Made by a program: the position numbers and the translations under genes
Shown: one piece after another, positions 1 through 64,000 of the stretch
How the letters are laid out: each line of letters begins with the position of its first letter
Position numbering within the stretch: the first letter of the stretch is position 1
Assembly (NCBI GenBank): GCA_964483785.1
Contig: CAZACW010000003.1
Span: forward strand, 20,559 to 84,558
Length of the DNA stretch: 64,000 bases
Direction: 5' to 3'
Source of the DNA: an uncultured Planctomycetales bacterium
GTDB lineage: Bacteria > Omnitrophota > Gorgyraeia > Zapsychrales > Fredricksoniimonadaceae
The notes under the pieces: generated by a model
Databases searched by the model: none
The model's input: the letters and a program-made list of their open reading frames with translations, nothing else
Told to the model about the DNA's origin: nothing

Positions 1-3000
1 GGCGCCCTGGATAAAATCCAGGATCCATGAGGCTGTTAAAGCAGCGGCCCCCGCGCACAATAAGCCGGTATTTTGTACAACTTGCTGCATGAGCGTATGG
101 ACGATCACCTGGCTTCCTGTGGAAATAGATAAGGATTCCGGGAGGAGAAAATTAATTTGATAATCTCCGATAAAACCCATCAGCCAGGATGCCCCGAGCC
201 CAAGCCCTCCCAAGGCCAAAAGGCCCCTTGTCCATTTTGCTATGGGTGAGAGGACCGGGTTTTTTGTTTCAGGGACCATATAAACCATCATTATCAAGCC
301 AATGCCTGCAGCCAGCAGGCCCCAGGTCGATGATCCTGCGAACTGATGGATATAGGAAAACAGCACATTATTATACAAATGATCATGAATCATCGATTGA
401 ATATGGGTTATTTCCGCACGTCCGAATGCCGCCGCGATGAATATCCAATACACTAAAAATAAGTTTCTGGCGGCCCCGATCAATAAAGGATGGCGGGCTT
501 CCTTGGCCTTGGTCTGGGCCCAGGTTCTAAATTGGCCTTCATTGTTTAGAATTTCGAGCGATCGCCCGACTTGTTCTTTGACTCCCTGCTTATCAGCCTC
601 GGCCTGCCTGATTCTTTTGACTTCATCCCACATGTAAAGATTGATCAGGGTCATGGGATGGTAGCGGGGATTGGTGTAGGTATCCTCTTCATTATTGCGG
701 AATCTTATGCCTATGATCCTTCTGAGGCTTTTTAATATTGATCCCCGCGTTTTCCAATAAGTGGCCTGTTTTTCAAATTCTTCATAAAAAATTTGTGACC
801 ATTTGTTGATGATGGCCTTGATTTGATCATCGTTGATGACCGTGGGGTCCTTGGCTTGGATGTTTTTGAGCAATGCGATCAAGGCCGTAAAACCGTTGGC
901 TGAAAGAATATCCAGGGAGCGGGGCCCCTGAATGTCTTTTCGCAGGACATGCACACGATCTTGATGGGGATTTGGAATCGGGTTTCCATATTGATCAGTC
1001 ATTTCAATGGTCTGGGCGATCAGGTCATAAGCCGCGCTGATATCCTTCATGTCAAAATCAGGTATGCTGGCCTTGACCTTGCCGATCAGATAAAATTTCC
1101 TGACTTGAAGCAAATTTTTGGTCACGGCCCCGGTCAACAAATTGATAAAAGGCGCCAAAAGAATGCTGGCTAAAGGCAAATAAGCCATGGCAACCCAGAA
1201 TAGGCTGTGGGCGGCAGGAGCGGCAAAAGAAAGCTGTGCCCTGTCCTTGGGTGCCGGATTATAGACACTCGCCCCTCCTTGTTGGGCCATCAGCCAATCA
1301 GCGCCGGCTGTTAAAGATGGTGCCCAGCTTGGGGATGGTCCGTCCGTCCTCGGATAAAACCGTCTCATATCTCCTGAATCAAGTCCTTGTCGGGGATCCA
1401 CGGCGGACGCGTTTATACCGATTAATTCCGGGAACATATTTTCCGGTGTGCGCGGATAAGCGGCTAAGGCCCTTCTGAAGCCATCTTCAGCTTGCTGATA
1501 ACCAAGCAATCTCGCCGTTCTTAACCCATTAACGGTTGAATCCACAGCAATGACCCTTTGCCTGGGGCCGATGGCTATATCTAACCCCACCTGACCGTCT
1601 GTTTTAACTTCAAAAGGCCTATCCATCATGTCTAAAAGCTGGATGCCTTTTGCATCATCTATCCGCCCCATGGCCTTGGCGGCTTCAATAAAATAAAACC
1701 ATGTGTCGGATGAGGACCCCGGGATTTCGCCAAATTCGATGGCCCCGTTTTGCCTTCGGTAAAATCCATAAGGGACAATCGATTCATCCTTGACCCTGCC
1801 CATCACATAGGTATCAAAAAATTTCTGCAAAGACTCTATTCTGGGACCGAGGAATTGCCTAAAGTCCGCATCCAGCGTTGTATCTTGGCGCATGGCATTC
1901 AACAGAAGAAATATTTTGGAATTTGTCCGCGTGAGGTAATTATTGGGCCGCCCAAGAAAATTGAGGCCTAAGGTTTTGACTTGCGGAACAAATTTTTCTT
2001 CCGCAAAGGCCCCGATCTCATCATCGGAAGAATAGAAGGTCTCTACCAAGGTCCTGGCCATGGCCATGGCCATGGTGCGGGCATAAGGATTGCCATTGGC
2101 TTTCCAAAGTTGGTAGACCGCATTGGTAATGGCCGCCTGGCTGTCGGCTTTGGGAGTGGAATAGGTCGGATTATTTAAATCCGGAGTGGTGCGCTGAGGC
2201 GCCCCGGAATTGATGTTTAAAAAATTGACGACTGGGACCTTCCCTTCCCCTGTGCTGTCCCAGAAGCTGAAAGGCCGCTTATCTGTTTGATATAACAAAA
2301 TATCCTGGGCTATTTGGATCCCTTCTTGATCTCCAGATAAAATGAGCGCGGCCAGAAGGTCGCCTTGCTTGGCCACATCAAGGCTCTGCTCCTGGGTCCC
2401 ATGGGTCAATGGGATCAATCCTGTATGGCTGTTCCTCCATGCTTTGGCAATTTGTATCAAATCAGCTGTTGCGGGGATTGGATGATCGGGAAGATCATGG
2501 AGTTTCCAGAACGGCGTATTGTAAACAAATGCGCCCACTGGATGGGGTTTGGTTTCACGGTTATTTCTCATGCGGTCCAATACTACATTATCTATGGCTT
2601 CATGGTCCGCATTTGGATTGAATTTCGGAAAATAGCTCCTTGCAAAAGTCATGTAAAGATCGTTAAAGGTCAGTTCCCTGAATGCTTTGGCTGCGCCGCC
2701 TCCATAATTATTAGGAACAATAATAGGGGCATCGCCTTGCCAGGTGGTTTGGGACGGCCTGTTTCCTGCATGAGCAAAGGGGAATAATTGAATGGATGGA
2801 ATGCCGACGCCGTTGGACAATAAGTACATCCTTGAATAACCATTTTCCACAATGCTGATCTCTTCAGCCACTGTAAAACCGGGGTAGCCGGAATAAACAT
2901 TGGCTGTCGGCTGATTTTTTTCGTTTAAGTCATCGAAAGTATAAATGGTCGTTAAAGGCGTCCATTGGCCCAGCTTTTCATCGCGGTCGTAGCGGGACAT

Positions 3001-6000
3001 CAAGGCTTGCCCATCTCCCAGGATTTCAAATTGGACCCTGTCCCTTTCTTCATGGGTGCTTTTCATCTGCTGTAAGAACTCTCTTGTTTTGGCCCAAACG
3101 CCTTGCCTGGCTTTCATGTTTTGCAAATTGGCGACAGCCTCTCCGAAGTTCCATCCCAAATCAGCCGTGACCGTGTCATTGGAATTAAACTGGATACGGG
3201 CATCCGCTATATAGCGTTTTAACTCACCCAGCAAGACCGTCTCATCCTGTCTTTTTGTGATCTGGATTTCATTTTGCTGTTGGGTAGTTTTTAAAGCAGA
3301 TACGCCGACAGGGACGTCTTTATTGCCCTTATAATGGACAACCACAGAATTTATTTTGCTTGGATCGATCCCGGCATCGGCCATCCACTGCACCGGCATG
3401 ACAAATGGGTTTCTGCCCTTTAATGATCTTACATTGACCACGGCTGAACTTTCCCTGGTCGGAGATTTTTGGTCAGGGGTGGAAATGACGGTAAAATTGT
3501 AAGGATAAATAAAGGGTAATTCATGGATTTGACCCGAGGCCAACAGGTTCTCAAAATAATTTGATTTATCCATTTTGGATGTAAATGTGACCTGATGGCC
3601 GAGCGCATCCGTAACCAAGACTTCGATATCATCATACATCTGCCCATCCTTGGAATCTGCGAAGAAATACCAATAATCCTGTTTACTGGCGTCTTGAGGA
3701 GGAGCTCCTGCCAATAAATCGATCCTCCGGTCATTCTCCGAGGTCAAGCCAAGATAGGTCTCATGTTCCGGGGCATAAATATAGTAGGCAAATTTACGGT
3801 CCTGTTCACCCTGTTGATTGACCAGATTCGCGATACTGGATTGAATATCGCCCTTGGTTGACATGGTGATCATTTCAGTCCAGGTTTTGTCCTGGTTATT
3901 CCCAAAATAATGCGTGATCAGCATGGTGAGAGTGCCGTCATTCGGATTGTAGTCCTTGGCAGCAGCGGAATACAGGGGCCTCACCTGTTCCCCTTGATCA
4001 TTGATTTCAAAAACATCGACGGTATCAGCAATGCCGTGGGCCACGGAATAGGAGCCGGGTTCATTTCTCCAATTGAAAACGACTTTTTTATGGCCAATGA
4101 TTTTCCATTGGATGCGTTCAAGCCCGTAACGGTAGGCCAATTGGATGGTCTTGGCCACCTGCTGATTGTCTGCGATGACCTCCTGATTCACCACCGTGGT
4201 GCTGCCATTGCTGAGGGCCTCATCCAACTTAATCTTGAAAGTCCCCTGCAGTCTGGATACGTCATAAGACCCTAAGACCGGAATTCTGTTGACCGGCTTG
4301 CCGTTTTGATAGTTGGTGTTTTCAGAATCCGGTATAAGATCAAGATCGAATATATTATCTGCTGTAGGCTGCCGGAATATGTTTTGGGTCCTGTGCTCCC
4401 AGAGGGCCTGGGCCATAGGAACATTTTGACTGGAACTGTCAAAAAAGGCGCGCGTCGCAGATACCCTTCCGCGATGTTTCGGGTCTGTGTCTTCATAGAA
4501 GATTTTGTGGTCCGCGCCTTGGATTTGCCAGGTCAGCAAGGATGAGTTTAGGCCGCTGAATCTCCTTGTTTCTCCTCTATTGTTGACCACGGTTTGCGGC
4601 ACCAAGGCCAGAGGGCCATTATAGGCATAGCGGCTTGTGACAAGGCCTTCAAAACTGATGCCCAGAGGGCTTTTGTAAACGCCTTGAGGTGCTGATTCCG
4701 CAAGCAGCAGGCCTGTGGCCATATCATCCATTTGGGTGGATGGTTTTTGATGGCCAAGGTCCATGACATCCCGTATCCTTTGTCCACGCGCAAAACGGTA
4801 ATGGCTGAAATCAAATTGGTGTACCCATTGATGGGTGGCTGGATTAAAAAGGTCCATGGTTGCGCCTGTTTCAATGCCGTCTCGGTCATGACGGGGTAAA
4901 TACCGTTGATTGATCCCGTCATCGGAGGCGGTCAACACATCCAGGGTCCTTCCAAAAGGTGATTGATACACCGTGCTGCTTGCCAAAGCCAGGCCCTGGC
5001 CCACCTGCTCAGCCCATTTGGTCACATTCAATTCCCAGCGCATGTGATTGCGGTCATAGGTGCTGGTGGTGGTGACACCGCCTTTTTGCTGACCGATTGT
5101 GGTCGTTGAAGATTGATGGGTCTCATCGCGGTCCATGTCTGTCCTGGTTACGACCCAGCGGTCCAAGCTGTCCTTGCCGGCCACCAGGATCGGCTGTGTC
5201 CATCTTGGATCAAATAATCTGAATGATCCTTGGCCATGCTCATCCAAATGGTAAATCCAGCTTCTTCCCGTGGTTTGATCATAGTTGAATAACCGGTCTG
5301 AGGCCAAGGTGGTGCCTGAGCCGCTTTTGGTTTCCGATGCCAGGGGCACCACGCCCGAGAATTTGCTGCGGTCATAATCAAGCTGCGTATTTTGGGTTAC
5401 TGTATTTCCCCCTATTTGGTCCGCGTCCCTGTTCGATTGAACGACGCCCGATGCATTGATGACAAGGGAATGCGTTATGTTGGTCGACAGATTCAAGGAT
5501 TCAACGGGCAAGGTAAACCCTGATCTTTGCAGGTTTCTGTCCTGGCCCATGATAGGCGATGTGTTGGAGGTGCGAAGCGCCCCCGGGACAGGCCGGAGTA
5601 AACGCTGGGCGATTTGCTCAACATCCAAGGGCCCTGTCATGTCATCGCCGTTAAAGAAAACTTCTGAATGTGGAGGCAGGCCATAGGCGTTTCTCTGGTA
5701 TTCCGTAATTTCATTCAGGGTCACTTCAGAGTCCGGATATTCATGGTCGGTAAAAATTTGCAGCCTGCGTTCATTGTTGGTGCGGCCGATGTAAACTACC
5801 TTTTTGGTGATATGATGGTCTCCGGCCTTTCTTTCAAAGTTGGCATAGAGGGTGATGGTCACAGCTTCAGCTTGGGCTTTGCCCTGGGGTGTTTTGGCCA
5901 GTTCAGCCACGGCATTGGCTTGGGCCATGTATTCCGTCACGCCGGCTAATCTCTGGACATGGGTTGACCTATAGGGATTAGGATAAATATAGGTCCCGAC

Positions 6001-9000
6001 TTCCAGGTGGAGTTTCATATCATAGGCAGGAACAATGATATGTTCTTCATCAACGCTGTATTTTAATAAACCATTGCGGTACACCTTTAATACGGGTTTT
6101 CCAGTTGTTGGGCTTGGGGTGATTTTATGGACATCCGTATCTAAAGGATAGATAATCGTCGTAAATGGTCCTGTGGTCATCTGTAAATCTGCATAACCTT
6201 GCAATTGTGCATTGGCTTTTTGTTCATCTGTCCATTGTTCGAACTGAGGATCAAAGACCCCCCTGACCCAGGTCGAATTACGGATGTTTGCGCCTGTGGT
6301 GGGCTCAGGAATGATTCTTCCTGGGACAATGCCCCAGGGCATTTTTCTGACTTGGGAGACGATCCCGGCACCGCCTTCAAATCCAGGGTCCCCGCGGATG
6401 GCATGGCCCATGTTTTCGGCGTTGATTCGACCAATGGCGGCATTGATTTCTCTTTGCTGTAAATAAGCCAGCGACCTGGTCAAATGCAGATAAACAGTGG
6501 TCCCGTCCGCCTTGCTTTCAATGGTGGCCTCTGTATTTCCGCTTGGCCTGATATAACGCCCATTTTGGGCTTGGATGATCCTTCGGTAATGGTCGACCTC
6601 TTTGTCGCCGATATGGATGTCCACGCGTGTCATTTCATCCGTGACCACCTTGGCCGGCAAGGGGATAATGGACGGCGGCTTGAGGGTAGGCCTTCCGATC
6701 CTGAAAATATTGATCTGATGTTCTGACAAAGATTTTTGCAGAAGAGGCGCTGTGGCCCTTGTGCCTTCTTGAGTGTTATACCCAAAACCCGTTGGAATGT
6801 TCGAATGTGCGGCTTGAGGCAAATTACCGTCATTGGCATCGGCAACGATTCTTAACGTTTTCAAATAACCGTCGCGGATCTTGGAGGCTTTTTCAACGAT
6901 TTCCGGATGTTGGTGGGTGTAAGCGTAGTTGATGATTTCATTGAGGACTTGCACGGCTTCGGAGGTGACCTCAAACATGACGGCCTTTCCGAAACCGTGG
7001 GCACGGGCATCGGCATCAGCCAAACTCAATCCCCTGATCTCAAAACGGCGGCCGTTAGCGATATAATAATCATTGATCCCGAATTCTGCATCCACCCTTA
7101 ACCACCAGGCCATGACATCCTCGATGGTCATTTTATTGGATTGCATGAACAGTTCCATGCCCTTGCTTAAGAAGGTACGCGTATTAGCGTCAGAGGAGAG
7201 ATAGCTGTTGATGCCGGGTTTTTGCTGGCCGCCGGCCTTATACAATCCTTTTTGGGGATCGTAACGAGTATCTAAGGCTTCTGACATTTGACGGTACTGT
7301 TCGTCCAATTGACTTCCGATGCTTCCATTGAAAAGCCGGTTGAATCCGCTTTGCTGCTGTTGAAGCCCTGGGAGCATGATGTGCCTATATTCCCCCATCG
7401 CCCCCACGGTCAAGGCCAGTGGCTCGGTGCCGTTTTCATTTTTCCAATTATTGCCAAGCCATACGGCCAGGGCATTGATGATATCGTCATTGCGGGTGTA
7501 GGTGTTGTCGCCTTTTAAATAAAGGGCATTTCTTAAATTCAGCAAGGACATGAGGATTGAGGCATTGGGGCCTGGCCCGGGCGCGCCATCGCCTTGGGCG
7601 CGGCGGAAATCATACACATCGTAATATTCCGCGAAGCCTTGAAATCCCGTTTTTTGGGCATTAAAGATGGTGCGGATGAAAGCCTCCAGGGGCTGGATTC
7701 GGTTCCAATCATTGGCATACACCGCGAATGTCAGCCCCAGGGATTGATCGAACATATAGCCGCGGCGGTTGGATTGGCCGGCATGGATATAATCCATGCT
7801 TTGTAAAGCGCCGCTGGCTGTCCTTTGATGAAACGGATCCCCTCCAAGGGCGGCTTGGTAGATTTCAACGCCCCCCTGCTGCATCACGCTTGTAATCTTA
7901 TCATAAGTCTTCAAGTCCCTCTCCACCTGTTCGGCGTTCTCTTCAACGCCGTTGATGGTCGGAAAAAACAGCCTGTAGCTTTCCCTGCCCTTGGCATCAC
8001 GCTCTACGATGGCAAAAACCGGACGGTTGTTTTCCGTCATACCGATCACAAAACCTTTCATCATCTGGGCATGGGCCTCGGCCTTGGTATAGGTATGCAC
8101 CTTGCCGCTGAACCACCCATTATCGAAAGCATACCCGCTGATGCCGGAACCCCGGACATTGGCCTTGTTGATCGTGGTGATTTCCTCGAGCTGGGTCCTT
8201 AATTTAGTGTCATAGAGGCCCCAAAAATTAACGGATATAATTGGACCGTCGACATGGGGAAATGGCGCCCGCAGTGGATTGCCGCTGCCGGTTTCCTGTT
8301 CTATTTTGTTGGCCAATTGGTAAAAATTGATTTCTATGCCTGGTAACAAGGAACGGAAAACAACCGGCGCGTTGGGGCCTGCGATGTCTCTTAAGGCAAC
8401 AGCATCTTGCGGGCCGTGGTTCAAGGCCCAGGCCGCTGCGTAATTCACATTAAATGCGCCGCTTAAGGGATTAAACGGTATATTCCTGGCAGCCCTGCTC
8501 AAGGGGCTGTCTTTTAAGGTGGTGGTGGCGGCGTTAAGTACCCTTAAAGCATCGCCCATTTGGCGGGCGATTTTGTCATAGCCATATTTGCCTTCGATAT
8601 AATGTTGTAATTGTGTCATCTGTTCCTGGCCCAATTCTCCATTAATCATGCGGCGGGCTTGCTGGCGGAAAATATCCTTTTCAGGATCAGGCATCTGGTC
8701 CCAATTGGCCGTAGAACCGGATTGATGATAAACATATTGCGCGACAAAATCCATAAATTGGGTTTCGGTCGGCATGGTCATGAGGTCAGGACGGTTAAAA
8801 ATGTCCCAGCCGAAATCGAGGATGCTGCCTACCGGTACCTTCATGTTAGGCACAAAGGAAAGGCCGAGATTTACCAAAAAAACGGCCCGGTTGAAACGCT
8901 GTTTATTTTGTAAATAGACTTGGTAACGTTGATTTTGTTTGTTTTCAACTTCCGCCAAGAAACGGTCCGCGAAGGCCTCAGACCGTAATTGAACAAGATA

Positions 9001-11889
9001 ATTTCGGCCTAAAATGATTTTATGCGTGTTGTTGGGCTCATCTACGAATACAAAGGTCATGGTTTCTGAATCTGTGGTCGGTACGTATTTCAATTTATGC
9101 CATTGACCGTTGATCTGGACGACCCTTAATACACCTTCTTTCGGGTCTTCTGCATTTCTCCACTGGGTCCGGCTGATGAATCGTATTGGTTTGTAAGAGG
9201 GGCCTTGATGCGCGCTTTCGGCATTTTCGACCTCTACACCCAAAAGAAGATCATTGCCTTTGGGCAGTTCGGCATTCGGATAAAATTTATGCGCCAGGGT
9301 CCTGGCCTGGGTGCCGTCCAGTTCTGCCAAGATTGAACGAAAACCAATGACGTTTTCCCGGGTGATCCTTTGGTTTCTGGCCACATCCAGCATGGTCTGG
9401 GCCATGGTCTCATTGGTCATCATCAGCCCTTCCCTGACCTGGCCATTGATTTCGCCCTGGTACCAAACTACAAACGGGTTCATGTTGAAGTCGAAATCCT
9501 CCGCTTCGATGACGGACAAGCGTTGAAATAGCTTTGGGTCCTTGATATGCGCCCATTGCAAGGGGTCGGTAATACGTATCTTGGGTACATAGATGGCGAT
9601 CTGCAGATTATTTTTGATGGCATCCAGGAAAATTTTGGGATCGTTAAACCTGACCAGAGGAGAAAATAAGGCTTTTTCATTCAAATTGGCCAGAATGGCC
9701 ACTGGCCCGCCTTTTTTAAAAAATAATTCGCGTTGAATATTGTCCCTATTCTCTTGGGCTTGGACACTCAGAAGTCTCTGTGGTTCGCTGACTAACTGCG
9801 GCCTGACATTGGAACGAAAATGATTTTCAATAAGGTTCGCTGGAACCATGGTCATGGGAGGTGTGGCCATGGCCTCAAATCGTTGCATCTCAGATTGAGG
9901 AAATGACGGAAAACTGTTTTCATCCATCTGTGTTCTTGTAGTTGTGGGGAGAAACGGCAAAGGAACAGCGGAAGGCTGTACCGAAGCGGGAACCACCCTT
10001 GCAGGAATTGTTGCTGGAGCTGTCCCGATGGCCGCCGCGGGCATATGGAAATTTGCCGTTTCATTGGGATGGACGATCGTATTGTCAGGTGTGATGGTCC
10101 TGGTACCTTGAGGCCCGGTGACAGTCACCCGGCCTTCCTGGATCAGACGGTTGATCGTCATGCGTTGGGATTTGGCTAGGGTATTGTTATAGGCTTGGAT
10201 TTCTGCGGAGCCCATGAAGGTCGTATACAATGATCCCTGGATGCCGGCATTGATCACATGTTCCGGCGGCGGCGCACTGCCGCCGGCCGCTGCAGGTCCA
10301 TGGGCAGGCAGGACCGCGGCCGGCGCTGGAAGCTCTTCGGAACGCACTCCCCCGGCTGCTGCTGTGCGGACAAGGTCCAAATTAAGGACGATTTTATGCG
10401 GCGCTTGATTGGGCAATGACCGCAAATGATAATTGGGCACATCGGTGACAATATCACCGTCAATGCTCAATACGCCTTGGCGGGCCAGCACATCAATGGC
10501 TTTTTTCCAAACATTCAGGTCCTGGCCGGTCTCTTTATACAGCGTGCTGTTGATCAGTCCATACACGCTCCCTGCCCTGCCTTCGGCGTTGATGGCATGC
10601 AGGTCGGAATGATTCTCGGCGTATTGCTGGACAGCGGCAGCCGGCGTATTTAAAAACGGGTTTTCCGCGGCAGATGCCGTGTACATCCCGGCCAAACTGA
10701 CAGGAATGCTCAACAAGGCGCCAAATGCCAAGGCCTTTTTAGCCAGCTGTGCCGAATCCGGACCCTTGACGATCACCATGGCCGCGTTTTGCCAGGACAC
10801 ACCGCCTGAGAAATATTTTCTCGCCACGGTCTCATTGCTCGGCGTCACTTCTTCCTTGATGTAGTTGTACACGCCTTTTTTGTAAGACACCAGATACTGC
10901 CGGAAGATTTCCTCATCCACGTTTTTGTCCGTGACTTCAATGCCGTTGATTTTGCGGCGGTTGACATATCCTTTGGCCATGAGGCTTTCCTTTAATTTGT
11001 TTTTGTACCAAAGGGCCAGGACCAGCGAATTGTAGACCTGCCTTAAATTGGCGAAATTCTCCCCTGTGTTGACTTCTTTTTCCAGGATGGGCAGAATGAC
11101 CTGGCGGATAAGTTGATTGCTTAATTGATGGGCGTCCGGGGTTGGGTGTTTGGCATCAAGGTTTATGTTCTGATCACTGCTCACTGAGCGCTGATCAAGC
11201 GCATGATGCTTATGCATGGACAGATAATCTTCTTCCAACATCACCTTTAATTTGCTTTTGATGATCACGGCTGTATTGGCAGCGGCATTTTCATACACCA
11301 CGGCCTTCTCCGGGACGATCCACACCTTATTGAAGGTGTTCACCGGAATATCGGTGCTGCCCAATTTTTCATAGGCCTGCTGATAGATGGCGCGCCAGAA
11401 GGCACGGCCTACCTTGCCGTCCGGATACATCACAGAAGCCGTAACTTGTTTTAAGAGATAATCCTGGGCCAAGAGTTCCTTGCCCATTTCCGTGATCCCG
11501 AATTCCTTAGGGACGATATGCTCTTTTTCATAGGGGGATAAATTCACCCACATGTCTTTTTGGGGGATGGTCAAAGAGGCGAGAAAATATTTGATCAATC
11601 TTTCCGCTTCATGCTTGAGAAAGACTTTTTTCATCAGGGAGTCATCATCAAATTTAAGTGTGCTGTCCCCTTGCGAAAGCACGAATTCGAATTTGAAGGG
11701 ATTGTTTTTGTAAATTTTAAGGCCGCGGATGAGAGGCGGTGAAAAGCGCGGGGTCAGTGCGACCATTTGACCGGGCGCAGGCAGAAAAGGCACATTGGCC
11801 AAAACAGGTTCAGAGACCAGGGTATTGACCAGGAAGGTGGTAAGAACAGTCCATAAAATAGGTCTATTTATATACTTGTTTTTCAACAT
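1..11889 (-). CDS. Giant secreted protein, 5' end of gene present (ATG at 11889). The ORF runs off the window start, at least 3963 codons. N-terminal signal peptide MLKNKYINRPILWTVLTTFLVNTLVSEPVLA. Hydrophobic TM-like stretch near the window edge. No domain recognised by eye.
   Basis: Hand translation of the minus frame (codon first base at plus coordinates divisible by 3) gave no stop in about 25 sampled 60-nt lines. These were 1-480, 2041-2100, 5821-5880, 7381-7500 and 10681-11889. A TAA lies immediately upstream of the ATG at 11889-11887. The six-frame track lists no minus ORF in this frame across 1-11889, which fits a single open frame lacking an in-window stop. All listed minus ORFs here share the other frame. 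Confidence 0.6.
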   Translation of the reverse strand, partial: MLKNKYINRPILWTVLTTFLVNTLVSEPVLANVPFLPAPGQMVALTPRFSPPLIRGLKIYKNNPFKFEFVLSQGDSTLKFDDDSLMKKVFLKHEAERLIKYFLASLTIPQKDMWVNLSPYEKEHIVPKEFGITEMGKELLAQDYLLKQVTASVMYPDGKVGRAFWRAIYQQAYEKLGSTDIPVNTFNKVWIVPEKAVVYENAAANTAVIIKSKLKVMLEEDYLSMHKHHALDQRSVSSDQNINLDAKHPTPDAHQLSNQLIRQVILPILEKEVNTGENFANLRQVYNSLVLALWYKNKLKESLMAKGYVNRRKINGIEVTDKNVDEEIFRQYLVSYKKGVYNYIKEEVTPSNETVARKYFSGGVSWQNAAMVIVKGPDSAQLAKKALAFGALLSIPVSLAGMYTASAAENPFLNTPAAAVQQYAENHSDLHAINAEGRAGSVYGLINSTLYKETGQDLNVWKKAIDVLARQGVLSIDGDIVTDVPNYHLRSLPNQAPHKIVLNLDLVRTAAAGGVRSEELPAPAAVLPAHGPAAAGGSAPPPEHVINAGIQGSLYTTFMGSAEIQAYNNTLAKSQRMTINRLIQEGRVTVTGPQGTRTITPDNTIVHPNETANFHMPAAAIGTAPATIPARVVPASVQPSAVPLPFLPTTTRTQMDENSFPSFPQSEMQRFEAMATPPMTMVPANLIENHFRSNVRPQLVSEPQRLLSVQAQENRDNIQRELFFKKGGPVAILANLNEKALFSPLVRFNDPKIFLDAIKNNLQIAIYVPKIRITDPLQWAHIKDPKLFQRLSVIEAEDFDFNMNPFVVWYQGEINGQVREGLMMTNETMAQTMLDVARNQRITRENVIGFRSILAELDGTQARTLAHKFYPNAELPKGNDLLLGVEVENAESAHQGPSYKPIRFISRTQWRNAEDPKEGVLRVVQINGQWHKLKYVPTTDSETMTFVFVDEPNNTHKIILGRNYLVQLRSEAFADRFLAEVENKQNQRYQVYLQNKQRFNRAVFLVNLGLSFVPNMKVPVGSILDFGWDIFNRPDLMTMPTETQFMDFVAQYVYHQSGSTANWDQMPDPEKDIFRQQARRMINGELGQEQMTQLQHYIEGKYGYDKIARQMGDALRVLNAATTTLKDSPLSRAARNIPFNPLSGAFNVNYAAAWALNHGPQDAVALRDIAGPNAPVVFRSLLPGIEINFYQLANKIEQETGSGNPLRAPFPHVDGPIISVNFWGLYDTKLRTQLEEITTINKANVRGSGISGYAFDNGWFSGKVHTYTKAEAHAQMMKGFVIGMTENNRPVFAIVERDAKGRESYRLFFPTINGVEENAEQVERDLKTYDKITSVMQQGGVEIYQAALGGDPFHQRTASGALQSMDYIHAGQSNRRGYMFDQSLGLTFAVYANDWNRIQPLEAFIRTIFNAQKTGFQGFAEYYDVYDFRRAQGDGAPGPGPNASILMSLLNLRNALYLKGDNTYTRNDDIINALAVWLGNNWKNENGTEPLALTVGAMGEYRHIMLPGLQQQQSGFNRLFNGSIGSQLDEQYRQMSEALDTRYDPQKGLYKAGGQQKPGINSYLSSDANTRTFLSKGMELFMQSNKMTIEDVMAWWLRVDAEFGINDYYIANGRRFEIRGLSLADADARAHGFGKAVMFEVTSEAVQVLNEIINYAYTHQHPEIVEKASKIRDGYLKTLRIVADANDGNLPQAAHSNIPTGFGYNTQEGTRATAPLLQKSLSEHQINIFRIGRPTLKPPSIIPLPAKVVTDEMTRVDIHIGDKEVDHYRRIIQAQNGRYIRPSGNTEATIESKADGTTVYLHLTRSLAYLQQREINAAIGRINAENMGHAIRGDPGFEGGAGIVSQVRKMPWGIVPGRIIPEPTTGANIRNSTWVRGVFDPQFEQWTDEQKANAQLQGYADLQMTTGPFTTIIYPLDTDVHKITPSPTTGKPVLKVYRNGLLKYSVDEEHIIVPAYDMKLHLEVGTYIYPNPYRSTHVQRLAGVTEYMAQANAVAELAKTPQGKAQAEAVTITLYANFERKAGDHHITKKVVYIGRTNNERRLQIFTDHEYPDSEVTLNEITEYQRNAYGLPPHSEVFFNGDDMTGPLDVEQIAQRLLRPVPGALRTSNTSPIMGQDRNLQRSGFTLPVESLNLSTNITHSLVINASGVVQSNRDADQIGGNTVTQNTQLDYDRSKFSGVVPLASETKSGSGTTLASDRLFNYDQTTGRSWIYHLDEHGQGSFRLFDPRWTQPILVAGKDSLDRWVVTRTDMDRDETHQSSTTTIGQQKGGVTTTSTYDRNHMRWELNVTKWAEQVGQGLALASSTVYQSPFGRTLDVLTASDDGINQRYLPRHDRDGIETGATMDLFNPATHQWVHQFDFSHYRFARGQRIRDVMDLGHQKPSTQMDDMATGLLLAESAPQGVYKSPLGISFEGLVTSRYAYNGPLALVPQTVVNNRGETRRFSGLNSSLLTWQIQGADHKIFYEDTDPKHRGRVSATRAFFDSSSQNVPMAQALWEHRTQNIFRQPTADNIFDLDLIPDSENTNYQNGKPVNRIPVLGSYDVSRLQGTFKIKLDEALSNGSTTVVNQEVIADNQQVAKTIQLAYRYGLERIQWKIIGHKKVVFNWRNEPGSYSVAHGIADTVDVFEINDQGEQVRPLYSAAAKDYNPNDGTLTMLITHYFGNNQDKTWTEMITMSTKGDIQSSIANLVNQQGEQDRKFAYYIYAPEHETYLGLTSENDRRIDLLAGAPPQDASKQDYWYFFADSKDGQMYDDIEVLVTDALGHQVTFTSKMDKSNYFENLLASGQIHELPFIYPYNFTVISTPDQKSPTRESSAVVNVRSLKGRNPFVMPVQWMADAGIDPSKINSVVVHYKGNKDVPVGVSALKTTQQQNEIQITKRQDETVLLGELKRYIADARIQFNSNDTVTADLGWNFGEAVANLQNMKARQGVWAKTREFLQQMKSTHEERDRVQFEILGDGQALMSRYDRDEKLGQWTPLTTIYTFDDLNEKNQPTANVYSGYPGFTVAEEISIVENGYSRMYLLSNGVGIPSIQLFPFAHAGNRPSQTTWQGDAPIIVPNNYGGGAAKAFRELTFNDLYMTFARSYFPKFNPNADHEAIDNVVLDRMRNNRETKPHPVGAFVYNTPFWKLHDLPDHPIPATADLIQIAKAWRNSHTGLIPLTHGTQEQSLDVAKQGDLLAALILSGDQEGIQIAQDILLYQTDKRPFSFWDSTGEGKVPVVNFLNINSGAPQRTTPDLNNPTYSTPKADSQAAITNAVYQLWKANGNPYARTMAMAMARTLVETFYSSDDEIGAFAEEKFVPQVKTLGLNFLGRPNNYLTRTNSKIFLLLNAMRQDTTLDADFRQFLGPRIESLQKFFDTYVMGRVKDESIVPYGFYRRQNGAIEFGEIPGSSSDTWFYFIEAAKAMGRIDDAKGIQLLDMMDRPFEVKTDGQVGLDIAIGPRQRVIAVDSTVNGLRTARLLGYQQAEDGFRRALAAYPRTPENMFPELIGINASAVDPRQGLDSGDMRRFYPRTDGPSPSWAPSLTAGADWLMAQQGGASVYNPAPKDRAQLSFAAPAAHSLFWVAMAYLPLASILLAPFINLLTGAVTKNLLQVRKFYLIGKVKASIPDFDMKDISAAYDLIAQTIEMTDQYGNPIPNPHQDRVHVLRKDIQGPRSLDILSANGFTALIALLKNIQAKDPTVINDDQIKAIINKWSQIFYEEFEKQATYWKTRGSILKSLRRIIGIRFRNNEEDTYTNPRYHPMTLINLYMWDEVKRIRQAEADKQGVKEQVGRSLEILNNEGQFRTWAQTKAKEARHPLLIGAARNLFLVYWIFIAAAFGRAEITHIQSMIHDHLYNNVLFSYIHQFAGSSTWGLLAAGIGLIMMVYMVPETKNPVLSPIAKWTRGLLALGGLGLGASWLMGFIGDYQINFLLPESLSISTGSQVIVHTLMQQVVQNTGLLCAGAAALTASWILDFIQGA

Positions 11890-12098
11890 TTATCCAGTAC
11901 CTTTAAATAAACCTCTTCACTTCTTCATCAAAACTGTTCTCTATATCTAAAGTATATCCCGTTAATAAGGGCTTTGGGCCCCTGAAAGGCCTTTCAAGAG
12001 AAAGCGCTTTCCCGGTTAAACCCCGACGGAGATTAGAGATAATAGAAAAATTTAGATTAAATTTTTAAAAATTAGGGATCGAGGGTTGCTGCGGGAAA

Positions 12099-12512
12099 CT
12101 AAATCGAGGGCGTTTCGGATTTCTGCAGGATCTTCTTGATGAGCTTGAGCGAATTCTCATCGATGCTGGTAAAATAAATCACAAAGCCTTCGCCCGGCAC
12201 CATGCGGGAGATGCGGGCAAGGCCTTGGATCACTTCTGTATCGTTAACGGCACATTGGATGCTGATGCCGATTTCGTCGTTCACGCTCAAATAAAGATTA
12301 TTTTTGATCCTGACAAAGGCGCTGTTTAAGGACAGGTCCTTGATCTGCGCTTTCACGGACAATTGCGACCCGACGCTGACCGTGGCCGGAAATTCCACGT
12401 TGACGCGCGGCTGGCCGCGCTGGTCGCTGTTGCCCAAATAAGCCGTCATAACATTCCTCGATTCATCTAATGATTCAACGGGAGTAATCATCCTGAATCC
12501 GGATGATATCAT
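12099..12512 (-). CDS. PilZ-like domain protein (putative c-di-GMP binding). A more likely start is the internal Met (MTAYLG...) near 12449.
   Basis: 137 aa ORF. It has an RGQPR (RxxxR) motif followed about 25 aa later by a DLSLNS (DxSxxG-like) motif. It is co-directional with the hem operon. Confidence 0.35.
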   Translation of the reverse strand: MISSGFRMITPVESLDESRNVMTAYLGNSDQRGQPRVNVEFPATVSVGSQLSVKAQIKDLSLNSAFVRIKNNLYLSVNDEIGISIQCAVNDTEVIQGLARISRMVPGEGFVIYFTSIDENSLKLIKKILQKSETPSI

Positions 12513-12813
12513 CTTCTCCCAGGTATTTCCCGCAGGCCACTTCGATTAAAACCAAATGCTCAGGGCCTGTATTGCCTATGCGGTGGACGGCGCCTAAAGG
12601 CACATCCACCACGACACCGGGGTTGACAGGGATTTCCTTGCCGTTGACAATGGCCATGCCTTGCCCTGCCACCACGACCCATTTTTCCGACCGGTGCTGG
12701 TGCTTTTGCAGGCTTAACCTCGCTTGAGGGTTGACCTCAATGCGTTTCACCCAAACGCCGGGTTCCTGATGGAACTTGTGATATTGGCCCCACGGCCTTT
12801 TGGTGATTTCCAC
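12475..12813 (-). CDS. Cupin domain protein (mannose-6-phosphate isomerase type II / RmlC-like cupin)
   Basis: 112 aa. The core QKHQHRSEKWVVVAGQGMAIVNGKEIPVNPGVVVDVPLGAVHRIGNTG is typical of the cupin two-His motif 1 and motif 2. Confidence 0.55.
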   Translation of the reverse strand: MEITKRPWGQYHKFHQEPGVWVKRIEVNPQARLSLQKHQHRSEKWVVVAGQGMAIVNGKEIPVNPGVVVDVPLGAVHRIGNTGPEHLVLIEVACGKYLGEDDIIRIQDDYSR

Positions 12814-12818
12814 GACAG

Positions 12819-14081
12819 TTATTTTAGGAAAAAACCCGCGATTTGACCAGATAAATAGTTTAATTCTTTCGCGCTGTGGGCCATGGAAACAAAAAATGTT
12901 TCCAATTCAGCCGGCGGCCAGTAAATCCCCTTCCCTAATAAATAGTGGAAAAGGCGGGCGTATTGCTTTTGGTCCGAGGCTTTCAGGGCCTGCGCGTAAT
13001 TATTCACGGGCCCGGATGAAAAACGGAGGCAGACCATGCTGTGATGATAGGCCAGATGGGCCTGGATGCCGTTGGCCTGCAAAAGGGCATTGGTTTGGAT
13101 GACAAAATTTCTGCTTAGATCATTGAGTTTTTTATAGGCCGGCGGCGTCAATTGATGCAAGACCGCCAGGCCTGCCTGCATCACCACGGGATTGCCTGAA
13201 AAGGTCCCGGCTTGGTAAACGCCGCCTAAAGGCGCCAAATGCCGCATGATGTCCTTGCGTCCGCCATAGGCGCCGACCGGAAAACCGCCGCCGATGATTT
13301 TGCCCAGGCAGGTCAAGTCCGGAATAATGCTAAGCTCCGATTGGGCGCAGCCTAAATTGGACCTGAACCCGCTCATCACTTCATCAAAAATCAGGATGAT
13401 CCCATATTTTTTGGTCAAGGCCCGCAGGCCTTGCAGGAATTCCTTGTGAGGGTTGACCAGGCCCATATTGCCCGGTACAGGTTCAATGATCACGCAGGCG
13501 ATGTCGCGGTGATGGCGTTCAATGGTTTTGGATAAAGTTTGAATATCATTAAACGGCAGGCTTAAAGTGTCCTGCATATGCGCTTGCGGAATGCCCTGGC
13601 TCGAGGAAGCCGGCAAAAAGGCCAGGCCGGAGCCGGCCTTACTTAATAAATCATCGCTGTGCCCATGATAACAGCCGTCGAATTTGATGATTTTGGCGCG
13701 TTTGGTAAAACCGCGGGCTAAGCGCACAGCGCTCATCGTGGCTTCCGTCCCGGAATTGACAAAACGCACCCTGTCGATCGACGGGACATGACGGCAAATG
13801 AAGCGGGCGATTTCAATTTCAGCTTTGGTGGTGGTGCCGAAGCTGGTGCCGTTCTTGAGGGCTTTTTGAATGGCTTTGCGGACTTCACGGTTGTCGTGGC
13901 CCAAGATCAAGGCGCCCCAGGAAAGGCAATAATCAGCATAGCTTCGGCCTTGGATATCATAAAGCCGAAAGCCCCTGCCCCTGGCCATCAGCAGAGGCTT
14001 GCCGCCCACGGCCAAAAAAGCGCGGACCGGGCTGTTGACCCCTCCCACCAATACTTTTTGAGCTGAGTTTAAGAGATCCAT
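12819..14081 (-). CDS. hemL: Glutamate-1-semialdehyde 2,1-aminomutase
   Basis: 420 aa. N-terminal GGVNSPVRAF signature, PLP-dependent class III aminotransferase fold motifs, and a 13-nt overlap with hemB. Confidence 0.95.
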   Translation of the reverse strand: MDLLNSAQKVLVGGVNSPVRAFLAVGGKPLLMARGRGFRLYDIQGRSYADYCLSWGALILGHDNREVRKAIQKALKNGTSFGTTTKAEIEIARFICRHVPSIDRVRFVNSGTEATMSAVRLARGFTKRAKIIKFDGCYHGHSDDLLSKAGSGLAFLPASSSQGIPQAHMQDTLSLPFNDIQTLSKTIERHHRDIACVIIEPVPGNMGLVNPHKEFLQGLRALTKKYGIILIFDEVMSGFRSNLGCAQSELSIIPDLTCLGKIIGGGFPVGAYGGRKDIMRHLAPLGGVYQAGTFSGNPVVMQAGLAVLHQLTPPAYKKLNDLSRNFVIQTNALLQANGIQAHLAYHHSMVCLRFSSGPVNNYAQALKASDQKQYARLFHYLLGKGIYWPPAELETFFVSMAHSAKELNYLSGQIAGFFLK

Positions 14082-15031
14082 TTCAGGGCAGATTTGGCGT
14101 GATAAGAAATGATGATGTCTGCGCCGGCGCGCTTCATCGCGGTCAGGGTTTCCAGGACAATTGATTTTTCATCGATCCATCCGTTTTGCGCGGCGGCCTT
14201 GACCATGCTGTACTCACCGCTGACATTGTAGCCTACGATGGGCACGGTCAATTCCCGGCGAAGTTGGGCGATGATGTCCAAATAAGCCAAGGCAGGTTTC
14301 ACCATGATCATGTCAGCGCCCTCGTTAACGTCTTTTTTGGCTTCTTTCAAGGCCTCGCGGCTGTTGGCAGGGTCCATTTGATAGGATTTGCGGTCGCCTG
14401 ATTTGGGTGTCGAATGGGCGGCATCGCGAAACGGGCCGTAATAAGCCGAAGCATATTTGACTGCATAGGATAAAATGCCCACGTCCTGAAATCGGGCCTG
14501 GTTTAAGGCCTGGCGGATGGCGCTAACGCGAAAATCCATCATGTCCGAAGGAGCGACCCAATCCGCGCCGGCCTGGGCCTGGGCCACGGCCATTTTGCCA
14601 AGCACAGGCAGGGTCTTGTCGTTGTCGATTTTTTCGTTAACGATCAGGCCGCAATGCCCATGGCTCATGTACGCGCACAGGCACACGTCTGTGACGATCA
14701 AAAAATCCGGAAAATGTTTTTTTAAGGCCTTGATGGCCGACAAAACAGGGTTGCCGGCGGCATAGGCGTATTGGCCGGTATTATCTTTGCGGGCCGGCAC
14801 GCCAAAGAGCATGCATCCTTTGCCGCCTTCCCGGATATAATCATCAATATCTTTAAGCAGATAATCCAGGGAAAAGCGGAATATGCCGGGCATGCTGGGG
14901 ATGGCTTCCTTTTTGTTTTTGCCCGCGACGACAAAATAAGGCTGGAGAAGATCATAGGCATTTAAGCGGGTCTCGCGGACAAATTCCCTGATTGCGGGCG
15001 TGGCCCTTAATCTACGATAACGATACGGCAT
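14069..15031 (-). CDS. hemB: Porphobilinogen synthase (delta-aminolevulinic acid dehydratase)
   Basis: 320 aa. Starts MPYRYRRLRATPAIREFVRETRL and carries an active-site lysine region typical of HemB. Overlaps the upstream fusion gene by 20 nt. Confidence 0.95.
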   Translation of the reverse strand: MPYRYRRLRATPAIREFVRETRLNAYDLLQPYFVVAGKNKKEAIPSMPGIFRFSLDYLLKDIDDYIREGGKGCMLFGVPARKDNTGQYAYAAGNPVLSAIKALKKHFPDFLIVTDVCLCAYMSHGHCGLIVNEKIDNDKTLPVLGKMAVAQAQAGADWVAPSDMMDFRVSAIRQALNQARFQDVGILSYAVKYASAYYGPFRDAAHSTPKSGDRKSYQMDPANSREALKEAKKDVNEGADMIMVKPALAYLDIIAQLRRELTVPIVGYNVSGEYSMVKAAAQNGWIDEKSIVLETLTAMKRAGADIIISYHAKSALKWIS

Positions 15032-17084
15032 CTTGATATCCTGAGGCTTGCAAGGTTTGTAAGGTCACCGGCCCCTTGGCCAGGATTTTCCAGGAATTCG
15101 GTATTATACCATAATCCGTCAGGAAATTCCGGACGGTCGAGGGGCTGGTAAAAATGACTCCGTCTATCTTGATCTCGGGCAAAGCGCGCTTGGCCGGCTT
15201 GGTATTTTCATAAATGGTGATTTCCGTGACCTCGGCCCCCTGGGCTTGTAAGGCTTCTTTCAAAAAAGGATTGGGCAGATTTGAGCGCGGCCATAAAATG
15301 GATTTTCCTTTAAGTGTCCATCGCAAAGACATGGCCTTGAACAGGCCTTGCGCGGTTTCTTCCGGAGAGACCAGATCAGCTTCAATGCCGGATTTTTCAA
15401 GCGCCATTTGGGTGCGGCGGCCGATCACTGCAAATTTTTTAGTTTTGAAATCCGTGTTTGGATCAAGGGCCCGTATGGCTTTGATAAAATATTCGCCCGC
15501 ACTCCAGCTGGTGCAGACAATGATCTCGGCCTGCTTAAAACTTTCTTGCAGTGCTTTTGTCTGGGCCTGATTCATGGCCGCAGGCGTGATTTCGATCATG
15601 GGCCAGGACACGATATTCCCCCAGGGTTGATAAGCCTGGGGATGTGTCCCGCAGTGAAGCAGGGTCGGCTTCATTGCAGGTTTATAAAAGTCAATGGTCC
15701 GGCCGGCAAGAATCAGCGCCGGCGGTTTAAGGCCAAGGGCTTTGGCTTCAATGCTCTCAAGGGTGCCTTTGACAATCTGCTCCTTGGCCTTGGTGCCGTT
15801 GGCGATGATCATCATCGGCGTATCCTTGCTCCATCCTGCCTTGCGCAAGGATTGGACGATGGTATTTAATTTGGTCAAGCCCATCAAAAAGACCAGGGTA
15901 TCTGCCTGGGGAAGATGGATGTCCTTGGGATGCTTTTGGTCTTCCTGTTCTTCATGGCCGCTGATAAAGGCCACCGAGGAAGAGATGCCTCTGGCTGTCA
16001 AGGGAATGCCTAAGGCCGAGGGAATGCCGGTGGCAGAACTGACACCGGGAATAATTTCAACTTCAATATGATAGGAGCGCAGATATTGGATCTCATCCGC
16101 TCCCCGGCCGAAAATCAGAGGGTCCCCGCCTTTTAAGCGCACCACATTTTTGCCGGCCATGGCCTTCATTTTAAGCATCCGCGAAAGTTCTTCCTGGGGC
16201 AGCGCCTGCTCACCCTTGCGTTTACCCGCGTAGATGGTTTCAGCTTGAGGCGCGAATTTGAGAAGTTCGGGATCAACCAGATAATCATAGAAAACACAAT
16301 CAGCCGTTTTTAGCGCGTCCACCCCTTTAAGGGTGATCAGGCGGCTGTCCCCTGGCCCGGCACCGACCAGGCTGACCTTGCCGTAATGCCGCCGCACATC
16401 AATGTCCTGAAATAAAACTTCCAAATGCAAATCTTTCCTGCGGCCCACCACAGCCAGCTGGCCTTGCAAAGGCATGGCTTCCCAAGGCAAAAAATCCTTG
16501 ATCCGATGCTCGAGTTTAAGGCGTTTGAGCGCGCAGGCAGCCATCACCAGGCCGTCCAGCTTGCCTTCATCTAATAAGAGCAGGCGTTCCTGGATGGTGC
16601 CGCGGATATGGACAATATCCGCATCGGGCCGCATATGCAGGACCTGATGCTGACGCAAGACGCTGCTGGTGCCGATTTTGGCCCCTGGTTTTAAATCCTG
16701 CCAGGCCATGCGGCTGACCCAGGCGTCCCTGCCATCCATGCCCTTGGTCAAGGCAAAAATTTTCAAGCCCTCCGGCATATTTTGCGGCAGGTCCTTGGCG
16801 CTGTGCACGGCCAGATCAGCCTTATTGCCAAGCAGGGCCTGGTCAATGGCGTCGGTAAAAAAATCATCGCGGCTTTCCGTCAAGGGCGTATGCTTGTCTT
16901 TGTCGCCGCTGGTTTCCATGGTGATCAGCTGAAAATCCAAGGCCCTGCCCTGGATTTTAAGCTCCTGGACAATTTCTTCGACCTGGGCCAAGGCCAAGGG
17001 GCTGAAACGGGAAGCGATTCTAATAGGTTGATTCATAGAGGATATTATACAACGTGAGTTCGACATATTGAGAAAGGCATGCAA
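15012..17084 (-). CDS. hemC/cobA/hemD: Trifunctional fusion of porphobilinogen deaminase (domains 1-2 only), uroporphyrinogen-III C-methyltransferase (CobA/SUMT) and uroporphyrinogen-III synthase (HemD). The likely true start is the Met of MNQPIRIASR near 17036.
   Basis: N-terminus IRIASRFSPLALAQ ... GTSSVLR ... LQGQLAVVGRRKD is HemC-like. Middle VSLVGAGPGD ... VRLKGGDPLIFGRGADE ... IPGVSSA is SUMT. C-terminus KKFAVIGRRT ... GVIFTSPSTV is HemD. The HemC part is about 210 aa and stops where the E. coli domain 3 (Cys242 cofactor loop) would begin. Confidence 0.85.
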   Translation of the reverse strand: MHAFLNMSNSRCIISSMNQPIRIASRFSPLALAQVEEIVQELKIQGRALDFQLITMETSGDKDKHTPLTESRDDFFTDAIDQALLGNKADLAVHSAKDLPQNMPEGLKIFALTKGMDGRDAWVSRMAWQDLKPGAKIGTSSVLRQHQVLHMRPDADIVHIRGTIQERLLLLDEGKLDGLVMAACALKRLKLEHRIKDFLPWEAMPLQGQLAVVGRRKDLHLEVLFQDIDVRRHYGKVSLVGAGPGDSRLITLKGVDALKTADCVFYDYLVDPELLKFAPQAETIYAGKRKGEQALPQEELSRMLKMKAMAGKNVVRLKGGDPLIFGRGADEIQYLRSYHIEVEIIPGVSSATGIPSALGIPLTARGISSSVAFISGHEEQEDQKHPKDIHLPQADTLVFLMGLTKLNTIVQSLRKAGWSKDTPMMIIANGTKAKEQIVKGTLESIEAKALGLKPPALILAGRTIDFYKPAMKPTLLHCGTHPQAYQPWGNIVSWPMIEITPAAMNQAQTKALQESFKQAEIIVCTSWSAGEYFIKAIRALDPNTDFKTKKFAVIGRRTQMALEKSGIEADLVSPEETAQGLFKAMSLRWTLKGKSILWPRSNLPNPFLKEALQAQGAEVTEITIYENTKPAKRALPEIKIDGVIFTSPSTVRNFLTDYGIIPNSWKILAKGPVTLQTLQASGYQDAVSLS

Positions 17085-17135
17085 GGATATGTTTTTGATA
17101 AAGCGATGTGCTTTTCCCCCCAGGCGCGCAGAGAC

Positions 17136-17163
17136 CCATCACAACCCCCGGGGGTTGTGATGG
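17136..17163. repeat. 28-bp perfect GC-rich palindrome CCATCACAACCCCCGGGGGTTGTGATGG, copy 1 of 3
   Basis: Read directly. Intergenic, about 50-100 nt upstream of the hemC-fusion start on the minus strand. Near-identical copies lie at 18599-18622 and 47311-47337. Confidence 0.8.
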
Positions 17164-17372
17164 TATCCATGCGTACCGTCGGGTGGCCGAGGGAGGGGCA
17201 TCGCCCGTTGAGCGAGGCTTTTGCGAGCGAAACGGGGATACCCGAGGCCAGGACCCGACGGTCTGCTAAACATGTCCTTGCGTGCCTATAGATAGCGTTA
17301 TGTCGAACTGACGTTATACAAGAATTGGGAGGACACAATACTGAATTCAATCGTCGGGCCTTTAGGAGCCCC

Positions 17373-18566
17373 CTAAGGCGCTACATACTTATCGACCACA
17401 TAGCTTGCGAAAGGCAGGGAACAGGTCAGGGCCGGCGAGACAGCATTGAGCACATGGACGCTTTGTCCATCGCCCTCCACCACGAAATCCTGGACCAAAT
17501 TTAAAGTTGTGCGGTTAAGCAATTGGGCCCGGATCCCGGGCTTGGTCCAGTCCGTGAAGCCTTCAGGGTCAATGCGCTTGACCATGGATTGGGCCAGGCC
17601 GATGAAATATTTTTTGTCGTATTTGCGCATTTCTTCATGGGCCAGGGCGCGGAAATTAAAGGCATTGCTTGCGTACAGCTTGGTTTCGTAGAAAAGCACT
17701 TCGGACATTTCTTTAAAATCGAATCCGTGCCGGATATCGTAATTTTCGCGCCAAAACGCCGGGATCGCGGTGGGGCCGATTTTAATGTCGCCATTGACGG
17801 TCTTGGTAAAATGCACGCCTAAAAAAGGGTTTTTTAAATTTGGGACCGGATAAACATGGACGGAAACATCGTCCTTATTTTTAGTGTATTTCAGATAAAG
17901 GCCTTTGAAAGGGACCATGGTGTAACGTTTTCCAAATCCGAAATCCTGGGCCACCTTGTCCGCGTAAAGCCCGGCGCAATTGATGATCTTATCGCCCAAG
18001 AAATCGCCTTGCCGGGTATGGATGAGATTACGGGTATGTCCCAAATATTTGGTATTGAATGAGAATTCCACATCCTTTTGCATTAAATCCTCTTTGAGGC
18101 TGGCGCAGACCTGCACAGGGTCAATGCTGGCCGTATCCGGGGAATACAAGGCCTGCTTAAAGGTTTTGACATTAGGGTCTATGGCTGACACCTCTTCTTC
18201 TGTGATCAACCGCACATTGGAACCATTGGCCTTGCCCCGGCGCAAAAGCTCCTGCAGTTGGGACAATTCTTCCTCATTTTGGGCGACCACTAATTTTCCG
18301 CACGCATTCAGGCTCAAGCCCTTGGATTGCACATAGGCCCGCAGGGCCTTGTTGCCTTCCACGGTGAATCTGGCTTTCAGGGAATCAGCCGTATAATAAA
18401 AACCGGCGTGCAGAACACCGCTGTTGCGGCCTGAGGCATGCATGGCCTGGGCCTCTTCTTTGTCCAGAATGAGGATTTTGGCCATGGGCTTGCGCGCCTT
18501 AAGGGCACGCGCCATGGCCAGTCCTATGATGCCGGAACCAATGATGATAAAATCATAATTTTTCAT
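17373..18566 (-). CDS. FAD-dependent oxidoreductase, L-2-hydroxyglutarate oxidase (LhgO/YgaF)-like
   Basis: N-terminal MKNYDFIIIGSGIIGLAMARAL dinucleotide-binding motif. RNSGVLHAGFYY and overall collinearity with the LhgO family as recalled. The ORF track starts at 18605 inside the palindrome. Start at 18566 is more plausible. Confidence 0.65.
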   Translation of the reverse strand: MKNYDFIIIGSGIIGLAMARALKARKPMAKILILDKEEAQAMHASGRNSGVLHAGFYYTADSLKARFTVEGNKALRAYVQSKGLSLNACGKLVVAQNEEELSQLQELLRRGKANGSNVRLITEEEVSAIDPNVKTFKQALYSPDTASIDPVQVCASLKEDLMQKDVEFSFNTKYLGHTRNLIHTRQGDFLGDKIINCAGLYADKVAQDFGFGKRYTMVPFKGLYLKYTKNKDDVSVHVYPVPNLKNPFLGVHFTKTVNGDIKIGPTAIPAFWRENYDIRHGFDFKEMSEVLFYETKLYASNAFNFRALAHEEMRKYDKKYFIGLAQSMVKRIDPEGFTDWTKPGIRAQLLNRTTLNLVQDFVVEGDGQSVHVLNAVSPALTCSLPFASYVVDKYVAP

Positions 18567-18598
18567 ATGTGAGGTTAATTTTGCTAAAATAACGTCGA

Positions 18599-18622
18599 CC
18601 ATCACAACCCCGGGGGTTGTGG
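18599..18622. repeat. Palindrome copy 2 (CCATCACAACCCCGGGGGTTGTGG, right arm degenerate)
   Basis: Read directly. It lies in the divergent region between the LhgO-like gene (minus) and the plus-strand small-protein gene. Confidence 0.75.
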
Positions 18623-18668
18623 AGGTTAAAATGAGAAAACAAATTATATCATTAAGAGGGAGGATTCG

Positions 18669-18944
18669 ATGAATAAATTAACTTTTGGCTTAAGTTCGAT
18701 CATCGTGGCCCTGAGTTTTTGTTTGGGGACTGCCATCAACAGCCGGGCCCAGGACAAAAGCTTCTCAGGCGTTATACCCTTTGTGACCAGCAATGACCGG
18801 GTCGGGTTTTTAGACCAAAACAACGGCAAGGTCTATGTCTATGACAATAATCTGGGATCGTGCGTGTTCACCGGCCAGATCCAAACCCTGGGGGCACCGA
18901 TCCAAGTGATATCTTCACCTGCGGTAAACACCGTCAATCCATGA
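18669..18944 (+). CDS. Small secreted protein (signal peptide, cleavage around SRA-QD), hypothetical
   Basis: 91 aa with a strong SD (GAGGGAGG) 6 nt upstream. The stop TGA overlaps the ATG of the next gene (ATGA). One of only two plus-strand genes in the window. Confidence 0.5.
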   Translation: MNKLTFGLSSIIVALSFCLGTAINSRAQDKSFSGVIPFVTSNDRVGFLDQNNGKVYVYDNNLGSCVFTGQIQTLGAPIQVISSPAVNTVNP

Positions 18945-19168
18945 GCCGCAAACATCCCTTTACCATGCGGGTCAAGCCGGGCCGTTACGTTTGGTGCAGC
19001 TGCGTTGAATCCAAGCGACTGCCTTTTTGCGACGGGTCCCATGTCCGGACCGGCAGTACGCCGATGTTTGTCGAGATCACGCAAGAGCAGGAAGTTTCCT
19101 GGTGCGGCTGTAAGATGAGCGCCAAAAAACCGTTTTGCGACGGGACCCACGAACGCGCGGGATCATAG
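18941..19168 (+). CDS. CDGSH iron-sulfur domain protein (two CDGSH-type motifs)
   Basis: From ATG 18941 the sequence is MSRKHPF ... CSCVESKRLPFCDGSHV ... CGCKMSAKKPFCDGTHE. That gives two C-x-C-x(n)-CDG(S/T)H motifs, about 75 aa. It is translationally coupled to the upstream gene. Confidence 0.65.
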   Translation: MSRKHPFTMRVKPGRYVWCSCVESKRLPFCDGSHVRTGSTPMFVEITQEQEVSWCGCKMSAKKPFCDGTHERAGS

Positions 19169-20134
19169 CAGGCTGTGGGCGGTTGATGAGGCAATGTCTT
19201 TAAGGGCTTTAAGCAATTGCCGGCCGTGGGTGTTCAGGCGGCTGTGGGTGCTGCGGGTAGAAAGATTCATCACTCCTAAAATTTCTTTGTTGTTTCTGAT
19301 GATGGGCACAATCAGCGCACATTTTAATTCCGGCTTAATCATCAAATGACGGATGCGGTTATTTTGACCTTGGGCCTGGACCATCATCGGCTTTTTGCTT
19401 TGGGCCGCCAAACCTGCGATACCCTCCCCTAATTTGATGCCCACGCCCTGGGCCTTGCCCAGATTCATGCCCTTGACCATTTGAACATTCAGCTCATCCG
19501 TGCGTTTGTTAAACACCATCAGCGACCCGCATTCAGCCTGGGTCAAGGCCATGGACAATTCCAATAAATTTTTGAACACGGATAAGGACGCCGGGGATGG
19601 TTTGAAGGCAGTGACAGGCGCATCGGTTTCCTTGGACATGATCCTTAAGGCATACTGGGACAATTCCGCAAAAAGATCGAGCATGGATTTCAAGCCGTTA
19701 AAGGTCACGGCCCTGATCTCATTTAAAGAAGCCAGAAATTCCGCGGGATCAGCCCCAAGATCTTGGGCCATGGCCTTGTATTGGGCATGTTCCAAGGGTT
19801 TGTTGATGATCACCGGGCCTATAATCAAATAGGCCAAATGGTCCAGGCCGGCCGCGGCCATGGGAACAGCGAAATAATGCAGGCCAAGCTGGTCCGCGGC
19901 CTTTAAATAAGGGCCCTCTTTTTGGAATTGGGAAAGAAAACCGGATCCTCCAAGGCCCTGAAAAGCGCCCCAGCGCAAGGCCGCCTGTATGCCGTGGCCG
20001 CTGTTTTGCGGTGCTAAGATCGGCCTGCCTTCAGAGTCCGTCATCATGATATGGATGCGCAGCACATCCATAAAATTCACAAGGATCTGGCCTAATTGGG
20101 GACTGGCCTGGATTTTATCAATGATCATTTTCAT
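19163..20134 (-). CDS. GAF-domain protein (C-terminal GAF, N-terminal uncharacterised sensor-like domain). Last gene of the HK-RR-GAF operon.
   Basis: 323 aa. The C-terminal LGEGIAGLAAQSKKPMMV ... ILGVMNLS is GAF-like. Its start overlaps the end of the response-regulator gene by 17 nt. Confidence 0.55.
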   Translation of the reverse strand: MKMIIDKIQASPQLGQILVNFMDVLRIHIMMTDSEGRPILAPQNSGHGIQAALRWGAFQGLGGSGFLSQFQKEGPYLKAADQLGLHYFAVPMAAAGLDHLAYLIIGPVIINKPLEHAQYKAMAQDLGADPAEFLASLNEIRAVTFNGLKSMLDLFAELSQYALRIMSKETDAPVTAFKPSPASLSVFKNLLELSMALTQAECGSLMVFNKRTDELNVQMVKGMNLGKAQGVGIKLGEGIAGLAAQSKKPMMVQAQGQNNRIRHLMIKPELKCALIVPIIRNNKEILGVMNLSTRSTHSRLNTHGRQLLKALKDIASSTAHSLL

Positions 20135-21503
20135 CGGTCAGCGGTATCCCGTATTTTTTCATATTATTGTAAAGCGTGGTGCGGTTGATCCCCAGTTTTT
20201 GCGCGGTCTTGCTGCGGTTGCCATGGCAGTCTTTCAAGGCCTTAAGAATAATGTCCTTGGCCGGACCCTTTAATCCTTCCTGAAGTGATTTAGGCTCAGC
20301 CTTGATTTTGCTGTTGACGAAATTTTTAGGTAAATCTTCCTTGCCGATCATTTTCTTTTTGGCGATAATGGCCGCCCCTTCAATGACGTTTTCCAATTGG
20401 CGCACATTGCCGGGCCAGGCATGGGTCTCAAACAAGGCCTGGACTTCCTCATCAATGCCGGTGATGCTTTTATGGTTTTTGTGGTTGGAGGCTTCGATGA
20501 AATGCTTGACCAGCAGGGAAATATCTTCCCGGCGCTCCCTTAAAGGAGGCATGTGCAAAGGCAGGACATGGATGCGGTAATACAGGTCTTCCCGGAAAGA
20601 GCCTTCTTCAACGAGCTGTTCTAAGTCCTGATTGGAAGCCACGATGACCCGGGCATTGGTCTTTAACGTCTGGGTGTCCCCCACCCTTTCAAAACCGCCG
20701 TCCTGCAGAATGCGCAGCAATTTCACCTGCAGATTGGGCGAACAGGAATTGATTTCATCTAAGAAGATGGTGCCGTTTTGGGCCATTTCAAAGCGGCCTT
20801 TTTTGTCCTTGATGGCGCCGGTAAAGGCCCCTTTGACATGGCCGAACAATTCGCTCTCCAGCAAGGTCTCGGAGAGGGCGCCGCAGCTGACCTCCACAAA
20901 GGGCATGCGGCGGCGTTTGGAGTCATTGTCGTGCACAGCCCTGGCTGCCAGGCCCTTGCCCGTGCCGCTTTCTCCGGTGATCATGATGGTCGCGTTGGTA
21001 TCAGCGACGGATTCGATAAGGCTGTACACCGATTGGATGGCACTGCTGCGGCCGATCATGCCGAAAAAAGAGCCGGCCTTGGCCTTGGGGCCGTGCTGAC
21101 GCAGCTGCTGGCTTTCCTGCAGCAGGCGCTTCTTCTCGATGATTTTGGCCATCAGGTCCTTGACCTGGTCATCCACGATCGGCTTGGTGATGTAATCAAA
21201 GGCGCCCATTTTCATGGCTTCCACCGCCGAAGCGATGCTGCCGTAGCCGGTGATCAGGACCACCTCGGTCAAGGGCGAGGTCTTCTTAATGAAGGCCAAA
21301 AGGTCAAGCCCGCTTTTATCCGGCAATTTCATGTCCGTCATAACAATGTCAAAGGAGCGCTGGGCCGCAAGATGCGAAGCTTCCTGGACGCTGGAGGCCA
21401 TGGCCGCGTCAAAGCCCGCGATCTTCATGGTTTCATACAAGGACTTGCGGATCAAAGGCTCATCATCGACGATCAGGATGGAGTAGGGGTTTAGGCTCAT
21501 CAT
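20118..21503 (-). CDS. Sigma-54-dependent response regulator, NtrC family (REC + AAA+ sigma-54 activator + Fis-type HTH). PrsR-like by context.
   Basis: REC domain (ILIVDDE ... D ... K). Walker A GESGTGKG, GAFTGA sigma-54 contact motif, ESELFGH, and a C-terminal HTH RSKTAQKLGINRTTLYNNMKKYGI. Confidence 0.9.
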   Translation of the reverse strand: MMSLNPYSILIVDDEPLIRKSLYETMKIAGFDAAMASSVQEASHLAAQRSFDIVMTDMKLPDKSGLDLLAFIKKTSPLTEVVLITGYGSIASAVEAMKMGAFDYITKPIVDDQVKDLMAKIIEKKRLLQESQQLRQHGPKAKAGSFFGMIGRSSAIQSVYSLIESVADTNATIMITGESGTGKGLAARAVHDNDSKRRRMPFVEVSCGALSETLLESELFGHVKGAFTGAIKDKKGRFEMAQNGTIFLDEINSCSPNLQVKLLRILQDGGFERVGDTQTLKTNARVIVASNQDLEQLVEEGSFREDLYYRIHVLPLHMPPLRERREDISLLVKHFIEASNHKNHKSITGIDEEVQALFETHAWPGNVRQLENVIEGAAIIAKKKMIGKEDLPKNFVNSKIKAEPKSLQEGLKGPAKDIILKALKDCHGNRSKTAQKLGINRTTLYNNMKKYGIPLTDENDH

Positions 21504-22756
21504 GGGGCCTCGGCCAGGGGCAGTTTGATGCTGAAGGTCGTCCCTTCCTTCAAACGGCTTTTGACCTTGATTTTTCCATTATACAATTTGACGATTTCAT
21601 TGACCACGGTCAAGCCTAAGCCGCAGCCTTTGTCAATGTCCTTGGTGGTAAAAAACGGCTCGAAAATTTTGTCTAAATCAGCGGCCGTGATGCCGTGCCC
21701 GGTATCGGTGATGGCAATTTTGATAAACCCGTCTTCCGTCAGGGTGCGGATTTCGATGCAGCCGTTTTTGTCAATGGCATCAATGGCGTTTTTGATCAAA
21801 TTGCTGAAAACGCGCTCCAGGCCCCAGTCCGTTATTTCAGGGACATTGTGCGCGAAATGCTTGACGAGCTTGATGTTTTTGGCGGCCAGGTACGGATAAA
21901 GTTCCTTAAGGGCACCCTCGATGGTTTTATGGATATCGGCCTTGCGGGCGCTTTCAGGGGATTGGCGCGCGCAGGCCAGCAGGTTTTTGACGATATTGGC
22001 CATGCGTTTAAGGCCCATCTGCACCTCGGTCAAGTATTCTTTTAAGACCTCATCGTTTTGAGCGTGAGACATGCACAGATGATTGTAGCGCATCACCCCG
22101 TCTAAAGGATTGTTGAATTCATGGGCGATCCCTCCTGCCAATTTGCCGAGGGAGACCAGCCGCTCCTGCGATTCGATCTGCTTTTTCAATCCGCTGGTCT
22201 CCTCGCGGGCATGGCCCAATTGATGGGCCATCACGATGCGCTGATAATTAAGCGCAATTTGGTTCGACAAAAAATCCAACAGCTGGTGTTCCCGGTGGGT
22301 AAATGGTTTGGGAGGATTTTTGGCGTAAATGTGCACACTGCCCGTCAGCTTGTCCTTGATCATCAAGGGCGAAGCTATCGCGGTTTTGCTTCTATAGCCT
22401 TTGCCCGGGCCTAAGGTTTTAAGCAATTCCTCTTGATCGTTGTCTTTAAGGCCCACCGAGGCCTTAAGAAGCATCTGGTGGGTCTGGGGATCCAGCAGAA
22501 AAATGGCCCCGCGCCGGGCCTTGAAGACCGGCAAGGTGCTTTGTAAGGCGTCTTTGAAAAGATGCTGGGTGTCGATGGATTCTGAACACAGCACACAGAC
22601 CGCATTGATTTTTTCAAGAAGATTCGACAGCGGAGACGGCGCTTTGTGCTTTTTGAGGGGCATAATCCTGGCTGAGGCAGTCAATGTGTCTATCATATTA
22701 TCGTCAAATGAAAGGATCGTCAAACATCGAATGCATAAAAAAAGCAGACCTTTCAC
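21500..22756 (-). CDS. Cytoplasmic sensor histidine kinase with GAF domain (HisKA + HATPase_c). The GTG start at 22756 is doubtful. ATG at 22696 is more likely.
   Basis: H-box LAGGIAHEFNNPL. N-box and G-boxes NLIKNAIDA ... DTGHGI ... GLGLTVV. No TM segments. Overlaps the RR gene by 4 nt. Confidence 0.85.
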   Translation of the reverse strand: MKGLLFLCIRCLTILSFDDNMIDTLTASARIMPLKKHKAPSPLSNLLEKINAVCVLCSESIDTQHLFKDALQSTLPVFKARRGAIFLLDPQTHQMLLKASVGLKDNDQEELLKTLGPGKGYRSKTAIASPLMIKDKLTGSVHIYAKNPPKPFTHREHQLLDFLSNQIALNYQRIVMAHQLGHAREETSGLKKQIESQERLVSLGKLAGGIAHEFNNPLDGVMRYNHLCMSHAQNDEVLKEYLTEVQMGLKRMANIVKNLLACARQSPESARKADIHKTIEGALKELYPYLAAKNIKLVKHFAHNVPEITDWGLERVFSNLIKNAIDAIDKNGCIEIRTLTEDGFIKIAITDTGHGITAADLDKIFEPFFTTKDIDKGCGLGLTVVNEIVKLYNGKIKVKSRLKEGTTFSIKLPLAEAP

Positions 22757-22768
22757 AAGGACTGCTTT
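22737..22768 (-). terminator. Putative intrinsic terminator or attenuator between the sugar-transferase gene and the histidine-kinase gene
   Basis: Minus-strand RNA is AAAGCAG(U)CC-UUGUGAAA-GG(U)CUGCUUU followed by UUUUUUU. It ends at the GTG/ATG region of the kinase ORF. Confidence 0.35.
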
Positions 22769-22819
22769 GCATCACAGGTCTATAGGGTAAAATCAGGGGT
22801 TGTGTAGTGTATTAAAGGG

Positions 22820-23623
22820 TCACCGGGCGCCGAAGCCGGTCAAAATGACCCGGAATGTGCGCAAGATGATCCTGATATCGGTCAGGAAGCTGATGTTCTT
22901 GATGTAGAGGATATCGTATTTGACTTTTTTGCGCACATCCGCGATGGTCTCATCGTAGCGGTGGTGCACTTGGGCCAGGCCGGTGATGCCGGGTTTGACT
23001 CTCAGGCGTTTTTTGTAATCACCGATTTGGCCTTCCAATTGCTTGACAAATACCGGGCGCTCAGGCCTGGGGCCGATAACGCTCATCTCCCCTTTTAACA
23101 CATTGATAAATTGAGGGATCTCATCCAGACGGCTTTTGCGCAAAAATTGGCCGATGGGTGTGATTCTTTTGTCCTTGGCCTTGGCCCAAACAGGCCCTGA
23201 ATCTTTTTCCGCATCGATATTCATGGTGCGGAATTTATAGATTTCAAAATTTTTGCCGTCCTTGCCGGAGCGGATCTGGCTGTAAAAAATCGGACCTTTG
23301 GAGCTGAGCTTAATCAAAGCCGCAACCAACAGGCAGATAGGAGATAAAAGCACCAGACAAACGCAGGAAATGAGGATATCCATGATTCTTTTGGAGACAT
23401 GATAGGCCCTTCTTAAAAAAGCCACGATCATGGTCAAGACGCCGCTGCCGAAAAGCAGAAAGCTGGAAGGTTCAGGGGCCCGGGAATGGGGCTGGGCGAG
23501 CAAGGCATTGGCCTTATGCACGGCAACCGTGGCGGCCCAGGCATGGGCGTCCATGCCAAGCACAGCGATTAAGGCTGCTCCGAAACAAATAAAAGCCATG
23601 GTTTTAGAGGTCGATTTCATCAT
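22820..23623 (-). CDS. PglC/WbaP-C-terminal-like polyprenyl-phosphate sugar phosphotransferase with an about 80-aa N-terminal extension containing a signal-peptide-like helix and a PEP-CTERM-like motif
   Basis: Core KRIMDILISCVCLVLLSPICLLVAALIKLSSKGPIFYSQIRSGKDGKNFEIYKFRTM ... GPRPER ... PGITGLAQV are small sugar-transferase signatures. The extension reads MMKSTSKTMAFICFGAALIAVLGMDAHAWA-ATVAV ... RAPEPSSFLLFGSGVLTMIVAFLRRAYH, that is PEP, a hydrophobic stretch, then RR. No in-frame stop between the extension and the core. Confidence 0.8.
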   Translation of the reverse strand: MMKSTSKTMAFICFGAALIAVLGMDAHAWAATVAVHKANALLAQPHSRAPEPSSFLLFGSGVLTMIVAFLRRAYHVSKRIMDILISCVCLVLLSPICLLVAALIKLSSKGPIFYSQIRSGKDGKNFEIYKFRTMNIDAEKDSGPVWAKAKDKRITPIGQFLRKSRLDEIPQFINVLKGEMSVIGPRPERPVFVKQLEGQIGDYKKRLRVKPGITGLAQVHHRYDETIADVRKKVKYDILYIKNISFLTDIRIILRTFRVILTGFGAR

Positions 23624-23671
23624 TTTTGCTGTTTTTAGAGATTAAAAATTTGGCTTACATTAGGGTATAGC

Positions 23672-23688
23672 AGCAATTACCGTGCCAA
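23672..23688 (-). promoter_or_regulatory. Sigma-54 (-24/-12) promoter TTGGCACGGTAATTGCT upstream of the PEP-CTERM/sugar-transferase gene
   Basis: On the minus strand: TGGCAC-GGTAA-TTGCT. This is an exact match to TGGCAC-N5-TTGCW with correct 5-nt spacing. It lies about 50 nt upstream of the start codon at 23623, inside an AT-rich 240-nt gap. Confidence 0.65.
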
Positions 23689-23862
23689 ACCGCTAAAATC
23701 GCGCAAAATATTTAAATTTTTATAACTTGATTATTTCCAGTATGATAGAGAATAAATATAAAAATAAGATTAAAATCCCATAAAAAATACGTTCAAATAA
23801 GCAAAATAGAGGTATTTAAATGTATAAGTTTTTCAACACCCTATGTCTGATTTGACTTTATA

Positions 23863-24495
23863 TTAAGGTAGGTATTGCGATAATTTTGGACCTAACATGC
23901 TGGCAAATGCATCGATACGTTTTGAGGCCTCATTTTGACGCCCATCAATAATGTCAGCAGAAATCCTAATTAGAGCAGTACCTGTTCTCTTACCGGTCAA
24001 GGTATTATAGGCTGATAAGGTCTGCTGTTTCCAATAGCTGTGGGTGTACAAATTACCCACCTTAAACCAATAATAGACAATTTGCTGGTTTTGGTCATTA
24101 TCCAGCAAAAGCCAGTTGACCTTGATCTTGGGCCGAGAAGGGTTAATTATAATAGTATTCTTGCCCTTGTCAAGGATAGAAAATCCTGAATCCTTGTAAA
24201 AAATATCCGGCGGATTGGCGGCTTTGGGATTGCTTTGGGAATAGGCAATATATAAATAAATCCGCCCATGTCTGGCAGAATCATAACGCCTCAGAAAGGC
24301 GTTCTTGGTTTCCAAAATAGACACGTCCACCCTGCCCAAAGGCAGTTCCTGCGCAGTCCAGGGGCCGATGGTGGCGGGGAATTTTTCAACGCTGATGGAG
24401 TCCGGGTGATTAAAAGAAGTGGAATAATATTCCCATGAAATGAACATGGTGAAGATGGCCAGGGTCAGAATAAAAAAATAGTAGCGTGAGGGCAT
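23863..24495 (-). CDS. EpsI-family exosortase-associated protein
   Basis: 210 aa, N-terminal TM, IGPWTAQELP motif, periplasmic domain. It sits immediately downstream of the exosortase gene. Confidence 0.55.
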   Translation of the reverse strand: MPSRYYFFILTLAIFTMFISWEYYSTSFNHPDSISVEKFPATIGPWTAQELPLGRVDVSILETKNAFLRRYDSARHGRIYLYIAYSQSNPKAANPPDIFYKDSGFSILDKGKNTIIINPSRPKIKVNWLLLDNDQNQQIVYYWFKVGNLYTHSYWKQQTLSAYNTLTGKRTGTALIRISADIIDGRQNEASKRIDAFASMLGPKLSQYLP

Positions 24496-24496
24496 T

Positions 24497-25375
24497 TTAG
24501 GTCAATAGTTTTTTAACGGTAAAAAGCATCAAAAAAGCAAAAATAAAGACCATGTACCCTGATAATCCATGGAGAAAGCCCTGGGTGTATTGCGTTCCCC
24601 AGATCTCCCCTACCGCAGCCAAGAACACGATGCGCAGGGCATTGGTGACCACGGCAATGGGGATGGCCGAGGCAAAAAGCAGGATTTTTTTCGACAATCT
24701 CAATTTCAAGCGGTAGGCAAAGATACTGCCTAAGGCAGCCAGGGAGATCAGGGACCTTAAGCCGCCGCAGGAATCCTCCACTTCCACGTAACTATGGGAC
24801 ATCATGATCAAACTGCTCTGCTGCAGCGCGGGAAGGCCCATGAGATTGAGGACCAAGGTGGCCAGGTGCGCGGCGATGATTTTCAATTTAAAACACACAA
24901 AAGCGACCAGGATGATGGGCATGGGCACCATGAAGGCCAGAAACAATACCGGAAAACGGATTTCCTTGAGCGTCCTTTCCCCGTAAAAATACAGGATAAG
25001 GCCAGCGAGGATGATGATCATGGCGAAACCTGAGGTGAAATACACATGCAGAATGGCGCTGGCCCAATAGAGGATGACGCCTGCGCTAAATAGTTCAAAT
25101 CCCCAATGGGAGGGTTTAACCGGGATTTTTTTAAGGACAGCCCTTTTTTTCCAAATCAAAAATGCGGAGATGACGGGGATGAGAATGCCGTGGCTGTAAT
25201 AGGAATTGTCCGCGAACCAGCGGTCCCACATCCACAGCATGGTCGGGAAAAACGCGGCCAGCAAAAAGACAAATACCAGCAATTCCCGTTGATGGTCCCT
25301 GATCAGGGCCTTGGTCTGGAGCATATCATGGGTGCCGCGCCTTTGTCCAGGCGGCCTGCTGTTGGGCCGTGACAA
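24497..25375 (-). CDS. Exosortase (EpsH/Xrt family transpeptidase)
   Basis: 292 aa polytopic membrane protein. Conserved Cys in VEDSCGGLRSLISLAALG and Asn/Arg in VVTNALRIVFLA match the exosortase catalytic signature. Genomic context is EpsI, GT2, deacetylase. Confidence 0.75.
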   Translation of the reverse strand: MSRPNSRPPGQRRGTHDMLQTKALIRDHQRELLVFVFLLAAFFPTMLWMWDRWFADNSYYSHGILIPVISAFLIWKKRAVLKKIPVKPSHWGFELFSAGVILYWASAILHVYFTSGFAMIIILAGLILYFYGERTLKEIRFPVLFLAFMVPMPIILVAFVCFKLKIIAAHLATLVLNLMGLPALQQSSLIMMSHSYVEVEDSCGGLRSLISLAALGSIFAYRLKLRLSKKILLFASAIPIAVVTNALRIVFLAAVGEIWGTQYTQGFLHGLSGYMVFIFAFLMLFTVKKLLT

Positions 25376-26477
25376 AACGCCAAAAGCCGGCCAGCGCTGA
25401 GAAATTCAAAAGACAGAACACATACGGCACGTAGCAAACTTTGGAGATGTATTTCAAAAGGCCCTGGCGGCCCTCCCGCGTCAGATGCCCGATGAGGGCC
25501 GCCAGATAAAAGGCGGATTGAAGGACAAAGAAAAATCGGAAAACAGCATCATAAATTAGCACAAGATTGATCAAAAATAAAGCGATAAGGCAAAACGGGA
25601 CCATGACTCTCAGGAATTTATGGGAGATCAAGGGCCAGGCAATGGGGCTTTTCAAGGGGATGAACATGTCCGGAAAAAGGAAAAAAATCTGGTAATTGCC
25701 AAACAGGGTCCTGGTCTTGCGGCGGTATTCTTCCTTGGGGGAAGCTGCTACCTCATCAAAGGCCAGGGCACTGCCGTCGAAGACGGCCCGAAAACCCTGG
25801 CGGATGATGGCCAAGGGAATGTACATATCATCCAGGACAATGTCCAAAGGCCCGGGGACAAACAGATTTTTACGGATGGCGTAAATGGCGCCGGTCGAAC
25901 CCAGCATGGAATGCAGGGCGCTTTCCTGGCGGCGGATGAATTTTTCATAGGTCCAATACAGGCTGACCCCCTGGGCCGTGCTCCCTTGCTTGGGCGCGAA
26001 GACCAATTCCCCGCTGACACAGCCGATCTTGGGGTCGGCGAAATTGGCGGTCAATTGCTTCAGCGCGCCGGGGTCGATGTTTTGCCTGGCATCATTGAAA
26101 AAGATGATCTCATGGCCGGCATGCTCCACCAGGCTGTTGAGGGTGGCCATTTTTCCCTGGCGCTTTGGATTGACAAAGAGTTTGACCCGCGGGCTTAAAT
26201 AAGGGCGGATGATCTCATGGGTCAGGTCGCTGGAGCCGTCGGAGCCGATCAAAATTTCCAATTTGTTTTCGGGGTAATCGAGTTTAAGGAGATTTTGGAT
26301 TTTGGGACCGATCACATCTTCTTCATTGTAGACCGAGATGAGCAGAGAAACCGTCGGCTCATAGGAGGATTTATGCACCGGGTTTTTCAAAAGCCTGGCC
26401 AGCGCAAAGACCAGGCAGGGATAAAGAAAATAACAATAAACGACGAGCGACAAAATCGTCCAGAAGAGGATGGTCAT
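25326..26477 (-). CDS. Family 2 glycosyltransferase with C-terminal TM helices (processive synthase-like)
   Basis: LISVYNEEDVIGPKIQNLLKLDYP ... ILIGSDGSSD ... DAR, plus multiple C-terminal hydrophobic helices. Confidence 0.75.
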   Translation of the reverse strand: MTILFWTILSLVVYCYFLYPCLVFALARLLKNPVHKSSYEPTVSLLISVYNEEDVIGPKIQNLLKLDYPENKLEILIGSDGSSDLTHEIIRPYLSPRVKLFVNPKRQGKMATLNSLVEHAGHEIIFFNDARQNIDPGALKQLTANFADPKIGCVSGELVFAPKQGSTAQGVSLYWTYEKFIRRQESALHSMLGSTGAIYAIRKNLFVPGPLDIVLDDMYIPLAIIRQGFRAVFDGSALAFDEVAASPKEEYRRKTRTLFGNYQIFFLFPDMFIPLKSPIAWPLISHKFLRVMVPFCLIALFLINLVLIYDAVFRFFFVLQSAFYLAALIGHLTREGRQGLLKYISKVCYVPYVFCLLNFSALAGFWRFVTAQQQAAWTKARHP

Positions 26478-27256
26478 TGGATGAGTTTAATGAAGAGGCT
26501 GCGCAGTCCATTGTATCCGTTTTCGCGCAGCAGGATTTTCAAGGTCCTTTTGACCGCGTCCCCCGTCCTTTCCAGGAAAGGGGTCTTGCCATGCATGGCC
26601 AGATCGAAACGGGCCAGGTTCCAATGGGACTTGACCGCGATGCGGCTGATGCATCCTGATTTAAGCCAGGCCTGGGGTTCAGAAATGAAAATGGTCTTAT
26701 ACCCCAGCCCATAGGCGGTCTCGATGATTTTTTCGTTGCAAAACCCCCTGGGGATGGACAGGGCATCAATGCTGATCCCCAAATTTTTTTCCAGGTTTTT
26801 TTTGGAGGCCCGCAATTCCTCCTCCATTTGGGAATCCAGCAAATTGGTGAGGATCTCATGGCTCAAGCCGTGGGAGCCGATCACCATGCCGGCCTCATGC
26901 AGTTCTTTGAGCTCCTTCCAGCCCATATAGCCGTCCCTGCCCACCCTTTTGATGATGATGAAAAAATAAGCCTTCCATCCCATGCTTTTTAAGACCGGCA
27001 GGGCCTGCTTGTGATTGTTCATTTCCCCGTCGTCAAAGGTGATGATCACGGGTTTGGGGCCCATCAGCGCTGCGGTGTTTTCATACAGCGTTGGTTCAAA
27101 TCCCTGCTCTTTGAGCCAGTTCATCTGGGTGACGAAATTATCCAGGGACACATCATACAGGTGCGCCCCTGTTTCGCGGTCATCCGGCAGACGGCCCGGC
27201 TCATTGGCACTGATGCCGTGGTACATCAGGGTGATGGGATTAAGTCCTTGAGGCAC
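26474..27256 (-). CDS. Polysaccharide deacetylase (NodB homology domain), exosortase-locus type
   Basis: IITFDDGEMNNHKQALPVLKSMGWKAYFF ... GSHGLSHE are NodB motifs 1-3. Confidence 0.8.
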   Translation of the reverse strand: MPQGLNPITLMYHGISANEPGRLPDDRETGAHLYDVSLDNFVTQMNWLKEQGFEPTLYENTAALMGPKPVIITFDDGEMNNHKQALPVLKSMGWKAYFFIIIKRVGRDGYMGWKELKELHEAGMVIGSHGLSHEILTNLLDSQMEEELRASKKNLEKNLGISIDALSIPRGFCNEKIIETAYGLGYKTIFISEPQAWLKSGCISRIAVKSHWNLARFDLAMHGKTPFLERTGDAVKRTLKILLRENGYNGLRSLFIKLIQ

Positions 27257-27275
27257 AAGGCCGCTCCTTGAAATT

Positions 27276-27809
27276 TTACGATTCCATTAAACTCATGCGC
27301 GCCACCACAATGCGGCCGCGCAAGGACCCCGACGCATCGGAGTATTTTTCCAGGTTGAGCGCATTGATAAAGTAAAAGTTGGGCGGGTCCTGCAAGGCGC
27401 GCAAAAACTGCACGATGTCCAGCCATTGCCCGTCGATTTCCAGCTCCACCGGGAAAAAACTGGCCTCTTTCTGGATGAAGGACCTTTGCGGCTGGATATT
27501 GGCGATATGGATATTGCTTTCCCTGGCCGCGGCCTCGATTTTGGAGATGATCGCAGGGGCCTGGGTCTCTTCTGACCCGGCCAGGCCGATGGCATCCGCC
27601 AGATTATGGTACCTGGTTTCGATCATGCCCCCCTGGCCCAAGACCTGGCGGCTCTTTAAAAGTCTGGCCTTGGTGACCCGCAGTTGATCGTCGATGTCCG
27701 CGGCCCCTTCCTTAACGGGCCTGATCACCCAGAGGTAAACAAGAAAAACAGCCGAAAGCCCCAGGGTGATGCTCAGGATGATGGTTTCGCGTTGGCTAAG
27801 CTTTTTCAT
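27276..27809 (-). CDS. gspM: T2SS protein M-like (GspM/PilO fold)
   Basis: 177 aa with a short N-terminal cytoplasmic segment, one TM and a periplasmic domain. Last gene of the gsp-ordered operon. Confidence 0.5.
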   Translation of the reverse strand: MKKLSQRETIILSITLGLSAVFLVYLWVIRPVKEGAADIDDQLRVTKARLLKSRQVLGQGGMIETRYHNLADAIGLAGSEETQAPAIISKIEAAARESNIHIANIQPQRSFIQKEASFFPVELEIDGQWLDIVQFLRALQDPPNFYFINALNLEKYSDASGSLRGRIVVARMSLMES

Positions 27810-29235
27810 GCGGTGCGCTCATGGGTTTAAAGGCGCAGGTGATCTTGAAATAATCCACTTCTCCCTGCTGGGTCACCCGTTTATTGACATAATCCAAATT
27901 CACATTGGAAAATTTTTGGTAATTGGCCAGGTCTTTTTGGAATTGGTTGACATCGACGGGGTTTGAGGCCACCCCTTGAAACGAGAGGCTGTTGTTTTCA
28001 TTCAGGGCCATGCTGACCAGATACACCTGGGCCGGCAGGACACGGTAAATTTCCAAGGCCAAATCAGAAAAGACCAGGCGGTTTTTGACCATCGATTCAA
28101 TATCATGGATTTTTTTCAGCCGCTCCTCCACCTTCTGGGCCGCTTCTTTGGTGGTGCGCAGCTGGTCCTTAAGCTTGGCCAGCTGGATATTTTTTTTGAC
28201 ATAGCCCATGCTTAAAGAGAGCCCCAGGGCGGCCAGGGCCGCGGCCAGCCAAAGGCCGCAGATGATCAGCTGGCGCTGATGCATCTTTTGTTCCTGGGAT
28301 TGCCGCACAGCTGTTGGGACCAAATTGATGGGCGGTGTTTGACTGCTTAAGGCAATGCCGGCCAGCGGCGCCAGGGACATGCCCTCTTGCGTGCATAAGG
28401 AGGGTATGCGCACATCACGGGCCAATTTTAAGAATTTTGTCAACAGCACATCCTGAATGTTTAAGGCATTTTGGGTTTTGGTCAGTTCCTGGCCAAGGGC
28501 AAAAGCCCCTTCCCAGCAGCTGATGATATACACCGTGTCCAAGGCCTGGGCCGCCTTTTCGCCGCCGATATTATGCTGGGTCAGTTCCCATTGTTTTAAT
28601 ATTTCCCCATAACCGTCCTGAGCGATCTGGGTGAGACCCGACGGCAATTCTCTCGATGCAGACCAGTGCGCGGGATGGCAGACGCAGATTTCGCTTTTGT
28701 CAAGGTCAAGGTCAAAGACCGCCGCAGGCTTGTCCCCTGTATTGGGCCATTGGGTGTAAAGGTTCCAGAGGCCGATGGAGGAGAGCGTGATGCTGTGCAC
28801 CCTGACCTTGGCCTCCGCGAAGATTTTCCAATAGCGCATGGCGGTTTCCTGCGGGATGATGACCACAGCCACCTTGGCGTATCCGTCGGGAGATTTGGCC
28901 AGGACTTGAAAATCCATCTGCACTTCTTCCAATTCATAGGGAATGCTGCTGCTAACCTGCAGTTCGATCATGGAACGGATCTCGCTGTCCTGATGGGAAG
29001 GCACGGACATCAAACGCAGGATCACCCGCGAGCGCGGGATCACCACGGTCACCCTGGCCTCGTTCAAATTTAATCTGCGCCTTTTAAGAAAGGTCCAGAG
29101 GCCCTGGCTGATTTGAGCTTCGCTCTGGCCTTTGATCAAAAGCACATCCAGGGCCGTAACGAGCTTGGAGCTTGTCAGGACCTGTAAAAATTTGATGCGT
29201 TCCTCGTCGATATAAAACACGGCGTTGGATTTCAT
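27796..29235 (-). CDS. gspL: T2SS protein L-like (cytoplasmic actin-like domain + TM + periplasmic PilN-like domain). The true start is MKSNAVFYIDEERIKF. The upstream 52 codons in the ORF track are an Arg-rich read-through.
   Basis: Architecture is cytoplasmic domain, TM (LIICGLWLAAALAALGLSL), periplasmic domain. Position between gspK-like and gspM-like genes. Confidence 0.5.
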   Translation of the reverse strand: MKSNAVFYIDEERIKFLQVLTSSKLVTALDVLLIKGQSEAQISQGLWTFLKRRRLNLNEARVTVVIPRSRVILRLMSVPSHQDSEIRSMIELQVSSSIPYELEEVQMDFQVLAKSPDGYAKVAVVIIPQETAMRYWKIFAEAKVRVHSITLSSIGLWNLYTQWPNTGDKPAAVFDLDLDKSEICVCHPAHWSASRELPSGLTQIAQDGYGEILKQWELTQHNIGGEKAAQALDTVYIISCWEGAFALGQELTKTQNALNIQDVLLTKFLKLARDVRIPSLCTQEGMSLAPLAGIALSSQTPPINLVPTAVRQSQEQKMHQRQLIICGLWLAAALAALGLSLSMGYVKKNIQLAKLKDQLRTTKEAAQKVEERLKKIHDIESMVKNRLVFSDLALEIYRVLPAQVYLVSMALNENNSLSFQGVASNPVDVNQFQKDLANYQKFSNVNLDYVNKRVTQQGEVDYFKITCAFKPMSAPHEKA

Positions 29236-29237
29236 CT

Positions 29238-30254
29238 TTAATCCCTTTGCCGGGACACCAGAACGGCCGGCGCGCCGGGCACGCGATGGATCACCGCTTC
29301 GATGATGGATCGCGCACCGCTGACAGCGTCGATGCCGATGACCCTGGCCCGGTAATAATTGGAGACCCCTTCCTGCAGGGCCGCGGGCCAATTGGGGTCA
29401 GCCACGCTGGCCAAGGACCCTGCCCCGTCGTCCAAGGTAAAAGACCGGCTGTCCGCGCCGTCGCGCAGGGCATAGGCTTGGCTGATCACCTCATCGGCGT
29501 TGACAGACGGATTAACGCGGGCCGCGGCATGGACAACGGCCTGGATCACGTCATTGTCGGCCGTGTCCACATTGACTCTAAGGCCGTTTTGGATGTCCCC
29601 ATAAACAGTCACATCGTCTTTTATTTTAGCAAAAATTTCCTTGGTCATGCCATTTACTTCCAATAATTCCAGGAGATTTTCATAGGGCCTGTTTTTGGTC
29701 TTCAACAGCGCATCATCCAGGTTTTTGAAAGACTGATTGTTGCTGGCCTGCGCGTTTAAGCCCGTGTAATTGACGATGGCCAGGGCCAGCCTGTCCCCTT
29801 CTGCCAATGAAAGGCCATAGACCTGCAGCAAGGCGCTGAGGACCTGGTAATTGGAAATCCCGATGGCATTGATATTGATGCGCCCCCCTTCATCCCTGAT
29901 GCCGTATTGCATCTGCCCGTCGTCCACACCGTTGAAATGCGCTGCCGGCCAGGCGATGATGGCGTAGTTACGGGGGCCGGTGTCGACATGGGAAAATAAT
30001 GTTTCAGGGCTTTGGGTGGCGCTGATCAGAATGCCGTCGGAATATAAACAGTCCTTGGCCGCGGGCGCTTTTTGCAGAAGATCCAGGACCTGATTGAGCC
30101 CGGAGCGCGCGGCTGCCAGGGAGCGCAGTTTTCCCCGGTAGGTGTCGACCAGGGACACTTCCAGCGCGGCGCGCCGGCCAAGGCCCCAGGCGATCAAGGC
30201 CAAAATGATCAGGACCCATAAGGCCACGATCAAGACAGCGCCTCTATTGTTCAT
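29238..30254 (-). CDS. gspK: Minor pseudopilin GspK-like (start at MNNRGAVLIVALWVLIIL, no Glu+5)
   Basis: Prepilin-like N-terminus lacking the conserved glutamate. About 338 aa. Position after gspJ-like. Confidence 0.5.
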   Translation of the reverse strand: MNNRGAVLIVALWVLIILALIAWGLGRRAALEVSLVDTYRGKLRSLAAARSGLNQVLDLLQKAPAAKDCLYSDGILISATQSPETLFSHVDTGPRNYAIIAWPAAHFNGVDDGQMQYGIRDEGGRININAIGISNYQVLSALLQVYGLSLAEGDRLALAIVNYTGLNAQASNNQSFKNLDDALLKTKNRPYENLLELLEVNGMTKEIFAKIKDDVTVYGDIQNGLRVNVDTADNDVIQAVVHAAARVNPSVNADEVISQAYALRDGADSRSFTLDDGAGSLASVADPNWPAALQEGVSNYYRARVIGIDAVSGARSIIEAVIHRVPGAPAVLVSRQRD

Positions 30255-30972
30255 TGTACAGGCCCTCCACCGGCGGCAAGTAAAAATCACGTTTAAACAC
30301 CGGGCCTCCTGCGCGGCTGGACGGATCAGACAGCACAAAGGCGCAGGACACGGCCAAAGGGAGCCCTTTTTCGTCCCAGCTTTCGGCAAAATTCAGCTCC
30401 TGCGCCCCGCCTGTATGCAGGTTTTTGGTAAAAGGCGCAAAGCGGCAGTTGAAGCTTCCTTTTTTTAAACCAGCGGCGATGATTTGGGTGGACGCATCAT
30501 GGTTCGTTTCATTAAGCCAGTCCGCCAAACTGCTTTCCTGCCTCAGCAAAAACTCATCCGGCGATGACCCTGAATTTGCGCTGCCGCCGTGATTGACCAC
30601 GCGGCCGATCATGGCATAGGCCAGGCCTCCTGGCGGCGGAAGGCCGGCATAATAACGGACATGTTTAAGGCCCGATGGGGTCTGGGTCATGAAGGAGAAT
30701 TCCTGCGCCTGGCCTTCAAAGACCGCGGCATCGGGATAGGAACCGGACAGATCGAGGCTGACCGCATTGTCCAGGTCGCGGGTCATGGCTTGATCCGCCA
30801 GCAGGATTTCCATCCAATGGTCATGGCTGTGCCTCAAGCGTTCATCGAGTTTCATGGAAGACCAAAAGAGATTGTAAACGCTGACGCCGATGATGGCGGC
30901 GATGGCCAGCCCCAGCAGAACTTCGACGAGGGTAAAGGCCCGGGGTGAATGTTGGAGTCGTTTAATTCTCAT
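30244..30972 (-). CDS. gspJ: Minor pseudopilin GspJ-like
   Basis: N-terminus RAFTLVEVLLGLAIAAII is a prepilin cleavage/methylation motif. 242 aa. Confidence 0.5.
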   Translation of the reverse strand: MRIKRLQHSPRAFTLVEVLLGLAIAAIIGVSVYNLFWSSMKLDERLRHSHDHWMEILLADQAMTRDLDNAVSLDLSGSYPDAAVFEGQAQEFSFMTQTPSGLKHVRYYAGLPPPGGLAYAMIGRVVNHGGSANSGSSPDEFLLRQESSLADWLNETNHDASTQIIAAGLKKGSFNCRFAPFTKNLHTGGAQELNFAESWDEKGLPLAVSCAFVLSDPSSRAGGPVFKRDFYLPPVEGLYNEQ

Positions 30973-31336
30973 CGAGGCTGTACAGGATTGAGCTTACGGC
31001 CATGCGGTTTGCACCTGACCCGGCGGGCCATTGCAAGGTCAGGTCCACTTTTTTCAAATGCGCATTGACCCTGCTGGTTTGGGCGCTTGTGGTCATGAGC
31101 TCATAGGGCTTGTCCATGGGCCGCGCCGCGCTCTCCAGCTGGTCCGGTGCGCCGCTGCTGGCCCACAGGAGCCCCAATTGGTTTTCCATGGCGAGCAAAG
31201 CCCTGACTGTTTCCTGAAACCTGAGGCCGGTGCGGTAATTGGTCCAGAGCGATTCGACGATGAAGGTCAGGACAATGCTGACAATGACAATGGTCAGCAC
31301 GGCCTCCAAGAGCATAAACCCGTTTTTATTCTTCAT
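30962..31336 (-). CDS. gspI: Minor pseudopilin GspI-like
   Basis: N-terminus NGFMLLEAVLTIVIV. 124 aa. Confidence 0.5.
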   Translation of the reverse strand: MKNKNGFMLLEAVLTIVIVSIVLTFIVESLWTNYRTGLRFQETVRALLAMENQLGLLWASSGAPDQLESAARPMDKPYELMTTSAQTSRVNAHLKKVDLTLQWPAGSGANRMAVSSILYSLDEN

Positions 31337-31823
31337 GGTCTTCCTTGATCATCATGCCCCGCACCGTGGATGAGCTTAAGGTGGTTTTGAAAGCGGATGA
31401 ATCCAGGACAATGGACGCGGGATCAATGGTCCCGTCCGGATGAAACTGAATGCTTGAGGGTTGCACATCGACCCGCACAGCCTCTGGCACAGGGTGCGGC
31501 CTGCCTAAGGAGCCGTTGACCGGCTCAAAACTGTCCTCTTCATCCTCTGCCTGGCCTTCCTTGGCGCGCATCAGTTTATACGCGCGGCCGTCCTCGGCAA
31601 AGCGCAAGGCATAGGCCCTTTGCTGGCCGATGGCCATGGCCTGCGCCCAGCGGCTGATGTGAAGCAAATCATCCGCGGTCTGGTTCAACTGAAAATGCGC
31701 GTAACCTTTGGAAAAATTGGGCGCGCTAAGCGCCAGGACGATCCCCAGCACGATGATGACCAAAAGCAATTCCACAAGCGTCAGGCCGCTATTTGCCTTC
31801 GGTGCCCCAATTGGTGATATCAT
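31326..31823 (-). CDS. gspH: Pseudopilin GspH-like (start near MISPIGAPKANSGLTLVELLLVII)
   Basis: GLTLVELLLVIIVLGI prepilin motif. The ORF-track start at 31910 overlaps gspG. Confidence 0.5.
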   Translation of the reverse strand: MISPIGAPKANSGLTLVELLLVIIVLGIVLALSAPNFSKGYAHFQLNQTADDLLHISRWAQAMAIGQQRAYALRFAEDGRAYKLMRAKEGQAEDEEDSFEPVNGSLGRPHPVPEAVRVDVQPSSIQFHPDGTIDPASIVLDSSAFKTTLSSSTVRGMMIKEDHEE

Positions 31824-32226
31824 CGCCGCTTTCCACCCCGTCAGGGCCCGGGGACGATAGATCATAGCTTTCCGGATTGTGCTGGCCCGGAGCTGTGTAC
31901 ACATAATCATGGCCCCAGGGGTCCTTGGGGATTTTTTTCTTTTTCAAATAAGGGCCGCTCCAATTTTCCGGGACCGGAGAGGCCGTGGGCTGTGCGATCA
32001 GGGCGGCAAGGCCCTGTTCCGTGTTGGGGTATTGGCCCACGTCCATCTTGTAAAGGTCCAAGGCCGTGCTTAAGTTGGATTCGAGGTCTGTGCGGGCCGC
32101 GGTCTTGCGCGCCTGCTCGCTGCGGCCGGCGATATTGGGGACCAGCATGGCCACCAGGATCCCGATGATGATCACCACCAGCATGATTTCGATGAGCGTA
32201 AATCCCCGTCTGGATGAATCGAACAT
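31789..32226 (-). CDS. gspG: Major pseudopilin GspG
   Basis: RGFTLIEIMLVVIIIGILVAM prepilin motif plus the GspG-specific DPWGHDYVY (DPWGNPY-like) signature. 145 aa. Confidence 0.85.
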   Translation of the reverse strand: MFDSSRRGFTLIEIMLVVIIIGILVAMLVPNIAGRSEQARKTAARTDLESNLSTALDLYKMDVGQYPNTEQGLAALIAQPTASPVPENWSGPYLKKKKIPKDPWGHDYVYTAPGQHNPESYDLSSPGPDGVESGDDITNWGTEGK

Positions 32227-32238
32227 ACAGCTCTCCCG

Positions 32239-33453
32239 TCAATTAATGATCATATTCATTTGGAACATCGGCAAAAGCATGGCCACCACCATGAAGCCCA
32301 CAATGCCAACGACCACAACCAGGACCGCCGGCCCCAGGATGGTCACAAAGGTCTGGGCCAGGGCCTGTGAGCGGCGTTCGCAATGGTCAGCCAATTTGTA
32401 CAGCCCTTTTTCCAGTTTACCACTTTCCTGGCCCACGGCAATCAAATCCACGGCCATTTCAGGAAACAAGGTGCTTAATTTGATGGCTTGGGTCAGGCTC
32501 ATGCCGGACTTGACCCTGAGGGCCATTTTTTTGACTTCTTCCTGCAAGATGACATTGTCCATCACCTGGGTCACAGACTCCAGGGCCGTGACAATGGGTA
32601 CCCCGCTCTCTAAAAGCATCCCCAGGGTCCTGGCTAAGCGGCTTAATTGCGTATCTTCAATAAAGGTTTTAAGCAATGGGATTTTTAAACACAGGCCGTC
32701 CAGCCAGGCCTTGCCCGGCGCGGATTTGATGGAACGCATCAGTCCATAGGTTGCGGCCGCCGTCGCTGCGGCAATCAGCCACCAAAAGTGCGCAAAAAAT
32801 TGGCTGAGCGCAACGACGATCCGGGTGATCAAGGGCAGTTGGGCGTTTAAGTCGTCGAACATCAAGGTCAGGCGCGGCAACACAAAAGACAAGAGCACAT
32901 AAAGGGTCAAAAGCCCGACGGCCAAGATGATGGCAGGATACAACAGGCTTGAAGTGACCCTGGAGCGCATGCGCATATCCGCATCCAACAATTGGGCCAG
33001 CCTGTCCATGACTAAGGGCAGCTGGCCGCTGCTTTCCGCGGCCTTCACGGTATGGACATAAATAGGCAGAAATATTTTAGGAAATCTGGACAAGGCAAAG
33101 GAGAAACTCCCCCCTTGCTGCAGGCTCATATTCAAGGAGGCGATGATCAGCTGCATGAGCGGATATTGGCGCTGTTTGGACAAAATTTCCATGCACCGCG
33201 CCAAGGGGATCCCCGCTTCCAAAAGGTCCGCCAATTGCCGGGTAAATTGATAAAGGGCGGCCTGGGTGGTCTTGGTGGTGGTGATGGTGTCACCGGCATC
33301 GGGCAGGTCTATTTTTAAGTATTGTTTGACATCTAAGGGGACCTGGCCGGCATGGGTCAGTTTGGCAACGGCCTCAGCCAGGGTGTCTGCTTCGATCATG
33401 CCGTTGACCACATTTTGGGGACCGCTTTTGGCTGTGTAGGAAAATTGCGGCAT
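32239..33453 (-). CDS. gspF: T2SS inner-membrane platform protein GspF
   Basis: 404 aa with two GspF-type repeats and three TM segments. Position between gspE and gspG. Confidence 0.85.
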   Translation of the reverse strand: MPQFSYTAKSGPQNVVNGMIEADTLAEAVAKLTHAGQVPLDVKQYLKIDLPDAGDTITTTKTTQAALYQFTRQLADLLEAGIPLARCMEILSKQRQYPLMQLIIASLNMSLQQGGSFSFALSRFPKIFLPIYVHTVKAAESSGQLPLVMDRLAQLLDADMRMRSRVTSSLLYPAIILAVGLLTLYVLLSFVLPRLTLMFDDLNAQLPLITRIVVALSQFFAHFWWLIAAATAAATYGLMRSIKSAPGKAWLDGLCLKIPLLKTFIEDTQLSRLARTLGMLLESGVPIVTALESVTQVMDNVILQEEVKKMALRVKSGMSLTQAIKLSTLFPEMAVDLIAVGQESGKLEKGLYKLADHCERRSQALAQTFVTILGPAVLVVVVGIVGFMVVAMLLPMFQMNMIIN

Positions 33454-33459
33454 AGGGCT

Positions 33460-35148
33460 TTAGATGTCTTCGGTGACGCGCAGCACCTCGCTGGGGCTGG
33501 TCAGGCCCGCGGCCACCTTTTCCCAGCCGTGCTGGCGCAGGGTCTTCATCCCGTCGGACACGGCCCGGTGCTTGATTTCCCGGCTGGTGGCGCGCGATGT
33601 AATGAGGCCGCGGATTTTTTCATTCAGGAGTAGAAATTCGCAAATGGCCTGGCGGCCGCTGTAGCCGGTCATGCGGCAGGCCTTGCACCCGGTGGCCTCG
33701 TAGATCAGCGGGTCAACGATGGTGTTGTTCAGGTCGAATTTATATTTGATATTGTCCGTCAGGGTGGTGGCTTTTTTGCACGCGGGGCACAATAGGCGCA
33801 CCAGGCGCTGGGCCAGGAAACACTCGACGGAAGAGGCGATGAGGTAGGGCTCGATGCCGATGTCGATCAGGCGCGTGACCCCCGAGGCGGCGTCATTGGT
33901 GTGCAAGGTGGAAAAGACCAGATGGCCGGTCAAGGACATTTGGATGGAAATCTGGGCGGTCTCAAAATCGCGCACCTCCCCCACCATGATCACGTCCGGA
34001 TCATTGCGCAGGATGGTGCGCAGGGCCGCGGCAAAGGTCAAGCCTATGAGAGGATTGGCCTGCACCTGGATGGCCCCCTGCAGCTGGTATTCAATGGGGT
34101 CTTCCACGGTGATGATCTTGGTGTCCTTGGAGTTGATCGCCGCCAGGCAGGAATAAAGCGTCGTGGTCTTGCCGCTGCCCGTGGGGCCGGTCAAAAAAAT
34201 AATGCCGTGCGGCTTGTTGATCAGGACATTCAGGGTCTTGATCTCATCGCCGGTAATGCCCAATTCTTCAAAATCATAGAGCCTAAAGGCGTTTAACAGG
34301 CGGATCACACAACTTTCCCCGTAGGTGGTCGGCAAAAAGGACACGCGCAAATCCATTTCCGCGCCTTCCACCTTCACCTTGAAACGGCCGTCCTGCGGCA
34401 GTCTTTTCTCGGCGATGTTGAGATTCGAAAGGATCTTGATGCGGGAGATCAGGGCGTCCTTGAAGTAGCGGATGTTTTCCGGGACCTGGGCGTCATATAA
34501 TTCCCCGTCGATGCGGTAGCGGATGCGCAGTTCATGGCCGAAGGGCTCGATATGGATGTCCGTGGCCTGGTCCCGGTGGGCATGGAAGAGGATCTGGTTT
34601 AAAAACTGGCTGATGGAGGCTTCCGATGATGTCCCGTCGATGGTTTCCGTGGCCGGGGCCTCGGCGCTCATCATCTCCTTGTCGGACATCATGCGCTCGA
34701 TGGTCTCGGCGCCAAGCCCATAATGCTCGCGGATGGCTTCGTTGATGTCTTTTTCTTCGGCCAAAACCGGCTGGATGGGTCCGCGGGCCACCATGGCCAG
34801 ATCATCCAGGACATTGAGCTTCCAGGGATTGGTCATGGCCACGGTCAAGAGGCCGTTTTCGAATTTGACGGGAAAGACCTTGTAATGGTTGACTGCCTTG
34901 GCCGGAAGCCGGCTGATGGCCTCGGCCGAAGCTTCGACGGATTTCAAGGATACAAAACCGATGTCGAATTTTTCGGCCAGGAGCGGGAACACCGTTTTTT
35001 CATCGGTGATCAGGCCCATGTGGACCAGGGTCAGGCCTAAGGGCTGGCCGGTTTTTTTTTGTTCTTCCAGGGCTTGCTGCAGCTGTTGGGCGGTGATGAT
35101 CCCTTTTTGGACCAGCAATTCTCCCAATAATTTGTTGCGGTTTGACAT
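33460..35148 (-). CDS. gspE: T2SS/T4P secretion ATPase GspE (N-terminal MshEN/T2SSE_N domain)
   Basis: Walker A GPTGSGKTTTLY, Asp box, His box, C-terminal tetracysteine (CPACKK ... CKAC), N-terminal LGELLVQKGIITAQQLQQAL. Confidence 0.9.
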   Translation of the reverse strand: MSNRNKLLGELLVQKGIITAQQLQQALEEQKKTGQPLGLTLVHMGLITDEKTVFPLLAEKFDIGFVSLKSVEASAEAISRLPAKAVNHYKVFPVKFENGLLTVAMTNPWKLNVLDDLAMVARGPIQPVLAEEKDINEAIREHYGLGAETIERMMSDKEMMSAEAPATETIDGTSSEASISQFLNQILFHAHRDQATDIHIEPFGHELRIRYRIDGELYDAQVPENIRYFKDALISRIKILSNLNIAEKRLPQDGRFKVKVEGAEMDLRVSFLPTTYGESCVIRLLNAFRLYDFEELGITGDEIKTLNVLINKPHGIIFLTGPTGSGKTTTLYSCLAAINSKDTKIITVEDPIEYQLQGAIQVQANPLIGLTFAAALRTILRNDPDVIMVGEVRDFETAQISIQMSLTGHLVFSTLHTNDAASGVTRLIDIGIEPYLIASSVECFLAQRLVRLLCPACKKATTLTDNIKYKFDLNNTIVDPLIYEATGCKACRMTGYSGRQAICEFLLLNEKIRGLITSRATSREIKHRAVSDGMKTLRQHGWEKVAAGLTSPSEVLRVTEDI

Positions 35149-35162
35149 AGGTTCACCGGTCT

Positions 35163-36746
35163 TTAAGGCACCGGGGTGGTGGATTCATCTCTGGGGAAGG
35201 GGTCGTAATAGGTCTTGTTGCCTTTGATGGTCGGAGTTGTTTCCATGTATTCCTGGGGGCTGATATGCACGTCCCCGTTGATGATATGCGGCGTTAAAAA
35301 GATCACGATTTCCGTTTTTTTCATGTTACGGTTTTCCGTGTTAAAGGCCTTGCCCAAAAACGGCAAGTCGCCCAAGACCGGGATCTTGGTCTTATTGTTG
35401 ACCAGCTCATCGGTCATCAGCCCGCCGATGATGATGGTGATCCCGTTTTTGATGCGCACCGTGGTCTGCACCTCGGAGGTGTCCACGATGGGGATCACCG
35501 TGCCGTCAGAGGCCGTGAAAGGCTTAGGCTCCTCATTGGAGATCTCCGGCTTGATCTTCATGGTGATGTAGCCGTCATCGTGGATGGTCGGCGTCACGTG
35601 CAATTTCACGCCGGTATCGATAAAGTTGACGGCCTCCGCCGTGGTGGAGGCCCCTTGCGCCGGGGTCGTGGTGGTGCTGGTCGTATAGGGAATGGTGGTC
35701 CCGATTAAAATGCTGGCTTCCTGGTTGTTGACCACGGCCAGGCGCGGATCAGAAAGGGTGCGGGACTTGCCAAAGGTGTCTAAGGCCTGCAGGAGCATGT
35801 AATACGAGGTCGCGTTGAGCGTCCCGATGGAGGCTGTGCCCACTCCGGTGGTGATATTGCCCGGGATGGGGAAATTGCTGATCAAGGTCAGATTGGTGTC
35901 TCCGGTCACATGATGCAGGACTTTTTCCCAGTTGATGCCCATTTGGTACTGGTCGCCCAGGGTGATCTGCACGATCTTGGCTTCAATGAACACTTCCTTG
36001 TCGTTTTTGTCAATGGCCCTGATCATGGTGCCGATTTCCTCAATTTTAGGCGGAATGTCCATGACCACCAGGGTGTTGGAGCGGGCGTCGAATTCAATGC
36101 TGCCCACGTCCTTAGTCAGCATGGGCCCGATGGTCTTGGCCAATTCCTCGGCCTTGGCGTAATTGATGTTAAAGACCTTGGTCTTTAACGGGATGTCGAT
36201 TTGGTGGATATATTTCATGATGTCCACCAGCTTGCTGTCCGCAACGTCCTCGACGATGATGCTGTTGGATTTGCTGTCCGCGATCACCTTGCCGCTGAGG
36301 CTTTTGATTTGAGTGAGCACAGCCACCACGTCCGCGGCCTTGGCCGACTGCAGGGAAACGATGGTGCTTTGCATGTTGACCCCGAATTTATGGCCGGTGG
36401 CCTGCTCATAATCCGCGGCCGTCATGATCTGGGTCACCCCATGGCTCTCGATATAGGCTAAGTCATTGGCCTTAAGGATAATTGTCAGCGCATCATGCAC
36501 GTCCACATTCTGCAGGAAGATGGTCACCCGGCCGGTGATGCTTTTGCCGGCGATGATGTTTAAGCCTGACTTGGAGGACAAAAGCTTAAGCACATCATTG
36601 ATGTCCATGTCCTTGATTTCCAGGGTGTCCAACATGGCAGGCTTTTGCAATTCTTCCTGGGCCAAGCCCCCGGAGGGGACAAAACAGACGCCCCCTGCCA
36701 GAAGCAGGAAAGCAGACAAGGCTGCAGAGCGCATGGAGATGCTCAT
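35163..36746 (-). CDS. gspD: Secretin (GspD/PilQ family)
   Basis: Signal peptide, N0/N1-like domains, C-terminal secretin core (VVNNQEASILIGTTIPY ... IIIGGLMTDE ... IPVLGDLPFLGKAF). Confidence 0.85.
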   Translation of the reverse strand: MSISMRSAALSAFLLLAGGVCFVPSGGLAQEELQKPAMLDTLEIKDMDINDVLKLLSSKSGLNIIAGKSITGRVTIFLQNVDVHDALTIILKANDLAYIESHGVTQIMTAADYEQATGHKFGVNMQSTIVSLQSAKAADVVAVLTQIKSLSGKVIADSKSNSIIVEDVADSKLVDIMKYIHQIDIPLKTKVFNINYAKAEELAKTIGPMLTKDVGSIEFDARSNTLVVMDIPPKIEEIGTMIRAIDKNDKEVFIEAKIVQITLGDQYQMGINWEKVLHHVTGDTNLTLISNFPIPGNITTGVGTASIGTLNATSYYMLLQALDTFGKSRTLSDPRLAVVNNQEASILIGTTIPYTTSTTTTPAQGASTTAEAVNFIDTGVKLHVTPTIHDDGYITMKIKPEISNEEPKPFTASDGTVIPIVDTSEVQTTVRIKNGITIIIGGLMTDELVNNKTKIPVLGDLPFLGKAFNTENRNMKKTEIVIFLTPHIINGDVHISPQEYMETTPTIKGNKTYYDPFPRDESTTPVP

Positions 36747-37237
36747 GGATTTTTACTTACAGGCAAACGGATCTCCTGTCCTTGATAATTGATGATCATG
36801 ACCTTGCTATCGGCGCTGACGATCTTGATCCCGTCCTGCGGGTGGTCCTGGTCGATGAAAAAGGTCTGTTTGGCAAAAGCGTCCTCAACGATAAGCTGCG
36901 GCTCCTGCGCAATGACAATGCCGACCACCTTCAAATGGGCCGGAAGCTCTCCTTTGGGCGTATTTTCGATCATGCCCGACGGGCTGACATAGCTCAAGGA
37001 AAAGATGTCCCTGGGCTGGACCGCCGGGAGCGCCTCATTGGCCTTCATCTCCAGCAAGGGCGTGGACAAAGCCAGGCCCTCTTCTTTGGAGGCGGCTGCA
37101 TGATGATCTTCGGCGTTCACAGTTTCATGCCCTTTGACGGTCCAAAAAAAGGCCAAATAGGCACAACAGCCCAAGGTCAAGGCCATGGACAGCCGTTGGA
37201 CCCATTGAATCATCGGCCATGCTATGCGGGGATTCAT
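36743..37237 (-). CDS. gspC: GspC/PilP-like protein (TM + HR beta-sandwich domain). The ATGA overlap with the secretin gene suggests translational coupling.
   Basis: 164 aa. TM LSMALTLGCCAYLAFFW. C-terminal LKVVGIVIAQEPQLIVED ... IKIVSADSKVMIINYQGQEIRLPV resembles the secretin-binding HR domain. Confidence 0.45.
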   Translation of the reverse strand: MNPRIAWPMIQWVQRLSMALTLGCCAYLAFFWTVKGHETVNAEDHHAAASKEEGLALSTPLLEMKANEALPAVQPRDIFSLSYVSPSGMIENTPKGELPAHLKVVGIVIAQEPQLIVEDAFAKQTFFIDQDHPQDGIKIVSADSKVMIINYQGQEIRLPVSKNP

Positions 37238-37314
37238 ATCTTTTTTTTAATTATACTCTTTAAATTTTATTTCAAAAGGAAAAGATAAACTTTTTGGGAG
37301 GCTTGCACCCTCTT

Positions 37315-37348
37315 TTAAGGAAGCAGGGGTGGGGCCCTGCTTCCTTAA
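37315..37348 (-). terminator. Strong hairpin: 14-bp perfect stem (TTAAGGAAGCAGGG / CCCTGCTTCCTTAA) with a 6-nt loop, 13 nt downstream of the 1110-aa gene stop. It has no U-tract.
   Basis: Read directly. Probably a transcript 3' end or stabiliser between the adhesin-like gene and the AT-rich gspC promoter region. Confidence 0.4.
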
Positions 37349-37360
37349 GGTGTTCAGCAA

Positions 37361-38820
37361 TTACTTCACTACAATTTTATTGCCGTTGGACATCGTTGTC
37401 CATCCGGAGCTGTCCGTGGCCTTGGCGCTGATGCTATAGGTCCCTGGACGGACATTGTACCAGACCATCTTATAAGAAGGGCCGCTGTAGGCAGATCCTA
37501 AATACAGCCATCCATTGGCATAATAATCCACCTTGGCAATATAGCCGCCATGGGCTGTTACGCTTGAGCTCAAGGACAAATTGCTGTAGGCCCTGACCGT
37601 GGCATTATTGGCCGGACTCAGCATGGAGACGCTGGGCGCCATGTGCGCATTCACAGTGATGTTCACTGCGGGTGCGAAGAACACATTGCCGTTGGTATCC
37701 GTGGCCTTGGCCGTAATGCTGTAGGTGCCGGCCTGGGCTGAGTTCCAATTCACGTTATAGGGGCTGCTGGTGGCCTCGCCCAAATAAATGGAACCCGCAT
37801 AATAATCGACCCTGGCTGGCGCGCTGTCCGTCACATTGGCCGTTAAGATGATGTTGGACGGTATGGTGAAGGAAGCGTTGTTAAGCGCAGCTGTAATGAC
37901 GATGGTCGGCGCGACAACAGGCGCTGTTACCGTAATGCTGACAGCGGCTGAAGTAACGCTGACTCCGCCATTGTCCGTGGCGATAGCCGTTAAGCTGTAG
38001 CTGCCGGCTGTTGGATTCTGCCATGACAAGGCAAAGGGGCTGGCTGTGGCCGTGCCCAGCAGGCTTGACCCGCTGTAAAAAGCCACCTTGGAGATGATGC
38101 CGTTATTTTCAGAAGCTGAAGCGGCCAGGTTGATCGCAGAACCTGCCGTAAAATGACTTCCTCCGGCCGGGCTGGTGATGGAGACCTGCGGCAAAGACGG
38201 GACCACAGGCACCACGGGCGCAGCTTTGACCGTGACGGTCACCGGCACAGATGAAGCGGTCATGCCGTTGGCGTCCTGGGTCTGGGCCGTGAAGGTATAG
38301 GGCCCGGCCTGGATATTAGTATTGATGAAGTTTAAGGAATTACCGTTGGCTGAATTCAACAGAACGCCTGCCCCGTTAAAAAGGGAGACCTTGGCAATGC
38401 TTCCGTTGGCCTCTGAAGCCGCGGCTGTGACCGTGACATTATCGCCGGCTGTAAAGCTGCTGCCATCGGCCGGGCTGGTGATGGCCACGGTCGGCAAAGA
38501 AGGAAGCAGCGGCGGTGCGGTCACTGTCACCGTCACCGGCGCGGATGTTGCCAAAATGCCGTTGGCATCCGTGGCCGTAGCGGTCAAGGCATAACTGCCC
38601 GCAGCGATATTGTTCATGACCATGCTATAAGAAGAAAGCCCGCTGGATCCAAGCAGGGCTGTTCCATTGTAGATGGAGATATTGGTAATGGTCCCATTGG
38701 CTTCGGAAGCGGAAGCTGTGATGGTCAGATTGGTCCCGGCGGTGATGGAAGAGCCGCTGACCGGACTGGTGATGGCCACGGTCGGTGTTGCCAGGACACT
38801 GCCGCTGCAGATCCCGTTGG
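37361..38820 (-). repeat. Tandem Ig-like domain repeats (5 copies, about 290 nt each) inside paralog A
   Basis: Periodic protein repeats. Antisense plus-strand ORFs 38322-38594 and 38673-38891 echo each other (MLPLASEAAAVTVTL / MVPLASEAEAVMVRL). Confidence 0.7.
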
Positions 38821-40693
38821 AACACATGACGCTTAAGCATTCTGCATTAAAAAAGCAGGTGCCGCCGTTGGCGACCAGGGAACCGTGCTGATAGGCGCCG
38901 ATGTCCCATGAAGTCCCGCGGGCATTGTTATTGTAATCATTGGATGTTCCGTTTAACGTGATGACCCCGGCCGTACCGATCAAGGGGCTGTTGGCCGTGG
39001 GATAAAACTGGTCTGCCAGGCCGGTGCCGGTATATACAAAGGAACTGTTGAGATTGAAATTGCCGCTGACGCCGGCATTGGCCGGATTGCTGCAGATATC
39101 ATGACTGCCGGCGCAATCCTGGGGATCATAAACATGATAGACCAGATTATTATTTTCAACCACGTGGGCGCAGCTGCCCGCGTCATTTTCCCAGAACCTG
39201 GTTTGCTGGGCATCGCCGTTGGTGTAATCCGGCGCGCCGATGACTAAGCTGTTGTTGACATTCAGGGCCACATTGCCGCCGCCGCACCAGGATGTGGTCA
39301 GCTCAATATTGGTGCCGCCGTTGGAATACAGCGTTGAGTTGGACACATTAAAGGAAGTGGTGGTATTGGGCACGGCAAAGACCAGGCCGTCGCCGGCTGC
39401 GCGGCAGAAATCATGGCCGTTGACCGGCGGGCAATTGCCGTAAGAATCGCAGACTGCCGTAAAACTCTGGCCCTGGAAGAAATTGCAGTCATTGATGATC
39501 TGGGAATTTTCAATGTTCACCGCGCCGTAGTTCAGCTTCAATTGCTGGCTTTCATTGCCTTCGGCCCTGACACGGTAGGCATTGAAGGTCCCGGTGCCGT
39601 TGCAATGCAGATTATCGATGCCTCCCTTGGTGTTATAGGAGACATTGGTATTGCTCATGTTCACCAAATTGCAGATTCCGCTGCCGGCTTCCATGCCCCA
39701 GCCGTCGGCCAGGATAGAGCCGTTGCTGCTGCTGTCATCAGCGCAATCGTGATAATTTAAGGTGTCAAAGGGATTGCTCGAATGCAGCGGATACACCGAA
39801 CCGCAGCCGTTAAAGACAATGGTCTCGCCATTGACCGTGGTGGTGCCGGCCAAGCTCATGGTCCCGCTGTTGCTGATATTCTGGCCCAGGCCCACCCCGC
39901 CGGCCCCGTTGCCGTTGATGATATTATTGGTTTCCGTAAAATTGCTTAAATTTCCGGTTGTGACCCCCCAATAGGACATGCCGTGGATCCAGTTGTTTTG
40001 CAAGTTGATATTGGAGCCGGTCAAGCTGACACCGGTAAGGCCGTAATTGCCGTAAGGTGAGGAAAATCCATTGTTGGGCTTATGGCAGGCGTTGGGAAAG
40101 CCGTTGATCGAGCCTGCAGGATTGGCGCCGTTGGTAACGCAGGATGAATGCTGGGTGATTTCCAGGTTATTGATGACCGTGTTAGCGCTGTTATTGTCAT
40201 TCAGGACCTGGACCACTTGTTCACGTCCCCACAGTTGCGGCCTGTGCGCGCCAATGCCGATCACTGAAGCATTGGACGGTATATTGGCCATGGTGCAGTT
40301 TTCAGGCACAGGTGCGTAACAATTACTGCCGTTGGTGGGGGTGATCACTCCGGTCACGTCCAGACCAATGGGATACTGGGCCTGGGTGCCGGGATTCATA
40401 TCGCTGTCGCCCACTATATAAAGGGTGTCCCCGTCTGCCATGACGCCTGGACGGTCGCAGGTGTTCCAGCCGGTATTACCGCAGCCGGCCCCCAGCACAT
40501 ACATGGGATTGGACAAGGCGCAGGGTTGATTCAAGCCGCTTCCAGGATAAACTGCATTGGTGGTTCCAGTGCATTGGACAGGTGTTCCGCCGCCGTCTCT
40601 TACGTACCAGGTTGCTGCGGAGGCGTTCACTGCACCCATAGCCCAGAAGCCCAAGACCATTGTGATGCTGATTGCCAAATTTGTTTTTTTCAT
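37361..40693 (-). CDS. Large secreted protein: Cys-rich N-terminal module + right-handed parallel beta-helix + 5 tandem Ig-like repeats (paralog A)
   Basis: Signal peptide. N-terminus ATWYVRDGGGTPVQCTGTTNAVYPGSG ... PMYVLGAGCGNTG. Repeated NNxI/NG beta-helix rungs. Five roughly 97-aa repeats of the form ITSPxxGSxFTAGxN ... SENNGxIxKVxFY ... PYxxxW ... GxYxLTAxATDxxG. No PEP-CTERM or LPXTG at the C-terminus. Confidence 0.8.
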   Translation of the reverse strand: MKKTNLAISITMVLGFWAMGAVNASAATWYVRDGGGTPVQCTGTTNAVYPGSGLNQPCALSNPMYVLGAGCGNTGWNTCDRPGVMADGDTLYIVGDSDMNPGTQAQYPIGLDVTGVITPTNGSNCYAPVPENCTMANIPSNASVIGIGAHRPQLWGREQVVQVLNDNNSANTVINNLEITQHSSCVTNGANPAGSINGFPNACHKPNNGFSSPYGNYGLTGVSLTGSNINLQNNWIHGMSYWGVTTGNLSNFTETNNIINGNGAGGVGLGQNISNSGTMSLAGTTTVNGETIVFNGCGSVYPLHSSNPFDTLNYHDCADDSSSNGSILADGWGMEAGSGICNLVNMSNTNVSYNTKGGIDNLHCNGTGTFNAYRVRAEGNESQQLKLNYGAVNIENSQIINDCNFFQGQSFTAVCDSYGNCPPVNGHDFCRAAGDGLVFAVPNTTTSFNVSNSTLYSNGGTNIELTTSWCGGGNVALNVNNSLVIGAPDYTNGDAQQTRFWENDAGSCAHVVENNNLVYHVYDPQDCAGSHDICSNPANAGVSGNFNLNSSFVYTGTGLADQFYPTANSPLIGTAGVITLNGTSNDYNNNARGTSWDIGAYQHGSLVANGGTCFFNAECLSVMCSNGICSGSVLATPTVAITSPVSGSSITAGTNLTITASASEANGTITNISIYNGTALLGSSGLSSYSMVMNNIAAGSYALTATATDANGILATSAPVTVTVTAPPLLPSLPTVAITSPADGSSFTAGDNVTVTAAASEANGSIAKVSLFNGAGVLLNSANGNSLNFINTNIQAGPYTFTAQTQDANGMTASSVPVTVTVKAAPVVPVVPSLPQVSITSPAGGSHFTAGSAINLAASASENNGIISKVAFYSGSSLLGTATASPFALSWQNPTAGSYSLTAIATDNGGVSVTSAAVSITVTAPVVAPTIVITAALNNASFTIPSNIILTANVTDSAPARVDYYAGSIYLGEATSSPYNVNWNSAQAGTYSITAKATDTNGNVFFAPAVNITVNAHMAPSVSMLSPANNATVRAYSNLSLSSSVTAHGGYIAKVDYYANGWLYLGSAYSGPSYKMVWYNVRPGTYSISAKATDSSGWTTMSNGNKIVVK

Positions 40694-40727
40694 AACCCAC
40701 CTCGCCGTTGGGGCATTACATTAAATT

Positions 40728-40767
40728 AAAAAACCTATTCCTCGTTTGCACAAAGAATAGGTTTTTT
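40728..40767. terminator. Bidirectional rho-independent terminator AAAAAACCTATTC-(14 nt loop)-GAATAGGTTTTTT, located 33 nt upstream of the paralog-A start codon
   Basis: 9-bp stem flanked by A6 and T6. On the minus strand it follows the 688-aa gene by about 300 nt and precedes the RBS GAGGTGG of the 1110-aa gene. Confidence 0.6.
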
Positions 40768-40876
40768 AATGGTGAATATGGCAACTGGCTACCTGTCCGG
40801 GCTACGGCCCGGGGTAAGGCCCTATAGCTTTGTGCCCCACCCTTTCGGGTGGTTTACCTTTTACATATCTAAGCGA

Positions 40877-40905
40877 AGCATAACACGTAATTCTTGTGTT
40901 GTCAA
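40877..40905 (-). promoter_or_regulatory. Sigma-70-like promoter TTGACA-17nt-TATGCT on the minus strand, about 175 nt upstream of the paralog-A start
   Basis: Minus-strand read aaacTTGACAacacaagaattacgtgtTATGCTtcg. Perfect -35, 17-nt spacer, 4/6 -10. Confidence 0.3.
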
Positions 40906-41062
40906 GTTTACTAAAAATCAAATATAATTTGATATTAGGTATATTATTTGCCTAATAATCAAAGTATATTTTTGCGGTCAAGATTAAAAAGATCGATGTC
41001 AAATTCGACAGAAACAGGTTTTTATCCTAAAAAATTATTGTAAACCTTAGATAGATATTGAA

Positions 41063-43129
41063 TTAAGATTGTGGTGAAGAGGATTTGGCAGGAGGCAGTT
41101 TTTGGTCGGAAACGGTTATCAGCACAGGTTTTGAGACAGTTGTCCTGCCTTCCGTGTCCGTGGCTGTGGCGATAATGGAATAGGTCCCTAAAGCGACTTT
41201 TTCAGCCATATATTCATAGGGAAGCCGGCTGACCGTTCCCAAAAGATTCATTCCATTGTAATAAAAATTGACATGGGCAATGGTGCCGTTGATCTCTGAA
41301 GCAGCGGCTATAATGGCCACGTTCGACCCGGCCGGGAACATCGTATCTTTAACCGGCCTGGTGATAACGATTTCAGGATTATATTTAATCTGGGGCAAGG
41401 CCGCAGCCGGCTTGCCGCTGGTGATATTCTTGGACAAAGCGTTGAACGGATTGTTTTTAAGGCCAAGCAGGCTGTTGGCTGATGTTCCTTGATAATAGGT
41501 ATCTGCCCTGCCCCCTGCCTGGCCCATGGGTATTTTATCGGCAAAATCAGGTTTTTTGCCGCATGCGTTTAAAAATCCGCTGCAGCCGTGATTATTGTTT
41601 CTGGTGTGGTACACCGTATTGCCCAGCTGGTCCCATTTCAGGTTTCCACAGCTTCCTGCGCCATCGCCGTTGCTTCCCGCATTGTAAATATAGCTGGTCA
41701 AGGCATTGCCGCCGGCGCTGTTGAAGGAAGTATCATCGATCCAGGCATAGCCGCCCAGCACCACATTATTTTTCAAAGATATGGAGGTGGAACCGTCACA
41801 GCCGCTGCCGTTAATATCCGATGATTCCAAGCTTATATTCCCATTGCTTAAAATCGTGTTATTTTCCAAAGAGGTATGGCTGTGATTGGTCACGTTAAAG
41901 ACCACTGCGTCTCCCAGGGCCCGGCAAATGTCCCCGCCTTTAAAACCCGGCGAAGAGACCGCAGCGCCCAGCCACCAGCCGCAATCACCGATTACAACAC
42001 TGTTGGTCATGCGGGAGTTTAAGGCATTCATCTTCACCTGATTGCCGGCATTGCCCTCAAAGAGCATCTTGTCAATGAAGATGTTCCCGTCCCCATTGCC
42101 GTGCAGGGTGTCTAAGCCGTCCTGGGTGTTAAAACTGATGGAGCCTGGGCCCTGGATGCTCCAGTTGCCCGCTCCTCCGTGTCCCACATTGCCGAAGGCC
42201 AGGCCGTCCCCGTAACCGCTTTGGTTTTGGCCGAAACAATCCGTGAGATTGGAAGGGCTGTCCATCACCAGATCATTATTTAAGGGATAGGACTCGACAC
42301 AGCCGTTGTATTCGATCACCGGCTGATCAAAGGTCAAGGTGCCGGAAATCACGGCATTGGTCCCGGTCGTAAATCCGCCATATCCGTTGCCGATGATCCT
42401 CAAGCGCGTAAAGACAGCACTGCCTAAATTGTCCGTGTTGATGCCGTAGCGCCCCATCCCATGCACATAGACATCAATGATATGGACATCATCCCCTCCT
42501 ATATTTAATCCATCCAGCGCCCAGGGTCCGTAGGGATAAGGGCCGTCGTAATTACAGCCTTTGTCCGGGGAATTATAAGCGCAGCTGGCGTGGTCGGTGA
42601 TGTCCAGATTTTGAAGCACAAGATGGTTGTTGTTGGCATTGAGGATTTGCCATAATCTTTGCGTGCCCCATAATTGCGGCTTGTGCTGGCCCGTGCCGAT
42701 GATGGAGCTGGGCTGTAAAGCGCTAAGGCCGGCAGGCAGATTGCCCAGGGTGCAGTCATAGGGGTAGGACTCGGCACATCCCGGCGTCGCGTTATTCTCC
42801 CCGTCATCATATCCGATTTCATATTGGGCCTGGCCTCCGTTTGCCGGATCATCGCCGCTGATGTACAAGGTGTCCCCCGCATGCATCACACCGGCATTGG
42901 CGCAATTGTTTCCGGCATTGCCGCAGCCCCAGCCTAAGGCATAGCGCGGATGATTAAAGGCGCAGTCAACAGCACTGCCGGAGCCGGGATAGGCTGCATC
43001 CGCTGTGCCGGAGCATTCTTCCGGCGTCCCCCCATCCGGGCGGACATAATAGGCCGCGGCCAGGGCAAGGGTCTGGGAAAACACGGCCAGACCGAGAAAC
43101 AGGATGAATATGAAAATGGGTTTGTTCAT
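41063..43129 (-). CDS. Secreted beta-helix protein with one C-terminal Ig-like domain (paralog B, divergent)
   Basis: Signal peptide. N-terminus AAYYVRPDGGTPEECSGTADAAYPGSG ... RYALGWGCGNAG has the same Cys-rich module. Beta-helix rungs and one Ig-like repeat before a low-complexity tail. Confidence 0.8.
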   Translation of the reverse strand: MNKPIFIFILFLGLAVFSQTLALAAAYYVRPDGGTPEECSGTADAAYPGSGSAVDCAFNHPRYALGWGCGNAGNNCANAGVMHAGDTLYISGDDPANGGQAQYEIGYDDGENNATPGCAESYPYDCTLGNLPAGLSALQPSSIIGTGQHKPQLWGTQRLWQILNANNNHLVLQNLDITDHASCAYNSPDKGCNYDGPYPYGPWALDGLNIGGDDVHIIDVYVHGMGRYGINTDNLGSAVFTRLRIIGNGYGGFTTGTNAVISGTLTFDQPVIEYNGCVESYPLNNDLVMDSPSNLTDCFGQNQSGYGDGLAFGNVGHGGAGNWSIQGPGSISFNTQDGLDTLHGNGDGNIFIDKMLFEGNAGNQVKMNALNSRMTNSVVIGDCGWWLGAAVSSPGFKGGDICRALGDAVVFNVTNHSHTSLENNTILSNGNISLESSDINGSGCDGSTSISLKNNVVLGGYAWIDDTSFNSAGGNALTSYIYNAGSNGDGAGSCGNLKWDQLGNTVYHTRNNNHGCSGFLNACGKKPDFADKIPMGQAGGRADTYYQGTSANSLLGLKNNPFNALSKNITSGKPAAALPQIKYNPEIVITRPVKDTMFPAGSNVAIIAAASEINGTIAHVNFYYNGMNLLGTVSRLPYEYMAEKVALGTYSIIATATDTEGRTTVSKPVLITVSDQKLPPAKSSSPQS

Positions 43130-43141
43130 GATTTGGAGAAT

Positions 43142-46100
43142 TTAATTGACCGAAGAATTCGTCACGGTATTGGAAGAGGTCAGGACTCCGTCGGCTTGGT
43201 CTGTCTGTGCGGCATCATCCGCAGCCACAACCACGGGTGCGGCTGCAACGCTCGGCCCAACAACAGGCGGCGCAGGAGTATTGGTGGCTGGCAGCGGCGG
43301 CGGAGTAAGGTTGCTTGCCACATTAATGCTGACCGGTGTTGAGGTGGAAGACCAACCGTAACTGTCCGTGGCCTTGGCCGTTAAGGTGTAATTGCCGGGC
43401 TGGACATTGTTCCAGGTCACGGTATAAGGGCTGTTATAGGCTGTTCCTAAATACAGCCAGCCATTGCTGTAGAAATCAACCTTGGTGATACTGCCTCCTG
43501 TGACCGCGGCATTGGCAGTCACAGGAATATTGGCGAATGAGCCAAAGGAGGCGTTATTGGCCGGGGCCGCGATGCTGATGGTGGGGGCTTTATGGGCGCT
43601 GACCGTGACGGTCACAGGCGATGCATAAAACACATTGCCGTTGCTGTCCACTGCCTTGGCCGTAAGATTATAGCTTCCCGGCTGGGCGCTGTTCCAATTG
43701 ACCTTGTAGGGAGGCCGGTTGGCTTCCCCTAAATAGAGCGATCCCGCATAATAATCCACCCTGTAAATGATGGCCCCTTGATCGGAAACATCGGATTTCA
43801 AGACGATATTGGCAGGGAGCGTAAAAGAAGCATTGCTGCCGGGTGATGTCAGGCTGATGGAGGGCGCATTAACAGCAGCTTGGCTCGGCGGCGCGCTGAC
43901 CGGAGCATTGACGGTAATGCTTATAGGCGCTGAGGTCACGGTTTGATTGTTGGCATCCGTGGCCACTGCGGTAATGGTGTAAGTACCTGCAGGCACATTG
44001 GTCCAGATGAAACTATAGGGGCTGTTGGCATCTGTACCCAAGAGATTATTGCCGTTAAAAAACGCGACCTGGGTGATGCTCCCGTTGTTTTCAGAAGCGG
44101 CAGCATTTAAGGTGATATTATTCCCTGCCGTAAAGGCGGCATTGTTGGACGGAGAACTTATACTGACTACCGGCGGTGAACTCGGCACGGATACGATTAT
44201 GTTGACAGCGCCGGAGGTTGAGGACCAGCCATAACTGTCCGTGGCCTTGGCCGTCAGAATGTAATTGCCGGGCTGGACATTGTTCCAGGTCACGGTATAA
44301 GGGCTGTTTTCTGCGGAACCTATATATAAGGACCCGCTGTAAAAATCAACCTTGGTGATGTTTCCGCCCGAAGATGAGGCGCTGGCTGTCAGCGTAATGT
44401 TCGCGGGCGTATTAAACGATACGCCGGCAGAGGGCGATGTCAGGGAAACTGCAGGCGCTGCATGGGCGCTGACCGTGATATTGATTGGCGTGGAATAAAA
44501 AACCGCCCCATTGCTGTCCGTGGCCTTGGCTGTGACGCTGTAATTGCCGGCCTGCGCGCTGTTCCAGGCCACGGAATAAGGGCTGAAGGTCGACTCCCCT
44601 AAAAACACCGGGCCCGCGTTATAATCGACCCTGTACACCTGGGCGCTGTCTGTCACCGTGGCGTTAAAGGTAATGGCCGCAGGCACGGTAAAGGAAGCAT
44701 TGTTTCCCGGAGAGCTGATGCTGATATTCGGGGCGGCATTGTTCGTTGGGATGTTTTGGGCGGTGACTGTCAAAGCCACGGGTGCCGAGGTCGTTGTGGC
44801 CCCATTGGCATCTGTGGCCACGGCTGTGATGGCATAGGTTCCCGCAGCCACATTATTCCAAGTATAGCTGTAGGGGCTATTGCTAAGTGCAGCCAGCAGA
44901 TTTGTCCCGTTATAATAAGAGACCTGGGTGATGGTGCCGTTGCTCTCCGAGGCGGTTGAGGTGAAGGTGATATTGGAGCCTGAAGCAAAGGTGCTGTTAT
45001 TCGGGGGTGTGGCGATCATCACAACCGGCGCAGCCTGCAGCGCCGGCGCTGTCACTATGATCGTCACCGGCGCCGAGGTCGCGGTGGCGCCGTTGGCATC
45101 TGTGGCCACGGCCGTCAATGCGTCTGTGCCCGGCGGCAGATTGACGGCGATCCATTGATAAGGTGCTGCCAAGGAAGTCCCTAAAAGGTCCGTGCCGTTA
45201 TAGAAGGCCACCTGGGTAATACTGCCGTTGTTTTCCGAGGCCGTGGCTGTAATGGTGACGCTGGCTGTGCTTAAGACGCTGCTGCCGTCGGCCGGAGCCG
45301 TGATGCTGACTGCCGGCTGTCCAGGTGCCGGGGCCGGCGGGTTCTGGATGGGCGGCGGGCTATTTTGGCTTACCGGATTGCTTGGCAGCGTTGTCTGCGG
45401 ATTCACGCATACGGCATTGGAGCAATCATTGTTGGTACATTCCGCGTTGAAAAAGCAGGTGCCGCCGTCAGCCACGGTTGATCCGTATTGATAGGACCCA
45501 ATGGCCCAGGCCGGACTGCGGGGGTTATTGTTGTAATCACTGGACGTGCCGCTTAGGACCAGGCTGCTGTTGCCTGCGCCGATCAAGGGAGAATTGGCCG
45601 CCGGATAAAATTGGTCAGCCAGGCCGACATTGGTATACTCATGGGAACTGTTTAAGGCGAAGTTTCCAGCCACGCCGGCATTTGCCGGATTATTGCAGAT
45701 ATCATGGCTGCCTGCGCAGTCCTGGGGATCATTCACCTGATAGACCAGATTATTGTTCTCCACCACATTGGCGCAGGAGCCGGCATCATTTTCCCAAAAC
45801 CTGGTCTGCTGGGAAAAGCTGCTGGTATAATCCGGCGCTCCCACAATTAAATTGTTGTTGACGTTGACAGTGACCTTGCCGCCGCTGCACCAGGACGTTG
45901 TCAGTTCAATGTTGGTGCCGCCGTTGGAATAAAACGTCGAGTTGGACACATTAAAGGCCGCGGTATTGTTGGGGATGGCAAAGACCAGTCCGTCGCCGGC
46001 AGCCCGGCAAAAATCATAGCCGTTGATGGGCGGGCAATTGCCGTAAGAATCGCAGGAGGTGGTAAAGGGCTGGCCCGCGAAAAAATTGCAGTTATTGATG

Positions 46101-47299
46101 ATTTGGGAATTTTCGATATTAACGGCGGCGTAATTGAGCTTCATCTGCTGGCTTTCATTGCCTTCGGCCCTGACGCGGTAGGCATTGAAGCTCCCGGTGC
46201 CGTTGCAGTGCAGATTGTCCACCCCTCCCTTGGTATTATAAGCAATGATGGAATTGCTCATGGTGATATTGTTGCAGATGCCGGTGCCGGCTTCCATGCC
46301 CCAGCCGTCGGCTAAGATGCCTCCGTTGCTGCTGCTGTCATCGGCGCAATGGTGGTAGTTTAAAGCATCAAAAGGATTGCTGGAATGCAAAGGATAAACC
46401 GAGCCGCATCCGTTAAAGACAATGGTGTCTCCGTTGACCGTGGTGATGCCGCCTAAGGACATGGTCCCGGAATTGCTGATGTTTTGGCCCAGGCCCACCC
46501 CGCCTCCGCCGTTGCCGTTGATGATATTGTTGGTTTCCGTAAAATTGCTTAAATTTCCGGTGGTGATGCCCCAGAAAGACATGCCGTGGACCCAATTGTT
46601 TTCCAGGGTAATGTTGGCGCCGGTGAGGCTTATGCCTGCCAATCCATAATCACCATAGGGGGAATTAAAGCCATTGTTCGGTTTATGGCAGGCATTGGGA
46701 AATCCGCCGGTCTGTTCGGCCGGGTCAGCGCCGTTGGTCACACAGGATGAATGCTGGGTGATTTCCAGGTTATTGATGATGGTATTGGAACTGTTATTGT
46801 CATTGAGGACCTGTACTACTTCTTCCCTGCCCCATAATTGCGGCCTTTGCGAGCCGATCCCGATGACGGAAGAATTGGACGGCATATTGGCCATGGTGCA
46901 GTCTTCGGGCGCCTGGGCCACGCAATGGCGGCCGTCCACAGGTGTAATTACGCCGCTGGTGTCAAGGCCGATGGGATATTGGGCCTGGGCGCCGGGCACC
47001 AGGTCGCTGTCTCCCACAATATAAAGCGTGTCTCCGCTGGACATGAGACTGGGCCTGTCGCAGGCATCAAAGCCGGTATTGCCGCATCCGGCGCCCAGCA
47101 CGTACATGGGATTTGAAAAGGCGCAGGGTTGATTGGTGCCGTTGCCGGGATAGACCGCGTTGGCCGTGCCTGTGCATTGCGTGGGATTGCCCCCGCCGTC
47201 ACGTACATACCAGTTGGCGGCACAGGCAGGCGCTGACCAAAGCACGGCCCAGCCAAAACAGCTTCCTAATATTATGGGGGAGGAAAAAATGAACCGCAT
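43142..47299 (-). CDS. Large secreted protein: Cys-rich module + beta-helix + 7 tandem Ig-like repeats + Pro-rich tail (paralog C). Likely start MRFIFSSPIILG at 47299. The ORF track begins at 47317 inside the palindrome.
   Basis: About 90% identical to paralog A over the sampled beta-helix core (NNW[IV]HGMS[YF]WG ... GWGMEAG[ST]GICN). Seven roughly 100-aa Ig-like repeats. 12-nt gap to paralog B. Confidence 0.8.
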   Translation of the reverse strand: MRFIFSSPIILGSCFGWAVLWSAPACAANWYVRDGGGNPTQCTGTANAVYPGNGTNQPCAFSNPMYVLGAGCGNTGFDACDRPSLMSSGDTLYIVGDSDLVPGAQAQYPIGLDTSGVITPVDGRHCVAQAPEDCTMANMPSNSSVIGIGSQRPQLWGREEVVQVLNDNNSSNTIINNLEITQHSSCVTNGADPAEQTGGFPNACHKPNNGFNSPYGDYGLAGISLTGANITLENNWVHGMSFWGITTGNLSNFTETNNIINGNGGGGVGLGQNISNSGTMSLGGITTVNGDTIVFNGCGSVYPLHSSNPFDALNYHHCADDSSSNGGILADGWGMEAGTGICNNITMSNSIIAYNTKGGVDNLHCNGTGSFNAYRVRAEGNESQQMKLNYAAVNIENSQIINNCNFFAGQPFTTSCDSYGNCPPINGYDFCRAAGDGLVFAIPNNTAAFNVSNSTFYSNGGTNIELTTSWCSGGKVTVNVNNNLIVGAPDYTSSFSQQTRFWENDAGSCANVVENNNLVYQVNDPQDCAGSHDICNNPANAGVAGNFALNSSHEYTNVGLADQFYPAANSPLIGAGNSSLVLSGTSSDYNNNPRSPAWAIGSYQYGSTVADGGTCFFNAECTNNDCSNAVCVNPQTTLPSNPVSQNSPPPIQNPPAPAPGQPAVSITAPADGSSVLSTASVTITATASENNGSITQVAFYNGTDLLGTSLAAPYQWIAVNLPPGTDALTAVATDANGATATSAPVTIIVTAPALQAAPVVMIATPPNNSTFASGSNITFTSTASESNGTITQVSYYNGTNLLAALSNSPYSYTWNNVAAGTYAITAVATDANGATTTSAPVALTVTAQNIPTNNAAPNISISSPGNNASFTVPAAITFNATVTDSAQVYRVDYNAGPVFLGESTFSPYSVAWNSAQAGNYSVTAKATDSNGAVFYSTPINITVSAHAAPAVSLTSPSAGVSFNTPANITLTASASSSGGNITKVDFYSGSLYIGSAENSPYTVTWNNVQPGNYILTAKATDSYGWSSTSGAVNIIVSVPSSPPVVSISSPSNNAAFTAGNNITLNAAASENNGSITQVAFFNGNNLLGTDANSPYSFIWTNVPAGTYTITAVATDANNQTVTSAPISITVNAPVSAPPSQAAVNAPSISLTSPGSNASFTLPANIVLKSDVSDQGAIIYRVDYYAGSLYLGEANRPPYKVNWNSAQPGSYNLTAKAVDSNGNVFYASPVTVTVSAHKAPTISIAAPANNASFGSFANIPVTANAAVTGGSITKVDFYSNGWLYLGTAYNSPYTVTWNNVQPGNYTLTAKATDSYGWSSTSTPVSINVASNLTPPPLPATNTPAPPVVGPSVAAAPVVVAADDAAQTDQADGVLTSSNTVTNSSVN
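43309..45397 (-). repeat. Tandem Ig-like domain repeats (7 copies) inside paralog C
   Basis: Periodicity seen in the protein. Antisense ORFs 44025-44234, 44928-45158 and 45228-45491 repeat the same motif (LPLFSEAAAFKV / VPLLSEAVEVKV / MFSEAVAVMVTL). Confidence 0.7.
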
Positions 47300-47310
47300 A
47301 TTTCTTACAA

Positions 47311-47337
47311 CCATCACAACCCCGGGGGTTGTGATGG
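47311..47337. repeat. Palindrome copy 3 (CCATCACAACCCCGGGGGTTGTGATGG), 12 nt upstream of the paralog-C start codon
   Basis: Read directly. Extends to A ... T at 47310/47338. Confidence 0.8.
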
Positions 47338-47373
47338 TGTTAAAATATATATTGAACAGTTATGGGGCGATAG

Positions 47374-49098
47374 TCAATAGTTTTGAGTAATTTTATTGAA
47401 TTCTTCGATTTTGGCGGCCAGGGCCTTGCGCCGGCTTTCCAACGCATGGGCCTCATGGGTAAATTGGGACATGGAGCTTGCAATGGCCTTATCAATGGCC
47501 AGCAGTGCGCGGCTTTGTTCCAGCCAATTCCTTGAAATTTTATCCAGGCCCTTGCTTTGAAAGATTTTGATGTCTCTGGAAAGCTCGTTTAAGTATTCAT
47601 AATCTTCCATGCCTTCGCGAAACAGCTCCACGCGCAGGGACGGCCAGGGCCCGTTGTCACCGGGATAAAACAAAAGGCCGTTGCCGTTTTGCTCCCATTT
47701 CGAGTTTTTAGCGCTTTCAAAAGGATCAACCAGCGGCCACCAGTTCACGCACCAATACAAAAATCCCTTGATGCCGTATTTCCAGCAGAGCCAGGGGATG
47801 ATGCGGTAATCCATGGCATCAAAGTCCATGGCCAAATTCGGGGTCCCTGTGCCTGAAGGTCCGGAAATATACATCCAGATTTCCTTGCCCTTGTCCTGCA
47901 AGGCCCGCATTTTGGCCTCCTGAAAATCATCGATTTGAAAGCTCCAGATATCAATGTCCTTGATCCAATCCGCTCCGTCAGCCATGTCCCAAAGCCCGTG
48001 ATAACAGACCATATTTTTAAACCCTTGATCAGCTTTATGGAGCATGGCTGCGATTTTAGCGGCCTTGGGGTTGCCCATGTCCCCTTCATCCCAGGCATAA
48101 ATATAATTGTAATCAAAAAGATTTCGGCGCTTGAGGATTTGCGCATAGCTTGTGTATTGCGCTTGCAATGAACTTAAAGAAACATCATCCCCAGGCCAAT
48201 TATTATCAAAGGTCCCGCCTTTTTTGCCGATCGAGAAATTATTCAGGCCGTAGGCCATGTACCGGTTTAAATCCGACACATCGTCTTTGTTGGAGGGATC
48301 CACATTGAGGATCGGGTCCATCCGGTAAAGCAGCATGGTCAGGATAAATTGGTCCTTGATTTTTTTAATCCGTTGATCATAGGCATCCTGACCTTCGTTT
48401 GGTTTTTGCGGAAATCTTAATTTAGTCAAGTGGCCGTAAAAATCAAAGGCGGTTTTTAAATGGCTGACCGCGGGCAGGACGAAATCATAGACATGGATGG
48501 ACAAGTCAACAGCCTGCAATTTTTCCTCCTTGGCCATGACCAGGATTTTGCCTGTATAGTCTCCGGCCTCTGCATACGCAGGCGCATAAACAGTCACCCA
48601 GAAAGGCTGGGTCCGGTTGGCTGGAATCTTAATAGGATGCGGCGGCAGTAAAGGATCAGGCCATGGCCCGACATAGGCCGTCGGATAATAGGGCTTTTGG
48701 GTTGGGACATAACCTACGACTTTCCAGGTCATGTGTTTTTTATGGATGGTTTTTCCGTTTTGCTGATTCATGAGATCGTCCAGGACCAAATGCACATCTT
48801 CCAGAGGCCTGTCCTTGGTTTGAAGAACGATTTGAAAGGAACGGTATTCATTTTTGGCCATTGCCATCGAAGCGTTTGAGCCAAAATCAGGTTTTTTGAG
48901 TGTCCCGCCGTCCTGAAAAATCCGGTCTAAGCTGGAAGCGGTAAAAACCGCCACCCCATTTTGAAAAGCCGTGGGCGTTTTGGAAAAATAACGGCCGTGC
49001 TTCGGCTTGAATTTTTTAAGAAAAAAAAGTCCGCCGGCACCAAGGCACAGGCAAAAAAGAATAATGAAGAATTTATATTTGGGGAGTGCGCAGAACAT
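47374..49098 (-). CDS. Membrane-anchored hypothetical protein, possibly a DUF4091-like glycoside hydrolase
   Basis: 574 aa with an N-terminal TM (FFIILFCLCLGAGGLFFL). The function guess rests only on W/Y-rich acidic motifs such as YNYIYAWDEGD and EIWMYISG. Weak. Confidence 0.4.
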   Translation of the reverse strand: MFCALPKYKFFIILFCLCLGAGGLFFLKKFKPKHGRYFSKTPTAFQNGVAVFTASSLDRIFQDGGTLKKPDFGSNASMAMAKNEYRSFQIVLQTKDRPLEDVHLVLDDLMNQQNGKTIHKKHMTWKVVGYVPTQKPYYPTAYVGPWPDPLLPPHPIKIPANRTQPFWVTVYAPAYAEAGDYTGKILVMAKEEKLQAVDLSIHVYDFVLPAVSHLKTAFDFYGHLTKLRFPQKPNEGQDAYDQRIKKIKDQFILTMLLYRMDPILNVDPSNKDDVSDLNRYMAYGLNNFSIGKKGGTFDNNWPGDDVSLSSLQAQYTSYAQILKRRNLFDYNYIYAWDEGDMGNPKAAKIAAMLHKADQGFKNMVCYHGLWDMADGADWIKDIDIWSFQIDDFQEAKMRALQDKGKEIWMYISGPSGTGTPNLAMDFDAMDYRIIPWLCWKYGIKGFLYWCVNWWPLVDPFESAKNSKWEQNGNGLLFYPGDNGPWPSLRVELFREGMEDYEYLNELSRDIKIFQSKGLDKISRNWLEQSRALLAIDKAIASSMSQFTHEAHALESRRKALAAKIEEFNKITQNY

Positions 49099-50275
49099 GG
49101 GCGTAAACGGATTTTAATTGCCGGCCGATGATGTCCCAACTGTAACTGCCGCAGACGAGCCTGCGGCCTTCCTGGGCCAGGGCCTTGGCAAGATTCTTGT
49201 CATGCAATACCCGGACAATGGCTTGCGCAAAGTCAGCGGGCCCATCCGCTAAAAGGATATTGGCGCCGGCGGTATGCTGGATGCCTTCAGCGCCTATAAA
49301 GGTCGAAACCACCGGCCTGGACATGGACATGGCCTCCAGGATTTTAAGCCTGGTGCCGCCGCCGATGCGCAAAGGGACAATGAAAACTTCACAACGCTGA
49401 ACATAGGGCCTGACATCATCAACGCGGCCGGTGACAATCACCCGCGGGTCCTTGCCCGCCAGACTTTTGACCAGGCCCGAAGGTGATTTGCCCACCACGT
49501 ACAGTTTGGCGGAGGGCTGCCTGGCCCAGATCAGGGGAAGAATTTCAGCGCAAAAATAGGAGACCGCGTCCTCATTGGGCAGCCAATCCATGGAACCGGT
49601 AAAAACCATGGCCCCTTCTTCCTTATTATCATCGGCGGATTGGAAATATTCCGTATCCACTCCGTTGGGAATCACCTGCACCGGCGTCTGGCTTAAGACA
49701 AGGTTTTCTAAAATTGAGCGGTCCTCTTGGGAGCAGGCCAGGATGCTTTGGGCTGTTTTGGCCTGACGTACTTCATAGGTTTTCATTTTGCCGGCCTGCT
49801 GAAGGTAGAGCATTTTTTTGATTGGATTCGCTTCCACCTGGGCACAGCGCTCGAGGATTTTGAATTCCACGTTATGTTCATCCAAAATTTTGGGGACCCC
49901 AGGACCTGTCCCGCTATAATGGGCCATATGCAGATGGTCGATATGTACGGCATCAAAAGATTCGGCCTTGATCAAGGCCTCCATGGCCGAGCGCATGGCC
50001 AAGGATTGGTATTTGATGATCGCATGAGGCAGATCACCTGTGAGCACGTTCCAAACTTTTTGCGCCGAGGAAGATTCCAGGGCAGGCACCAGGGTGATGC
50101 GCAGGCCCAATTGTTTGAGTTCTTCCTTGAGTTGGGCATCTGCCGGGTCATAGGAAAAACTGAGCAAATGCACCTGGGCGTATTTTAAAAGCTGTTTTAA
50201 GATATTAAGGGTACGGATTTTTCCGCCGGTATCAGCGGGCAAAGGAAATCTGGGAGAAAGGAAAAGTATTTTCAT
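49073..50275 (-). CDS. Glycosyltransferase family 4 (GT-B, retaining)
   Basis: 400 aa. C-terminal EX7E-like region VVSTFIGAEGIQHTAGANILLAD. Confidence 0.8.
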   Translation of the reverse strand: MKILFLSPRFPLPADTGGKIRTLNILKQLLKYAQVHLLSFSYDPADAQLKEELKQLGLRITLVPALESSSAQKVWNVLTGDLPHAIIKYQSLAMRSAMEALIKAESFDAVHIDHLHMAHYSGTGPGVPKILDEHNVEFKILERCAQVEANPIKKMLYLQQAGKMKTYEVRQAKTAQSILACSQEDRSILENLVLSQTPVQVIPNGVDTEYFQSADDNKEEGAMVFTGSMDWLPNEDAVSYFCAEILPLIWARQPSAKLYVVGKSPSGLVKSLAGKDPRVIVTGRVDDVRPYVQRCEVFIVPLRIGGGTRLKILEAMSMSRPVVSTFIGAEGIQHTAGANILLADGPADFAQAIVRVLHDKNLAKALAQEGRRLVCGSYSWDIIGRQLKSVYAHVLRTPQI

Positions 50276-52507
50276 TTAGATCTCAACCGCTGCCCTGTAC
50301 ATTTGATGGTAGTCATCTGCCATGCGGGTATCGCTGTATTCCCGCTCAACATCTTGATAAGCCTGGTCAGCCAATTGCCTGCGCAAGGATGGATTTTGGA
50401 AAAGTTCCCCAATGGCCCTGGCCAATGCTTGAACATCCCCGGCTTCAAGTAAAAGACCATTGACATGGTCCTTGATCAATTGGCCCACCCCTCCGGTTTT
50501 AGTCGCTATCACAGGCACGCGGCTGGCCATGGCTTCTAAAATGGTCATGGGCAGACCTTCGCTGAAGGAGGCGTTGACCAGCGCGTCCATGGACCTGTAT
50601 ATTTCAGGCATGTCCTTGCGCAAGCCGGTTAAAATGATGTTTTGGGACACATTGAATTGTTTGATCTGCGCCTTGATTTGAGGCTCCAAAGGCCCTTCGC
50701 CGACGATCAACAATTTTATCCGCGGGGCTTGCTCAACCGCCCTGGCCATGGCCTCGATTAACACCTTATGCCCTTTTTCCAGGGCCAGGCGCCCTACGAT
50801 GGCCAGGACAAAATCATCCGCCGCAAGTCCGAATTCTTCCCTTAAATGCCCTGCAGTCAGGGAAGGCGAAAATTGCCGCAGATCAATGCCGTTGGCAATC
50901 ACGGATAATCGGCCGGCCGGATAATTTTTTTTCAGCAGATTCTGGTAATTGTTCTGCGACACGCAGACCACATGGTCTGCGAATTTCAAGACAAAGGCAT
51001 CCATGCGTTCATACCCTTTGAGTTTGGCGTCGGTGCCGATCCAGCCATGGATGGTGGCTGCCCATTTTTTGCCGGCCAAACGGGCGGCCCGTCCGCCCAA
51101 GAGATTGGCCTTATAATTGTGCGTATGCACCAGGTCAATGTGATGCTCCAAAATATATCTTTTGATTTGATCGATGGTTGTCAAATCAAAACGCCCCGAG
51201 GCCTCAAACACAGCATAGGCAAGCCCCATGCGCCTGGCTTCCTCAATGATCTCCAAATGCGGATTATGCGCATTATGAACAGCGCCCACGGTTTGTTGGG
51301 CGTTTTTCGTATGCGCGGCCAAATTTAAGATCACCCTTTCCGCTCCAAATAAGCCCGAGGAGCTGACTAAATGCAGGACCTTGATTTGAAACAGCCCTTC
51401 GTAGGCTGCCATCATTGCTTCCATGGAAAATTGGGACCTGACCCTCTCAAGCCCGTTTTGGCCCATGCTCTGCCTTTCTTGAGGGTTTTGGATCAAACGT
51501 TCCAAAGCTTGGGCCAGGGCCTCTGCATTTTCTTGATCGACGAGAAGGCCGTTATAACCATCCTTAACCAGTTCCGGATTTCCGCCGACCTTGGTGGCGA
51601 TCACGGCCTTGCCATGGGACATATATTCCAAAATGGCATTGGACATCCCCTCGCTTAAAGAAGGCAGGACGCACAGATCCGCCGCATCCAGTAATGCCGC
51701 GGCATCCTTGCGCTGGCCGAAGAAAAGCACCTTGTCCTTGATGTTCAAAGCATCGGCCATGGACTGGATGGCGCCGTTTAATTCATCCTTGCCGACGAGG
51801 ATCAATTTTACGAAAGGGTGCTGTTGGGATATTTTGGCAAAGGCCTGGATCAAATGAGCATGGCCTTTGACCGGCCTTAGATTGGCCACATGCATGATGA
51901 CCAAATCCCGGGGCAAGAGCCCTAAATCTTTTTTTTGCACGGCGCTGTCTAAGGGTTTTGCGTTAAACTCAACCCCATTATAAATGACCTTGATCTTCTG
52001 TGGCGGCACAGCTTCGGTGTCCCTGACCATGGCTTTGATGGATTCCGTCACTGTAACAATGGTCTGCACCCACGGATTGATGAGGCGATAGGCCCAGATA
52101 TGCAGAGGCCCGCGCCAGTACCCCATGTCCCTGCGGTTGGAAATGATGGAAGGCACCTTGGCCCAATGCGCCCACCAGGCGCCCCAGATATCCGAGCCGA
52201 AATGATAGGTCATTAAAATATGGATGGAATTGCGGCGCAGGAAATGATAAAAGCGCCAGCCTTGAAGCAGGCCTGAAAGGCCGTAAATCCTTTTGACACG
52301 GAAAATTTCAAAACAACAGCCGATGGCCTGGATCAAGGCCGGCGAGGTCTCTCCCTGCGCCTCCATGCTGATGATCCAAACATTGTAACGGTCCTTGGGC
52401 AGGCGCTTGGCAAGCTCAATGATCTGTTTTTCCGCCCCGCCGGTCACATCCCCCAGGCAATCCGTCAGCAGGGCTATATTGGTTTTCAATTGCGGCTGTG
52501 TCATCAA
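50276..52507 (-). CDS. Tandem fusion of two GT4 glycosyltransferase domains
   Basis: 743 aa. Two complete GT4 signatures: ... SLSEGMSNAILEYMSHGKAVIATKVGGNPELV ... and ... SFSEGLPMTILEAMASRVPVIATKTGGVGQLI ... Confidence 0.8.
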   Translation of the reverse strand: MMTQPQLKTNIALLTDCLGDVTGGAEKQIIELAKRLPKDRYNVWIISMEAQGETSPALIQAIGCCFEIFRVKRIYGLSGLLQGWRFYHFLRRNSIHILMTYHFGSDIWGAWWAHWAKVPSIISNRRDMGYWRGPLHIWAYRLINPWVQTIVTVTESIKAMVRDTEAVPPQKIKVIYNGVEFNAKPLDSAVQKKDLGLLPRDLVIMHVANLRPVKGHAHLIQAFAKISQQHPFVKLILVGKDELNGAIQSMADALNIKDKVLFFGQRKDAAALLDAADLCVLPSLSEGMSNAILEYMSHGKAVIATKVGGNPELVKDGYNGLLVDQENAEALAQALERLIQNPQERQSMGQNGLERVRSQFSMEAMMAAYEGLFQIKVLHLVSSSGLFGAERVILNLAAHTKNAQQTVGAVHNAHNPHLEIIEEARRMGLAYAVFEASGRFDLTTIDQIKRYILEHHIDLVHTHNYKANLLGGRAARLAGKKWAATIHGWIGTDAKLKGYERMDAFVLKFADHVVCVSQNNYQNLLKKNYPAGRLSVIANGIDLRQFSPSLTAGHLREEFGLAADDFVLAIVGRLALEKGHKVLIEAMARAVEQAPRIKLLIVGEGPLEPQIKAQIKQFNVSQNIILTGLRKDMPEIYRSMDALVNASFSEGLPMTILEAMASRVPVIATKTGGVGQLIKDHVNGLLLEAGDVQALARAIGELFQNPSLRRQLADQAYQDVEREYSDTRMADDYHQMYRAAVEI

Positions 52508-53889
52508 AGATCGTAATAGCGGACTTTTTTCTTAGGTCTGGCGGCAAAGGTCCTGGGTTTAAGCACCGCCTTGGCCGCTTGCGGGGCTTCTTCAACCGTC
52601 TGCGGCTTGGGCAGCCTGGTCATGGCATTCAACCTGCAGACCAAGGCCCCGAAAATCCAAAGATAGGCATTGGGTTCCATGTAGGACCAGCGGTCGCCGA
52701 AAAAATTATTGAAGGCCAAGATCACGATGCATATGCAAAGGCCTAAGCCCAGGGCCTTTTCCAACTCATCTTCCCCTTTTTGATACAGATAAAATCCTTC
52801 CCGGATAAAACAGAAAAGTGCTAGGACCAGGATCAAAAGGCCCACCAGGCCCTGTTCCGTCAGGATCTTGACATAGATATTGTGCGTATCCCCAAGGTCA
52901 AGGCCCAGGTAGCGGAAGGCGCCGTACCCGATGCCGACGACGGGGTTCTTTTGAAACAAGGCCATGGCCTGCTGCCAGATATTGATCCTGCGCTGGGAAG
53001 ATTCATCGAGCTGGCCGCTTTCGTTTTTAGTACCCTTGATGCGCTCCACCGCTTTTTCCGGCAATACGGCCTGCCACAAAGCCACGACCAAGATCAAGGG
53101 AATGAGCAATTTTTTGTTTTTGAGCAAAAATAAGATCATCATGCCGATGGCCATGCCGCCGTACGCCCCCCGGGAATAGGTAAAAACAATCGAATAAAAA
53201 TTCCAATAGATCAGGATGGTCAAGAGGATCTTGATCCTGCCTTTTTTAAGGGCGAATAAAAGGCTGAGCAATATGATGGTGTATTCATTGAAAAAGGCGG
53301 CCACCTCATTGGGCCCTAAAAACTGGAACGTGGCGGAGATTTTGCTGCGGGATTCCAGCGACGAGTACCAAAGCACCTGGTTAAAGGTGTAGTAATCCAT
53401 GATGCACATGGCAACACACATGGCGGCCACAATCTCCCAGATTTCTTTTTTGGTGTGCACACTGTTAAGGATGATGAAGTACAAAAGCGGCAGAACGCAG
53501 AAATTTTTCCAGTCCTGGACCCGTGAATCATGGATATCAAAGACGAATTGGCCGAAGATATAAAACCCGCCGATAATCAGGGAAATAAAGAGATAAAAGA
53601 CGAGCATCACCGAGATGCCGTTTAAGGATGAGGACTCGAAGAGTTTGCGGCCCTTGGTGCCGGATTTGGAAAACCAGCCGACGATGAGCGAAACAAGCAG
53701 AATGTCGATGAATTGGGTCCCGCCGGGGAAATCCTGCACCTTTTCCAGGATATTGCGCAGGGGCATCATGAAGGTGATGAGCAGGATGGCCCAGCGGCTG
53801 TTGCCGCCCAGCGCGGACAAGGCGCAAAACAGCCCGAAAAGATAGATCGTCAACGGCAGGAAATTTTTTAAGAGGATTCCAAGATGCAT
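52504..53889 (-). CDS. O-antigen ligase / Wzy_C-family polymerase-like membrane protein
   Basis: 461 aa, about 10 TM. A conserved TYSRGAYGG block and a periplasmic loop with His/Arg typical of the Wzy_C domain. Confidence 0.7.
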   Translation of the reverse strand: MHLGILLKNFLPLTIYLFGLFCALSALGGNSRWAILLITFMMPLRNILEKVQDFPGGTQFIDILLVSLIVGWFSKSGTKGRKLFESSSLNGISVMLVFYLFISLIIGGFYIFGQFVFDIHDSRVQDWKNFCVLPLLYFIILNSVHTKKEIWEIVAAMCVAMCIMDYYTFNQVLWYSSLESRSKISATFQFLGPNEVAAFFNEYTIILLSLLFALKKGRIKILLTILIYWNFYSIVFTYSRGAYGGMAIGMMILFLLKNKKLLIPLILVVALWQAVLPEKAVERIKGTKNESGQLDESSQRRINIWQQAMALFQKNPVVGIGYGAFRYLGLDLGDTHNIYVKILTEQGLVGLLILVLALFCFIREGFYLYQKGEDELEKALGLGLCICIVILAFNNFFGDRWSYMEPNAYLWIFGALVCRLNAMTRLPKPQTVEEAPQAAKAVLKPRTFAARPKKKVRYYDL

Positions 53890-53894
53890 ATCAG

Positions 53895-54413
53895 TTATTC
53901 ATTGAGGGTTTTGGCAGGAATGCCCACGGCCGTGGCCCCCGCGGGGACATCGTTTAAGACCACGGCATTGGCACCGATCTTGGCCCTGTCTCCGATCTTG
54001 ACGGCTCCCAGGATCTTGGCGCCGACGCCGATATACACATCGTTGCCTATTTCCGGCGCGCCCTTGCTGCCGTTGCCCCTGGTGCCGATGACGACCCCGG
54101 GACCTATGGAACAATGCTCCCCCATCTTGACATCGCTGTGCAGGATGATGCCGCCAAAATGCCCGACGTAAAATCCCTTGCCGATCTGGGCGCTGGCAGG
54201 CAGGGAAATGCCTGTCATCACCTCGGTCATTTTAAACAACAGGAAGGCGAGCAGTCTCAAAACCCAGGAAAGCAGCGGAATCTGGAAACTTCTGGCCCAT
54301 CGCCCCAATCTATAGACCGCGATGGCCCAAAGCCCTTGCTCAAAAATAAGGTAAAACGCGTGGCTTTCCAGGCCCCGGTATCTTTGGATATCTTCTTTAA
54401 AATGATTGAACAT
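53895..54413 (-). CDS. Hexapeptide-repeat acetyltransferase (serine O-acetyltransferase-like)
   Basis: 172 aa. Left-handed beta-helix hexapeptide repeats (IGPGVVIG ... IGNDVYIGVGAKILGAVKIGDRAKIGANAVV). Confidence 0.75.
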   Translation of the reverse strand: MFNHFKEDIQRYRGLESHAFYLIFEQGLWAIAVYRLGRWARSFQIPLLSWVLRLLAFLLFKMTEVMTGISLPASAQIGKGFYVGHFGGIILHSDVKMGEHCSIGPGVVIGTRGNGSKGAPEIGNDVYIGVGAKILGAVKIGDRAKIGANAVVLNDVPAGATAVGIPAKTLNE

Positions 54414-54425
54414 AAGCCGGTTATT

Positions 54426-55535
54426 TTAAGCCAAAGCGTAGACCTTTTGCATGGCTTGGGCAAAATTGTCCCAACTGAAGCGTTTGGCCTGGCCAAACCC
54501 TTTTTGGACCAGGTCCTGCCTTAACTGGTTATTTTGACATATTTCATTGATGGCGGCGGATATTTCTTGAATATTATTAGGATCGACCAGGACCGCCGCG
54601 TCCCCTGCCACTTCCGGGCAGGACGAGCCATTGGAAGTGATCACCGCCGCGCCGCATTGCATGGCTTCCAAAATCGGCAGGCCAAAGCCTTCATAGAGCG
54701 AAGGAAAAACAAAGGCATGGCAGCAGGAAAACAAGGCCACCACATCCTCATCCGTCAAATGGCTTAGGATTTTGACCTGCGGCTCCACCCCCCATTGCCG
54801 GGCCCTCTGCCGGTATTTGTCCGTGTCCATATTACTGCCTAAGACCAGGGTAAAATTTGTTTTGGCCTTGCTGGCGGCAAAGGCACGGATGATGCCGTCG
54901 ATATTTTTGCGCGGCACCGAGCCTACGGAAAACAAAAAAGGCTGATGCAGATCATATTTCGATTTTACCGCTTCCTGGGCCTTGGCCTCGGCCGGCTTGA
55001 AGCGCTCGTCCGCGCCCAAATGAATGACCTTGATCTTCTCTTCCTTAATGGCAAAATGCCTTAAAATGTCCTGCTTGGTGCATTCCGAGACCACCACACA
55101 GGCATCCAGGCTGTTGACGGTTTTTTGATAATTCCCTATGTTCTGCGCCCAAAATCCGTCCTTGATGGTCAGGGTCCTAAGATCATGGATGGTCAAAACT
55201 TTAAATATTTGGCTGGCCTGCGGCATGGTGTACCCCGCGGGGCGGTGAAAGACCCTGATTTTATGCGCTTTAAAAAATTGGGGCAGAAGAAAAGCATCAA
55301 TGAGCTGTTGGCGCATCCAAAAATCCCTGTCAGCCACGCGCAGGACATGTTTTTGAAAACGCTCTCCCTCAGGCCCGGGCATGTCCTGGGGGCTTCGCCG
55401 GAGCGAATAATAAGCCAGGTCAAAATGATTGACCTTGTCGTTTTTAAAAAGCCCGTTGACCAAACCTTCGGTATAGGTCATAAGGCCTGAACGGCGCGGA
55501 TGATTAAGGACAAAGGATTCAATGCAGATATTCAT
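54426..55535 (-). CDS. Glycosyltransferase family 4
   Basis: 369 aa. C-terminal FPSLYEGFGLPILEAMQCGAAVITS EX7E motif. Confidence 0.8.
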   Translation of the reverse strand: MNICIESFVLNHPRRSGLMTYTEGLVNGLFKNDKVNHFDLAYYSLRRSPQDMPGPEGERFQKHVLRVADRDFWMRQQLIDAFLLPQFFKAHKIRVFHRPAGYTMPQASQIFKVLTIHDLRTLTIKDGFWAQNIGNYQKTVNSLDACVVVSECTKQDILRHFAIKEEKIKVIHLGADERFKPAEAKAQEAVKSKYDLHQPFLFSVGSVPRKNIDGIIRAFAASKAKTNFTLVLGSNMDTDKYRQRARQWGVEPQVKILSHLTDEDVVALFSCCHAFVFPSLYEGFGLPILEAMQCGAAVITSNGSSCPEVAGDAAVLVDPNNIQEISAAINEICQNNQLRQDLVQKGFGQAKRFSWDNFAQAMQKVYALA

Positions 55536-55537
55536 AT

Positions 55538-56461
55538 TCAGGATTTTACCAGGGACAATAACAAAAGTCCGTAGGGTTTCATTAAGGTGATGATTTTGCG
55601 GCCCGCATGATCTGACTTTTTAAAGAAATACGAGCCTAATAAAGGATACCTCAAAATGGCTTTCCATGCATGTTGGAAGGCGTTTGGATAAGACCCTTGA
55701 TCATAGAAGGCCTTGGCCAGCAGGTACTGGTTTTCCGTAATGCGGCGCAGCATTAATTTTGGGGGCGCTTGAGGATAATTGGCCTGGATTTTGGTAAAAA
55801 TTTTAACCAAGCCCTCATACACCTTGACCATGTTTTGGGTGATCTGCTGGCCGTGGCGTCGGTAATAGGCCAGGACCTTGTGTTCGATTTCATAAAGATC
55901 ATAATGTTCCGCGATACGGATCCACATATCAATGTCTTCCATGGATTCAAGCTGGGTGTCAAATAACCCGGCTTGATCAAAACAGGCTTTTCTGGCTAAG
56001 ACCGTGGAGGTCGGGATATCGCCCCAAAGCTCCAGAAGCTCTTTCAAATTTTTTCCGGAAACACCGGCTGGCTTCATGCCGATGGTTTCGCCTTTCTCAT
56101 TGATAATGGGCATACGGCCATAAACAATGCCGACCCGGGGGTTTTGGTCAAGGACCTTGACCTGCTCCTGCAGTTTCTCCGGCGTCCAAAAATCATCGGA
56201 GTCCAAAAAAGCAATATAGCTCCCCTGGGCCTGCCTGATCCCCTGGTTGCGGGTCTGGGCAATGCCCTGATTGGCCTGGCATATGGTGTTGATCCTGCCG
56301 TCGAATTTTTTCCGGATTTCCTGGGTATTGTCCGTGGAGCCGTCATCAATCACGATGATTTCATAATCCTTGAAGGTCTGGGCCAGGACGCTGTCAATGG
56401 CCTGGCTGATCAAGGAAGCGCGGTTATAGGTGGGGATGATAACGCTGACCCTGGGCGCCAT
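55538..56461 (-). CDS. Glycosyltransferase family 2
   Basis: VSVIIPTYNRASLISQAIDSVLAQTFKDYEIIVIDDGSTDNT ... DSDD. Confidence 0.8.
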   Translation of the reverse strand: MAPRVSVIIPTYNRASLISQAIDSVLAQTFKDYEIIVIDDGSTDNTQEIRKKFDGRINTICQANQGIAQTRNQGIRQAQGSYIAFLDSDDFWTPEKLQEQVKVLDQNPRVGIVYGRMPIINEKGETIGMKPAGVSGKNLKELLELWGDIPTSTVLARKACFDQAGLFDTQLESMEDIDMWIRIAEHYDLYEIEHKVLAYYRRHGQQITQNMVKVYEGLVKIFTKIQANYPQAPPKLMLRRITENQYLLAKAFYDQGSYPNAFQHAWKAILRYPLLGSYFFKKSDHAGRKIITLMKPYGLLLLSLVKS

Positions 56462-57381
56462 TAGATTTGACCTGCCTTTCCCATCCTGCGGTATTCCTGG
56501 ATCATGCCCCAGGTGCGGAAAAAACGGCGGCAGGCATCATACCGGCCCAAGGCGTCAAATGATCCCGGCACAAAACGCAGGGCATTCTTCACAAGCTCTT
56601 TCCAAAGGTATCTGGGTACTGCCCCCCACAAAGGAAGGCCTTGGGCCCCTTCTTCCTTTTCTCTGAGGGCCGCGTATCCTCCCAAGGCCGTGTTCCAGCG
56701 CGCCGCGTGTTTTAAGGTCAGGCGGTTTAAATACACCGGATGTTGGACCAAGGCCGTGCCGCAATAAAAAAGTTTTTTCTGCTGTTTCATGAAGCGCTCG
56801 ACAATTTCCGTATCCTCGCCGATGTGGATGCGGTTGTTAAAAATCAAATCTTCGCGAAACAAGCCGCAGCTTTCAAAGAGCTCTTTGCGGAAAGCGAAAT
56901 TGGCGCTGATAAAACGAAAATAGGACAAATCATAGACAAAGGTTTTAAGGCCCTCATCATAAATCACCACCCCGCCGGAAATTTTTTTGGGATTGGTTTT
57001 GGCCCACGGCGGCGTGCCTTCCGGAAAGATGGGCAGGACCCTGCCGCCCACCCCGTCGCATTGGTTCTGCCCGAAACAGGCATCGATCTCCTGCAGCCAT
57101 CGGGGATCTGCAATAATATCATCGTCGGTAAAAGCCAGATACGCGCCCTTGGCCTGGCGGATGCCGTAATTACGCGCCGCGGCAGCGCCTTGATTGTCCT
57201 GGTAATAATAACGGATCCGATTTTCAAAAGGCTTTAATACAGTCCTGGTACCGTCGCTGGATCCATCATCAACAACAATGATTTCAAAGTCCTTGAAGCT
57301 TTGGGCCAAAAGGCTTTGAATGGCTTTGCCGATCCAGGAGGCGCGGTTATAGGTGGGGATGATGACACTGAATTTAGGCAT
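56461..57381 (-). CDS. Glycosyltransferase family 2
   Basis: FSVIIPTYNRASWIGKAIQSLLAQSFKDFEIIVVDDGSSDGT ... DDD. Confidence 0.8.
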   Translation of the reverse strand: MPKFSVIIPTYNRASWIGKAIQSLLAQSFKDFEIIVVDDGSSDGTRTVLKPFENRIRYYYQDNQGAAAARNYGIRQAKGAYLAFTDDDIIADPRWLQEIDACFGQNQCDGVGGRVLPIFPEGTPPWAKTNPKKISGGVVIYDEGLKTFVYDLSYFRFISANFAFRKELFESCGLFREDLIFNNRIHIGEDTEIVERFMKQQKKLFYCGTALVQHPVYLNRLTLKHAARWNTALGGYAALREKEEGAQGLPLWGAVPRYLWKELVKNALRFVPGSFDALGRYDACRRFFRTWGMIQEYRRMGKAGQI

Positions 57382-58333
57382 GCTGGTCCCTGTATACTTT
57401 GCGGATTTGCATGGCCTTGCCCCAATTCCTGTTTAATTCAATCCAGGCCATCAGGAATTCCCGCCGATTAAACAGATGCGCCAGCAAGCGTTTGATGTTG
57501 CGCAGAAAGACCGGAAACATATACCTTGGGACCCCCAGCCAATAAACCCAGGCAGGGTTGGCATGATTATGCTCATCCACCATGAACCGGTATTTGCCAA
57601 GCCCCGAGTTCCAGGCGCCAATATAGGAGAGGCTCATGCGGTTTTTTTCCACGGGATGCCAAACCACGGCCCTGCCGCAATAATAGAGTTTTTTGCCGGC
57701 TTTAAAAAATCGGTTGACGATTTCCGTATCATCGCCGAAACTGCCAGTGCCTGGGCCGATGGTCTCGGAAAAAAGGCCGTATTCCTTAAACAGCTCTTTT
57801 TTAAAGGCGAAATTCGAGCCCAAAAATTCAAACATAGGTTTTTCGTACGGCTTATGGTCCTGGCCGTAATCATACATGACGATAGGGCCTGATAAGATAT
57901 CGGCATTGGCCTTGACCCAGGACGGTGTTTCTTCAGGGTACTGCGGCAGCACCCGTCCGCCCACCCCGTCGCAGGCAAAGCGGGTAAAACAATCCGCGAT
58001 GTTCTGCAGCCAAAATTTGTCTGCGATAATATCATCATCCGTAAAAATCAGATGCCTGCCCACGGCCTGCTCAATGCCCAGATTCAGGGCCTTGCATTTG
58101 CCTGGATCAGGCTCAAAGCCATACCTTAAAGGGACAGGAGTTTGGGAGGCCAGTGATTTGATCATGTCCTTGGTATCATCCGTGGAATGATTGTCAACGA
58201 CCAGGATTTCCCAGGAAAATTTTCCGGTTGTGTTTTGGGCCCAGAGGCTTTCCAAACAGGCCTTCAGCTGTCGGCTGCGGTTGCGGGTCGCTATGATGAT
58301 GCTGAAATCCATATCCTGTCCTAACTTTTCCAT
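57374..58333 (-). CDS. Glycosyltransferase family 2
   Basis: FSIIIATRNRSRQLKACLESLWAQ ... EILVVDNHSTDDT ... DDD. Confidence 0.8.
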   Translation of the reverse strand: MEKLGQDMDFSIIIATRNRSRQLKACLESLWAQNTTGKFSWEILVVDNHSTDDTKDMIKSLASQTPVPLRYGFEPDPGKCKALNLGIEQAVGRHLIFTDDDIIADKFWLQNIADCFTRFACDGVGGRVLPQYPEETPSWVKANADILSGPIVMYDYGQDHKPYEKPMFEFLGSNFAFKKELFKEYGLFSETIGPGTGSFGDDTEIVNRFFKAGKKLYYCGRAVVWHPVEKNRMSLSYIGAWNSGLGKYRFMVDEHNHANPAWVYWLGVPRYMFPVFLRNIKRLLAHLFNRREFLMAWIELNRNWGKAMQIRKVYRDQHA

Positions 58334-58914
58334 TGAATACCGTTTTTAATCACCCTGGCCGGCACACCGGCTGCGAGGCTGTGAGGCGGGACACTCTTGG
58401 TCACCACAGACCCGGCGGCAATCACCGAGCCCTCCCCGATCGCCACTCCTTTTAAAATAATGGCCCGCATGCCGATCCAGACATTGTCCTCGATGACAAT
58501 GGGTTTGCTTAATTCATAGCCTTCATAGCCCATGTGATGGGCGTCCGCATCATTGAGGACCACCTCGCTCGATATGTAGACATTGCGGCCGATGGTGATT
58601 TTATTATTGCAGAACATTTTGGAATCAGTCCAGATATATCCGCTGCCTAATTCCACAATCCCGCCCTTGTTAAGGGTGATCACATTCCCGGCATAGACCG
58701 TAAAATGGCCCCGGACAATGACCTTGCTCTCGCCGAATATGTTGATCTGGGTCGGCTGATGGGTGGGGTAATTGCGGTCTTTATTGCCCAGTTCAAGTTT
58801 TGCGCCCCGATGAATGATCAGGGATTTGCGCAGGCCGTTGATTTTGGCCGGCGGGCAAATGGTCAAGCCCGGCATGGTGATGATCTTGTCCTTAATTTTC
58901 TTCAATAAGGTCAT
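58321..58914 (-). CDS. Hexapeptide-repeat O-acetyltransferase (maltose/galactoside acetyltransferase-like)
   Basis: 197 aa. ... DNVWIGMRAIILKGVAIGEGSVIAAGSVVTKSVPPHSLAAGVPARVIK. Confidence 0.8.
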   Translation of the reverse strand: MTLLKKIKDKIITMPGLTICPPAKINGLRKSLIIHRGAKLELGNKDRNYPTHQPTQINIFGESKVIVRGHFTVYAGNVITLNKGGIVELGSGYIWTDSKMFCNNKITIGRNVYISSEVVLNDADAHHMGYEGYELSKPIVIEDNVWIGMRAIILKGVAIGEGSVIAAGSVVTKSVPPHSLAAGVPARVIKNGIQWKS

Positions 58915-60242
58915 GGCTGGGGCCCTGCGGTGCCGTCTTTTTTAAATTCATTGATCCATGTCTTGATTTCAGCTAATTCTTCGGGATATTGCTTGATATA
59001 TCGCTGATGGTCCAAATGCATCCGGGCGATATTGGCTTCCACATTGTCCTTGGTTAAGAGCATGCCGAAATCCTTAGGGCATGGATGTTGAGGATCATCG
59101 GTTTCGAACAACCGGTTTAAGATCATGTCTCCGATCTGTTCCTTGAAATGCGAGGTATCCCAATAATTGGCCATTTCTTCATGGCTGCCTTCCGGGGGCA
59201 ATGGTTCTGTAGTGACGGAGGAATATCCGTAAAAATCATAAAGGGGAATGGGTTTTTGATCAGGGTGCCGGCTTGCCTCCAGGGCCAGGATCTTGACCAA
59301 GCGCCGTTTTTCGTTATCTATGGGACCCAGCCCCCCTTCCACCTTGATGGCAATTTCAAGCAGGCGGGCATGGGATGGTGTGGTGAAAATCTTCAAGGCG
59401 ATGTGATGATAGCGGCAATACTCAATGATTTTATAAAGATAATCAAAAGAACTCAGCGGGTCTTGCTCGACCGCCACCACGTCATGATAGGGCTTGATCT
59501 CCTTGACCGGAGGAGCTTCTTCGATCAGCAAATTTTTGATCAGGGCATGGTCCAGCCTGTCCATGTATTCTTCCGGGCCTAATTTTTCAAAGTCCCAACT
59601 TTTTCTCCGGTAAAATTTGTCCCCGATCCTTTGCCCGTCAGCGGCGATCCAAGATGCCGCGGCGGATTTTTGCTTTAAGACGGTGTTCCAGCTGGATTTG
59701 AGGGCATCCATGCTCGTTAATATCTTGATATCGGCCAAGGCCAGCTTGACCTTAGACCATAAAGAAGCGTCGGACATTAAAATGTCCGGGTCAAAATCGA
59801 TTTCAGGCTTATCCGGCTTGTCGAGCCTCGGATAAAGGTCCAGGCCCAAAAGGACCAATTTCTGCGGACGCACATTACCGGCATGGATCAGGTAACGGTA
59901 CATTTCTTCGACCGAGGCGCTGTCTATGCCGAGATTGTAGCGATGCCCGGCATTGCGGCCCCAAGCCGGATGATTTGTCCGCAAGCCGAAATAACAACGG
60001 GAGCTGCCTAAAAGGACCGAATCGGGTTTAAGCCTTCGGATATCATAGGCCTTTAAAAGACGTCCGCGCTCATAGGTCGAAGGTTTTTTGGCATTGAAAT
60101 TTTTAATGGTCAAAAGGTCAAACATGCCGAAAGGATCAACCAATAGATTCCAAAGCGCCGCAGTTCCCATGAGAAGAACAACGGTCAGGACCATGGCCCA
60201 CAGATATTGGGAAGATGTTGTCTGGGATTTAAATTTTGACAT
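58911..60242 (-). CDS. Hypothetical single-pass membrane protein with a large periplasmic domain. Start at MSKFKSQTTSS. Possible SGNH/AlgJ-like acyl-transfer partner (speculative).
   Basis: TM YLWAMVLTVVLLMGTAALW. A DSVLLGSSRCYFG block reminiscent of an SGNH block I. No other recognisable motif. Confidence 0.45.
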   Translation of the reverse strand: MSKFKSQTTSSQYLWAMVLTVVLLMGTAALWNLLVDPFGMFDLLTIKNFNAKKPSTYERGRLLKAYDIRRLKPDSVLLGSSRCYFGLRTNHPAWGRNAGHRYNLGIDSASVEEMYRYLIHAGNVRPQKLVLLGLDLYPRLDKPDKPEIDFDPDILMSDASLWSKVKLALADIKILTSMDALKSSWNTVLKQKSAAASWIAADGQRIGDKFYRRKSWDFEKLGPEEYMDRLDHALIKNLLIEEAPPVKEIKPYHDVVAVEQDPLSSFDYLYKIIEYCRYHHIALKIFTTPSHARLLEIAIKVEGGLGPIDNEKRRLVKILALEASRHPDQKPIPLYDFYGYSSVTTEPLPPEGSHEEMANYWDTSHFKEQIGDMILNRLFETDDPQHPCPKDFGMLLTKDNVEANIARMHLDHQRYIKQYPEELAEIKTWINEFKKDGTAGPQP

Positions 60243-62118
60243 AGGCCGATAAAATGAAATCTTCCTTGCTTTTGGCAAACCAAAATTGATTGAATTGGGC
60301 CCCCTGCATGGAGATAATCCTGGGAGGGTTTTCCTCAATGGCCAGCAAGGCGCAGGGAGTAAAATGACCCAATGGATATTTCAATCCGGAGGAAATATTA
60401 CTGACTTGAACATGCTCGATCCTTAAATCCGCATCAGGATGTGCCTCCCGTAACAAGAGCCAGACGGGATATTCCCAGGAATCCACACCCATGATAAGAC
60501 CAATAAAGCGGCAATGGGTTGATTTGATCTTTTGGGCCGCCTGCTCGAAATAAGGCTGTTTTTCCGGGCTGATGGCAAAGTATTGCGGGATGATGGGGCT
60601 GGTCAAAATATTCCGGCGGCCCGGGGTCCACGGATGGTAATGATTGCTAAACAGCCAGGGCATGGAACAGACAAAGAAAATCAGGCTTGCCCACACCATG
60701 GCCCGGGGGACCAGCCGCTCCATAAAAACCGCGCAGGGCGCGCAAAACATCAAAAACAGCCAGAGATGAAAGCGGCTGATCCACGGCTGCCAGCGGATGA
60801 TCCAGCAAAACAGGATAAAGGACGCCAGCAGGGACAACAGGTAGGGCCAAAGCCCCCCGCTTTTTTGGGGCAAAACGAGCATCACGGCCAAGATCAGCGC
60901 GAAGAAAATAAAATGCATGAAATTACCGGCCCTGTCTTCGTCCGTATTCATGGCTGCGACGGAAAATTGACGGTTTAAAAAGGTGATGTCACGGTCATTG
61001 CCTGAAGCGCCTAAGGCATGTTCCGCAGAAAGAATAATTGTTTCGAACATATGATTAAGCCGTTGGGAAGGCGTTCCTAAGTGAGGGCCGGCCGCGCGCA
61101 GAACATTGCGCAGTAAGGTATGTACATCATGGGAAGCATTGACCAGGGTCGGCGTTTGCGGCGTTAAAGAGCCGGACATCTGATGATTACGCTGAAAATA
61201 TCCGGCGCTTAAGGACAGCGCTATCAGGACCATGATAATCCCGGGCCCAATTCTTTCAGCGGAGCTTTTAAACGGCTGAAACAAATAATTTAAGAAAAAA
61301 GGGATGATGTAAATATAGGCATAGCCCTTGGTCAAAAACGCAAGCCCCATGCCTATCCCGGCGCCCAGAATATTCGAGGCCTTTGGCACGCTTCTGAGCC
61401 GCAAAAGAAAATAGACAGCAGATAAAAGCCAAAAACTGACTAAATAATCGGTTTGAGTACTAACGGACTGCAAAATACCCATGGGCAAGGAAACGGCCAG
61501 CAAGCAGGCAAAAAGCTGGGCCTTGCGCGAGGCAGATAATTCTTGGGCGATCAAGGATATGGCTGTCAGGGAACCGAGCATGGCCCCCCATTGCAAGGCA
61601 TTGGCCGCTGTATCCGGGGCTTTTAAAGCCAAAAGATTGGCCAGGGCATATTCACCCCAGGGCGGATATATATTTTGCCGGTCTATGGCGCAAGGATAAA
61701 AGGCAACGGTCTTGTTTTGCAGCCAATGTTCGATGCGGGCAAGATGGTACACCAAGGAGTCCCAGGAATTGGGGGCGCCAAGCAGCGCGGTGATGAGGGT
61801 GATCAAGGCGATGAATTTGATCATCAAGATCAGGATTTTTTCATCACGGGGAAACCCCTTCCAATCTAAATCATTTAAAGGAAGGAGCTGCCATCTGCCC
61901 ATGCTTCCCACGATCAAGACAGCCAGGGACCAGCAGATGGATAACGGCCAAAAGCTAAAGGCATGGAACAAGCTCAAAATTTCCGTAAACAGCAATACCG
62001 CAAGGCCGCTGCCGCAGGCGGATAAGAGCAAGGCATGCCTTAGGCCTGAGCCATTCCATTTTGTCCTGGCCAGGGCAGCCAAAAAATAGAAAAACAGTAC
62101 GGGAAGAATAGCCAGCAT
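60229..62118 (-). CDS. Polytopic GT-C-fold membrane glycosyltransferase (ArnT/PMT/COG1807-like), putative
   Basis: 629 aa, at least 11 predicted TM in the N-terminal two-thirds and a periplasmic C-terminal domain. It is immediately downstream of an ArnC/GtrB-like GT2. Confidence 0.5.
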   Translation of the reverse strand: MLAILPVLFFYFLAALARTKWNGSGLRHALLLSACGSGLAVLLFTEILSLFHAFSFWPLSICWSLAVLIVGSMGRWQLLPLNDLDWKGFPRDEKILILMIKFIALITLITALLGAPNSWDSLVYHLARIEHWLQNKTVAFYPCAIDRQNIYPPWGEYALANLLALKAPDTAANALQWGAMLGSLTAISLIAQELSASRKAQLFACLLAVSLPMGILQSVSTQTDYLVSFWLLSAVYFLLRLRSVPKASNILGAGIGMGLAFLTKGYAYIYIIPFFLNYLFQPFKSSAERIGPGIIMVLIALSLSAGYFQRNHQMSGSLTPQTPTLVNASHDVHTLLRNVLRAAGPHLGTPSQRLNHMFETIILSAEHALGASGNDRDITFLNRQFSVAAMNTDEDRAGNFMHFIFFALILAVMLVLPQKSGGLWPYLLSLLASFILFCWIIRWQPWISRFHLWLFLMFCAPCAVFMERLVPRAMVWASLIFFVCSMPWLFSNHYHPWTPGRRNILTSPIIPQYFAISPEKQPYFEQAAQKIKSTHCRFIGLIMGVDSWEYPVWLLLREAHPDADLRIEHVQVSNISSGLKYPLGHFTPCALLAIEENPPRIISMQGAQFNQFWFAKSKEDFILSAYVKI

Positions 62119-62125
62119 GGTCTGC

Positions 62126-62815
62126 CTATGATGTAAACCTGTATTTGATGATCGGCCAATACATTTGCAGGGCCGTGCCCCAACGGATTTTCTTGCCTTG
62201 TGCGCGGGTGCGCGCGGTATAGCCGATGGGAAGCTCCTTGATCCTAAGCCCTTTTTTCAGGAATTTGATCGTGACTTCCGTCTCAAAGGCGAAATTCTGG
62301 GCGGTGATGGTGATGCCTTCAAAGGCCTTGCGCGTGAAAATTTTGTAACAGGTATTGATGTCCGTGATCCTGACGCCCCAGAGGGCGGAAAAAGTCCAGT
62401 TGGAGACCACGTTGGCGAAGCGGTTGATCCCCTCCATGTTCTGAATATGGCCTAAAAATCGGGAACCGTAAACAACCTGATATTCCTCTTTCAAGATGGG
62501 TTCAAGCAGTTTGGGATATTCATAAGGGTCATATTCCAGGTCCGCATCCTGGATGAGCAGGATATCTCCCTGGGCCTTGCTGAAACCCGTCAAGAGGGCC
62601 GATGTTTTGCCTCCGTTGGGTTTTTCAAAGACCTTGATAAGCGGTTGGGAAGCATATTTTTTCAAAACATCCGCGGTCCTGTCCTTGGAGCCGTCATTGA
62701 CAATGATGATCTCCTTGGTCAGGCCGGAAGGCAGCTGCACGGACAAGACCCTGTCAATCAGGGAAGCCACGGATTTTTCTTCGTTGTACACAGGTATGAT
62801 AATGGAAACCAGCAT
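62126..62815 (-). CDS. Polyprenyl-phosphate sugar synthase, GT2 (ArnC/GtrB/DPM1-like)
   Basis: MLVSIIIPVYNEEKSVASLIDRV ... IIIVNDGSKDRTADV ... LIQDADLEYDP. 229 aa and soluble or peripheral. Confidence 0.8.
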   Translation of the reverse strand: MLVSIIIPVYNEEKSVASLIDRVLSVQLPSGLTKEIIIVNDGSKDRTADVLKKYASQPLIKVFEKPNGGKTSALLTGFSKAQGDILLIQDADLEYDPYEYPKLLEPILKEEYQVVYGSRFLGHIQNMEGINRFANVVSNWTFSALWGVRITDINTCYKIFTRKAFEGITITAQNFAFETEVTIKFLKKGLRIKELPIGYTARTRAQGKKIRWGTALQMYWPIIKYRFTS

Positions 62816-62837
62816 CGAATGCTCCTTTGGTTTTTGT

Positions 62838-64000
62838 TTAAAATTGAAAATAAATAAACTCTGAGACCTTAGACAACATCATAAGGGAACAGGCGAATAA
62901 AAAACCGGCATACAAGGCCCAACTGAGCGTTGGCCTCCAGGGCCCCTGCAGGGCCGGTGATTGCTTTTGTTTTTGAACATGACTGCTGTATTCCGGGCCG
63001 CTGTAATGCATCAAGGTCTGCGTATTGGGCGCAAACCAGGTGACCGACAGCAGGACCAGGGCCAGGACCAGGGTCACGGCCGGGTCCACCGGCGATCGCG
63101 AGAATTGCGCGTGATGGTCCCAATGGGCCAGGGACGGCGGCAGTAAAAAGCCGTGAAGGCCCATCATGCTTTTGAGTATGTCCCAGGCAATGGACACATC
63201 CGCGGCCCGGAAAAAGACCCAGCCGACGAGCACGGCCAAAAAAGTCAGGGCCTGGGAACAAAGATTGGCGCCTGCATTGTTTTCTGGTACAGAGATGTTC
63301 AGGCGCGCCAACAGGGCCCTCCATCCGTGGTTGATGATTAAGTAGGTCCCGTGCAAGGCGCCCCAGACCACAAAGGTCCAGCCCGCGCCATGCCAGATCC
63401 CGCCTAAGAGCATGGTCAAAAGCAAATTGACATATCTGCGCACCGGGCCTTTGCGGTTGCCTCCCAGTGGAATGTAAAGGTAATCTCTTAAAAAGCGAGA
63501 AAGCGTCATATGCCAGCGTTGCCAGAATTCGATGATGCTTTTAGATTTGTACGGGGAATTGAAATTCACAGGCAGATGGATGCCAAACAAGAGGCCGATG
63601 CCGATGGCCATGTCCGAGTAAGCTGAAAAGTCAAAATACAGCTGGACCGCGTAGCTCAAGGCCGCACTCCAGGCCGCCAGAAAATCCAGGTGCTGGCCTT
63701 TGGCGCAAACGTTAAACTGCAGTGTGGCAAATTTGGCGATGGTGTCCGCCACCATCACTTTTTTGGAAAGGCCGATGGCAAAGATCGTCATGCCCCAGGA
63801 AATCGAATCCAGGGTAACGGGTTTGGACTGCTTGAATTGGGGGATCACCTCGCTATGGTGTGTGATAGGCCCGGCAATAAGTTGAGGGAAAAAGGTCACA
63901 AATAAGGCATAATCCAAAAGGTCCAGGGAAGCGACCTTGTTCTGGTAAATGTCGATCAAAAGCCCGATTTTTTGGAAGGTAAAGAAAGAGATCCCGATAG
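62838..64000 (-). CDS. MBOAT-family membrane O-acyltransferase (AlgI/DltB-like). The 5' end lies beyond the window end.
   Basis: FFPQLIAGPI ... WQRWHMTLSRFLRDYLYIPLGGNRKG ... GIWHGAGWTFVVWGALHG with the conserved His. The frame stays open upstream to position 64000. Confidence 0.8.
   Translation of the reverse strand, partial: IGISFFTFQKIGLLIDIYQNKVASLDLLDYALFVTFFPQLIAGPITHHSEVIPQFKQSKPVTLDSISWGMTIFAIGLSKKVMVADTIAKFATLQFNVCAKGQHLDFLAAWSAALSYAVQLYFDFSAYSDMAIGIGLLFGIHLPVNFNSPYKSKSIIEFWQRWHMTLSRFLRDYLYIPLGGNRKGPVRRYVNLLLTMLLGGIWHGAGWTFVVWGALHGTYLIINHGWRALLARLNISVPENNAGANLCSQALTFLAVLVGWVFFRAADVSIAWDILKSMMGLHGFLLPPSLAHWDHHAQFSRSPVDPAVTLVLALVLLSVTWFAPNTQTLMHYSGPEYSSHVQKQKQSPALQGPWRPTLSWALYAGFLFACSLMMLSKVSEFIYFQF

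Follow-up and report, generated by a model that had tools for sequence, protein, structure and literature searches.

The window, here meaning the whole 64-kb stretch of DNA that was analyzed, most likely comes from an uncultured Omnitrophota bacterium and carries an exosortase cassette, a sugar transferase gene, and a set of signaling genes on its minus strand. The signaling genes were initially placed directly downstream of the cassette, and the window gene map together with a domain search confirms this order for exosortase, EpsI, and the sugar transferase. The ORF list gives three overlapping minus-strand frames for the signaling genes (21500-22756, 20118-21503, and 19163-20134). In the order of transcription, the features of the locus are as follows.

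23863 to 25375, minus strand: exosortase and EpsI cassette, attached to the module (exosortase 24497-25375, EpsI 23863-24495)
23821 to 23838, minus strand: candidate enhancer TGTTGAAAAACTTATACA, of the form TGT-N12-ACA, centered ~143 nt upstream of the -24 element
23672 to 23687, minus strand: sigma-54 promoter TGGCACGGTAATTGCT, -24 TGGCAC and -12 TTGCT, 11/11 match, 49 nt before the sugar transferase ATG
22820 to 23623, minus strand: priming sugar transferase (polyprenyl glycosylphosphotransferase), 267 aa (Bac_transf 1e-69; TIGR03025 312 vs 295.6)
22737 to 22768, minus strand: intrinsic terminator (hairpin and U-tract) at the end of the sugar transferase unit, fold energy -18 kcal/mol, z = -4.5
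22695 to 22723, minus strand: sigma-70-like promoter of the kinase-activator-PocR/GAF operon, TTGACG-17-TAATAT, from a consensus scan
21500 to 22663, minus strand: soluble histidine kinase, 387 aa, with truncated GAF, HisKA, and HATPase_c domains (delimited by relatives and by identity to P0041)
20118 to 21503, minus strand: NtrC-family sigma-54 enhancer-binding response regulator, 461 aa, with REC, AAA+, and Fis-type HTH domains
19163 to 20134, minus strand: PocR and GAF protein, 323 aa, without output domain (Pfam, AlphaFold2, and PDB matches)

The first signaling gene encodes a partial GAF domain followed by HisKA and HATPase_c in Pfam, with the H-box GGIAHEFNNPL in HisKA. Its true start is the ATG at 22663, from which the 387-aa product is identical to the recorded protein P0041. 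The first 31 codons of the longer frame, including the hydrophobic stretch GLLFLCIRCLTILSF, were rejected as coding, since the homologous DNA of relatives contains stop codons. The DNA of these codons holds the terminator and the sigma-70-like promoter, the latter within codons 12-21. Across five loci, the -35 sequence TTTGACG of this promoter is invariant and the -10 element is conserved; an equivalent hairpin and U-tract with other stem sequences is present at L002, L003, L005, and L008. The kinase stop overlaps the activator start by 4 nt and the activator stop overlaps the PocR-GAF start by 17 nt; the three genes are therefore co-transcribed, as had been proposed. This layout shows them to form a single, apparently translationally coupled operon with its own putative sigma-70-like promoter, and the sugar transferase gene to form a predicted single-gene unit with the terminator between it and the module. 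The predicted terminator insulates the three-gene module from the sigma-54 sugar transferase unit.

None of the three signaling proteins has a transmembrane segment by hydropathy. For the kinase, which was described initially as cytoplasmic, the maximum 19-aa Kyte-Doolittle mean over the 387-aa protein is 1.01, compared with 2.75-2.89 for the exosortase and the sugar transferase, and no transmembrane segment is found. The accompanying claim of a GAF input holds in part: the domain is present, but ~30 aa are deleted internally. Such deletions are independent within the subclade of the window, and the erosion of the domain in this lineage makes it a doubtful ligand sensor, although the truncated GAF may still be functional. 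A distant relative (L009) has a kinase of 252 aa without a sensor domain, and rpoN adjoins this locus; the window gene and domain searches detected no rpoN within the 64 kb. The best NCBIfam match of the kinase core is AtoS at 185 bits, where the equivalog cut-off is 646.

The second protein is a complete NtrC-family activator, in agreement with the initial annotation. Pfam recognizes Response_reg (89.9 bits), Sigma54_activat (221.6 bits, 6e-66), AAA_lid_14, and HTH_8 (46.7 bits). The receiver pocket is intact (DD, D57, T85, and K107), and the protein carries the motifs LIVDDEP, TDMKLPD, TGYG, ITKP, GESGTGK, GAFTGA, and FLDEI, with Walker A at residue 177 and the sigma-54 interaction motif GAFTGA at residue 225. 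It combines the features that define the NtrC family: the receiver pocket, an AAA+ domain that carries GAFTGA as well as Walker A/B, and a C-terminal Fis-type HTH. Over its full length, it aligns with AtoC (421.7 bits; equivalog cut-off 714), NtrC (392.6 bits), and TIGR02915 (377 bits). It is the only enhancer-binding protein at the locus and could also control genes in other parts of the genome.

The third protein was originally described as a GAF protein. A GAF domain is indeed present, but it does not stand alone: the protein also contains a PocR domain (PF10114). Both domains pass their Pfam gathering scores (PocR 54.8 vs 23.9 bits, 1e-14; GAF_2 35.0 vs 28.6; GAF 32.6 vs 22.4). The AlphaFold2 model (pLDDT 80) displays two alpha/beta sensor domains with a long helix between them. 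Comparison with the PDB returns GAF-fold matches, and the best of these by structure and by sequence are cAMP-binding and PtsP-type GAF domains. Nearly all members of the PocR-GAF family come from Omnitrophota genomes. The activator gene lies directly upstream in 26 of 30 genome loci; no adjacent activator was found at the other four (L015, L025, L026, and L027).

The sigma-54 promoter noted at the sugar transferase gene withstands a scan of the window. TGGCACGGTAATTGCT is the only match without a mismatch on either strand of the 64 kb, there are no sites with one mismatch, and the 31 sites with two mismatches bring the total to 32, which is less than the 47.5 obtained on average in shuffles. 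The promoter lies in the EpsI-sugar transferase intergenic region of 239 nt (26% GC). Each related locus has one exact match, always inside the same gap, and virtually all related loci with a sugar transferase gene keep the promoter 5′ of it. The -12 element takes variant forms in L035-L039, and L009 has a second sigma-54 promoter before a PEP-CTERM gene. Most related promoters also carry TGT-N12-ACA at -120 to -159; it occurs in 11 of 14 upstream regions, where 0.40 are expected and the maximum in 2000 shuffles is 4. From this pattern, we infer that the activator binds the TGT-N12-ACA candidate site. The module is predicted to control the sugar transferase gene.

The predicted target has an unusual architecture. 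From the N- to the C-terminus, it consists of a signal peptide, a linker, a putative PEP-CTERM-type signal (residues 49-72), and the Bac_transf domain (78-261), so that the PEP-type signal is followed by the catalytic domain instead of occupying the extreme C-terminus of the 267 residues. In the window, the PEP-CTERM score (PF07589) is 19.4, against a gathering threshold of 20.7 bits; the homologues of L003, L013, L017, and L020 reach 20.9-26.8 bits and others 18.9-19.9, and ~22 of the top 120 sugar transferase homologues have a precomputed PF07589 match. The phylum-wide conservation of a signal peptide and a putative PEP-CTERM-type signal before the catalytic domain is the most surprising feature observed. 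PEP-CTERM genes are absent from the 64-kb window and lie inside the locus in other Omnitrophota. The exosortase (Exosortase_EpsH 1e-62) passes the generic TIGR02602 (8TM_EpsH) model at 171.9 vs 105.6 and misses the subtype cut-offs of XrtA (TIGR03109; 174.6 vs 208) and XrtD (184.5 vs 400); it is an exosortase without a named subtype. EpsI scores 98.7 vs 42.8 on TIGR02914.

Gene order, sigma-54 promoter, and the upstream TGT-N12-ACA site all recur across Omnitrophota genomes. The recurring order is exosortase, EpsI, sigma-54 promoter, sugar transferase, in some cases PEP-CTERM genes and a TPR protein, and then kinase, activator, and PocR-GAF; it can be followed down to ~28% identity, and synteny holds from 75% to ~43% activator identity. 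This recurrence of cassette, promoter, and module in many loci strongly backs the PrsK/PrsR-like logic suggested in the initial annotation. One clade, L034-L039, departs from the pattern. No kinase was detected in L035, L036, L037, and L039, although these loci include the sequence upstream; for L038 the match is limited to a weak fragment at 28%, and the search in L034 covered just ~2 kb of upstream sequence. The receivers of L034, L035, L037, L038, and L039 have lost DD and K107 and have a loop deletion. The PocR-GAF gene and the sigma-54 promoter persist throughout the clade. Over the loci compared, PocR-GAF accompanies the activator more constantly than the kinase does.

Taken together, these features make it reasonably probable that the locus encodes a three-component switch, linked to the exosortase and dependent on sigma-54, that occurs almost exclusively in Omnitrophota and gates the first step of exopolysaccharide synthesis with PocR-GAF as the principal sensor. 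In the proposed mechanism, the kinase-activator-PocR/GAF module would be made constitutively, and the activator would sit on the upstream palindrome and, once active, remodel sigma-54 RNA polymerase at the promoter, so that the priming phosphoglycosyl transferase would be produced on demand only. The activator would receive two inputs: phosphorylation of the intact receiver at D57 by the soluble kinase, and direct contact with PocR-GAF, whose two ligand-binding domains would sense a cytoplasmic small molecule. PocR-GAF may act on the kinase too. As to the type of signal, a small molecule or a redox cue is inferred. PocR-GAF is probably the main sensor and would exert its effect on the activator, because the kinase GAF is eroded in the window, because the kinase of one distant relative has no sensor domain, and because in one clade no clear kinase remains and the phospho-acceptor pocket is lost, while PocR-GAF still lies beside the activator.

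The same observations can be read in another way, in which PocR-GAF works like NreA, binding the soluble kinase and toggling its kinase and phosphatase states, while the activator receives its input via phosphorylation only. The eroded GAF of the kinase and the sensorless L009 kinase make a trans-acting sensor for the kinase plausible, the three genes are translationally coupled, and NreA/NreB provides a direct precedent. The kinase as sole partner is nevertheless hard to reconcile with L034-L039, where PocR-GAF adjoins an activator with a degenerate phospho-acceptor pocket and no clear kinase gene lies beside it, and the NreA-like arrangement is possible, if rather unlikely. Much less probable is that the adjacency is a coincidence, with the module controlling distant loci or other genes, such as those of the FAD oxidoreductase and haem block downstream, and another activator serving the sugar transferase promoter. 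A DAO/hemC-cobA-hemD/hemB/hemL block does follow the module in several close relatives; however, L002, L008, and L009 differ downstream yet keep the exosortase/sugar transferase side, the 64-kb scan places no sigma-54 promoter before the downstream genes, and the locus has a single enhancer-binding protein and a single sigma-54 site. Hardly credible at all is the proposal of an enzymatic third protein, a free methionine-R-sulfoxide reductase (fRMsr), with no signaling role. JGI gives this name to some homologues, and fRMsr structures are among the many GAF domains that the GAF half resembles. The family alignment, however, has no invariant cysteine, the closest matches are the cAMP-binding and PtsP-type domains, the protein carries a PocR sensory domain at its N-terminus, and its gene and the activator gene are translationally coupled.

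The three-component switch, with PocR-GAF acting on the activator, can be extended to a bolder and more tentative proposal. The client of the exosortase in this lineage would be the priming phosphoglycosyl transferase, the sigma-54 module would supply the enzyme on demand, and PocR-GAF could fully replace phosphorylation as the input to the activator. With the signal peptide and the PEP-type transmembrane signal, the PEP motif would face the periplasm exactly as it does in ordinary substrates, which could allow the exosortase to cleave the enzyme or dock it. If true, exosortase action on the priming enzyme would physically couple polymer initiation with sorting, and the PocR-GAF-driven activator would represent a type of partner-controlled sigma-54 activator that has not been described before.

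The closest known counterpart is PrsK/PrsR/PrsT of Proteobacteria, in which sigma-54 sites precede single-gene PEP-CTERM operons and PrsK is a transmembrane histidine kinase (Haft et al. 2006, PMC1569441). Both systems have a histidine kinase and an NtrC-type sigma-54 activator beside exosortase and exopolysaccharide genes, a single-gene target with a long intergenic region, an upstream activator site (a candidate here), and a -24/-12 promoter, and, as a candidate here, a PEP-CTERM-type signal on the target. The order sugar transferase-kinase-regulator matches the epsB2-prsK-prsR locus, which is described together with an RpoN-dependent pepA gene (PMC9850573), and a TPR protein occurs in related Omnitrophota loci; none was found at 19163-25375 of the window. 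Position, the accompanying TPR and PEP-CTERM genes in related loci, and the full-length alignment of the activator to TIGR02915 could suggest that the kinase and the activator are diverged true orthologues of PrsK and PrsR from the XrtA/PEP-CTERM regulatory system. The profiles named as a check in the initial annotation speak against this: the activator scores 377 against the curated 502.6 bits of PrsR (TIGR02915), and the kinase 88 against the 300 bits of PrsK (TIGR02916), matching only profile positions 416-679. The relatives with an intact GAF (P0096 and P0150) reach 91 bits, again through the catalytic core only, and the PrsK transmembrane sensor is absent from the kinase. The TPR proteins of L020, L037, and L009 stay far below the PrsT cut-off of 312 bits (TIGR02917; 27.5 and 82 bits, the latter being the highest score), AtoC/AtoS and NtrC models outscore PrsR/PrsK, and the exosortase falls under the XrtA cut-off. 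Orthology is thus improbable, and since all three curated scores are missed, the module is analogous to the PEP-CTERM regulatory system of Proteobacteria without belonging to it. The window kinase is soluble with a truncated GAF, whereas the PrsK sensor is a multi-pass membrane one; the module adds PocR-GAF; the target is a priming glycosyltransferase with the PEP signal on its N-terminal side, as opposed to the C-terminus of a secreted protein; and the phylum and, by score, the exosortase type differ.

Other systems share single elements with the module. NreABC of Staphylococcus resembles it in architecture, with three genes, a soluble kinase, and an output-less GAF protein; NreA, a stand-alone GAF protein, controls the soluble kinase NreB (PMC12423327) as a trans-acting nitrate receptor. 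In contrast, NreC does not belong to the sigma-54 activators, NreA lacks a PocR domain, and the present evidence favors the kinase no more than the activator as the partner of PocR-GAF. In NifL-NifA, a separate sensory protein is likewise encoded beside an enhancer-binding protein and exerts control by protein-protein contact, as proposed here by analogy; such partner control could explain the kinase-less clade with its pseudo-receiver. NifL, however, is PAS/kinase-like and the GAF of NifA is in cis, whereas the GAF of the window is provided in trans together with PocR. AtoS/AtoC and ZraS/ZraR provide the best NCBIfam alignments of the kinase core and the full-length activator (AtoS 185, AtoC 422 bits), but these lie far under the equivalog cut-offs (646 and 714), and sensors, context, and targets differ. 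The three-protein module is a lineage-specific version of known regulatory logic.

Every gene of the module and of the exosortase region is carried on the minus strand. Open reading frames and domain matches reveal a three-gene set, encoding a kinase, an activator and a GAF-containing protein, beside an exosortase cassette, as the initial annotation had claimed. In transcription order, the genes and predicted control elements are as follows.

26474-27256, minus strand: polysaccharide deacetylase, first in transcription order
25326-26477, minus strand: GT2 glycosyltransferase
24497-25375, minus strand: exosortase
23863-24495, minus strand: EpsI
23624-23862: intergenic gap between EpsI and sugar transferase, 239 nt, 26% GC
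23821-23838: candidate enhancer TGTTGAAAAACTTATACA, ~143 nt upstream of the -24 element
23672-23687, minus strand: sigma-54 promoter TGGCACGGTAATTGCT, the sole exact match to TGGCAC-N5-TTGCW in 64 kb
22820-23623, minus strand: sugar transferase
22737-22768, minus strand: hairpin and U-tract (terminator), -18 kcal/mol, z = -4.5
22695-22723, minus strand: sigma-70-like promoter from the alignment of loci, with an invariant TTTGACG, a 17-nt spacer and a TAATAT/TATTAT box
19163-22756, minus strand: the three genes together, the outer bound being that of the longest kinase ORF
21500-22663, minus strand: kinase; C-terminal part of GAF, HisKA and HATPase_c
20118-21503, minus strand: activator; Response_reg, Sigma54_activat (6e-66), AAA_lid_14 and HTH_8
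19163-20134, minus strand: third protein; PocR (1e-14), then GAF_2/GAF

The description of the activator as a bona fide NtrC-family protein is borne out by the Sigma54_activat match, a Walker A motif (GESGTGK) at residue 177 and GAFTGA at residue 225; its receiver pocket is intact (DD, D57, T85, and K107). The third protein harbors a GAF domain as annotated, but it is not a plain GAF protein, as PocR precedes that domain. A small gene for a zf-CDGSH iron-sulfur protein (18860-19168, plus strand) is convergent with the PocR-GAF gene, with a 6-nt overlap of their ends, and is also a neighbor in the related loci L003, L005, and L007; a redox link between this protein and the module is conceivable.

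The longest kinase ORF spans 418 aa, of which the first 31 codons are non-coding and include a hydrophobic stretch resembling a membrane helix. In close relatives, the matching DNA is conserved yet broken by stop codons, and in the window it is terminator and promoter DNA; a transmembrane kinase is rejected on these grounds, the hydrophobic N-terminus being an artefact. The true start is the ATG at 22663, with AGGA ahead of it, while the ATG at 'codon 21' of the longest ORF falls within the -10 box. The resulting protein of 387 aa agrees in every residue with a recorded one (P0041). It lacks transmembrane segments, its maximum 19-residue hydropathy being 1.01 versus 2.75-2.89 for the exosortase and sugar transferase, in agreement with the soluble, cytoplasmic kinase originally proposed.

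Overlaps of 4 nt and 17 nt join the three genes into a single operon behind a sigma-70-like promoter of its own, and this upholds the proposed co-transcription. The terminator stems ahead of this promoter vary in sequence among loci, with pairing preserved. A single four-gene sigma-54 operon running from the sugar transferase to PocR-GAF was considered and rejected as the main design because both the terminator and the sigma-70-like promoter are conserved. The sugar transferase gene is predicted to be a separate, terminated single-gene transcription unit, from which some read-through into the kinase operon may occur.

The sigma-54 promoter annotated at the sugar transferase gene stands out in the window and is conserved in related loci. 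Its end is separated by 49 nt from the ATG of the sugar transferase, and no one-mismatch match to TGGCAC-N5-TTGCW is present in 64 kb. Matches with up to two mismatches number 32, fewer than the 47.5 averaged over shuffles. No further sigma-54 promoter is accepted in the window: with GG and GC fixed, all other candidates on both strands score at most 9/11 and lie inside coding sequence. Related loci of 10-20 kb contain exactly one exact site each, always in the gap between EpsI and the sugar transferase. A second sigma-54 site lies ahead of another gene in L009, L030, and L031, the gene in L009 encoding a PEP-CTERM protein. At the same position, L035-L037 and L039 carry the variant TGGCACGG-N3-[AC]TGCT, the -24 box of L039 being TGGAAC.

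A TGT-N12-ACA motif (consensus TGTTGA-N6-TnAACA) is present between -200 and -90 in 11 out of 14 sugar transferase promoters, versus a mean of 0.40 and a maximum of 4 in 2000 shuffles. Together with the sigma-54 site, this motif makes up what appears to be the layout expected of an enhancer-dependent promoter, and we infer that the window activator binds the predicted TGT-N12-ACA site. Five loci (L013, L017, L019, L020, and L024) display repeated short motifs of the GACAGTC/TGTCC type between TGT-N12-ACA and the sigma-54 promoter, such as GGACAGTCCAAGACAAACCAGGACTGTCC in L024. These repeats, absent from the window, may represent the site of a second regulator.

The product of the predicted sigma-54 unit is a priming phosphoglycosyl transferase of unusual composition. 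Residues 1-77 consist of a signal peptide, a short linker, and a PEP-CTERM-type signal, placed before a small Bac_transf phosphoglycosyl transferase; the signal PEPSSFLLFGSGVLTMIVAFLRR comprises a PEP motif, a hydrophobic helix, and a basic cluster, five residues ahead of Bac_transf. The Pfam PEP-CTERM score of the window protein is 19.4 bits against a threshold of 20.7, which the sugar transferases of L003, L013, L017, and L020 pass, and about 22 of the 120 top homologues carry a precomputed PF07589 and PF02397 annotation. Across Omnitrophota the fusion of signal peptide, linker, and PEP signal is conserved, and its annotation is everywhere that of a plain glycosylphosphotransferase; the ORFs of L036 and L037 begin directly with MPEPST. 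The predicted topology, with PEP at the periplasmic face and a cytoplasmic catalytic domain, is like that of a genuine exosortase signal. A PEP signal on a priming glycosyltransferase may link protein sorting mechanistically with polysaccharide initiation, and the exosortase may cleave this enzyme or only dock it; no report of such a fusion was found in the literature.

The window contains no canonical C-terminal PEP-CTERM protein, the sole match being an antisense ORF within a large gene. Three large secreted Big_7/Ig-repeat proteins of 1110, 688, and 1391 aa (37361-47317, minus strand) share an N-terminal 'WYVRDGGG..C.G' module behind the signal peptide. No PEP-CTERM tail was found on them, and they are therefore probably type II secretion cargo and not exosortase substrates. 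Between these genes and the exosortase cassette lies a complete type II secretion-like set (27276-37237, minus strand), consisting of a secretin, GspE, GspF, G/H/I/J/K pseudopilins, and PilM/N/O-like proteins. At the left end of the window, a stop-free frame of at least 3963 codons (1-11889, minus strand) runs past the boundary and has no Pfam match at E<=0.01.

A word-index protein search retrieved 39 PocR-GAF relatives, ∼32 of them with the PocR and GAF architecture. The family would appear very rare from these matches; an exhaustive profile search corrected this view, with 384 cluster representatives reaching E<=1e-30. Most of them are 310-360 aa long and stand alone. In data with one genome per species, 30 matches reach into the PocR domain, and all of them belong to a single group. 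Its MAGs go under the name Omnitrophota or under 'uncultured Planctomycetales/Planctomycetia', the second name probably covering the same lineage. Judged by these relatives, the window most likely derives from an Omnitrophota MAG. The gene immediately upstream of PocR-GAF encodes an NtrC-type activator in 26 of these 30 loci, and in most loci whose sequence extends far enough, a GAF kinase gene comes before that of the activator. Genes for exosortase, EpsI, and/or sugar transferase lie no more than 10 kb upstream in about 16 loci. On the downstream side, the neighbors vary (DAO and haem genes in some loci, carbamoyltransferase in L002, an ABC transporter in L008, and rpoN in L009), which points to a linkage of the module on its exosortase side. 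Canonical PEP-CTERM protein genes and a gene for a TPR protein separate the sugar transferase from the regulators in more distant Omnitrophota. The window itself has a 690-aa hemC-cobA-hemD fusion (15012-17084, minus strand; porphobilinogen deaminase, uroporphyrinogen-III methyltransferase, and uroporphyrinogen-III synthase), preceded by an L-2-hydroxyglutarate oxidase-like FAD enzyme and followed by hemB and a hemL-like aminotransferase.

The assignment of a GAF input to the kinase stands in part: the domain is present, but ∼30 residues are missing mid-domain relative to family members whose GAF is complete. Because of this gap, and because its nearest relatives have lost 9 to >35 residues through other deletions in this position, the kinase sensor domain appears to be eroding in the window's subclade. 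The L009 kinase is a bare HisKA-HATPase_c protein of 252 aa. No kinase was detected beside the activator in L035, L036, L037, and L039, where upstream sequence is present; L038 has a weak 28% fragment match and nothing more, and the ∼2 kb upstream in L034 is too little to establish absence. The activator receivers of L034, L035, L037 (8373-9752, for example), L038, and L039 have lost the DD pair and K107, with residues beyond the D57 position deleted as well. What persists in this L034-L039 clade is the PocR-GAF gene, together with the sigma-54 promoter ahead of the sugar transferase. The eroded kinase GAF, the sensorless L009 kinase, and the undetected kinases and degenerate receivers of this clade argue for PocR-GAF as the constant ligand sensor, which would act on the activator by contact, possibly independently of phosphorylation. 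Kinase-dependent phosphorylation, still intact in the window, would provide a second input to the activator.

PocR-GAF consists of two sensory domains and no output domain; its AlphaFold2 model (pLDDT 80, pTM 0.73) has two alpha/beta modules linked by a long helix. The GAF half resembles the GAF domains of cAMP-binding Lcd1 and PtsP, and sequence comparison with solved structures retrieved GAF matches only, with no relative of the PocR domain. The JGI label 'methionine-R-sulfoxide reductase' would make the protein an fRMsr enzyme, which is unsupported, as the family alignment has no invariant cysteine. For the window's own clade, it is possible that PocR-GAF acts on the kinase instead, in the manner of the GAF protein NreA on the kinase NreB. 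Across the loci, an intact kinase and receiver give way to a kinase with an eroded sensor, and this in turn to a pseudo-receiver with no kinase beside it; such a natural series suggests how an enhancer-binding protein can come under the control of a trans-acting sensor. Control of the module appears to come from inside the cell and not from the envelope.

Exosortase/PEP-CTERM systems are widespread among environmental bacteria. What is known of how they are regulated comes, to our knowledge, only from the PrsK/PrsR/PrsT prediction for Proteobacteria and from a few studies of floc formation. The bacteria of the phylum Omnitrophota are ultra-small and largely uncultured, and they may depend on a host. 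No description of the module was found in the literature on Omnitrophota exosortases, Omnitrophota sigma-54, and PocR-GAF with sigma-54. The finding is real and its initial interpretation essentially right; judged wholly by sequence inference, the module is a lineage-specific variant of known regulatory logic with no new principle. Greater novelty would lie in the PEP tag on the priming transferase and in an enhancer-binding protein that a PocR-GAF sensor may control in trans, independently of phosphorylation. The cis-regulatory architecture (enhancer, sigma-54 promoter, single gene, terminator, and the regulators' own promoter) is unusually clean, and its parts are suited to testing in a heterologous host.

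Haft et al. described PrsK as a transmembrane kinase, PrsR as an NtrC-like activator, and PrsT as a TPR lipoprotein, with a two-part upstream element (activator site and sigma-54 site) before single-gene PEP-CTERM operons in Proteobacteria (PMC1569441). The sigma-54 unit of the window is like such a 'single-gene PEP-CTERM operon', with the difference that its product is a priming glycosyltransferase. Different regulators were predicted outside Proteobacteria (PMC1569441; 2006), and this locus would supply Omnitrophota with one of that kind. The Aquincola locus has its genes in the order epsB2-prsK-prsR, and one PEP-CTERM gene of this organism is RpoN-dependent (PMC9850573). Membership in PrsK/PrsR/PrsT is rejected, as every score test failed: the window kinase scores 88 against the 300-bit cut-off of the PrsK profile (TIGR02916), matching the catalytic core only; the activator scores 377 against the 502.6-bit cut-off of the PrsR profile (TIGR02915), with AtoC and NtrC models scoring higher; the TPR proteins of related loci reach at most 82 against the 312-bit cut-off of the PrsT profile; and the window exosortase falls under the XrtA cut-off. 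The PrsK/PrsR-like logic initially proposed therefore holds for the regulatory scheme and for the gene order of sugar transferase, kinase, and regulator, but not for the families themselves. With its different sensor architecture and extra component, the module is best described as a putative analogue of the PrsK/PrsR/PrsT system.

Follow-up and report, generated by a model that had tools for sequence, protein, structure and literature searches.

Closest described systems

PEP-CTERM proteins usually end at their sorting signal: in the survey of Haft (2006), 87% of PEP-CTERM domains have fewer than 10 residues after them, and examples with long tails may be non-functional; according to the same survey, PEP-CTERM genes stand as single-gene units, have upstream DNA longer than 200 nt and carry a sigma-54 promoter some 71 nt ahead of the start codon (PMC1569441). 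In Aquincola, where the gene order is epsB2, prsK, prsR, the PEP-CTERM gene pepA is RpoN-dependent and EpsB2 is required for floc formation (PMC9850573). EpsB2 (TIGR03013) is the large phosphoglycosyl transferase (PGT) of the XrtA/PEP-CTERM system, and PglC, which starts at its re-entrant helix, is a small monotopic PGT.

The window, by which we mean the whole 64-kb stretch of DNA that was analysed, encodes a protein in which features of both systems are joined. As in PEP-CTERM proteins, an N-terminal signal peptide precedes a Pro-Glu-Pro motif set against a Gly-rich hydrophobic helix that is followed by a basic cluster; an exosortase and EpsI are present in the genome and in the locus, the upstream region of the gene is long and contains a predicted sigma-54 promoter, and genes for a PrsK/PrsR-like pair lie nearby. 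In contrast to PF07589/TIGR02595 proteins at large, the block is not C-terminal and a complete cytoplasmic enzyme lies downstream of it; moreover, unlike ordinary clients, the proteins of the clade of the window protein have only a short variable linker of about 18-45 residues as "cargo". Our literature search returned no description of a fusion between PEP-CTERM and a phosphoglycosyl transferase or Bac_transf domain, a passing mention being possible.

Architecture of the fusion gene

The initial annotation described a PEP-CTERM-like sorting signal in frame ahead of a PglC-like sugar transferase, a description that the present analysis confirms. The interval annotated at that time (23384-23623) corresponds exactly to residues 1-80 of the open reading frame, whose parts are as follows.

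22820..23623, minus strand: fusion gene, 267 aa, composed of signal peptide, linker, PEP-CTERM-type helix and monotopic PGT (open reading frame and translation)
23534..23623, minus strand: residues 1-30, MMKSTSKTMAFICFGAALIAVLGMDAHAWA, predicted as a Sec-type signal peptide (n-, h- and c-regions with an AxA site, by inspection)
23480..23533, minus strand: short variable periplasmic linker, residues 31-48, 18 aa (sequence and family comparison)
23408..23479, minus strand: putative PEP-CTERM-type exosortase recognition block, residues 49-72, APEPSSFLLFGSGVLTMIVAFLRR (PF07589 and TIGR02595 matches)
23303..23392, minus strand: PGT re-entrant membrane helix, residues 78-107, KRIMDILISCVCLVLLSPICLLVAALIKLS, reading KRIMDIL...LLSPICLL... 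(Ser-Pro break; alignment to the PglC/WbaP fold)
22823..23302, minus strand: cytoplasmic catalytic domain, residues 108-267 (KFRTM, DE and PRP motifs)

Translation of 22820..23623 (minus strand) contains no in-frame stop, and the independent Logan assembly of SRR12313480 carries an identical fusion gene. By inspection, the n-region of the signal peptide is basic, its h-region is hydrophobic and its c-region contains AWA/A, and an equivalent segment with an AxA-type site was recognized in 93 of 95 homologues by inspection and a simple rule; AF2 places a helix at residues 5-23, and the peptide would presumably be cleaved. Across the family the linker is hypervariable and measures 10-45 aa (median 30), being rich in Ser, Ala, Gln, Thr and Lys and without Cys; its sole conserved part is [RK]-S-[RH]-A directly before PEP. 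In the window protein, residues 27-39 of the linker region have AF2 pLDDT values below 50.

The phosphoglycosyl transferase part

Residues 78-261 match PF02397 (Bac_transf) with 233.9 bits (GA 27, E 1e-69). The protein also scores 312.2 bits against TIGR03025 (EPS_sugtrans; cutoff 295.55), over model positions 243-444 of 445 only, the N-terminal half of that family being absent from the window protein; against TIGR03013 (EpsB_2) it reaches 267.9 bits, below the cutoff of 393.35, and covers model positions 237-443 only. The AF2 monomer model (mean pLDDT 83) confirmed the predicted PglC-type fold, and the best Foldseek matches were PglC 8g1n/8e37 (40% identity, E 7e-13, TM(target) 0.76-0.79) and WbaP 8t53. 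In the re-entrant helix K78, R79 and D82 are invariant and the S94-P95 break is kept, with P95 in 94/95 homologues, while K130-x-R132-x-M134 (KFRTM), the D167-E168 dyad and P185-R186-P187 are invariant in all 95. We take the functional roles of the Ser-Pro break, the Asp-Glu catalytic dyad and the PRP motif to be those assigned in the published work on PglC.

PglC (8G1N, 8E37) and the catalytic core of WbaP (8T53) share the fold, the re-entrant Ser-Pro helix, the Asp-Glu dyad and PRP with the window protein, which differs from PglC by about 77 extra N-terminal residues predicted to cross the membrane twice. With EpsB2 it shares PF02397, a priming role in an exosortase-linked EPS locus and the gene order PGT, histidine kinase, sigma-54 response regulator; however, EpsB2 types have four N-terminal helices and a cytoplasmic domain where this protein has a signal peptide and a PEP-CTERM helix. 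The PglC fold and the invariant DE and PRP motifs place the catalytic domain in the cytoplasm, therefore PEP should lie at the periplasmic face, and the topology predicted in the initial annotation (PEP periplasmic, RR cytoplasmic) agrees with this. The window protein is best explained as the polyprenyl-phosphate sugar-1-phosphate transferase that primes synthesis at an exosortase-linked exopolysaccharide locus. Members of the family are currently annotated only as "sugar transferase" or [quoted passage not shown].

Conservation of the PEP-CTERM-type block

The matches to PF07589 and TIGR02595 span exactly residues 49-72. Here APEPSS directly abuts FLLFGSGVLTMIVAFL, residues 54-70 are hydrophobic (AF2 starts the helix at residue 54), and RR and then KR follow within 9 residues. 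The scores of the window protein are borderline: PF07589 (gathering score 20.7) gives 19.4 bits for the full-length window protein, 22.1 for its first 79 aa and 24.0 for a 52-aa segment, and TIGR02595 (cutoff 16) gives 15.6 for the full length and 16.4 for the N-terminus. The HMM thresholds, named as a check in the initial annotation, are reached at the level of the family and marginally by the isolated N-terminus, whereas the full-length window protein stays just below both. Among 54 diverse family segments, 51 match PF07589 at E<=4e-4, which is about its threshold, and no Pfam family besides PF07589 was matched by the 54; three long forms exceed the gathering score at full length (P0150 with 26.4 bits, P0161 and P0183 with 22.9 bits each).

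In the alignment of 95 homologues P50, E51, P52 and L57 are invariant and G59, G61, M65, F69 and R71 are conserved in at least 90%, R71 being present in 94/95; counted from PEP, M+15 occurs in 93/95, F+19 in 91/95 and Y+24 in 95/95. The codons of the motif vary synonymously (CCT/CCG/CCC, GAA/GAG and CCT/CCA/CCC). Moreover, the motif cannot be told apart from genuine exosortase signals: C-terminal tails of PEP-CTERM proteins from Acidobacteria, such as TPEPSSLALFGSGILG..LRRR (loci L012 and L013), are almost identical to it. A chance likeness between a transmembrane helix and PEP-CTERM is ruled out by the invariance of PEP, the Pfam matches of the segments and this identity to genuine tails.

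The position of the block is what sets it apart, with exactly 195 residues following it in the window protein and its close relatives and 191-215 in distant forms. PEP-CTERM matches far from a C-terminus have been assumed to be non-functional; the block of this family is more conserved than ordinary examples, which corrects that assumption. In particular, ordinary clients vary much more in the helix and in the four residues preceding PEP than this family does.

Distribution and phylogeny of the family

The search for the same fusion in related genomes, suggested in the initial annotation, returned about 200 homologues, 55-81% identical and mostly from Omnitrophota-type MAGs, all of which share the frame and the architecture, together with a conserved junction RR[A/T]Y...KRxxD. 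PEP lies within the first 140 residues in 113 of the 120 best homologues, the others being truncated calls, and at the right position in 204 of the 219 complete relatives retrieved. A genome scan with a profile from a narrow alignment recovered no more than 6 loci of the family, besides ordinary PEP-CTERM genes. These comparisons show a real and ancient fusion that is maintained by purifying selection, in favor of the first of the two readings initially offered (a true fusion). The second, a lost stop codon or frameshift, is ruled out by the uninterrupted frame in the homologues and by the identical independent assembly. Orthologues do not uniformly start at the internal Met (MDIL) either: no more than 37/95 have Met81, and upstream of this residue the protein sequence is conserved with synonymous variation of its codons, which rules out this Met as the true start.

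Deeper-branching relatives carry extracytoplasmic domains of 130-260 aa ahead of the PEP block. One of these domains has a free-standing counterpart: a PEP-CTERM protein of 194 aa encoded in locus L024 shares 40% identity (E 8e-40) with the N-terminal 210 residues of P0240. Another relative, P0203, has a PKD domain ahead of its PEP block. In our tree the long-cargo forms are deep and the short-linker clade that includes the window protein is derived, which suggests that the cargo became shorter and PEP was retained.

P0334 and six further proteins form a sister clade that has no PEP and retains the homologous helix, ..SGSFVGM..F.RKRF; two members have PEA or PEL in place of PEP. When these PEP-less relatives were checked for absence of the exosortase, it was not absent: their locus L027 contains an exosortase, EpsI and two classic PEP-CTERM genes. 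The motif is thus not indispensable to this type of enzyme in an exosortase context, and any claim that it is obligatory is weakened. Classic PEP-CTERM genes also adjoin the fusion gene in L020, L022, L024 and L026, and the PGT motif is closer to the tails of its own locus only in L022 (0.68 vs 0.4-0.5) and not in L020, L024 or L026. Within the 64-kb window we found no other PEP-CTERM protein.

Genomic neighborhood and regulation

The exosortase and EpsI, noted initially as neighbors of the gene, adjoin it upstream and are preceded by two genes that make up the conserved upstream portion of the cassette.

23863..24495, minus strand: EpsI, exosortase-associated protein (TIGR02914 98.7 bits, cutoff 42.8; PF11984 E 3e-33)
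24497..25324, minus strand: exosortase of unclassified subtype, probable start ATG at 25324 (TIGR02602 171.9 bits, cutoff 105.55; PF09721 E 1e-62)
25326-26477, minus strand: GT2 glycosyltransferase (weak PgaC-like match)
26474-27256, minus strand: polysaccharide deacetylase (weak PdaB/PgaB-like match)

EpsI ends 240 bp upstream of the fusion gene and the exosortase lies 0.87 kb upstream. In all related loci EpsI is immediately upstream of the PGT gene, and the order exosortase, EpsI, PGT is found in every sufficiently flanked locus (L001-L007, L017-L020, L026 and a JGI 415-kb contig); the gene is thus paired in each of them with EpsI and with an exosortase whose Cys, Arg and His are intact. 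These residues (DSCGGLRS, NALRI and FLHG) are invariant in 9 orthologues of the exosortase. GT2 and deacetylase are syntenic in L002, L004, L006, L007, L018 and the JGI contig. The XrtA model TIGR03109 gives the exosortase 174.6 bits, below its cutoff of 208, and the protein is also below the XrtD, XrtW, XrtV and XrtB cutoffs; it fits no named Xrt subtype. A sequence search of the PDB found no solved exosortase structure.

On the other side of the fusion gene lies a group of three regulatory genes (19163..22756), and two DNA elements were recognized in its upstream region.

23672..23687, minus strand: predicted sigma-54 (-24/-12) promoter TGGCACGGTAATTGCT, located some 50 nt ahead of the start codon (TGGYAY-N5-TTGCT)
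23821..23838, minus strand: candidate enhancer (UAS) TGTTGAAAAACTTATACA, some 150 nt further upstream than the sigma-54 promoter (TGTWGA-N6-TYAACA)
21500-22756, minus strand: GAF histidine kinase (TIGR02916 PrsK 88 bits, cutoff 300)
20118-21503, minus strand: sigma-54-dependent response regulator (TIGR02915 PrsR 377 bits, cutoff 502.6)
19163-20134, minus strand: PocR/GAF protein (in the directly downstream group with kinase and regulator)

Of 14 related loci, 10 carry the promoter motif TGGYAY-N5-TTGCT at this position ahead of the PGT gene. With up to 2 mismatches, TGTWGA-N6-TYAACA occurs at the enhancer position in 8 of 10 close loci (background 0.24 hits per kb), a motif that would act as UAS. 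This sigma-54 layout is typical of PEP-CTERM genes. Kinase, regulator and PocR/GAF protein are directly downstream of the PGT gene and all three are syntenic in related loci. Kinase and regulator have the same architecture and position as PrsK and PrsR and score below the equivalog cutoffs; we therefore call them PrsK/PrsR-like only, not equivalogs. The fusion gene accordingly holds the position that EpsB2 has upstream of prsK-prsR in proteobacteria.

Proposed function and alternative explanations

We favor, as the likely reading, an ancient fusion that made the PGT a client of the exosortase, by docking or by clipping at PEP. The signal peptide would insert the N-terminus into the membrane and the PEP-CTERM helix would cross back inward, leaving PEP at the periplasmic face and RR with the catalytic domain in the cytoplasm. 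The neighboring exosortase would then recognize this helix as it does those of ordinary clients; most likely, the PGT would thereby join the exosortase/EpsI complex and be cut at PEP. Clipping would shed a small N-terminal peptide, or a real cargo domain in the long-form relatives, and the helix-anchored PGT would remain, so that the start of polysaccharide synthesis would be tied to protein sorting in space and in stoichiometry. Exosortase and polysaccharide-chain initiation are thus probably physically linked. The initial annotation saw here a direct link between exosortase sorting and EPS initiation; the genetic link stands, whereas presenting it as a mechanistic demonstration overstated the case, a fusion alone being genetic.

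A possible though doubtful variant is that the helix sits in the substrate groove of the exosortase unprocessed, where it would be a tether or, in the manner of a pseudo-substrate, would adjust the activity of exosortase or PGT. The helix is kept in identity to a degree far beyond what a discarded leaving group would require, which suggests a lasting helix-helix interface, and the cargo in the clade of the window protein amounts to only 10-45 variable residues, with little to export. On the other hand, the PGT would retain the helix even after cleavage, which explains this conservation as well; moreover, the exosortase keeps its full catalytic triad residues, and one would expect the extracytoplasmic domains of the long forms, with a free PEP-CTERM homologue in one case and a PKD domain in another, to be set free just as their free-standing paralogues are.

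We consider it unlikely that the helix is a relic of an ancient fusion between a PEP-CTERM gene and a PGT gene that now acts as a second membrane anchor only and is ignored by the exosortase. A plain anchor needs no P-E-P, yet PEP is present in 95/95 homologues across 55-81% identity, with synonymous codon turnover and a drifting linker, and the conservation of [RK]-S-[RH]-A before it and the strict exosortase-EpsI-PGT adjacency in all loci with enough flank point the same way. What speaks for a relic is the PEP-less sister clade, which has the same layout of two helices plus re-entrant helix in an exosortase locus, together with the PEA and PEL variants, the lack of a general within-locus likeness between the PGT motif and classic PEP-CTERM tails and the suggestion by Haft (2006) that long-tailed PEP-CTERM matches may be non-functional (PMC1569441).

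A bolder extension of the client reading, drawn by analogy and to which we give little weight, treats exosortase and priming PGT as one machine: the helix would dock in the substrate groove and cleavage at PEP would license polysaccharide initiation, a checkpoint that depends on the exosortase. The exosortase may then represent a new subtype with the PGT as its signature client. In its stronger version, the PGT-derived Und-PP-glycan would itself be the exosortase acceptor; Und-PP-sugar would be extended by the GT2 enzyme, the deacetylase would provide a free amine, and the product would accept PEP-CTERM clients as lipid II does for sortase A. We know of no acceptor for exosortases. Sortase A with lipid II and PorU of the T9SS with the A-LPS linking sugar (PMC7468200), both sorting transpeptidases whose acceptor is a polyprenol- or lipid-linked glycan, are conceptual parallels only; the common point is a sorting enzyme in functional coupling with a glycan assembled on a lipid carrier, and in the present case the enzyme that primes the carrier itself bears the putative sorting signal.

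An artefact, in which an error removed a stop or shifted the frame and so joined a small PEP-CTERM gene to a PGT starting at MDIL, has a negligible probability: Met81 is the only hint of it and is restricted to 37/95 homologues (48/95 have no Met within residues 73-84), while the frame runs on in some 200 homologues from many independent assemblies and in the second assembly of the window gene.

To our knowledge, about 20 years after exosortases were predicted, the acceptor of their clients, the recognition of these clients and the constant setting in polysaccharide loci are still unexplained. The family offers a natural construct in which a putative sorting signal is fused to an enzyme of known fold with an easy activity assay, and in which the "leaving group" is a 22-kDa domain that can be easily tagged; exosortase recognition and cleavage are thereby made directly testable, and the coupling of protein sorting with polysaccharide initiation becomes a concrete hypothesis.

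As for the remainder of the window, an apparent 12-kb gene desert on its left side is a single giant open frame that continues beyond the edge, not non-coding DNA.

Architecture of the transferase ORF

Translation of the minus-strand ORF at 22820-23623 yields 267 residues without an internal stop, and the interval 23384-23623, described in the initial annotation as carrying a PEP-CTERM-like signal in frame ahead of a sugar transferase, corresponds exactly to residues 1-80; that description is confirmed. The product, a PEP-CTERM-type block joined to a PglC-like phosphoglycosyl transferase (PGT), is referred to here as PEP-PGT.

Segments of PEP-PGT
23534-23623 (-), residues 1-30: signal-peptide-like segment, MMKSTSKTMAFICFGAALIAVLGMDAHAWA
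23480-23533 (-), residues 31-48: linker, ATVAVHKANALLAQPHSR
23408-23479 (-), residues 49-72: PEP block, APEPSSFLLFGSGVLTMIVAFLRR
23303-23392 (-), residues 78-107: re-entrant helix, KRIMDILISCVCLVLLSPICLLVAALIKLS
22823-23302 (-), residues 108-267: catalytic domain

Residues 78-261 match Pfam Bac_transf (E 1e-69), and Foldseek retrieved PglC (8g1n, 8e37; 40% identity) and the WbaP core (8t53) from the PDB. The AlphaFold2 model, built from 95 homologues (mean pLDDT 83), shows a helix at residues 5-23, disorder at 24-53 and a helix from residue 54 into the catalytic domain.

The PF07589 (PEP-CTERM) match spans residues 49-72 exactly, scoring 19.4 bits in the whole protein, 22.1 when only residues 1-79 are used and 24.0 for a segment of 52 residues (gathering score 20.7), while TIGR02595 gave 15.6 bits for the whole protein and 16.4 for the N-terminus (cutoff 16). 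The scores straddle both thresholds, and the HMM evidence from this protein alone is borderline. Across the family, 51 of 54 diverse 52-residue segments matched PF07589 at E<=4e-4, and no other Pfam family was matched. The PEP block has every sequence feature of the PEP-CTERM domain except the C-terminal position in its name: genuine C-terminal PEP-CTERM signals from Acidobacteria, found with the same DNA pattern, are almost identical to it, for example TPEPSSLALFGSGILGVAGVLRRRLMG, which ends in a 3-residue tail (L012, L013), whereas the tail measures exactly 195 residues in close relatives of PEP-PGT and 191-215 in more distant forms. Haft et al. (PMC1569441) suggested that matches with long tails might lack function; this family, in contrast, is long-tailed and conserved beyond what is usual for PEP-CTERM.

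These proteins are named only 'sugar transferase' or 'exopolysaccharide biosynthesis polyprenyl glycosylphosphotransferase', and NCBIfam release 20 holds no dedicated model for PEP-PGT. Precomputed annotations already show PF07589 and PF02397 together as a Pfam pair; a full-text literature search returned no description of the fusion, although an earlier passing mention may exist.

Conservation of the fusion

Drawn from a collection of 5.8 billion proteins, the 120 best homologues (55-81% identical to PEP-PGT) share one layout, obviously truncated gene calls excepted: signal peptide, variable linker, PEP block and transferase, with the pattern [RK]-S-[RH]-[AV]-PEP-[ST]-[ST]-h-h-L-F-G-S-G-h-h-x-M-h-h-S-F-h-R-R-x-Y-x-x-x-K-R-x-x-D preceding the transferase. 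The relatives come from MAGs that carry the label Candidatus Omnitrophota/Omnitrophica or 'uncultured Planctomycetales'. PEP falls within the first 140 residues in 113 of the 120. When the 95 full-length members were aligned, P50, E51, P52 and L57 were invariant and G59, G61, M65, F69 and R71 were conserved at >=90%; the linker varied from 10 to 45 residues, with no position conserved except the four directly ahead of PEP. Selection acts on the protein, because the PEP codons vary synonymously among loci (CCT/CCG/CCC, GAA/GAG, CCT/CCA/CCC); the 33-codon block shows 632 synonymous pairwise codon differences.

These data support a real fusion. A lost stop codon, the other reading initially proposed, is refuted by the frame kept throughout the family, by an identical gene (100%) in the Logan assembly of run SRR12313480, and by the scarcity of the internal Met suggested as an alternative start (Met81 in only 37/95; no Met anywhere in residues 73-84 in 48/95); the artefact is excluded.

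Long forms, PEP-less relatives and phylogeny

A profile of 52 columns, covering the PEP block and the start of the re-entrant helix, was searched against 1.84 billion cluster representatives and matched 185 clusters at E<=1e-3. Among them were long forms of 372-490 residues (P0150, P0161, P0182, P0183, P0203 and P0240), in which a signal peptide and a domain of 130-260 residues (PKD in P0203) stand ahead of the same PEP block and transferase; three passed PF07589 in full-length context. Just upstream of P0183, locus L024 encodes a classic PEP-CTERM protein of 194 residues, which matches residues 9-210 of P0240 at 40% identity (E 8e-40). The relationship is of the Rosetta-stone kind: what makes up the N-terminal half of one fusion exists elsewhere as an ordinary exosortase client. 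The fusion gene of L022 comes after two classic PEP-CTERM genes and one for EpsI.

N-terminal types among 219 complete relatives
Short PEP form: 188
Long-cargo PEP form: 16
Degenerate PEA or PEL: 2
Homologous helix without PEP: 8 (one, P0283, a mis-anchored long form)
N-terminally truncated call: 5

The PEP-less sister clade (P0334, P0291, P0328, P0330, P0333 and P0357) retains a homologous second helix (..FPWAVSGSFVGM..F.RKRF), and P0334 (L027, 10001-10882) shares its locus with an exosortase, EpsI and two PEP-CTERM genes of the classic kind. In an NJ tree of catalytic domains rooted at the midpoint, a rooting that is not secure, the PEP-less clade was basal, the long-cargo forms made a basal grade, and the short-linker forms, PEP-PGT included, fell in one large derived clade. 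This pattern fits an old fusion whose cargo would have shrunk later with PEP retained.

One further protein of the representative library, P0123, which lies outside the window, is a predicted product of 2,500 aa with ten consecutive modules and no stops between them, each a signal peptide, a ~200-aa domain and PEP-CTERM. Either signal peptidase and exosortase process it as a polyprotein, or it is an artefact of gene calling or of a stop codon.

Gene neighbourhood and regulation

The proximity to an exosortase and EpsI pointed out initially is borne out: EpsI (23863-24495; TIGR02914, 98.7 bits) is directly upstream of PEP-PGT and is preceded by the exosortase (24497-25324). The latter passed the generic model TIGR02602 (171.9 vs 105.55 bits) and scored below the subtype cutoffs of XrtA (174.6 vs 208), XrtD, XrtW, XrtV and XrtB. 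The Cys of DSCGGLRS, Arg of NALRI and His of FLHG, invariant in nine exosortase orthologues, are the catalytic triad as proposed by Haft (PMC1569441; bioRxiv 10.1101/2023.06.07.544157). The mechanical exosortase ORF, 24497-25375 (-), begins at a TTG overlapping the GT2 gene; the start is likely the ATG at 25324, 2 nt past the GT2 stop codon, which would couple translation from GT2 through exosortase to EpsI.

One gene order is shared by every related locus with enough flank: deacetylase, GT2, exosortase and EpsI, then a gap of 240-400 bp, then PEP-PGT, GAF histidine kinase, sigma-54 response regulator and PocR/GAF protein. It was seen in L002, L004, L006, L007, L018/L019 and a JGI contig of 415 kb; L001, L003, L005 and L017, which are shorter contigs, follow it as far as they reach. 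L020 and the more distant L026 retain exosortase, EpsI and PGT, with classic PEP-CTERM genes added just downstream. Several loci carry, directly downstream of PEP-PGT, a conserved polytopic membrane protein of 277-300 aa without an assigned family, usually followed by a TPR protein which may be a PrsT counterpart (L018 11096-12873; L022 9589-11365; L024 4143-4985; L027 10938-13195); this polytopic protein is absent from the window.

Regulatory elements ahead of PEP-PGT
23672-23687 (-): perfect sigma-54 -24/-12 promoter, TGGCACGGTAATTGCT (TGGCAC-N5-TTGCT), ~50 nt from the start codon
23821-23838 (-): candidate enhancer, TGTTGA-N6-TTATACA, ~150 nt upstream of the promoter

The conservation of both elements, TGGYAY-N5-TTGCT at the equivalent place in 10/14 loci and TGTWGA-N6-TYAACA in 8/10 close loci (background 0.24 hits per kb), suggests control of PEP-PGT by the adjacent sigma-54 response regulator. 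The layout matches that of proteobacterial PEP-CTERM genes, which form single-gene units preceded by >200 nt of DNA, with the sigma-54 promoter lying ~71 nt from the start and an enhancer another ~63 nt upstream (Haft et al., PMC1569441). The downstream regulator reached 377 bits on the PrsR model (cutoff 502.6) and the kinase 88 bits on PrsK (cutoff 300), scores at which the pair can be termed PrsK/PrsR-like only. In Aquincola tertiaricarbonis the gene order is epsB2 (TIGR03013 PGT), prsK, prsR; floc formation requires epsB2, and the PEP-CTERM gene pepA is RpoN-dependent (PMC9850573). Because the PGT-kinase-regulator order is the same, PEP-PGT occupies the genomic place of EpsB2; it matches only the catalytic half of TIGR03013 (267.9 vs 393.35 bits).

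Topology and relationship to the exosortase

Fold and motifs of the catalytic domain are those of PglC, with DE and PRP invariant. Since such a domain uses cytoplasmic nucleotide sugars, the predicted helix ahead of it must run from outside to inside, placing PEP at the periplasmic face, in agreement with the topology first proposed.

An invariant PEP beside a freely drifting linker is hard to explain unless the exosortase recognises the PEP-CTERM-type helix of the PGT, and we consider such functional recognition, by docking or cutting, probable. The PGT may only dock or may also be cut: the free-standing client paralogues of the long-form cargo domains speak for cutting, and the very high identity of the helix fits a lasting interface, although a helix that stays part of the PGT after cleavage would explain that identity equally. 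That the helix is a relic serving as a mere membrane anchor seems unlikely beside the invariance of PEP.

A mechanistic exosortase-PGT link is plausible, and is now sharply testable. More speculatively, the acceptor for exosortase transfer might be the PGT product once GT2 has extended it and the conserved deacetylase has acted on it; precedents are lipid II, the lipid-linked acceptor of sortase A, and the A-LPS linking sugar of the T9SS sortase PorU (PMC7468200).

Flanking regions

One open frame of at least 3,963 codons, window 1-11889 (-), is missing from ORF lists because it runs past the left end; it encodes a giant protein with no Pfam match at E<=1e-3, and positions 1-12500 gave no Rfam match. 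A type II secretion/type IV pilus-like block, 27276-36746 (-), directly separates the exosortase cassette from three large secreted proteins and comprises GspM-like and PilM-like genes, pseudopilin-sized, GspF-sized and ATPase-sized ORFs, and a PilQ/GspD secretin. Each of the three large ORFs at 37361-47317 (-) (1110, 688 and 1391 aa) starts with a signal-peptide-like segment and lacks a PEP-CTERM tail, and the 1110-aa ORF had no NCBIfam match. On the related JGI contig, giant Big_7/PKD-rich proteins are found in the cassette flank.

Follow-up and report, generated by a model that had tools for sequence, protein, structure and literature searches.

The pullulanase gene and the pul genes of Klebsiella are a canonical example of a T2SS operon with adjacent cargo, and the hps locus of cyanobacteria, which contains pseudopilin genes, has been proposed to function in polysaccharide extrusion. 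Canonical T2SS operons with adjacent cargo (PMC11980579) serve as a comparison set for the locus described here. In the rhombosortase/GlyGly-CTERM and myxosortase/MYXO-CTERM systems, the client proteins cross the outer membrane via the T2SS, and one MYXO-CTERM protein with an internal sorting motif is thought to be a product of gene fusion (PMC3237569, PMC11980579). For the PEP-CTERM/exosortase systems, sigma-54 motifs have been described upstream of PEP-CTERM genes (Haft 2006, PMC1569441), and in Aquincola, the epsB2-prsK-prsR gene order is accompanied by RpoN dependence (PMC9850573). We analyzed a 64-kb stretch of DNA (hereafter the window) from an uncultured bacterium that probably belongs to the Omnitrophota; its nearest named relatives are Candidatus Omnitrophota MAGs, and the window contains a composite locus. 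Its backbone, a Wzy-type exopolysaccharide (EPS) cluster together with an XrtA-like exosortase/EpsI cassette, is a known kind of locus, and the variation consists in a 20-kb insert (27276-47317) comprising the genes of three paralogous secreted beta-helix/Ig proteins and the T2SS operon of the clade.

The gene order given in the original prediction, with the three beta-helix proteins followed by the T2SS and the exosortase cassette, is real, as confirmed from the ORFs and family searches, and all these genes are on the minus strand, as are all features listed below. The gaps calculated from the gene coordinates are likewise at most 123 nt, with the two anticipated exceptions of 369 nt (40694-41062) and 239 nt (23624-23862). 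Co-directionality had been considered special to 22820-47317, but the minus strand carries every credible gene from position 1 to 63959, and because the whole 64-kb window is co-directional, the shared strand is uninformative. Nor does the proposed end-to-end fusion of an EPS cassette with a T2SS apply, given that EPS genes are located on both sides of the insert. Those upstream (47374-63959) encode a GH123-like protein, a GT4, a double GT4, a Wzy-type polymerase, hexapeptide acyltransferases, another GT4, three GT2s, a 475-aa protein without an assigned family, PMT_2, a further GT2 and MBOAT. Neither an OPX/Wza gene nor a chain-length-determinant gene was detected among the scanned window ORFs of at least 150 aa, and no clear flippase gene was found within the window. 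The G+C content of the block 27276-47317 is 54.6% compared with 50.6-50.9% in the flanks, a small difference.

The conserved exosortase cassette starts with a polysaccharide deacetylase (26474-27256), which shows 49-67% identity to its counterparts in the related loci L082, L084 and L124-L128. It is followed by a GT2 glycosyltransferase (25326-26477; 55-67% identity in L084 and L124-L128, with a different GT2, 31% identical, in this position in L082), the exosortase (24497-25375) and the exosortase-associated EpsI (23863-24495). The exosortase, the real product of which is probably 275 aa long, belongs to the generic EpsH subfamily (TIGR02602, 171.9 bits with a cut-off of 105.55; signature TIGR04178, 69 bits with a cut-off of 23) and is 100% identical to P0049. 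Residues C203, R248 and H269 are retained in at least 97% of the 119 aligned sequences. No exosortase subtype model reached its cut-off (XrtA, 174.6 bits with a cut-off of 208), in contrast to the situation in XrtA loci. Because L127 and L128 carry ordinary small PEP-CTERM proteins beside the transferase, the exosortase is a conventional one. The window resembles the PEP-CTERM/EpsH-XrtA EPS loci in that the exosortase and EpsI are encoded among a deacetylase, glycosyltransferases and a Bac_transf priming enzyme, and that the gene with the PEP-CTERM motif has a sigma-54 -24/-12 site in front of it; canonical small PEP-CTERM proteins together with a TPR protein are found in L127 and L128. Unlike these loci, the window encodes neither a TPR PrsT nor an ordinary PEP-CTERM protein, the PEP-CTERM motif is inside the transferase, and the T2SS and beta-helix genes are inserted.

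The most unusual feature of the locus is the PEP-CTERM module ahead of the catalytic domain of the priming sugar transferase (polyprenyl glycosylphosphotransferase, Bac_transf; 22820-23623), whose N-terminus consists of a signal peptide, about 19 aa of linker and the internal motif PEPSSFLLFGSGVLTMIVAFLRR (residues 49-72, about 23408-23479). Six-frame translation of the window bears out the earlier observation that the sole PEP-CTERM motif resides, oddly, on an enzyme. The signal peptide-linker-PEP-CTERM module is preserved in 113 of the 120 best transferase homologues, with the conserved pattern S-[RHN]-[AV]-PEP-S-[ST]..LFGSG....F-[LV]-RR-x-Y, which resembles the canonical PEP-CTERM tails of small proteins encoded nearby in L127 and L128. 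In longer transferase fusions, a real extracytoplasmic domain precedes the motif. The predicted sigma-54 -24/-12 promoter (23672-23687; TGGCACGGTAATTGCT) is the only exact match to TGGCAC-N5-TTGCW in the window (zero mismatches), lies on the correct strand about 50 nt 5' of the ATG, and is present upstream of the transferase in four of the five relatives checked (L082, L084, L124 and L126).

The transferase is followed by a GAF histidine kinase (21500-22756), a sigma-54 response regulator (20118-21503) and a PocR/GAF protein (19163-20134), all identified by family search, and the order of the three regulators is the same in L082, L084, L124-L126 and L128. This arrangement of transferase, kinase and sigma-54 response regulator parallels proteobacterial epsB2-prsK-prsR, although the kinase is of the soluble GAF type, in contrast to the transmembrane PrsK. 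Neither the kinase (88 bits, cut-off 300) nor the regulator (377 bits, cut-off 502.6) reached the PrsK/PrsR cut-offs.

The insert begins with three proteins, A (43142-47317, 1391 aa), B (41063-43129, 688 aa) and C (37361-40693, 1110 aa), each with a Sec-type signal peptide and, at the N-terminus, a common domain of about 600 aa. In an alignment (A1) with the domain of C as the reference (first row), identity to this domain is 80% for A and 35% for B. In A, this domain is followed by a Cys-rich knot, at least seven Big_7 Ig repeats and a low-complexity tail; B combines the divergent domain with one Big_7 repeat, and C has five such repeats. None of the three contains a C-terminal PEP-CTERM, in agreement with the original prediction, but the description of these proteins as giant is overstated, the truly large ORF of the window being one of at least 3963 aa at 1-11889. 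The domain of C is confidently predicted (AF2 model, pLDDT 90.5, pTM 0.93) to form a right-handed beta-helix that resembles polysaccharide lyases, epimerases and phage tailspikes, so that the polysaccharide-active fold suggested earlier is recovered as a carbohydrate-enzyme-like beta-helix model. Foldseek matches include GH136, PL9 Pel9A, AlgE4/AlgG, the RbmB VPS lyase and tailspikes, as well as phage beta-helix and depolymerase models. These matches are modest (TM-score 0.4-0.5, 9-13% identity) and do not decide between a putative lyase, hydrolase, epimerase or mere binder. The similarity to AlgG, AlgE4, RbmB and the tailspike depolymerases thus consists in the predicted right-handed parallel beta-helix and the location of the genes in a polysaccharide locus, whereas the Cys-rich character of the domain, the Big_7 repeats that follow, the 9-13% identity and TM-scores of 0.25-0.5 set it apart from these proteins. 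The family has 48 detectable members, of which distant ones carry PF13229, and the window proteins themselves have no Pfam match to the domain. Homologues that are 44-58% identical to the domain are found in phage tail modules, a likeness to tailspike depolymerases, and P0002 (62%), the closest of the homologues on long contigs, is surrounded by unrelated genes, without T2SS or exosortase neighbours.

The T2SS operon encodes a secretin (35163-36746; Secretin, Secretin_N and N0 domains), the GspE ATPase (33460-35148; T2SSE, GspE model 577 bits with a cut-off of 630), the platform protein GspF (32239-33453) and the major pseudopilin GspG (31789-32226; TIGR01710, 155.7 bits with a cut-off of 88.85). 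Next are GspH-like (31326-31910), GspI-like (30962-31336) and GspJ-like (30244-30972) minor pseudopilins with prepilin N-termini, GspK (29238-30389; 63 bits, below the cut-off of 130, with the true start probably internal), and the assembly platform proteins, namely a fused PilM+PilN protein that takes the place of GspL (27796-29391) and a PilO/GspM-like protein (27276-27809). The 164-aa membrane protein in the GspC/PilP position (36743-37237), for which no Pfam or NCBIfam match was obtained, is assigned by position and conservation only; about 20 related loci encode a homologue (29-54% identity) directly 5' of the secretin. As in canonical T2SS operons, GspD, E, F, G, H-K and an L/M-type platform are encoded together, with genes for Sec-dependent secreted proteins immediately 5'. 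The differences are that the platform is PilM-PilN/PilO-like, the secretin scores equally, and below threshold, for PilQ (274 bits, cut-off 284) and GspD (267 bits, cut-off 351), GspC is unrecognisable by profiles, no prepilin peptidase was found among the scanned window ORFs of at least 150 aa, the ATPase contains an N-terminal MshEN c-di-GMP-binding motif (60.9 bits, cut-off 38), and an EPS locus surrounds the operon. The rhombosortase and myxosortase systems are similar in linking a C-terminal-tag sorting enzyme with the T2SS, but here the putative T2SS cargo is tagless, the sorting enzyme is an exosortase, and the link is gene adjacency in one sublineage only.

Comparison of related loci reveals a recurring core that consists of at least one beta-helix/Ig protein, then deacetylase-GT2-exosortase-EpsI, the sigma-54 promoter with the transferase, and kinase-regulator-PocR/GAF. 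This core occurs without the T2SS in L084, L124, L125, L126 and L128; the beta-helix/Ig genes are directly 5' of deacetylase-GT2-Xrt in L084, L124, L126 and L128, and in L125, at a contig end, only the Ig repeats are visible. The slot between the beta-helix genes and the deacetylase is either empty or filled by a full T2SS or a three-gene minor-pilin cassette. Two of the three cassette genes are of the prepilin type, and the cassette is found in four lineages and not in the window; like the PVC Verru_Chthon minor-pilin cassette (TIGR02596/TIGR02599), it is a small prepilin-type cluster away from the main machinery, but the matches of its proteins and of GspG/GspH to the Verru_Chthon models are weak, with scores far under the cut-offs. 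The T2SS occupies the slot only in the window and in one related lineage (L082/L083/L087), with the same gene order and with 66% and 77% identity for Xrt and GspD, respectively. In L127, which is collinear with window positions 47374-54413 plus 22820-27256, the Hexapep-Wzy-GT4x2-GT4-GH123 run (49-58% identical) directly precedes deacetylase-GT2-Xrt, with neither T2SS nor beta-helix genes. The direct EPS-exosortase junction in L127 and the variability of the slot among relatives identify 27276-47317 as an insert.

We therefore read the region, with moderate confidence, as a composite EPS/exosortase locus with a beta-helix and T2SS insert. The kinase/regulator pair would switch on the transferase through the -24/-12 promoter, and the transferase would prime a lipid-linked sugar for an EPS whose assembly and tailoring may fall to Wzy, the GT2 and GT4 glycosyltransferases, the deacetylase and the acyltransferases. 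Sec would carry the beta-helix proteins into the periplasm, and the T2SS would carry them out of the cell, where they might cut, epimerise or bind the EPS, with the Ig repeats as a possible spacer or anchor within the matrix. A competing, somewhat doubtful reading is accidental adjacency, whereby a general T2SS landed beside the exosortase cassette in one sublineage and has no dedicated link to the beta-helix proteins or EPS. Exosortase genes are absent in 11 of the 12 related T2SS loci with readable sequence beyond GspM (the exception is L087), beta-helix/Ig genes are absent upstream of GspC in 14 of 15, neither exosortase nor beta-helix genes are found near any of the 80 GspE loci examined in species-representative genomes, the exosortase locus is complete without the T2SS in L127 and L124, and the shared strand carries no information. 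Because most related T2SS loci lack such neighbours, the T2SS is likely a general machine. Nevertheless, the window and L082/L087 have kept the arrangement although their proteins differ by 20-45% in amino-acid sequence, prepilin-type genes fill the same slot in four other lineages, a beta-helix gene independently comes after the T2SS in the distant locus L112, and the short gaps with overlapping stops and starts suggest co-transcription. Thus, of the co-occurrence that was originally predicted, the association of beta-helix and exosortase genes recurs and the adjacency of all three parts extends beyond a single genome, but the three-part unit with the T2SS is not conserved; its placement here is sublineage-specific, which suggests co-use of the machinery rather than an obligate part of the system.

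It is also conceivable, if rather unlikely, that the beta-helix/Ig proteins are T2SS-secreted offensive or adhesive factors directed at foreign (host or prey) glycans and not at the EPS of the cell itself. T2SS-like loci of Omnitrophota have been tied to a predatory lifestyle and to giant proteins for adhesion and carbohydrate degradation (bioRxiv 10.1101/2023.11.21.568195), and the ORF of at least 3963 aa about 15 kb away, the phage tail-module genes among the closest beta-helix homologues and the adjoining GH123-like hydrolase gene would fit such a role. However, beta-helix genes are found directly 5' of the deacetylase-GT2-exosortase cassette repeatedly, in five lineages, and enzymes acting on the own polymer are well known from EPS loci, as with AlgG and RbmB, both among the fold matches. 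Much less probable still is a pseudopilus machine that helps extrude the polysaccharide, similarly to cyanobacterial hps, with the beta-helix proteins as periplasmic or surface tailoring enzymes. The apparent lack of OPX/Wza and chain-length-determinant genes in 64 kb of EPS genes, the recurrence of pilin-type genes inside exosortase loci and the MshEN motif of GspE, c-di-GMP being described in a review as controlling polysaccharide secretion in other bacteria, are compatible with this scenario. Against it, the operon has the full complement of a protein-secreting T2SS and in relatives is mostly located away from EPS genes, GspG matches the HpsC model only trivially (19.5 bits with a cut-off of 200, prepilin N-terminus only), and the genes for export may just be located beyond the window.

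Under the composite-locus reading with secreted, EPS-directed beta-helix proteins, the exosortase would recognise the PEP-CTERM of the transferase itself and either clip a short periplasmic leader or dock the enzyme. Such an action of the exosortase on the transferase, if true, would tie the sorting of proteins to the initiation of glycan synthesis.

The gene order between 47317 and 22820 on the minus strand, as obtained by ORF listing and profile scans, is the one originally predicted: three secreted beta-helix/Ig proteins, A (43142-47317), B (41063-43129) and C (37361-40693), are followed by a T2SS-like operon, a polysaccharide deacetylase, a GT2 family glycosyltransferase, an exosortase (24497-25375), EpsI and a priming sugar transferase of the Bac_transf family (22820-23623). 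The gap sizes agree as well, the two larger ones being 369 nt (between B and C) and 239 nt (between EpsI and the transferase). The genes do share a strand, as expected of the single co-directional supercluster that had been proposed, but this is nothing special given that all credible genes between 1 and 63959 are on the minus strand. Nor is an EPS cassette fused end-to-end with the T2SS; instead, EPS genes are located on both flanks, with the upstream ones occupying 47374-63959. The description of the beta-helix proteins as giant is better reserved for a separate minus-strand ORF of at least 3963 aa (1-11889, running past the start of the window), which has no Pfam match and a signal-anchor-like N-terminus (MLKNKYINRPILWTVLTTFLVNTLV...). 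In Omnitrophota, giant genes have been reported close to T2SS-like loci (bioRxiv 10.1101/2023.11.21.568195). Assignment of the window to this phylum is based on its named relatives. Elsewhere in the window, a single 690-aa ORF (15012-17084) combines porphobilinogen deaminase, uroporphyrinogen methyltransferase (TP_methylase) and uroporphyrinogen-III synthase, a fusion that is kept in the related loci L083 and L124 and is represented by two gene calls in L082.

Exosortase systems are common in environmental bacteria. The exosortase of the window is a multi-pass membrane protein (PF09721, 211.9 bits) that exceeds the cut-offs of TIGR02602 (171.9 bits; cut-off 105.55) and of the exosortase/archaeosortase signature TIGR04178 (69.2 bits; cut-off 23). 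In an alignment of 119 sequences (the window protein and 118 homologues), residues C203, R248 and H269, which, following the literature, we take to be those of the transpeptidase site, reach at least 97% conservation. The sequence collection contains a 100%-identical counterpart of the exosortase and another of the transferase, and sample SRR12313480 has a transferase gene identical to that of the window. The match to the XrtA model TIGR03109 (174.6 bits) is under the cut-off of 208, and the scores against the XrtD and XrtW models are likewise under their cut-offs, so the protein is best classified as a generic exosortase. The backbone of the locus appears to belong to the PEP-CTERM/exosortase class of EPS systems, with no subtype assignment.

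The sole PEP-CTERM motif of the window resides, as predicted, on an enzyme, namely the transferase, and six-frame translation yielded no other. This protein contains a full catalytic domain (PF02397, 233.9 bits; TIGR03025, 312.2 bits, cut-off 295.55) and is predicted to be a polyprenyl glycosylphosphotransferase of the small monotopic Bac_transf type. The N-terminus (MMKSTSKTMAFICFGAALIAVLGMDAHAWA) is a signal peptide, followed by a 19-residue linker, PEPSSFLLFGSGVLTMIVAFLRR and the catalytic domain. The PEP-CTERM motif is of the right form but internal, spanning residues 49-72, and scores 19.4 bits against the Pfam model (cut-off 20.7). Signal peptide, variable linker and motif recur in 113 of the 120 best homologues (55-100% identical), in which the motif follows the pattern S-[RHN]-[AV]-PEP-S-[ST]..LFGSG....F-[LV]-RR-x-Y. 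The possibility that an ordinary membrane helix was matched by chance is ruled out, because PEP, the LFGSG core and the basic tail are maintained while the linker varies. The leader and PEP would be periplasmic, with the helix crossing inward and the basic tail and the enzyme in the cytoplasm.

Six of the seven homologues without the full module start inside or past the motif, as if their gene calls were truncated; the seventh is P0248. The combination of PF07589 and PF02397 is precomputed for more than 20 of the 120 best homologues, and a profile of the motif and its junction retrieved 180 cluster representatives (E <=0.001) among 1.84 billion. In several relatives (P0321, P0330, P0354, P0347, P0431 and P0310), the motif is preceded by a signal peptide and 60-260 extracytoplasmic residues, and these longer proteins have the appearance of a priming glycosyltransferase to which a complete PEP-CTERM cargo protein has been joined. 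The 2500-aa top match, P0289, was discarded: a new signal peptide begins after each of its 10 PEP-CTERM-like stretches, so that several tandem PEP-CTERM genes were probably read through or mis-called as one. Each of the seven scanned loci with an exosortase (L082-L084, L124-L126) likewise has the transferase motif as its only one; in L127 and L128, canonical small C-terminal PEP-CTERM proteins adjoin the orthologous transferase on its 3' side. We found no description of a PEP-CTERM-transferase fusion in the literature searched, the coverage of which is incomplete, so that absence is not proven.

The transferase gene is also the focus of the predicted regulation. The exact element TGGCAC-N5-TTGCW occurs once in the 64 kb, at 23672-23687 on the minus strand, ~50 nt 5' of the transferase ATG, and the orthologous genes of L082, L084, L124 and L126 have this sigma-54 element upstream too. 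After the transferase gene come those for a histidine kinase of the GAF type, a sigma-54 response regulator and a PocR/GAF protein. An earlier study reported sigma-54 sites in front of PEP-CTERM genes (Haft 2006; PMC1569441), and the order epsB2-prsK-prsR has been reported in Aquincola (PMC9850573); the site and the transferase-kinase-regulator order observed here fit these patterns. The regulator and the kinase nevertheless score under the PrsR and PrsK cut-offs (377 bits against the PrsR model, cut-off 502.6, and 88 bits against PrsK, cut-off 300). No TPR protein of the PrsT type is encoded in the window, whereas one is present in L128. Within the 369-nt gap directly upstream of gene C, there is an AT-rich hairpin with a 20-bp stem (40726-40769, minus strand); a sigma-70-like promoter match is found at 40877-40905.

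In the secretion operon, the major pseudopilin GspG is readily recognized (TIGR01710, 155.7 bits; cut-off 88.85). The secretin, GspE and GspF contain clear Pfam domains and score under the T2SS equivalog cut-offs (GspD 267/351, GspE 577/630, GspF 338/424), with similar scores obtained for the secretin and the ATPase against the PilQ and PilB models. Candidates for the minor pseudopilins (GspH, GspI, GspJ and GspK) are four genes whose size and order fit and which have prepilin or GspK-type N-termini; all score under the cut-offs (63/130 for GspK). The GspC position is occupied by a membrane protein of 164 aa that matches no family, the GspL position by a PilM-PilN fusion, and the GspM position by a protein weakly matching PilO and GspM (31.9 bits; cut-off 60). 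The prepilin peptidase GspO has no match among the scanned window ORFs of at least 150 aa and may be encoded elsewhere in the genome. Neither a PilT-family retraction ATPase nor a PilA-type major pilin gene is present in the window, the single ATPase of the operon being of the GspE/PilB type, and this distinguishes the operon from a type IVa pilus. The operon is T2SS-like in having genes of the GspG and GspK types but none for a retraction ATPase; its platform resembles that of type IV pili, and its GspC is unrecognizable. The ATPase (33460-35148) carries an N-terminal MshEN c-di-GMP motif that exceeds the curated cut-off (60.9 bits versus 38), which suggests that secretion could be controlled by c-di-GMP. 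Most of the related T2SS loci (L092, L095, L099, L101, L102, L106, L116, L117 and L122) contain, ~0.6-1.5 kb upstream of the GspC-like gene, a small P-loop gene that resembles GspE only across residues 312-430 and has no counterpart in the window.

Proteins A, B and C each consist of a Sec-type signal peptide directly followed by a common Cys-rich domain of ~600 aa and then by Big_7 repeats (at least seven in A, one in B and five in C). As claimed in the original prediction, these large proteins carry no PEP-CTERM: none of the three ends in a sorting signal. The domain of C is 80% identical to that of A and 35% to that of B. The AF2 model of the C domain (pLDDT 90.5, pTM 0.93) is a right-handed beta-helix, in agreement with the fold that had been anticipated, and the top matches in PDB and BFVD are all beta-helix enzymes or tailspikes (probability 1.00). 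The best PDB matches include GH136 lacto-N-biosidases, PL9 pectate lyase, AlgE4, AlgG, the Vibrio VPS lyase RbmB and tailspikes, and the best viral ones are models of phage beta-helix proteins, tailspikes and depolymerases; these matches, at 9-13% identity to the domain, do not single out a catalytic class. PF13229 is detected in distant homologues. In the alignment of the domain, H211, D334, K360 and R405 are invariant, and E152, H156 and E352 are nearly so. The family is small (48 matches among 5.8 billion sequences), and the closest homologue on a long contig has unrelated neighbor genes. A 1226-aa protein in L126 (2338-6018) contains the B-like domain twice in tandem.

Two homologues of the beta-helix domain, P0005 (58% identity) and P0009 (44%), are encoded in phage structural modules (L085 7263-9395 and L081 10001-12253, respectively), next to the gene for a Laminin_G_3 protein. 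The L085 module includes genes for a major capsid protein, a tail assembly chaperone, a Dit-like protein and E217-type baseplate proteins. The resemblance of L081 to a phage is one of layout only: it has numerous small ORFs, a C39-type peptidase and large proteins of the beta-helix and Laminin_G_3 kinds. The phage copies oddly retain a signal-peptide-like N-terminus, and neither the beta-helix domains nor the phage-context homologues could be placed in a family by a PHROGs scan. At the C-terminus, P0005, P0009 and P0012 share a Cys-rich knot and a short repeated SGK/SGN...F motif. The presence of homologues in phage tail modules points to a cell-surface polysaccharide as the likely target common to the enzymes of the cell and the phages. 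To our knowledge, phages of Omnitrophota, itself a little-known phylum, are essentially undescribed.

Comparison of the related loci indicates which parts of the arrangement are conserved. In L082, L083 and L087 (exosortase 66% identical), the T2SS order is the same as in the window, and L087 also encodes a large Ig-repeat protein upstream of GspC; in these three loci, the GT2 gene between the deacetylase and the exosortase (8943-9980 in L082) is non-orthologous, with 31% identity versus 55-67% in the other relatives. In several other loci, the T2SS slot contains a three-gene cassette that encodes a 127-aa PilV/GspI-like prepilin, a ~165-aa GspJ-like prepilin and a ~373-aa membrane protein without a family match. 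In L084 (exosortase 61%; cassette 3420-5429, upstream of deacetylase-GT2-exosortase) it follows a beta-helix/Ig gene, in L125 (58%; 1561-3569) an Ig-repeat gene of which the Ig repeats alone are visible at the contig end, in L126 (52%; 6108-8099) two beta-helix genes, and in L128 (51%; 3365-5416) one beta-helix gene. Homologues of the cassette are not found in the window, where the matches are limited to prepilin N-termini. Profile-profile comparison of the third cassette protein with GspK aligned 67 N-terminal residues with a probability of 16%, on which the cassette is not established as an I-J-K tip complex. In L128, an AbiEii/HTH toxin-antitoxin pair lies between the deacetylase and GT2 (7590-8839), and the deacetylase is duplicated.

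The remaining two loci contain no such cassette: in L124 (exosortase 68%), the C-terminal end of a beta-helix gene abuts the deacetylase, with no T2SS, and in L127 (53%), a Hexapep-Wzy-GT4x2-GT4-GH123 series is followed by one 293-aa ORF and the deacetylase. The upstream genes of L127 are collinear with 47374-54413 of the window, and thus the segment 27276-47317 is an insert in a conserved backbone; the ~4% difference in G+C content is suggestive of insertion but not decisive.

A secretin scan of metagenomes identified ~20 loci with an operon of the order GspC-like-D-E-F-G-H-I-J-K-L-M (43-83% identity). Past GspM, the exosortase cassette is present in L087 only and is absent in the 11 other loci with sequence in this region, two of which (L108 and L109) are one sequence from two samples; an Ig-rich gene upstream of GspC is also found only in L087 among these loci. 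A distant T2SS locus, L112, contains a beta-helix gene after GspM. None of the 80 GspE loci from a scan of 185,579 species genomes has exosortase or beta-helix neighbors, a result that says little on close relatives because only one locus (L001, 63%) is reasonably close. The gene neighborhood thus does not bear out the proposed three-part surface-decoration unit, which is not conserved as such, the T2SS loci mostly being devoid of exosortase and beta-helix genes. The position of the T2SS next to the exosortase cassette (deacetylase-GT2-exosortase-EpsI, 23863-27256) is sublineage-specific. Nevertheless, the pilin cassette in the same slot elsewhere and the L112 locus speak for a link to pilus-type secretion that is real but not obligatory. 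The literature searched holds no description of an exosortase-T2SS unit, although with incomplete coverage this does not prove that there is none.

The analysis shows the anatomy, the pattern of conservation, the fold and the motifs, whereas the functional steps are all inferred. Most likely, the locus serves to synthesize and modify an EPS and is controlled by a sigma-54 two-component system. The transferase would prime the synthesis; assembly and modification of the polymer would fall to the flanking glycosyltransferases, Wzy, acyltransferases and deacetylase. Proteins A, B and C would be translocated by Sec and exported by the T2SS, to act on the polymer or bind to it outside the cell. The exosortase would recognize the PEP-CTERM of the transferase by cleavage or docking, in addition to any ordinary clients encoded elsewhere. 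Dependence of sorting-tag clients on T2SS has been established for GlyGly-CTERM and MYXO-CTERM but not for PEP-CTERM (PMC3237569, PMC11980579).

The exosortase described here adjoins a transferase bearing the recognition motif of the exosortase itself, pilin/T2SS genes and secreted proteins of glycan-active type. We know of no identified acceptor molecule of exosortases, nor of a known outer-membrane route for their clients. By a bold reading that we consider rather unlikely, the conserved fusion means that the exosortase works in physical and stoichiometric contact with the priming enzyme of the lipid-linked glycan, the glycan or lipid intermediate is the acceptor, and the recurrent pilin/T2SS genes mark the outer-membrane route of sorted or accessory proteins, by analogy with GlyGly-CTERM and MYXO-CTERM proteins. 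For exosortase biochemistry, the transferase fusion could serve as a simple test substrate. The parts of the system are known, and it is their wiring that is clade-specific. If the acceptor reading is true, the window would represent a minimal form, with the cargo part shrunk to ~19 residues, and the interaction between the exosortase and the transferase would be what selection keeps.
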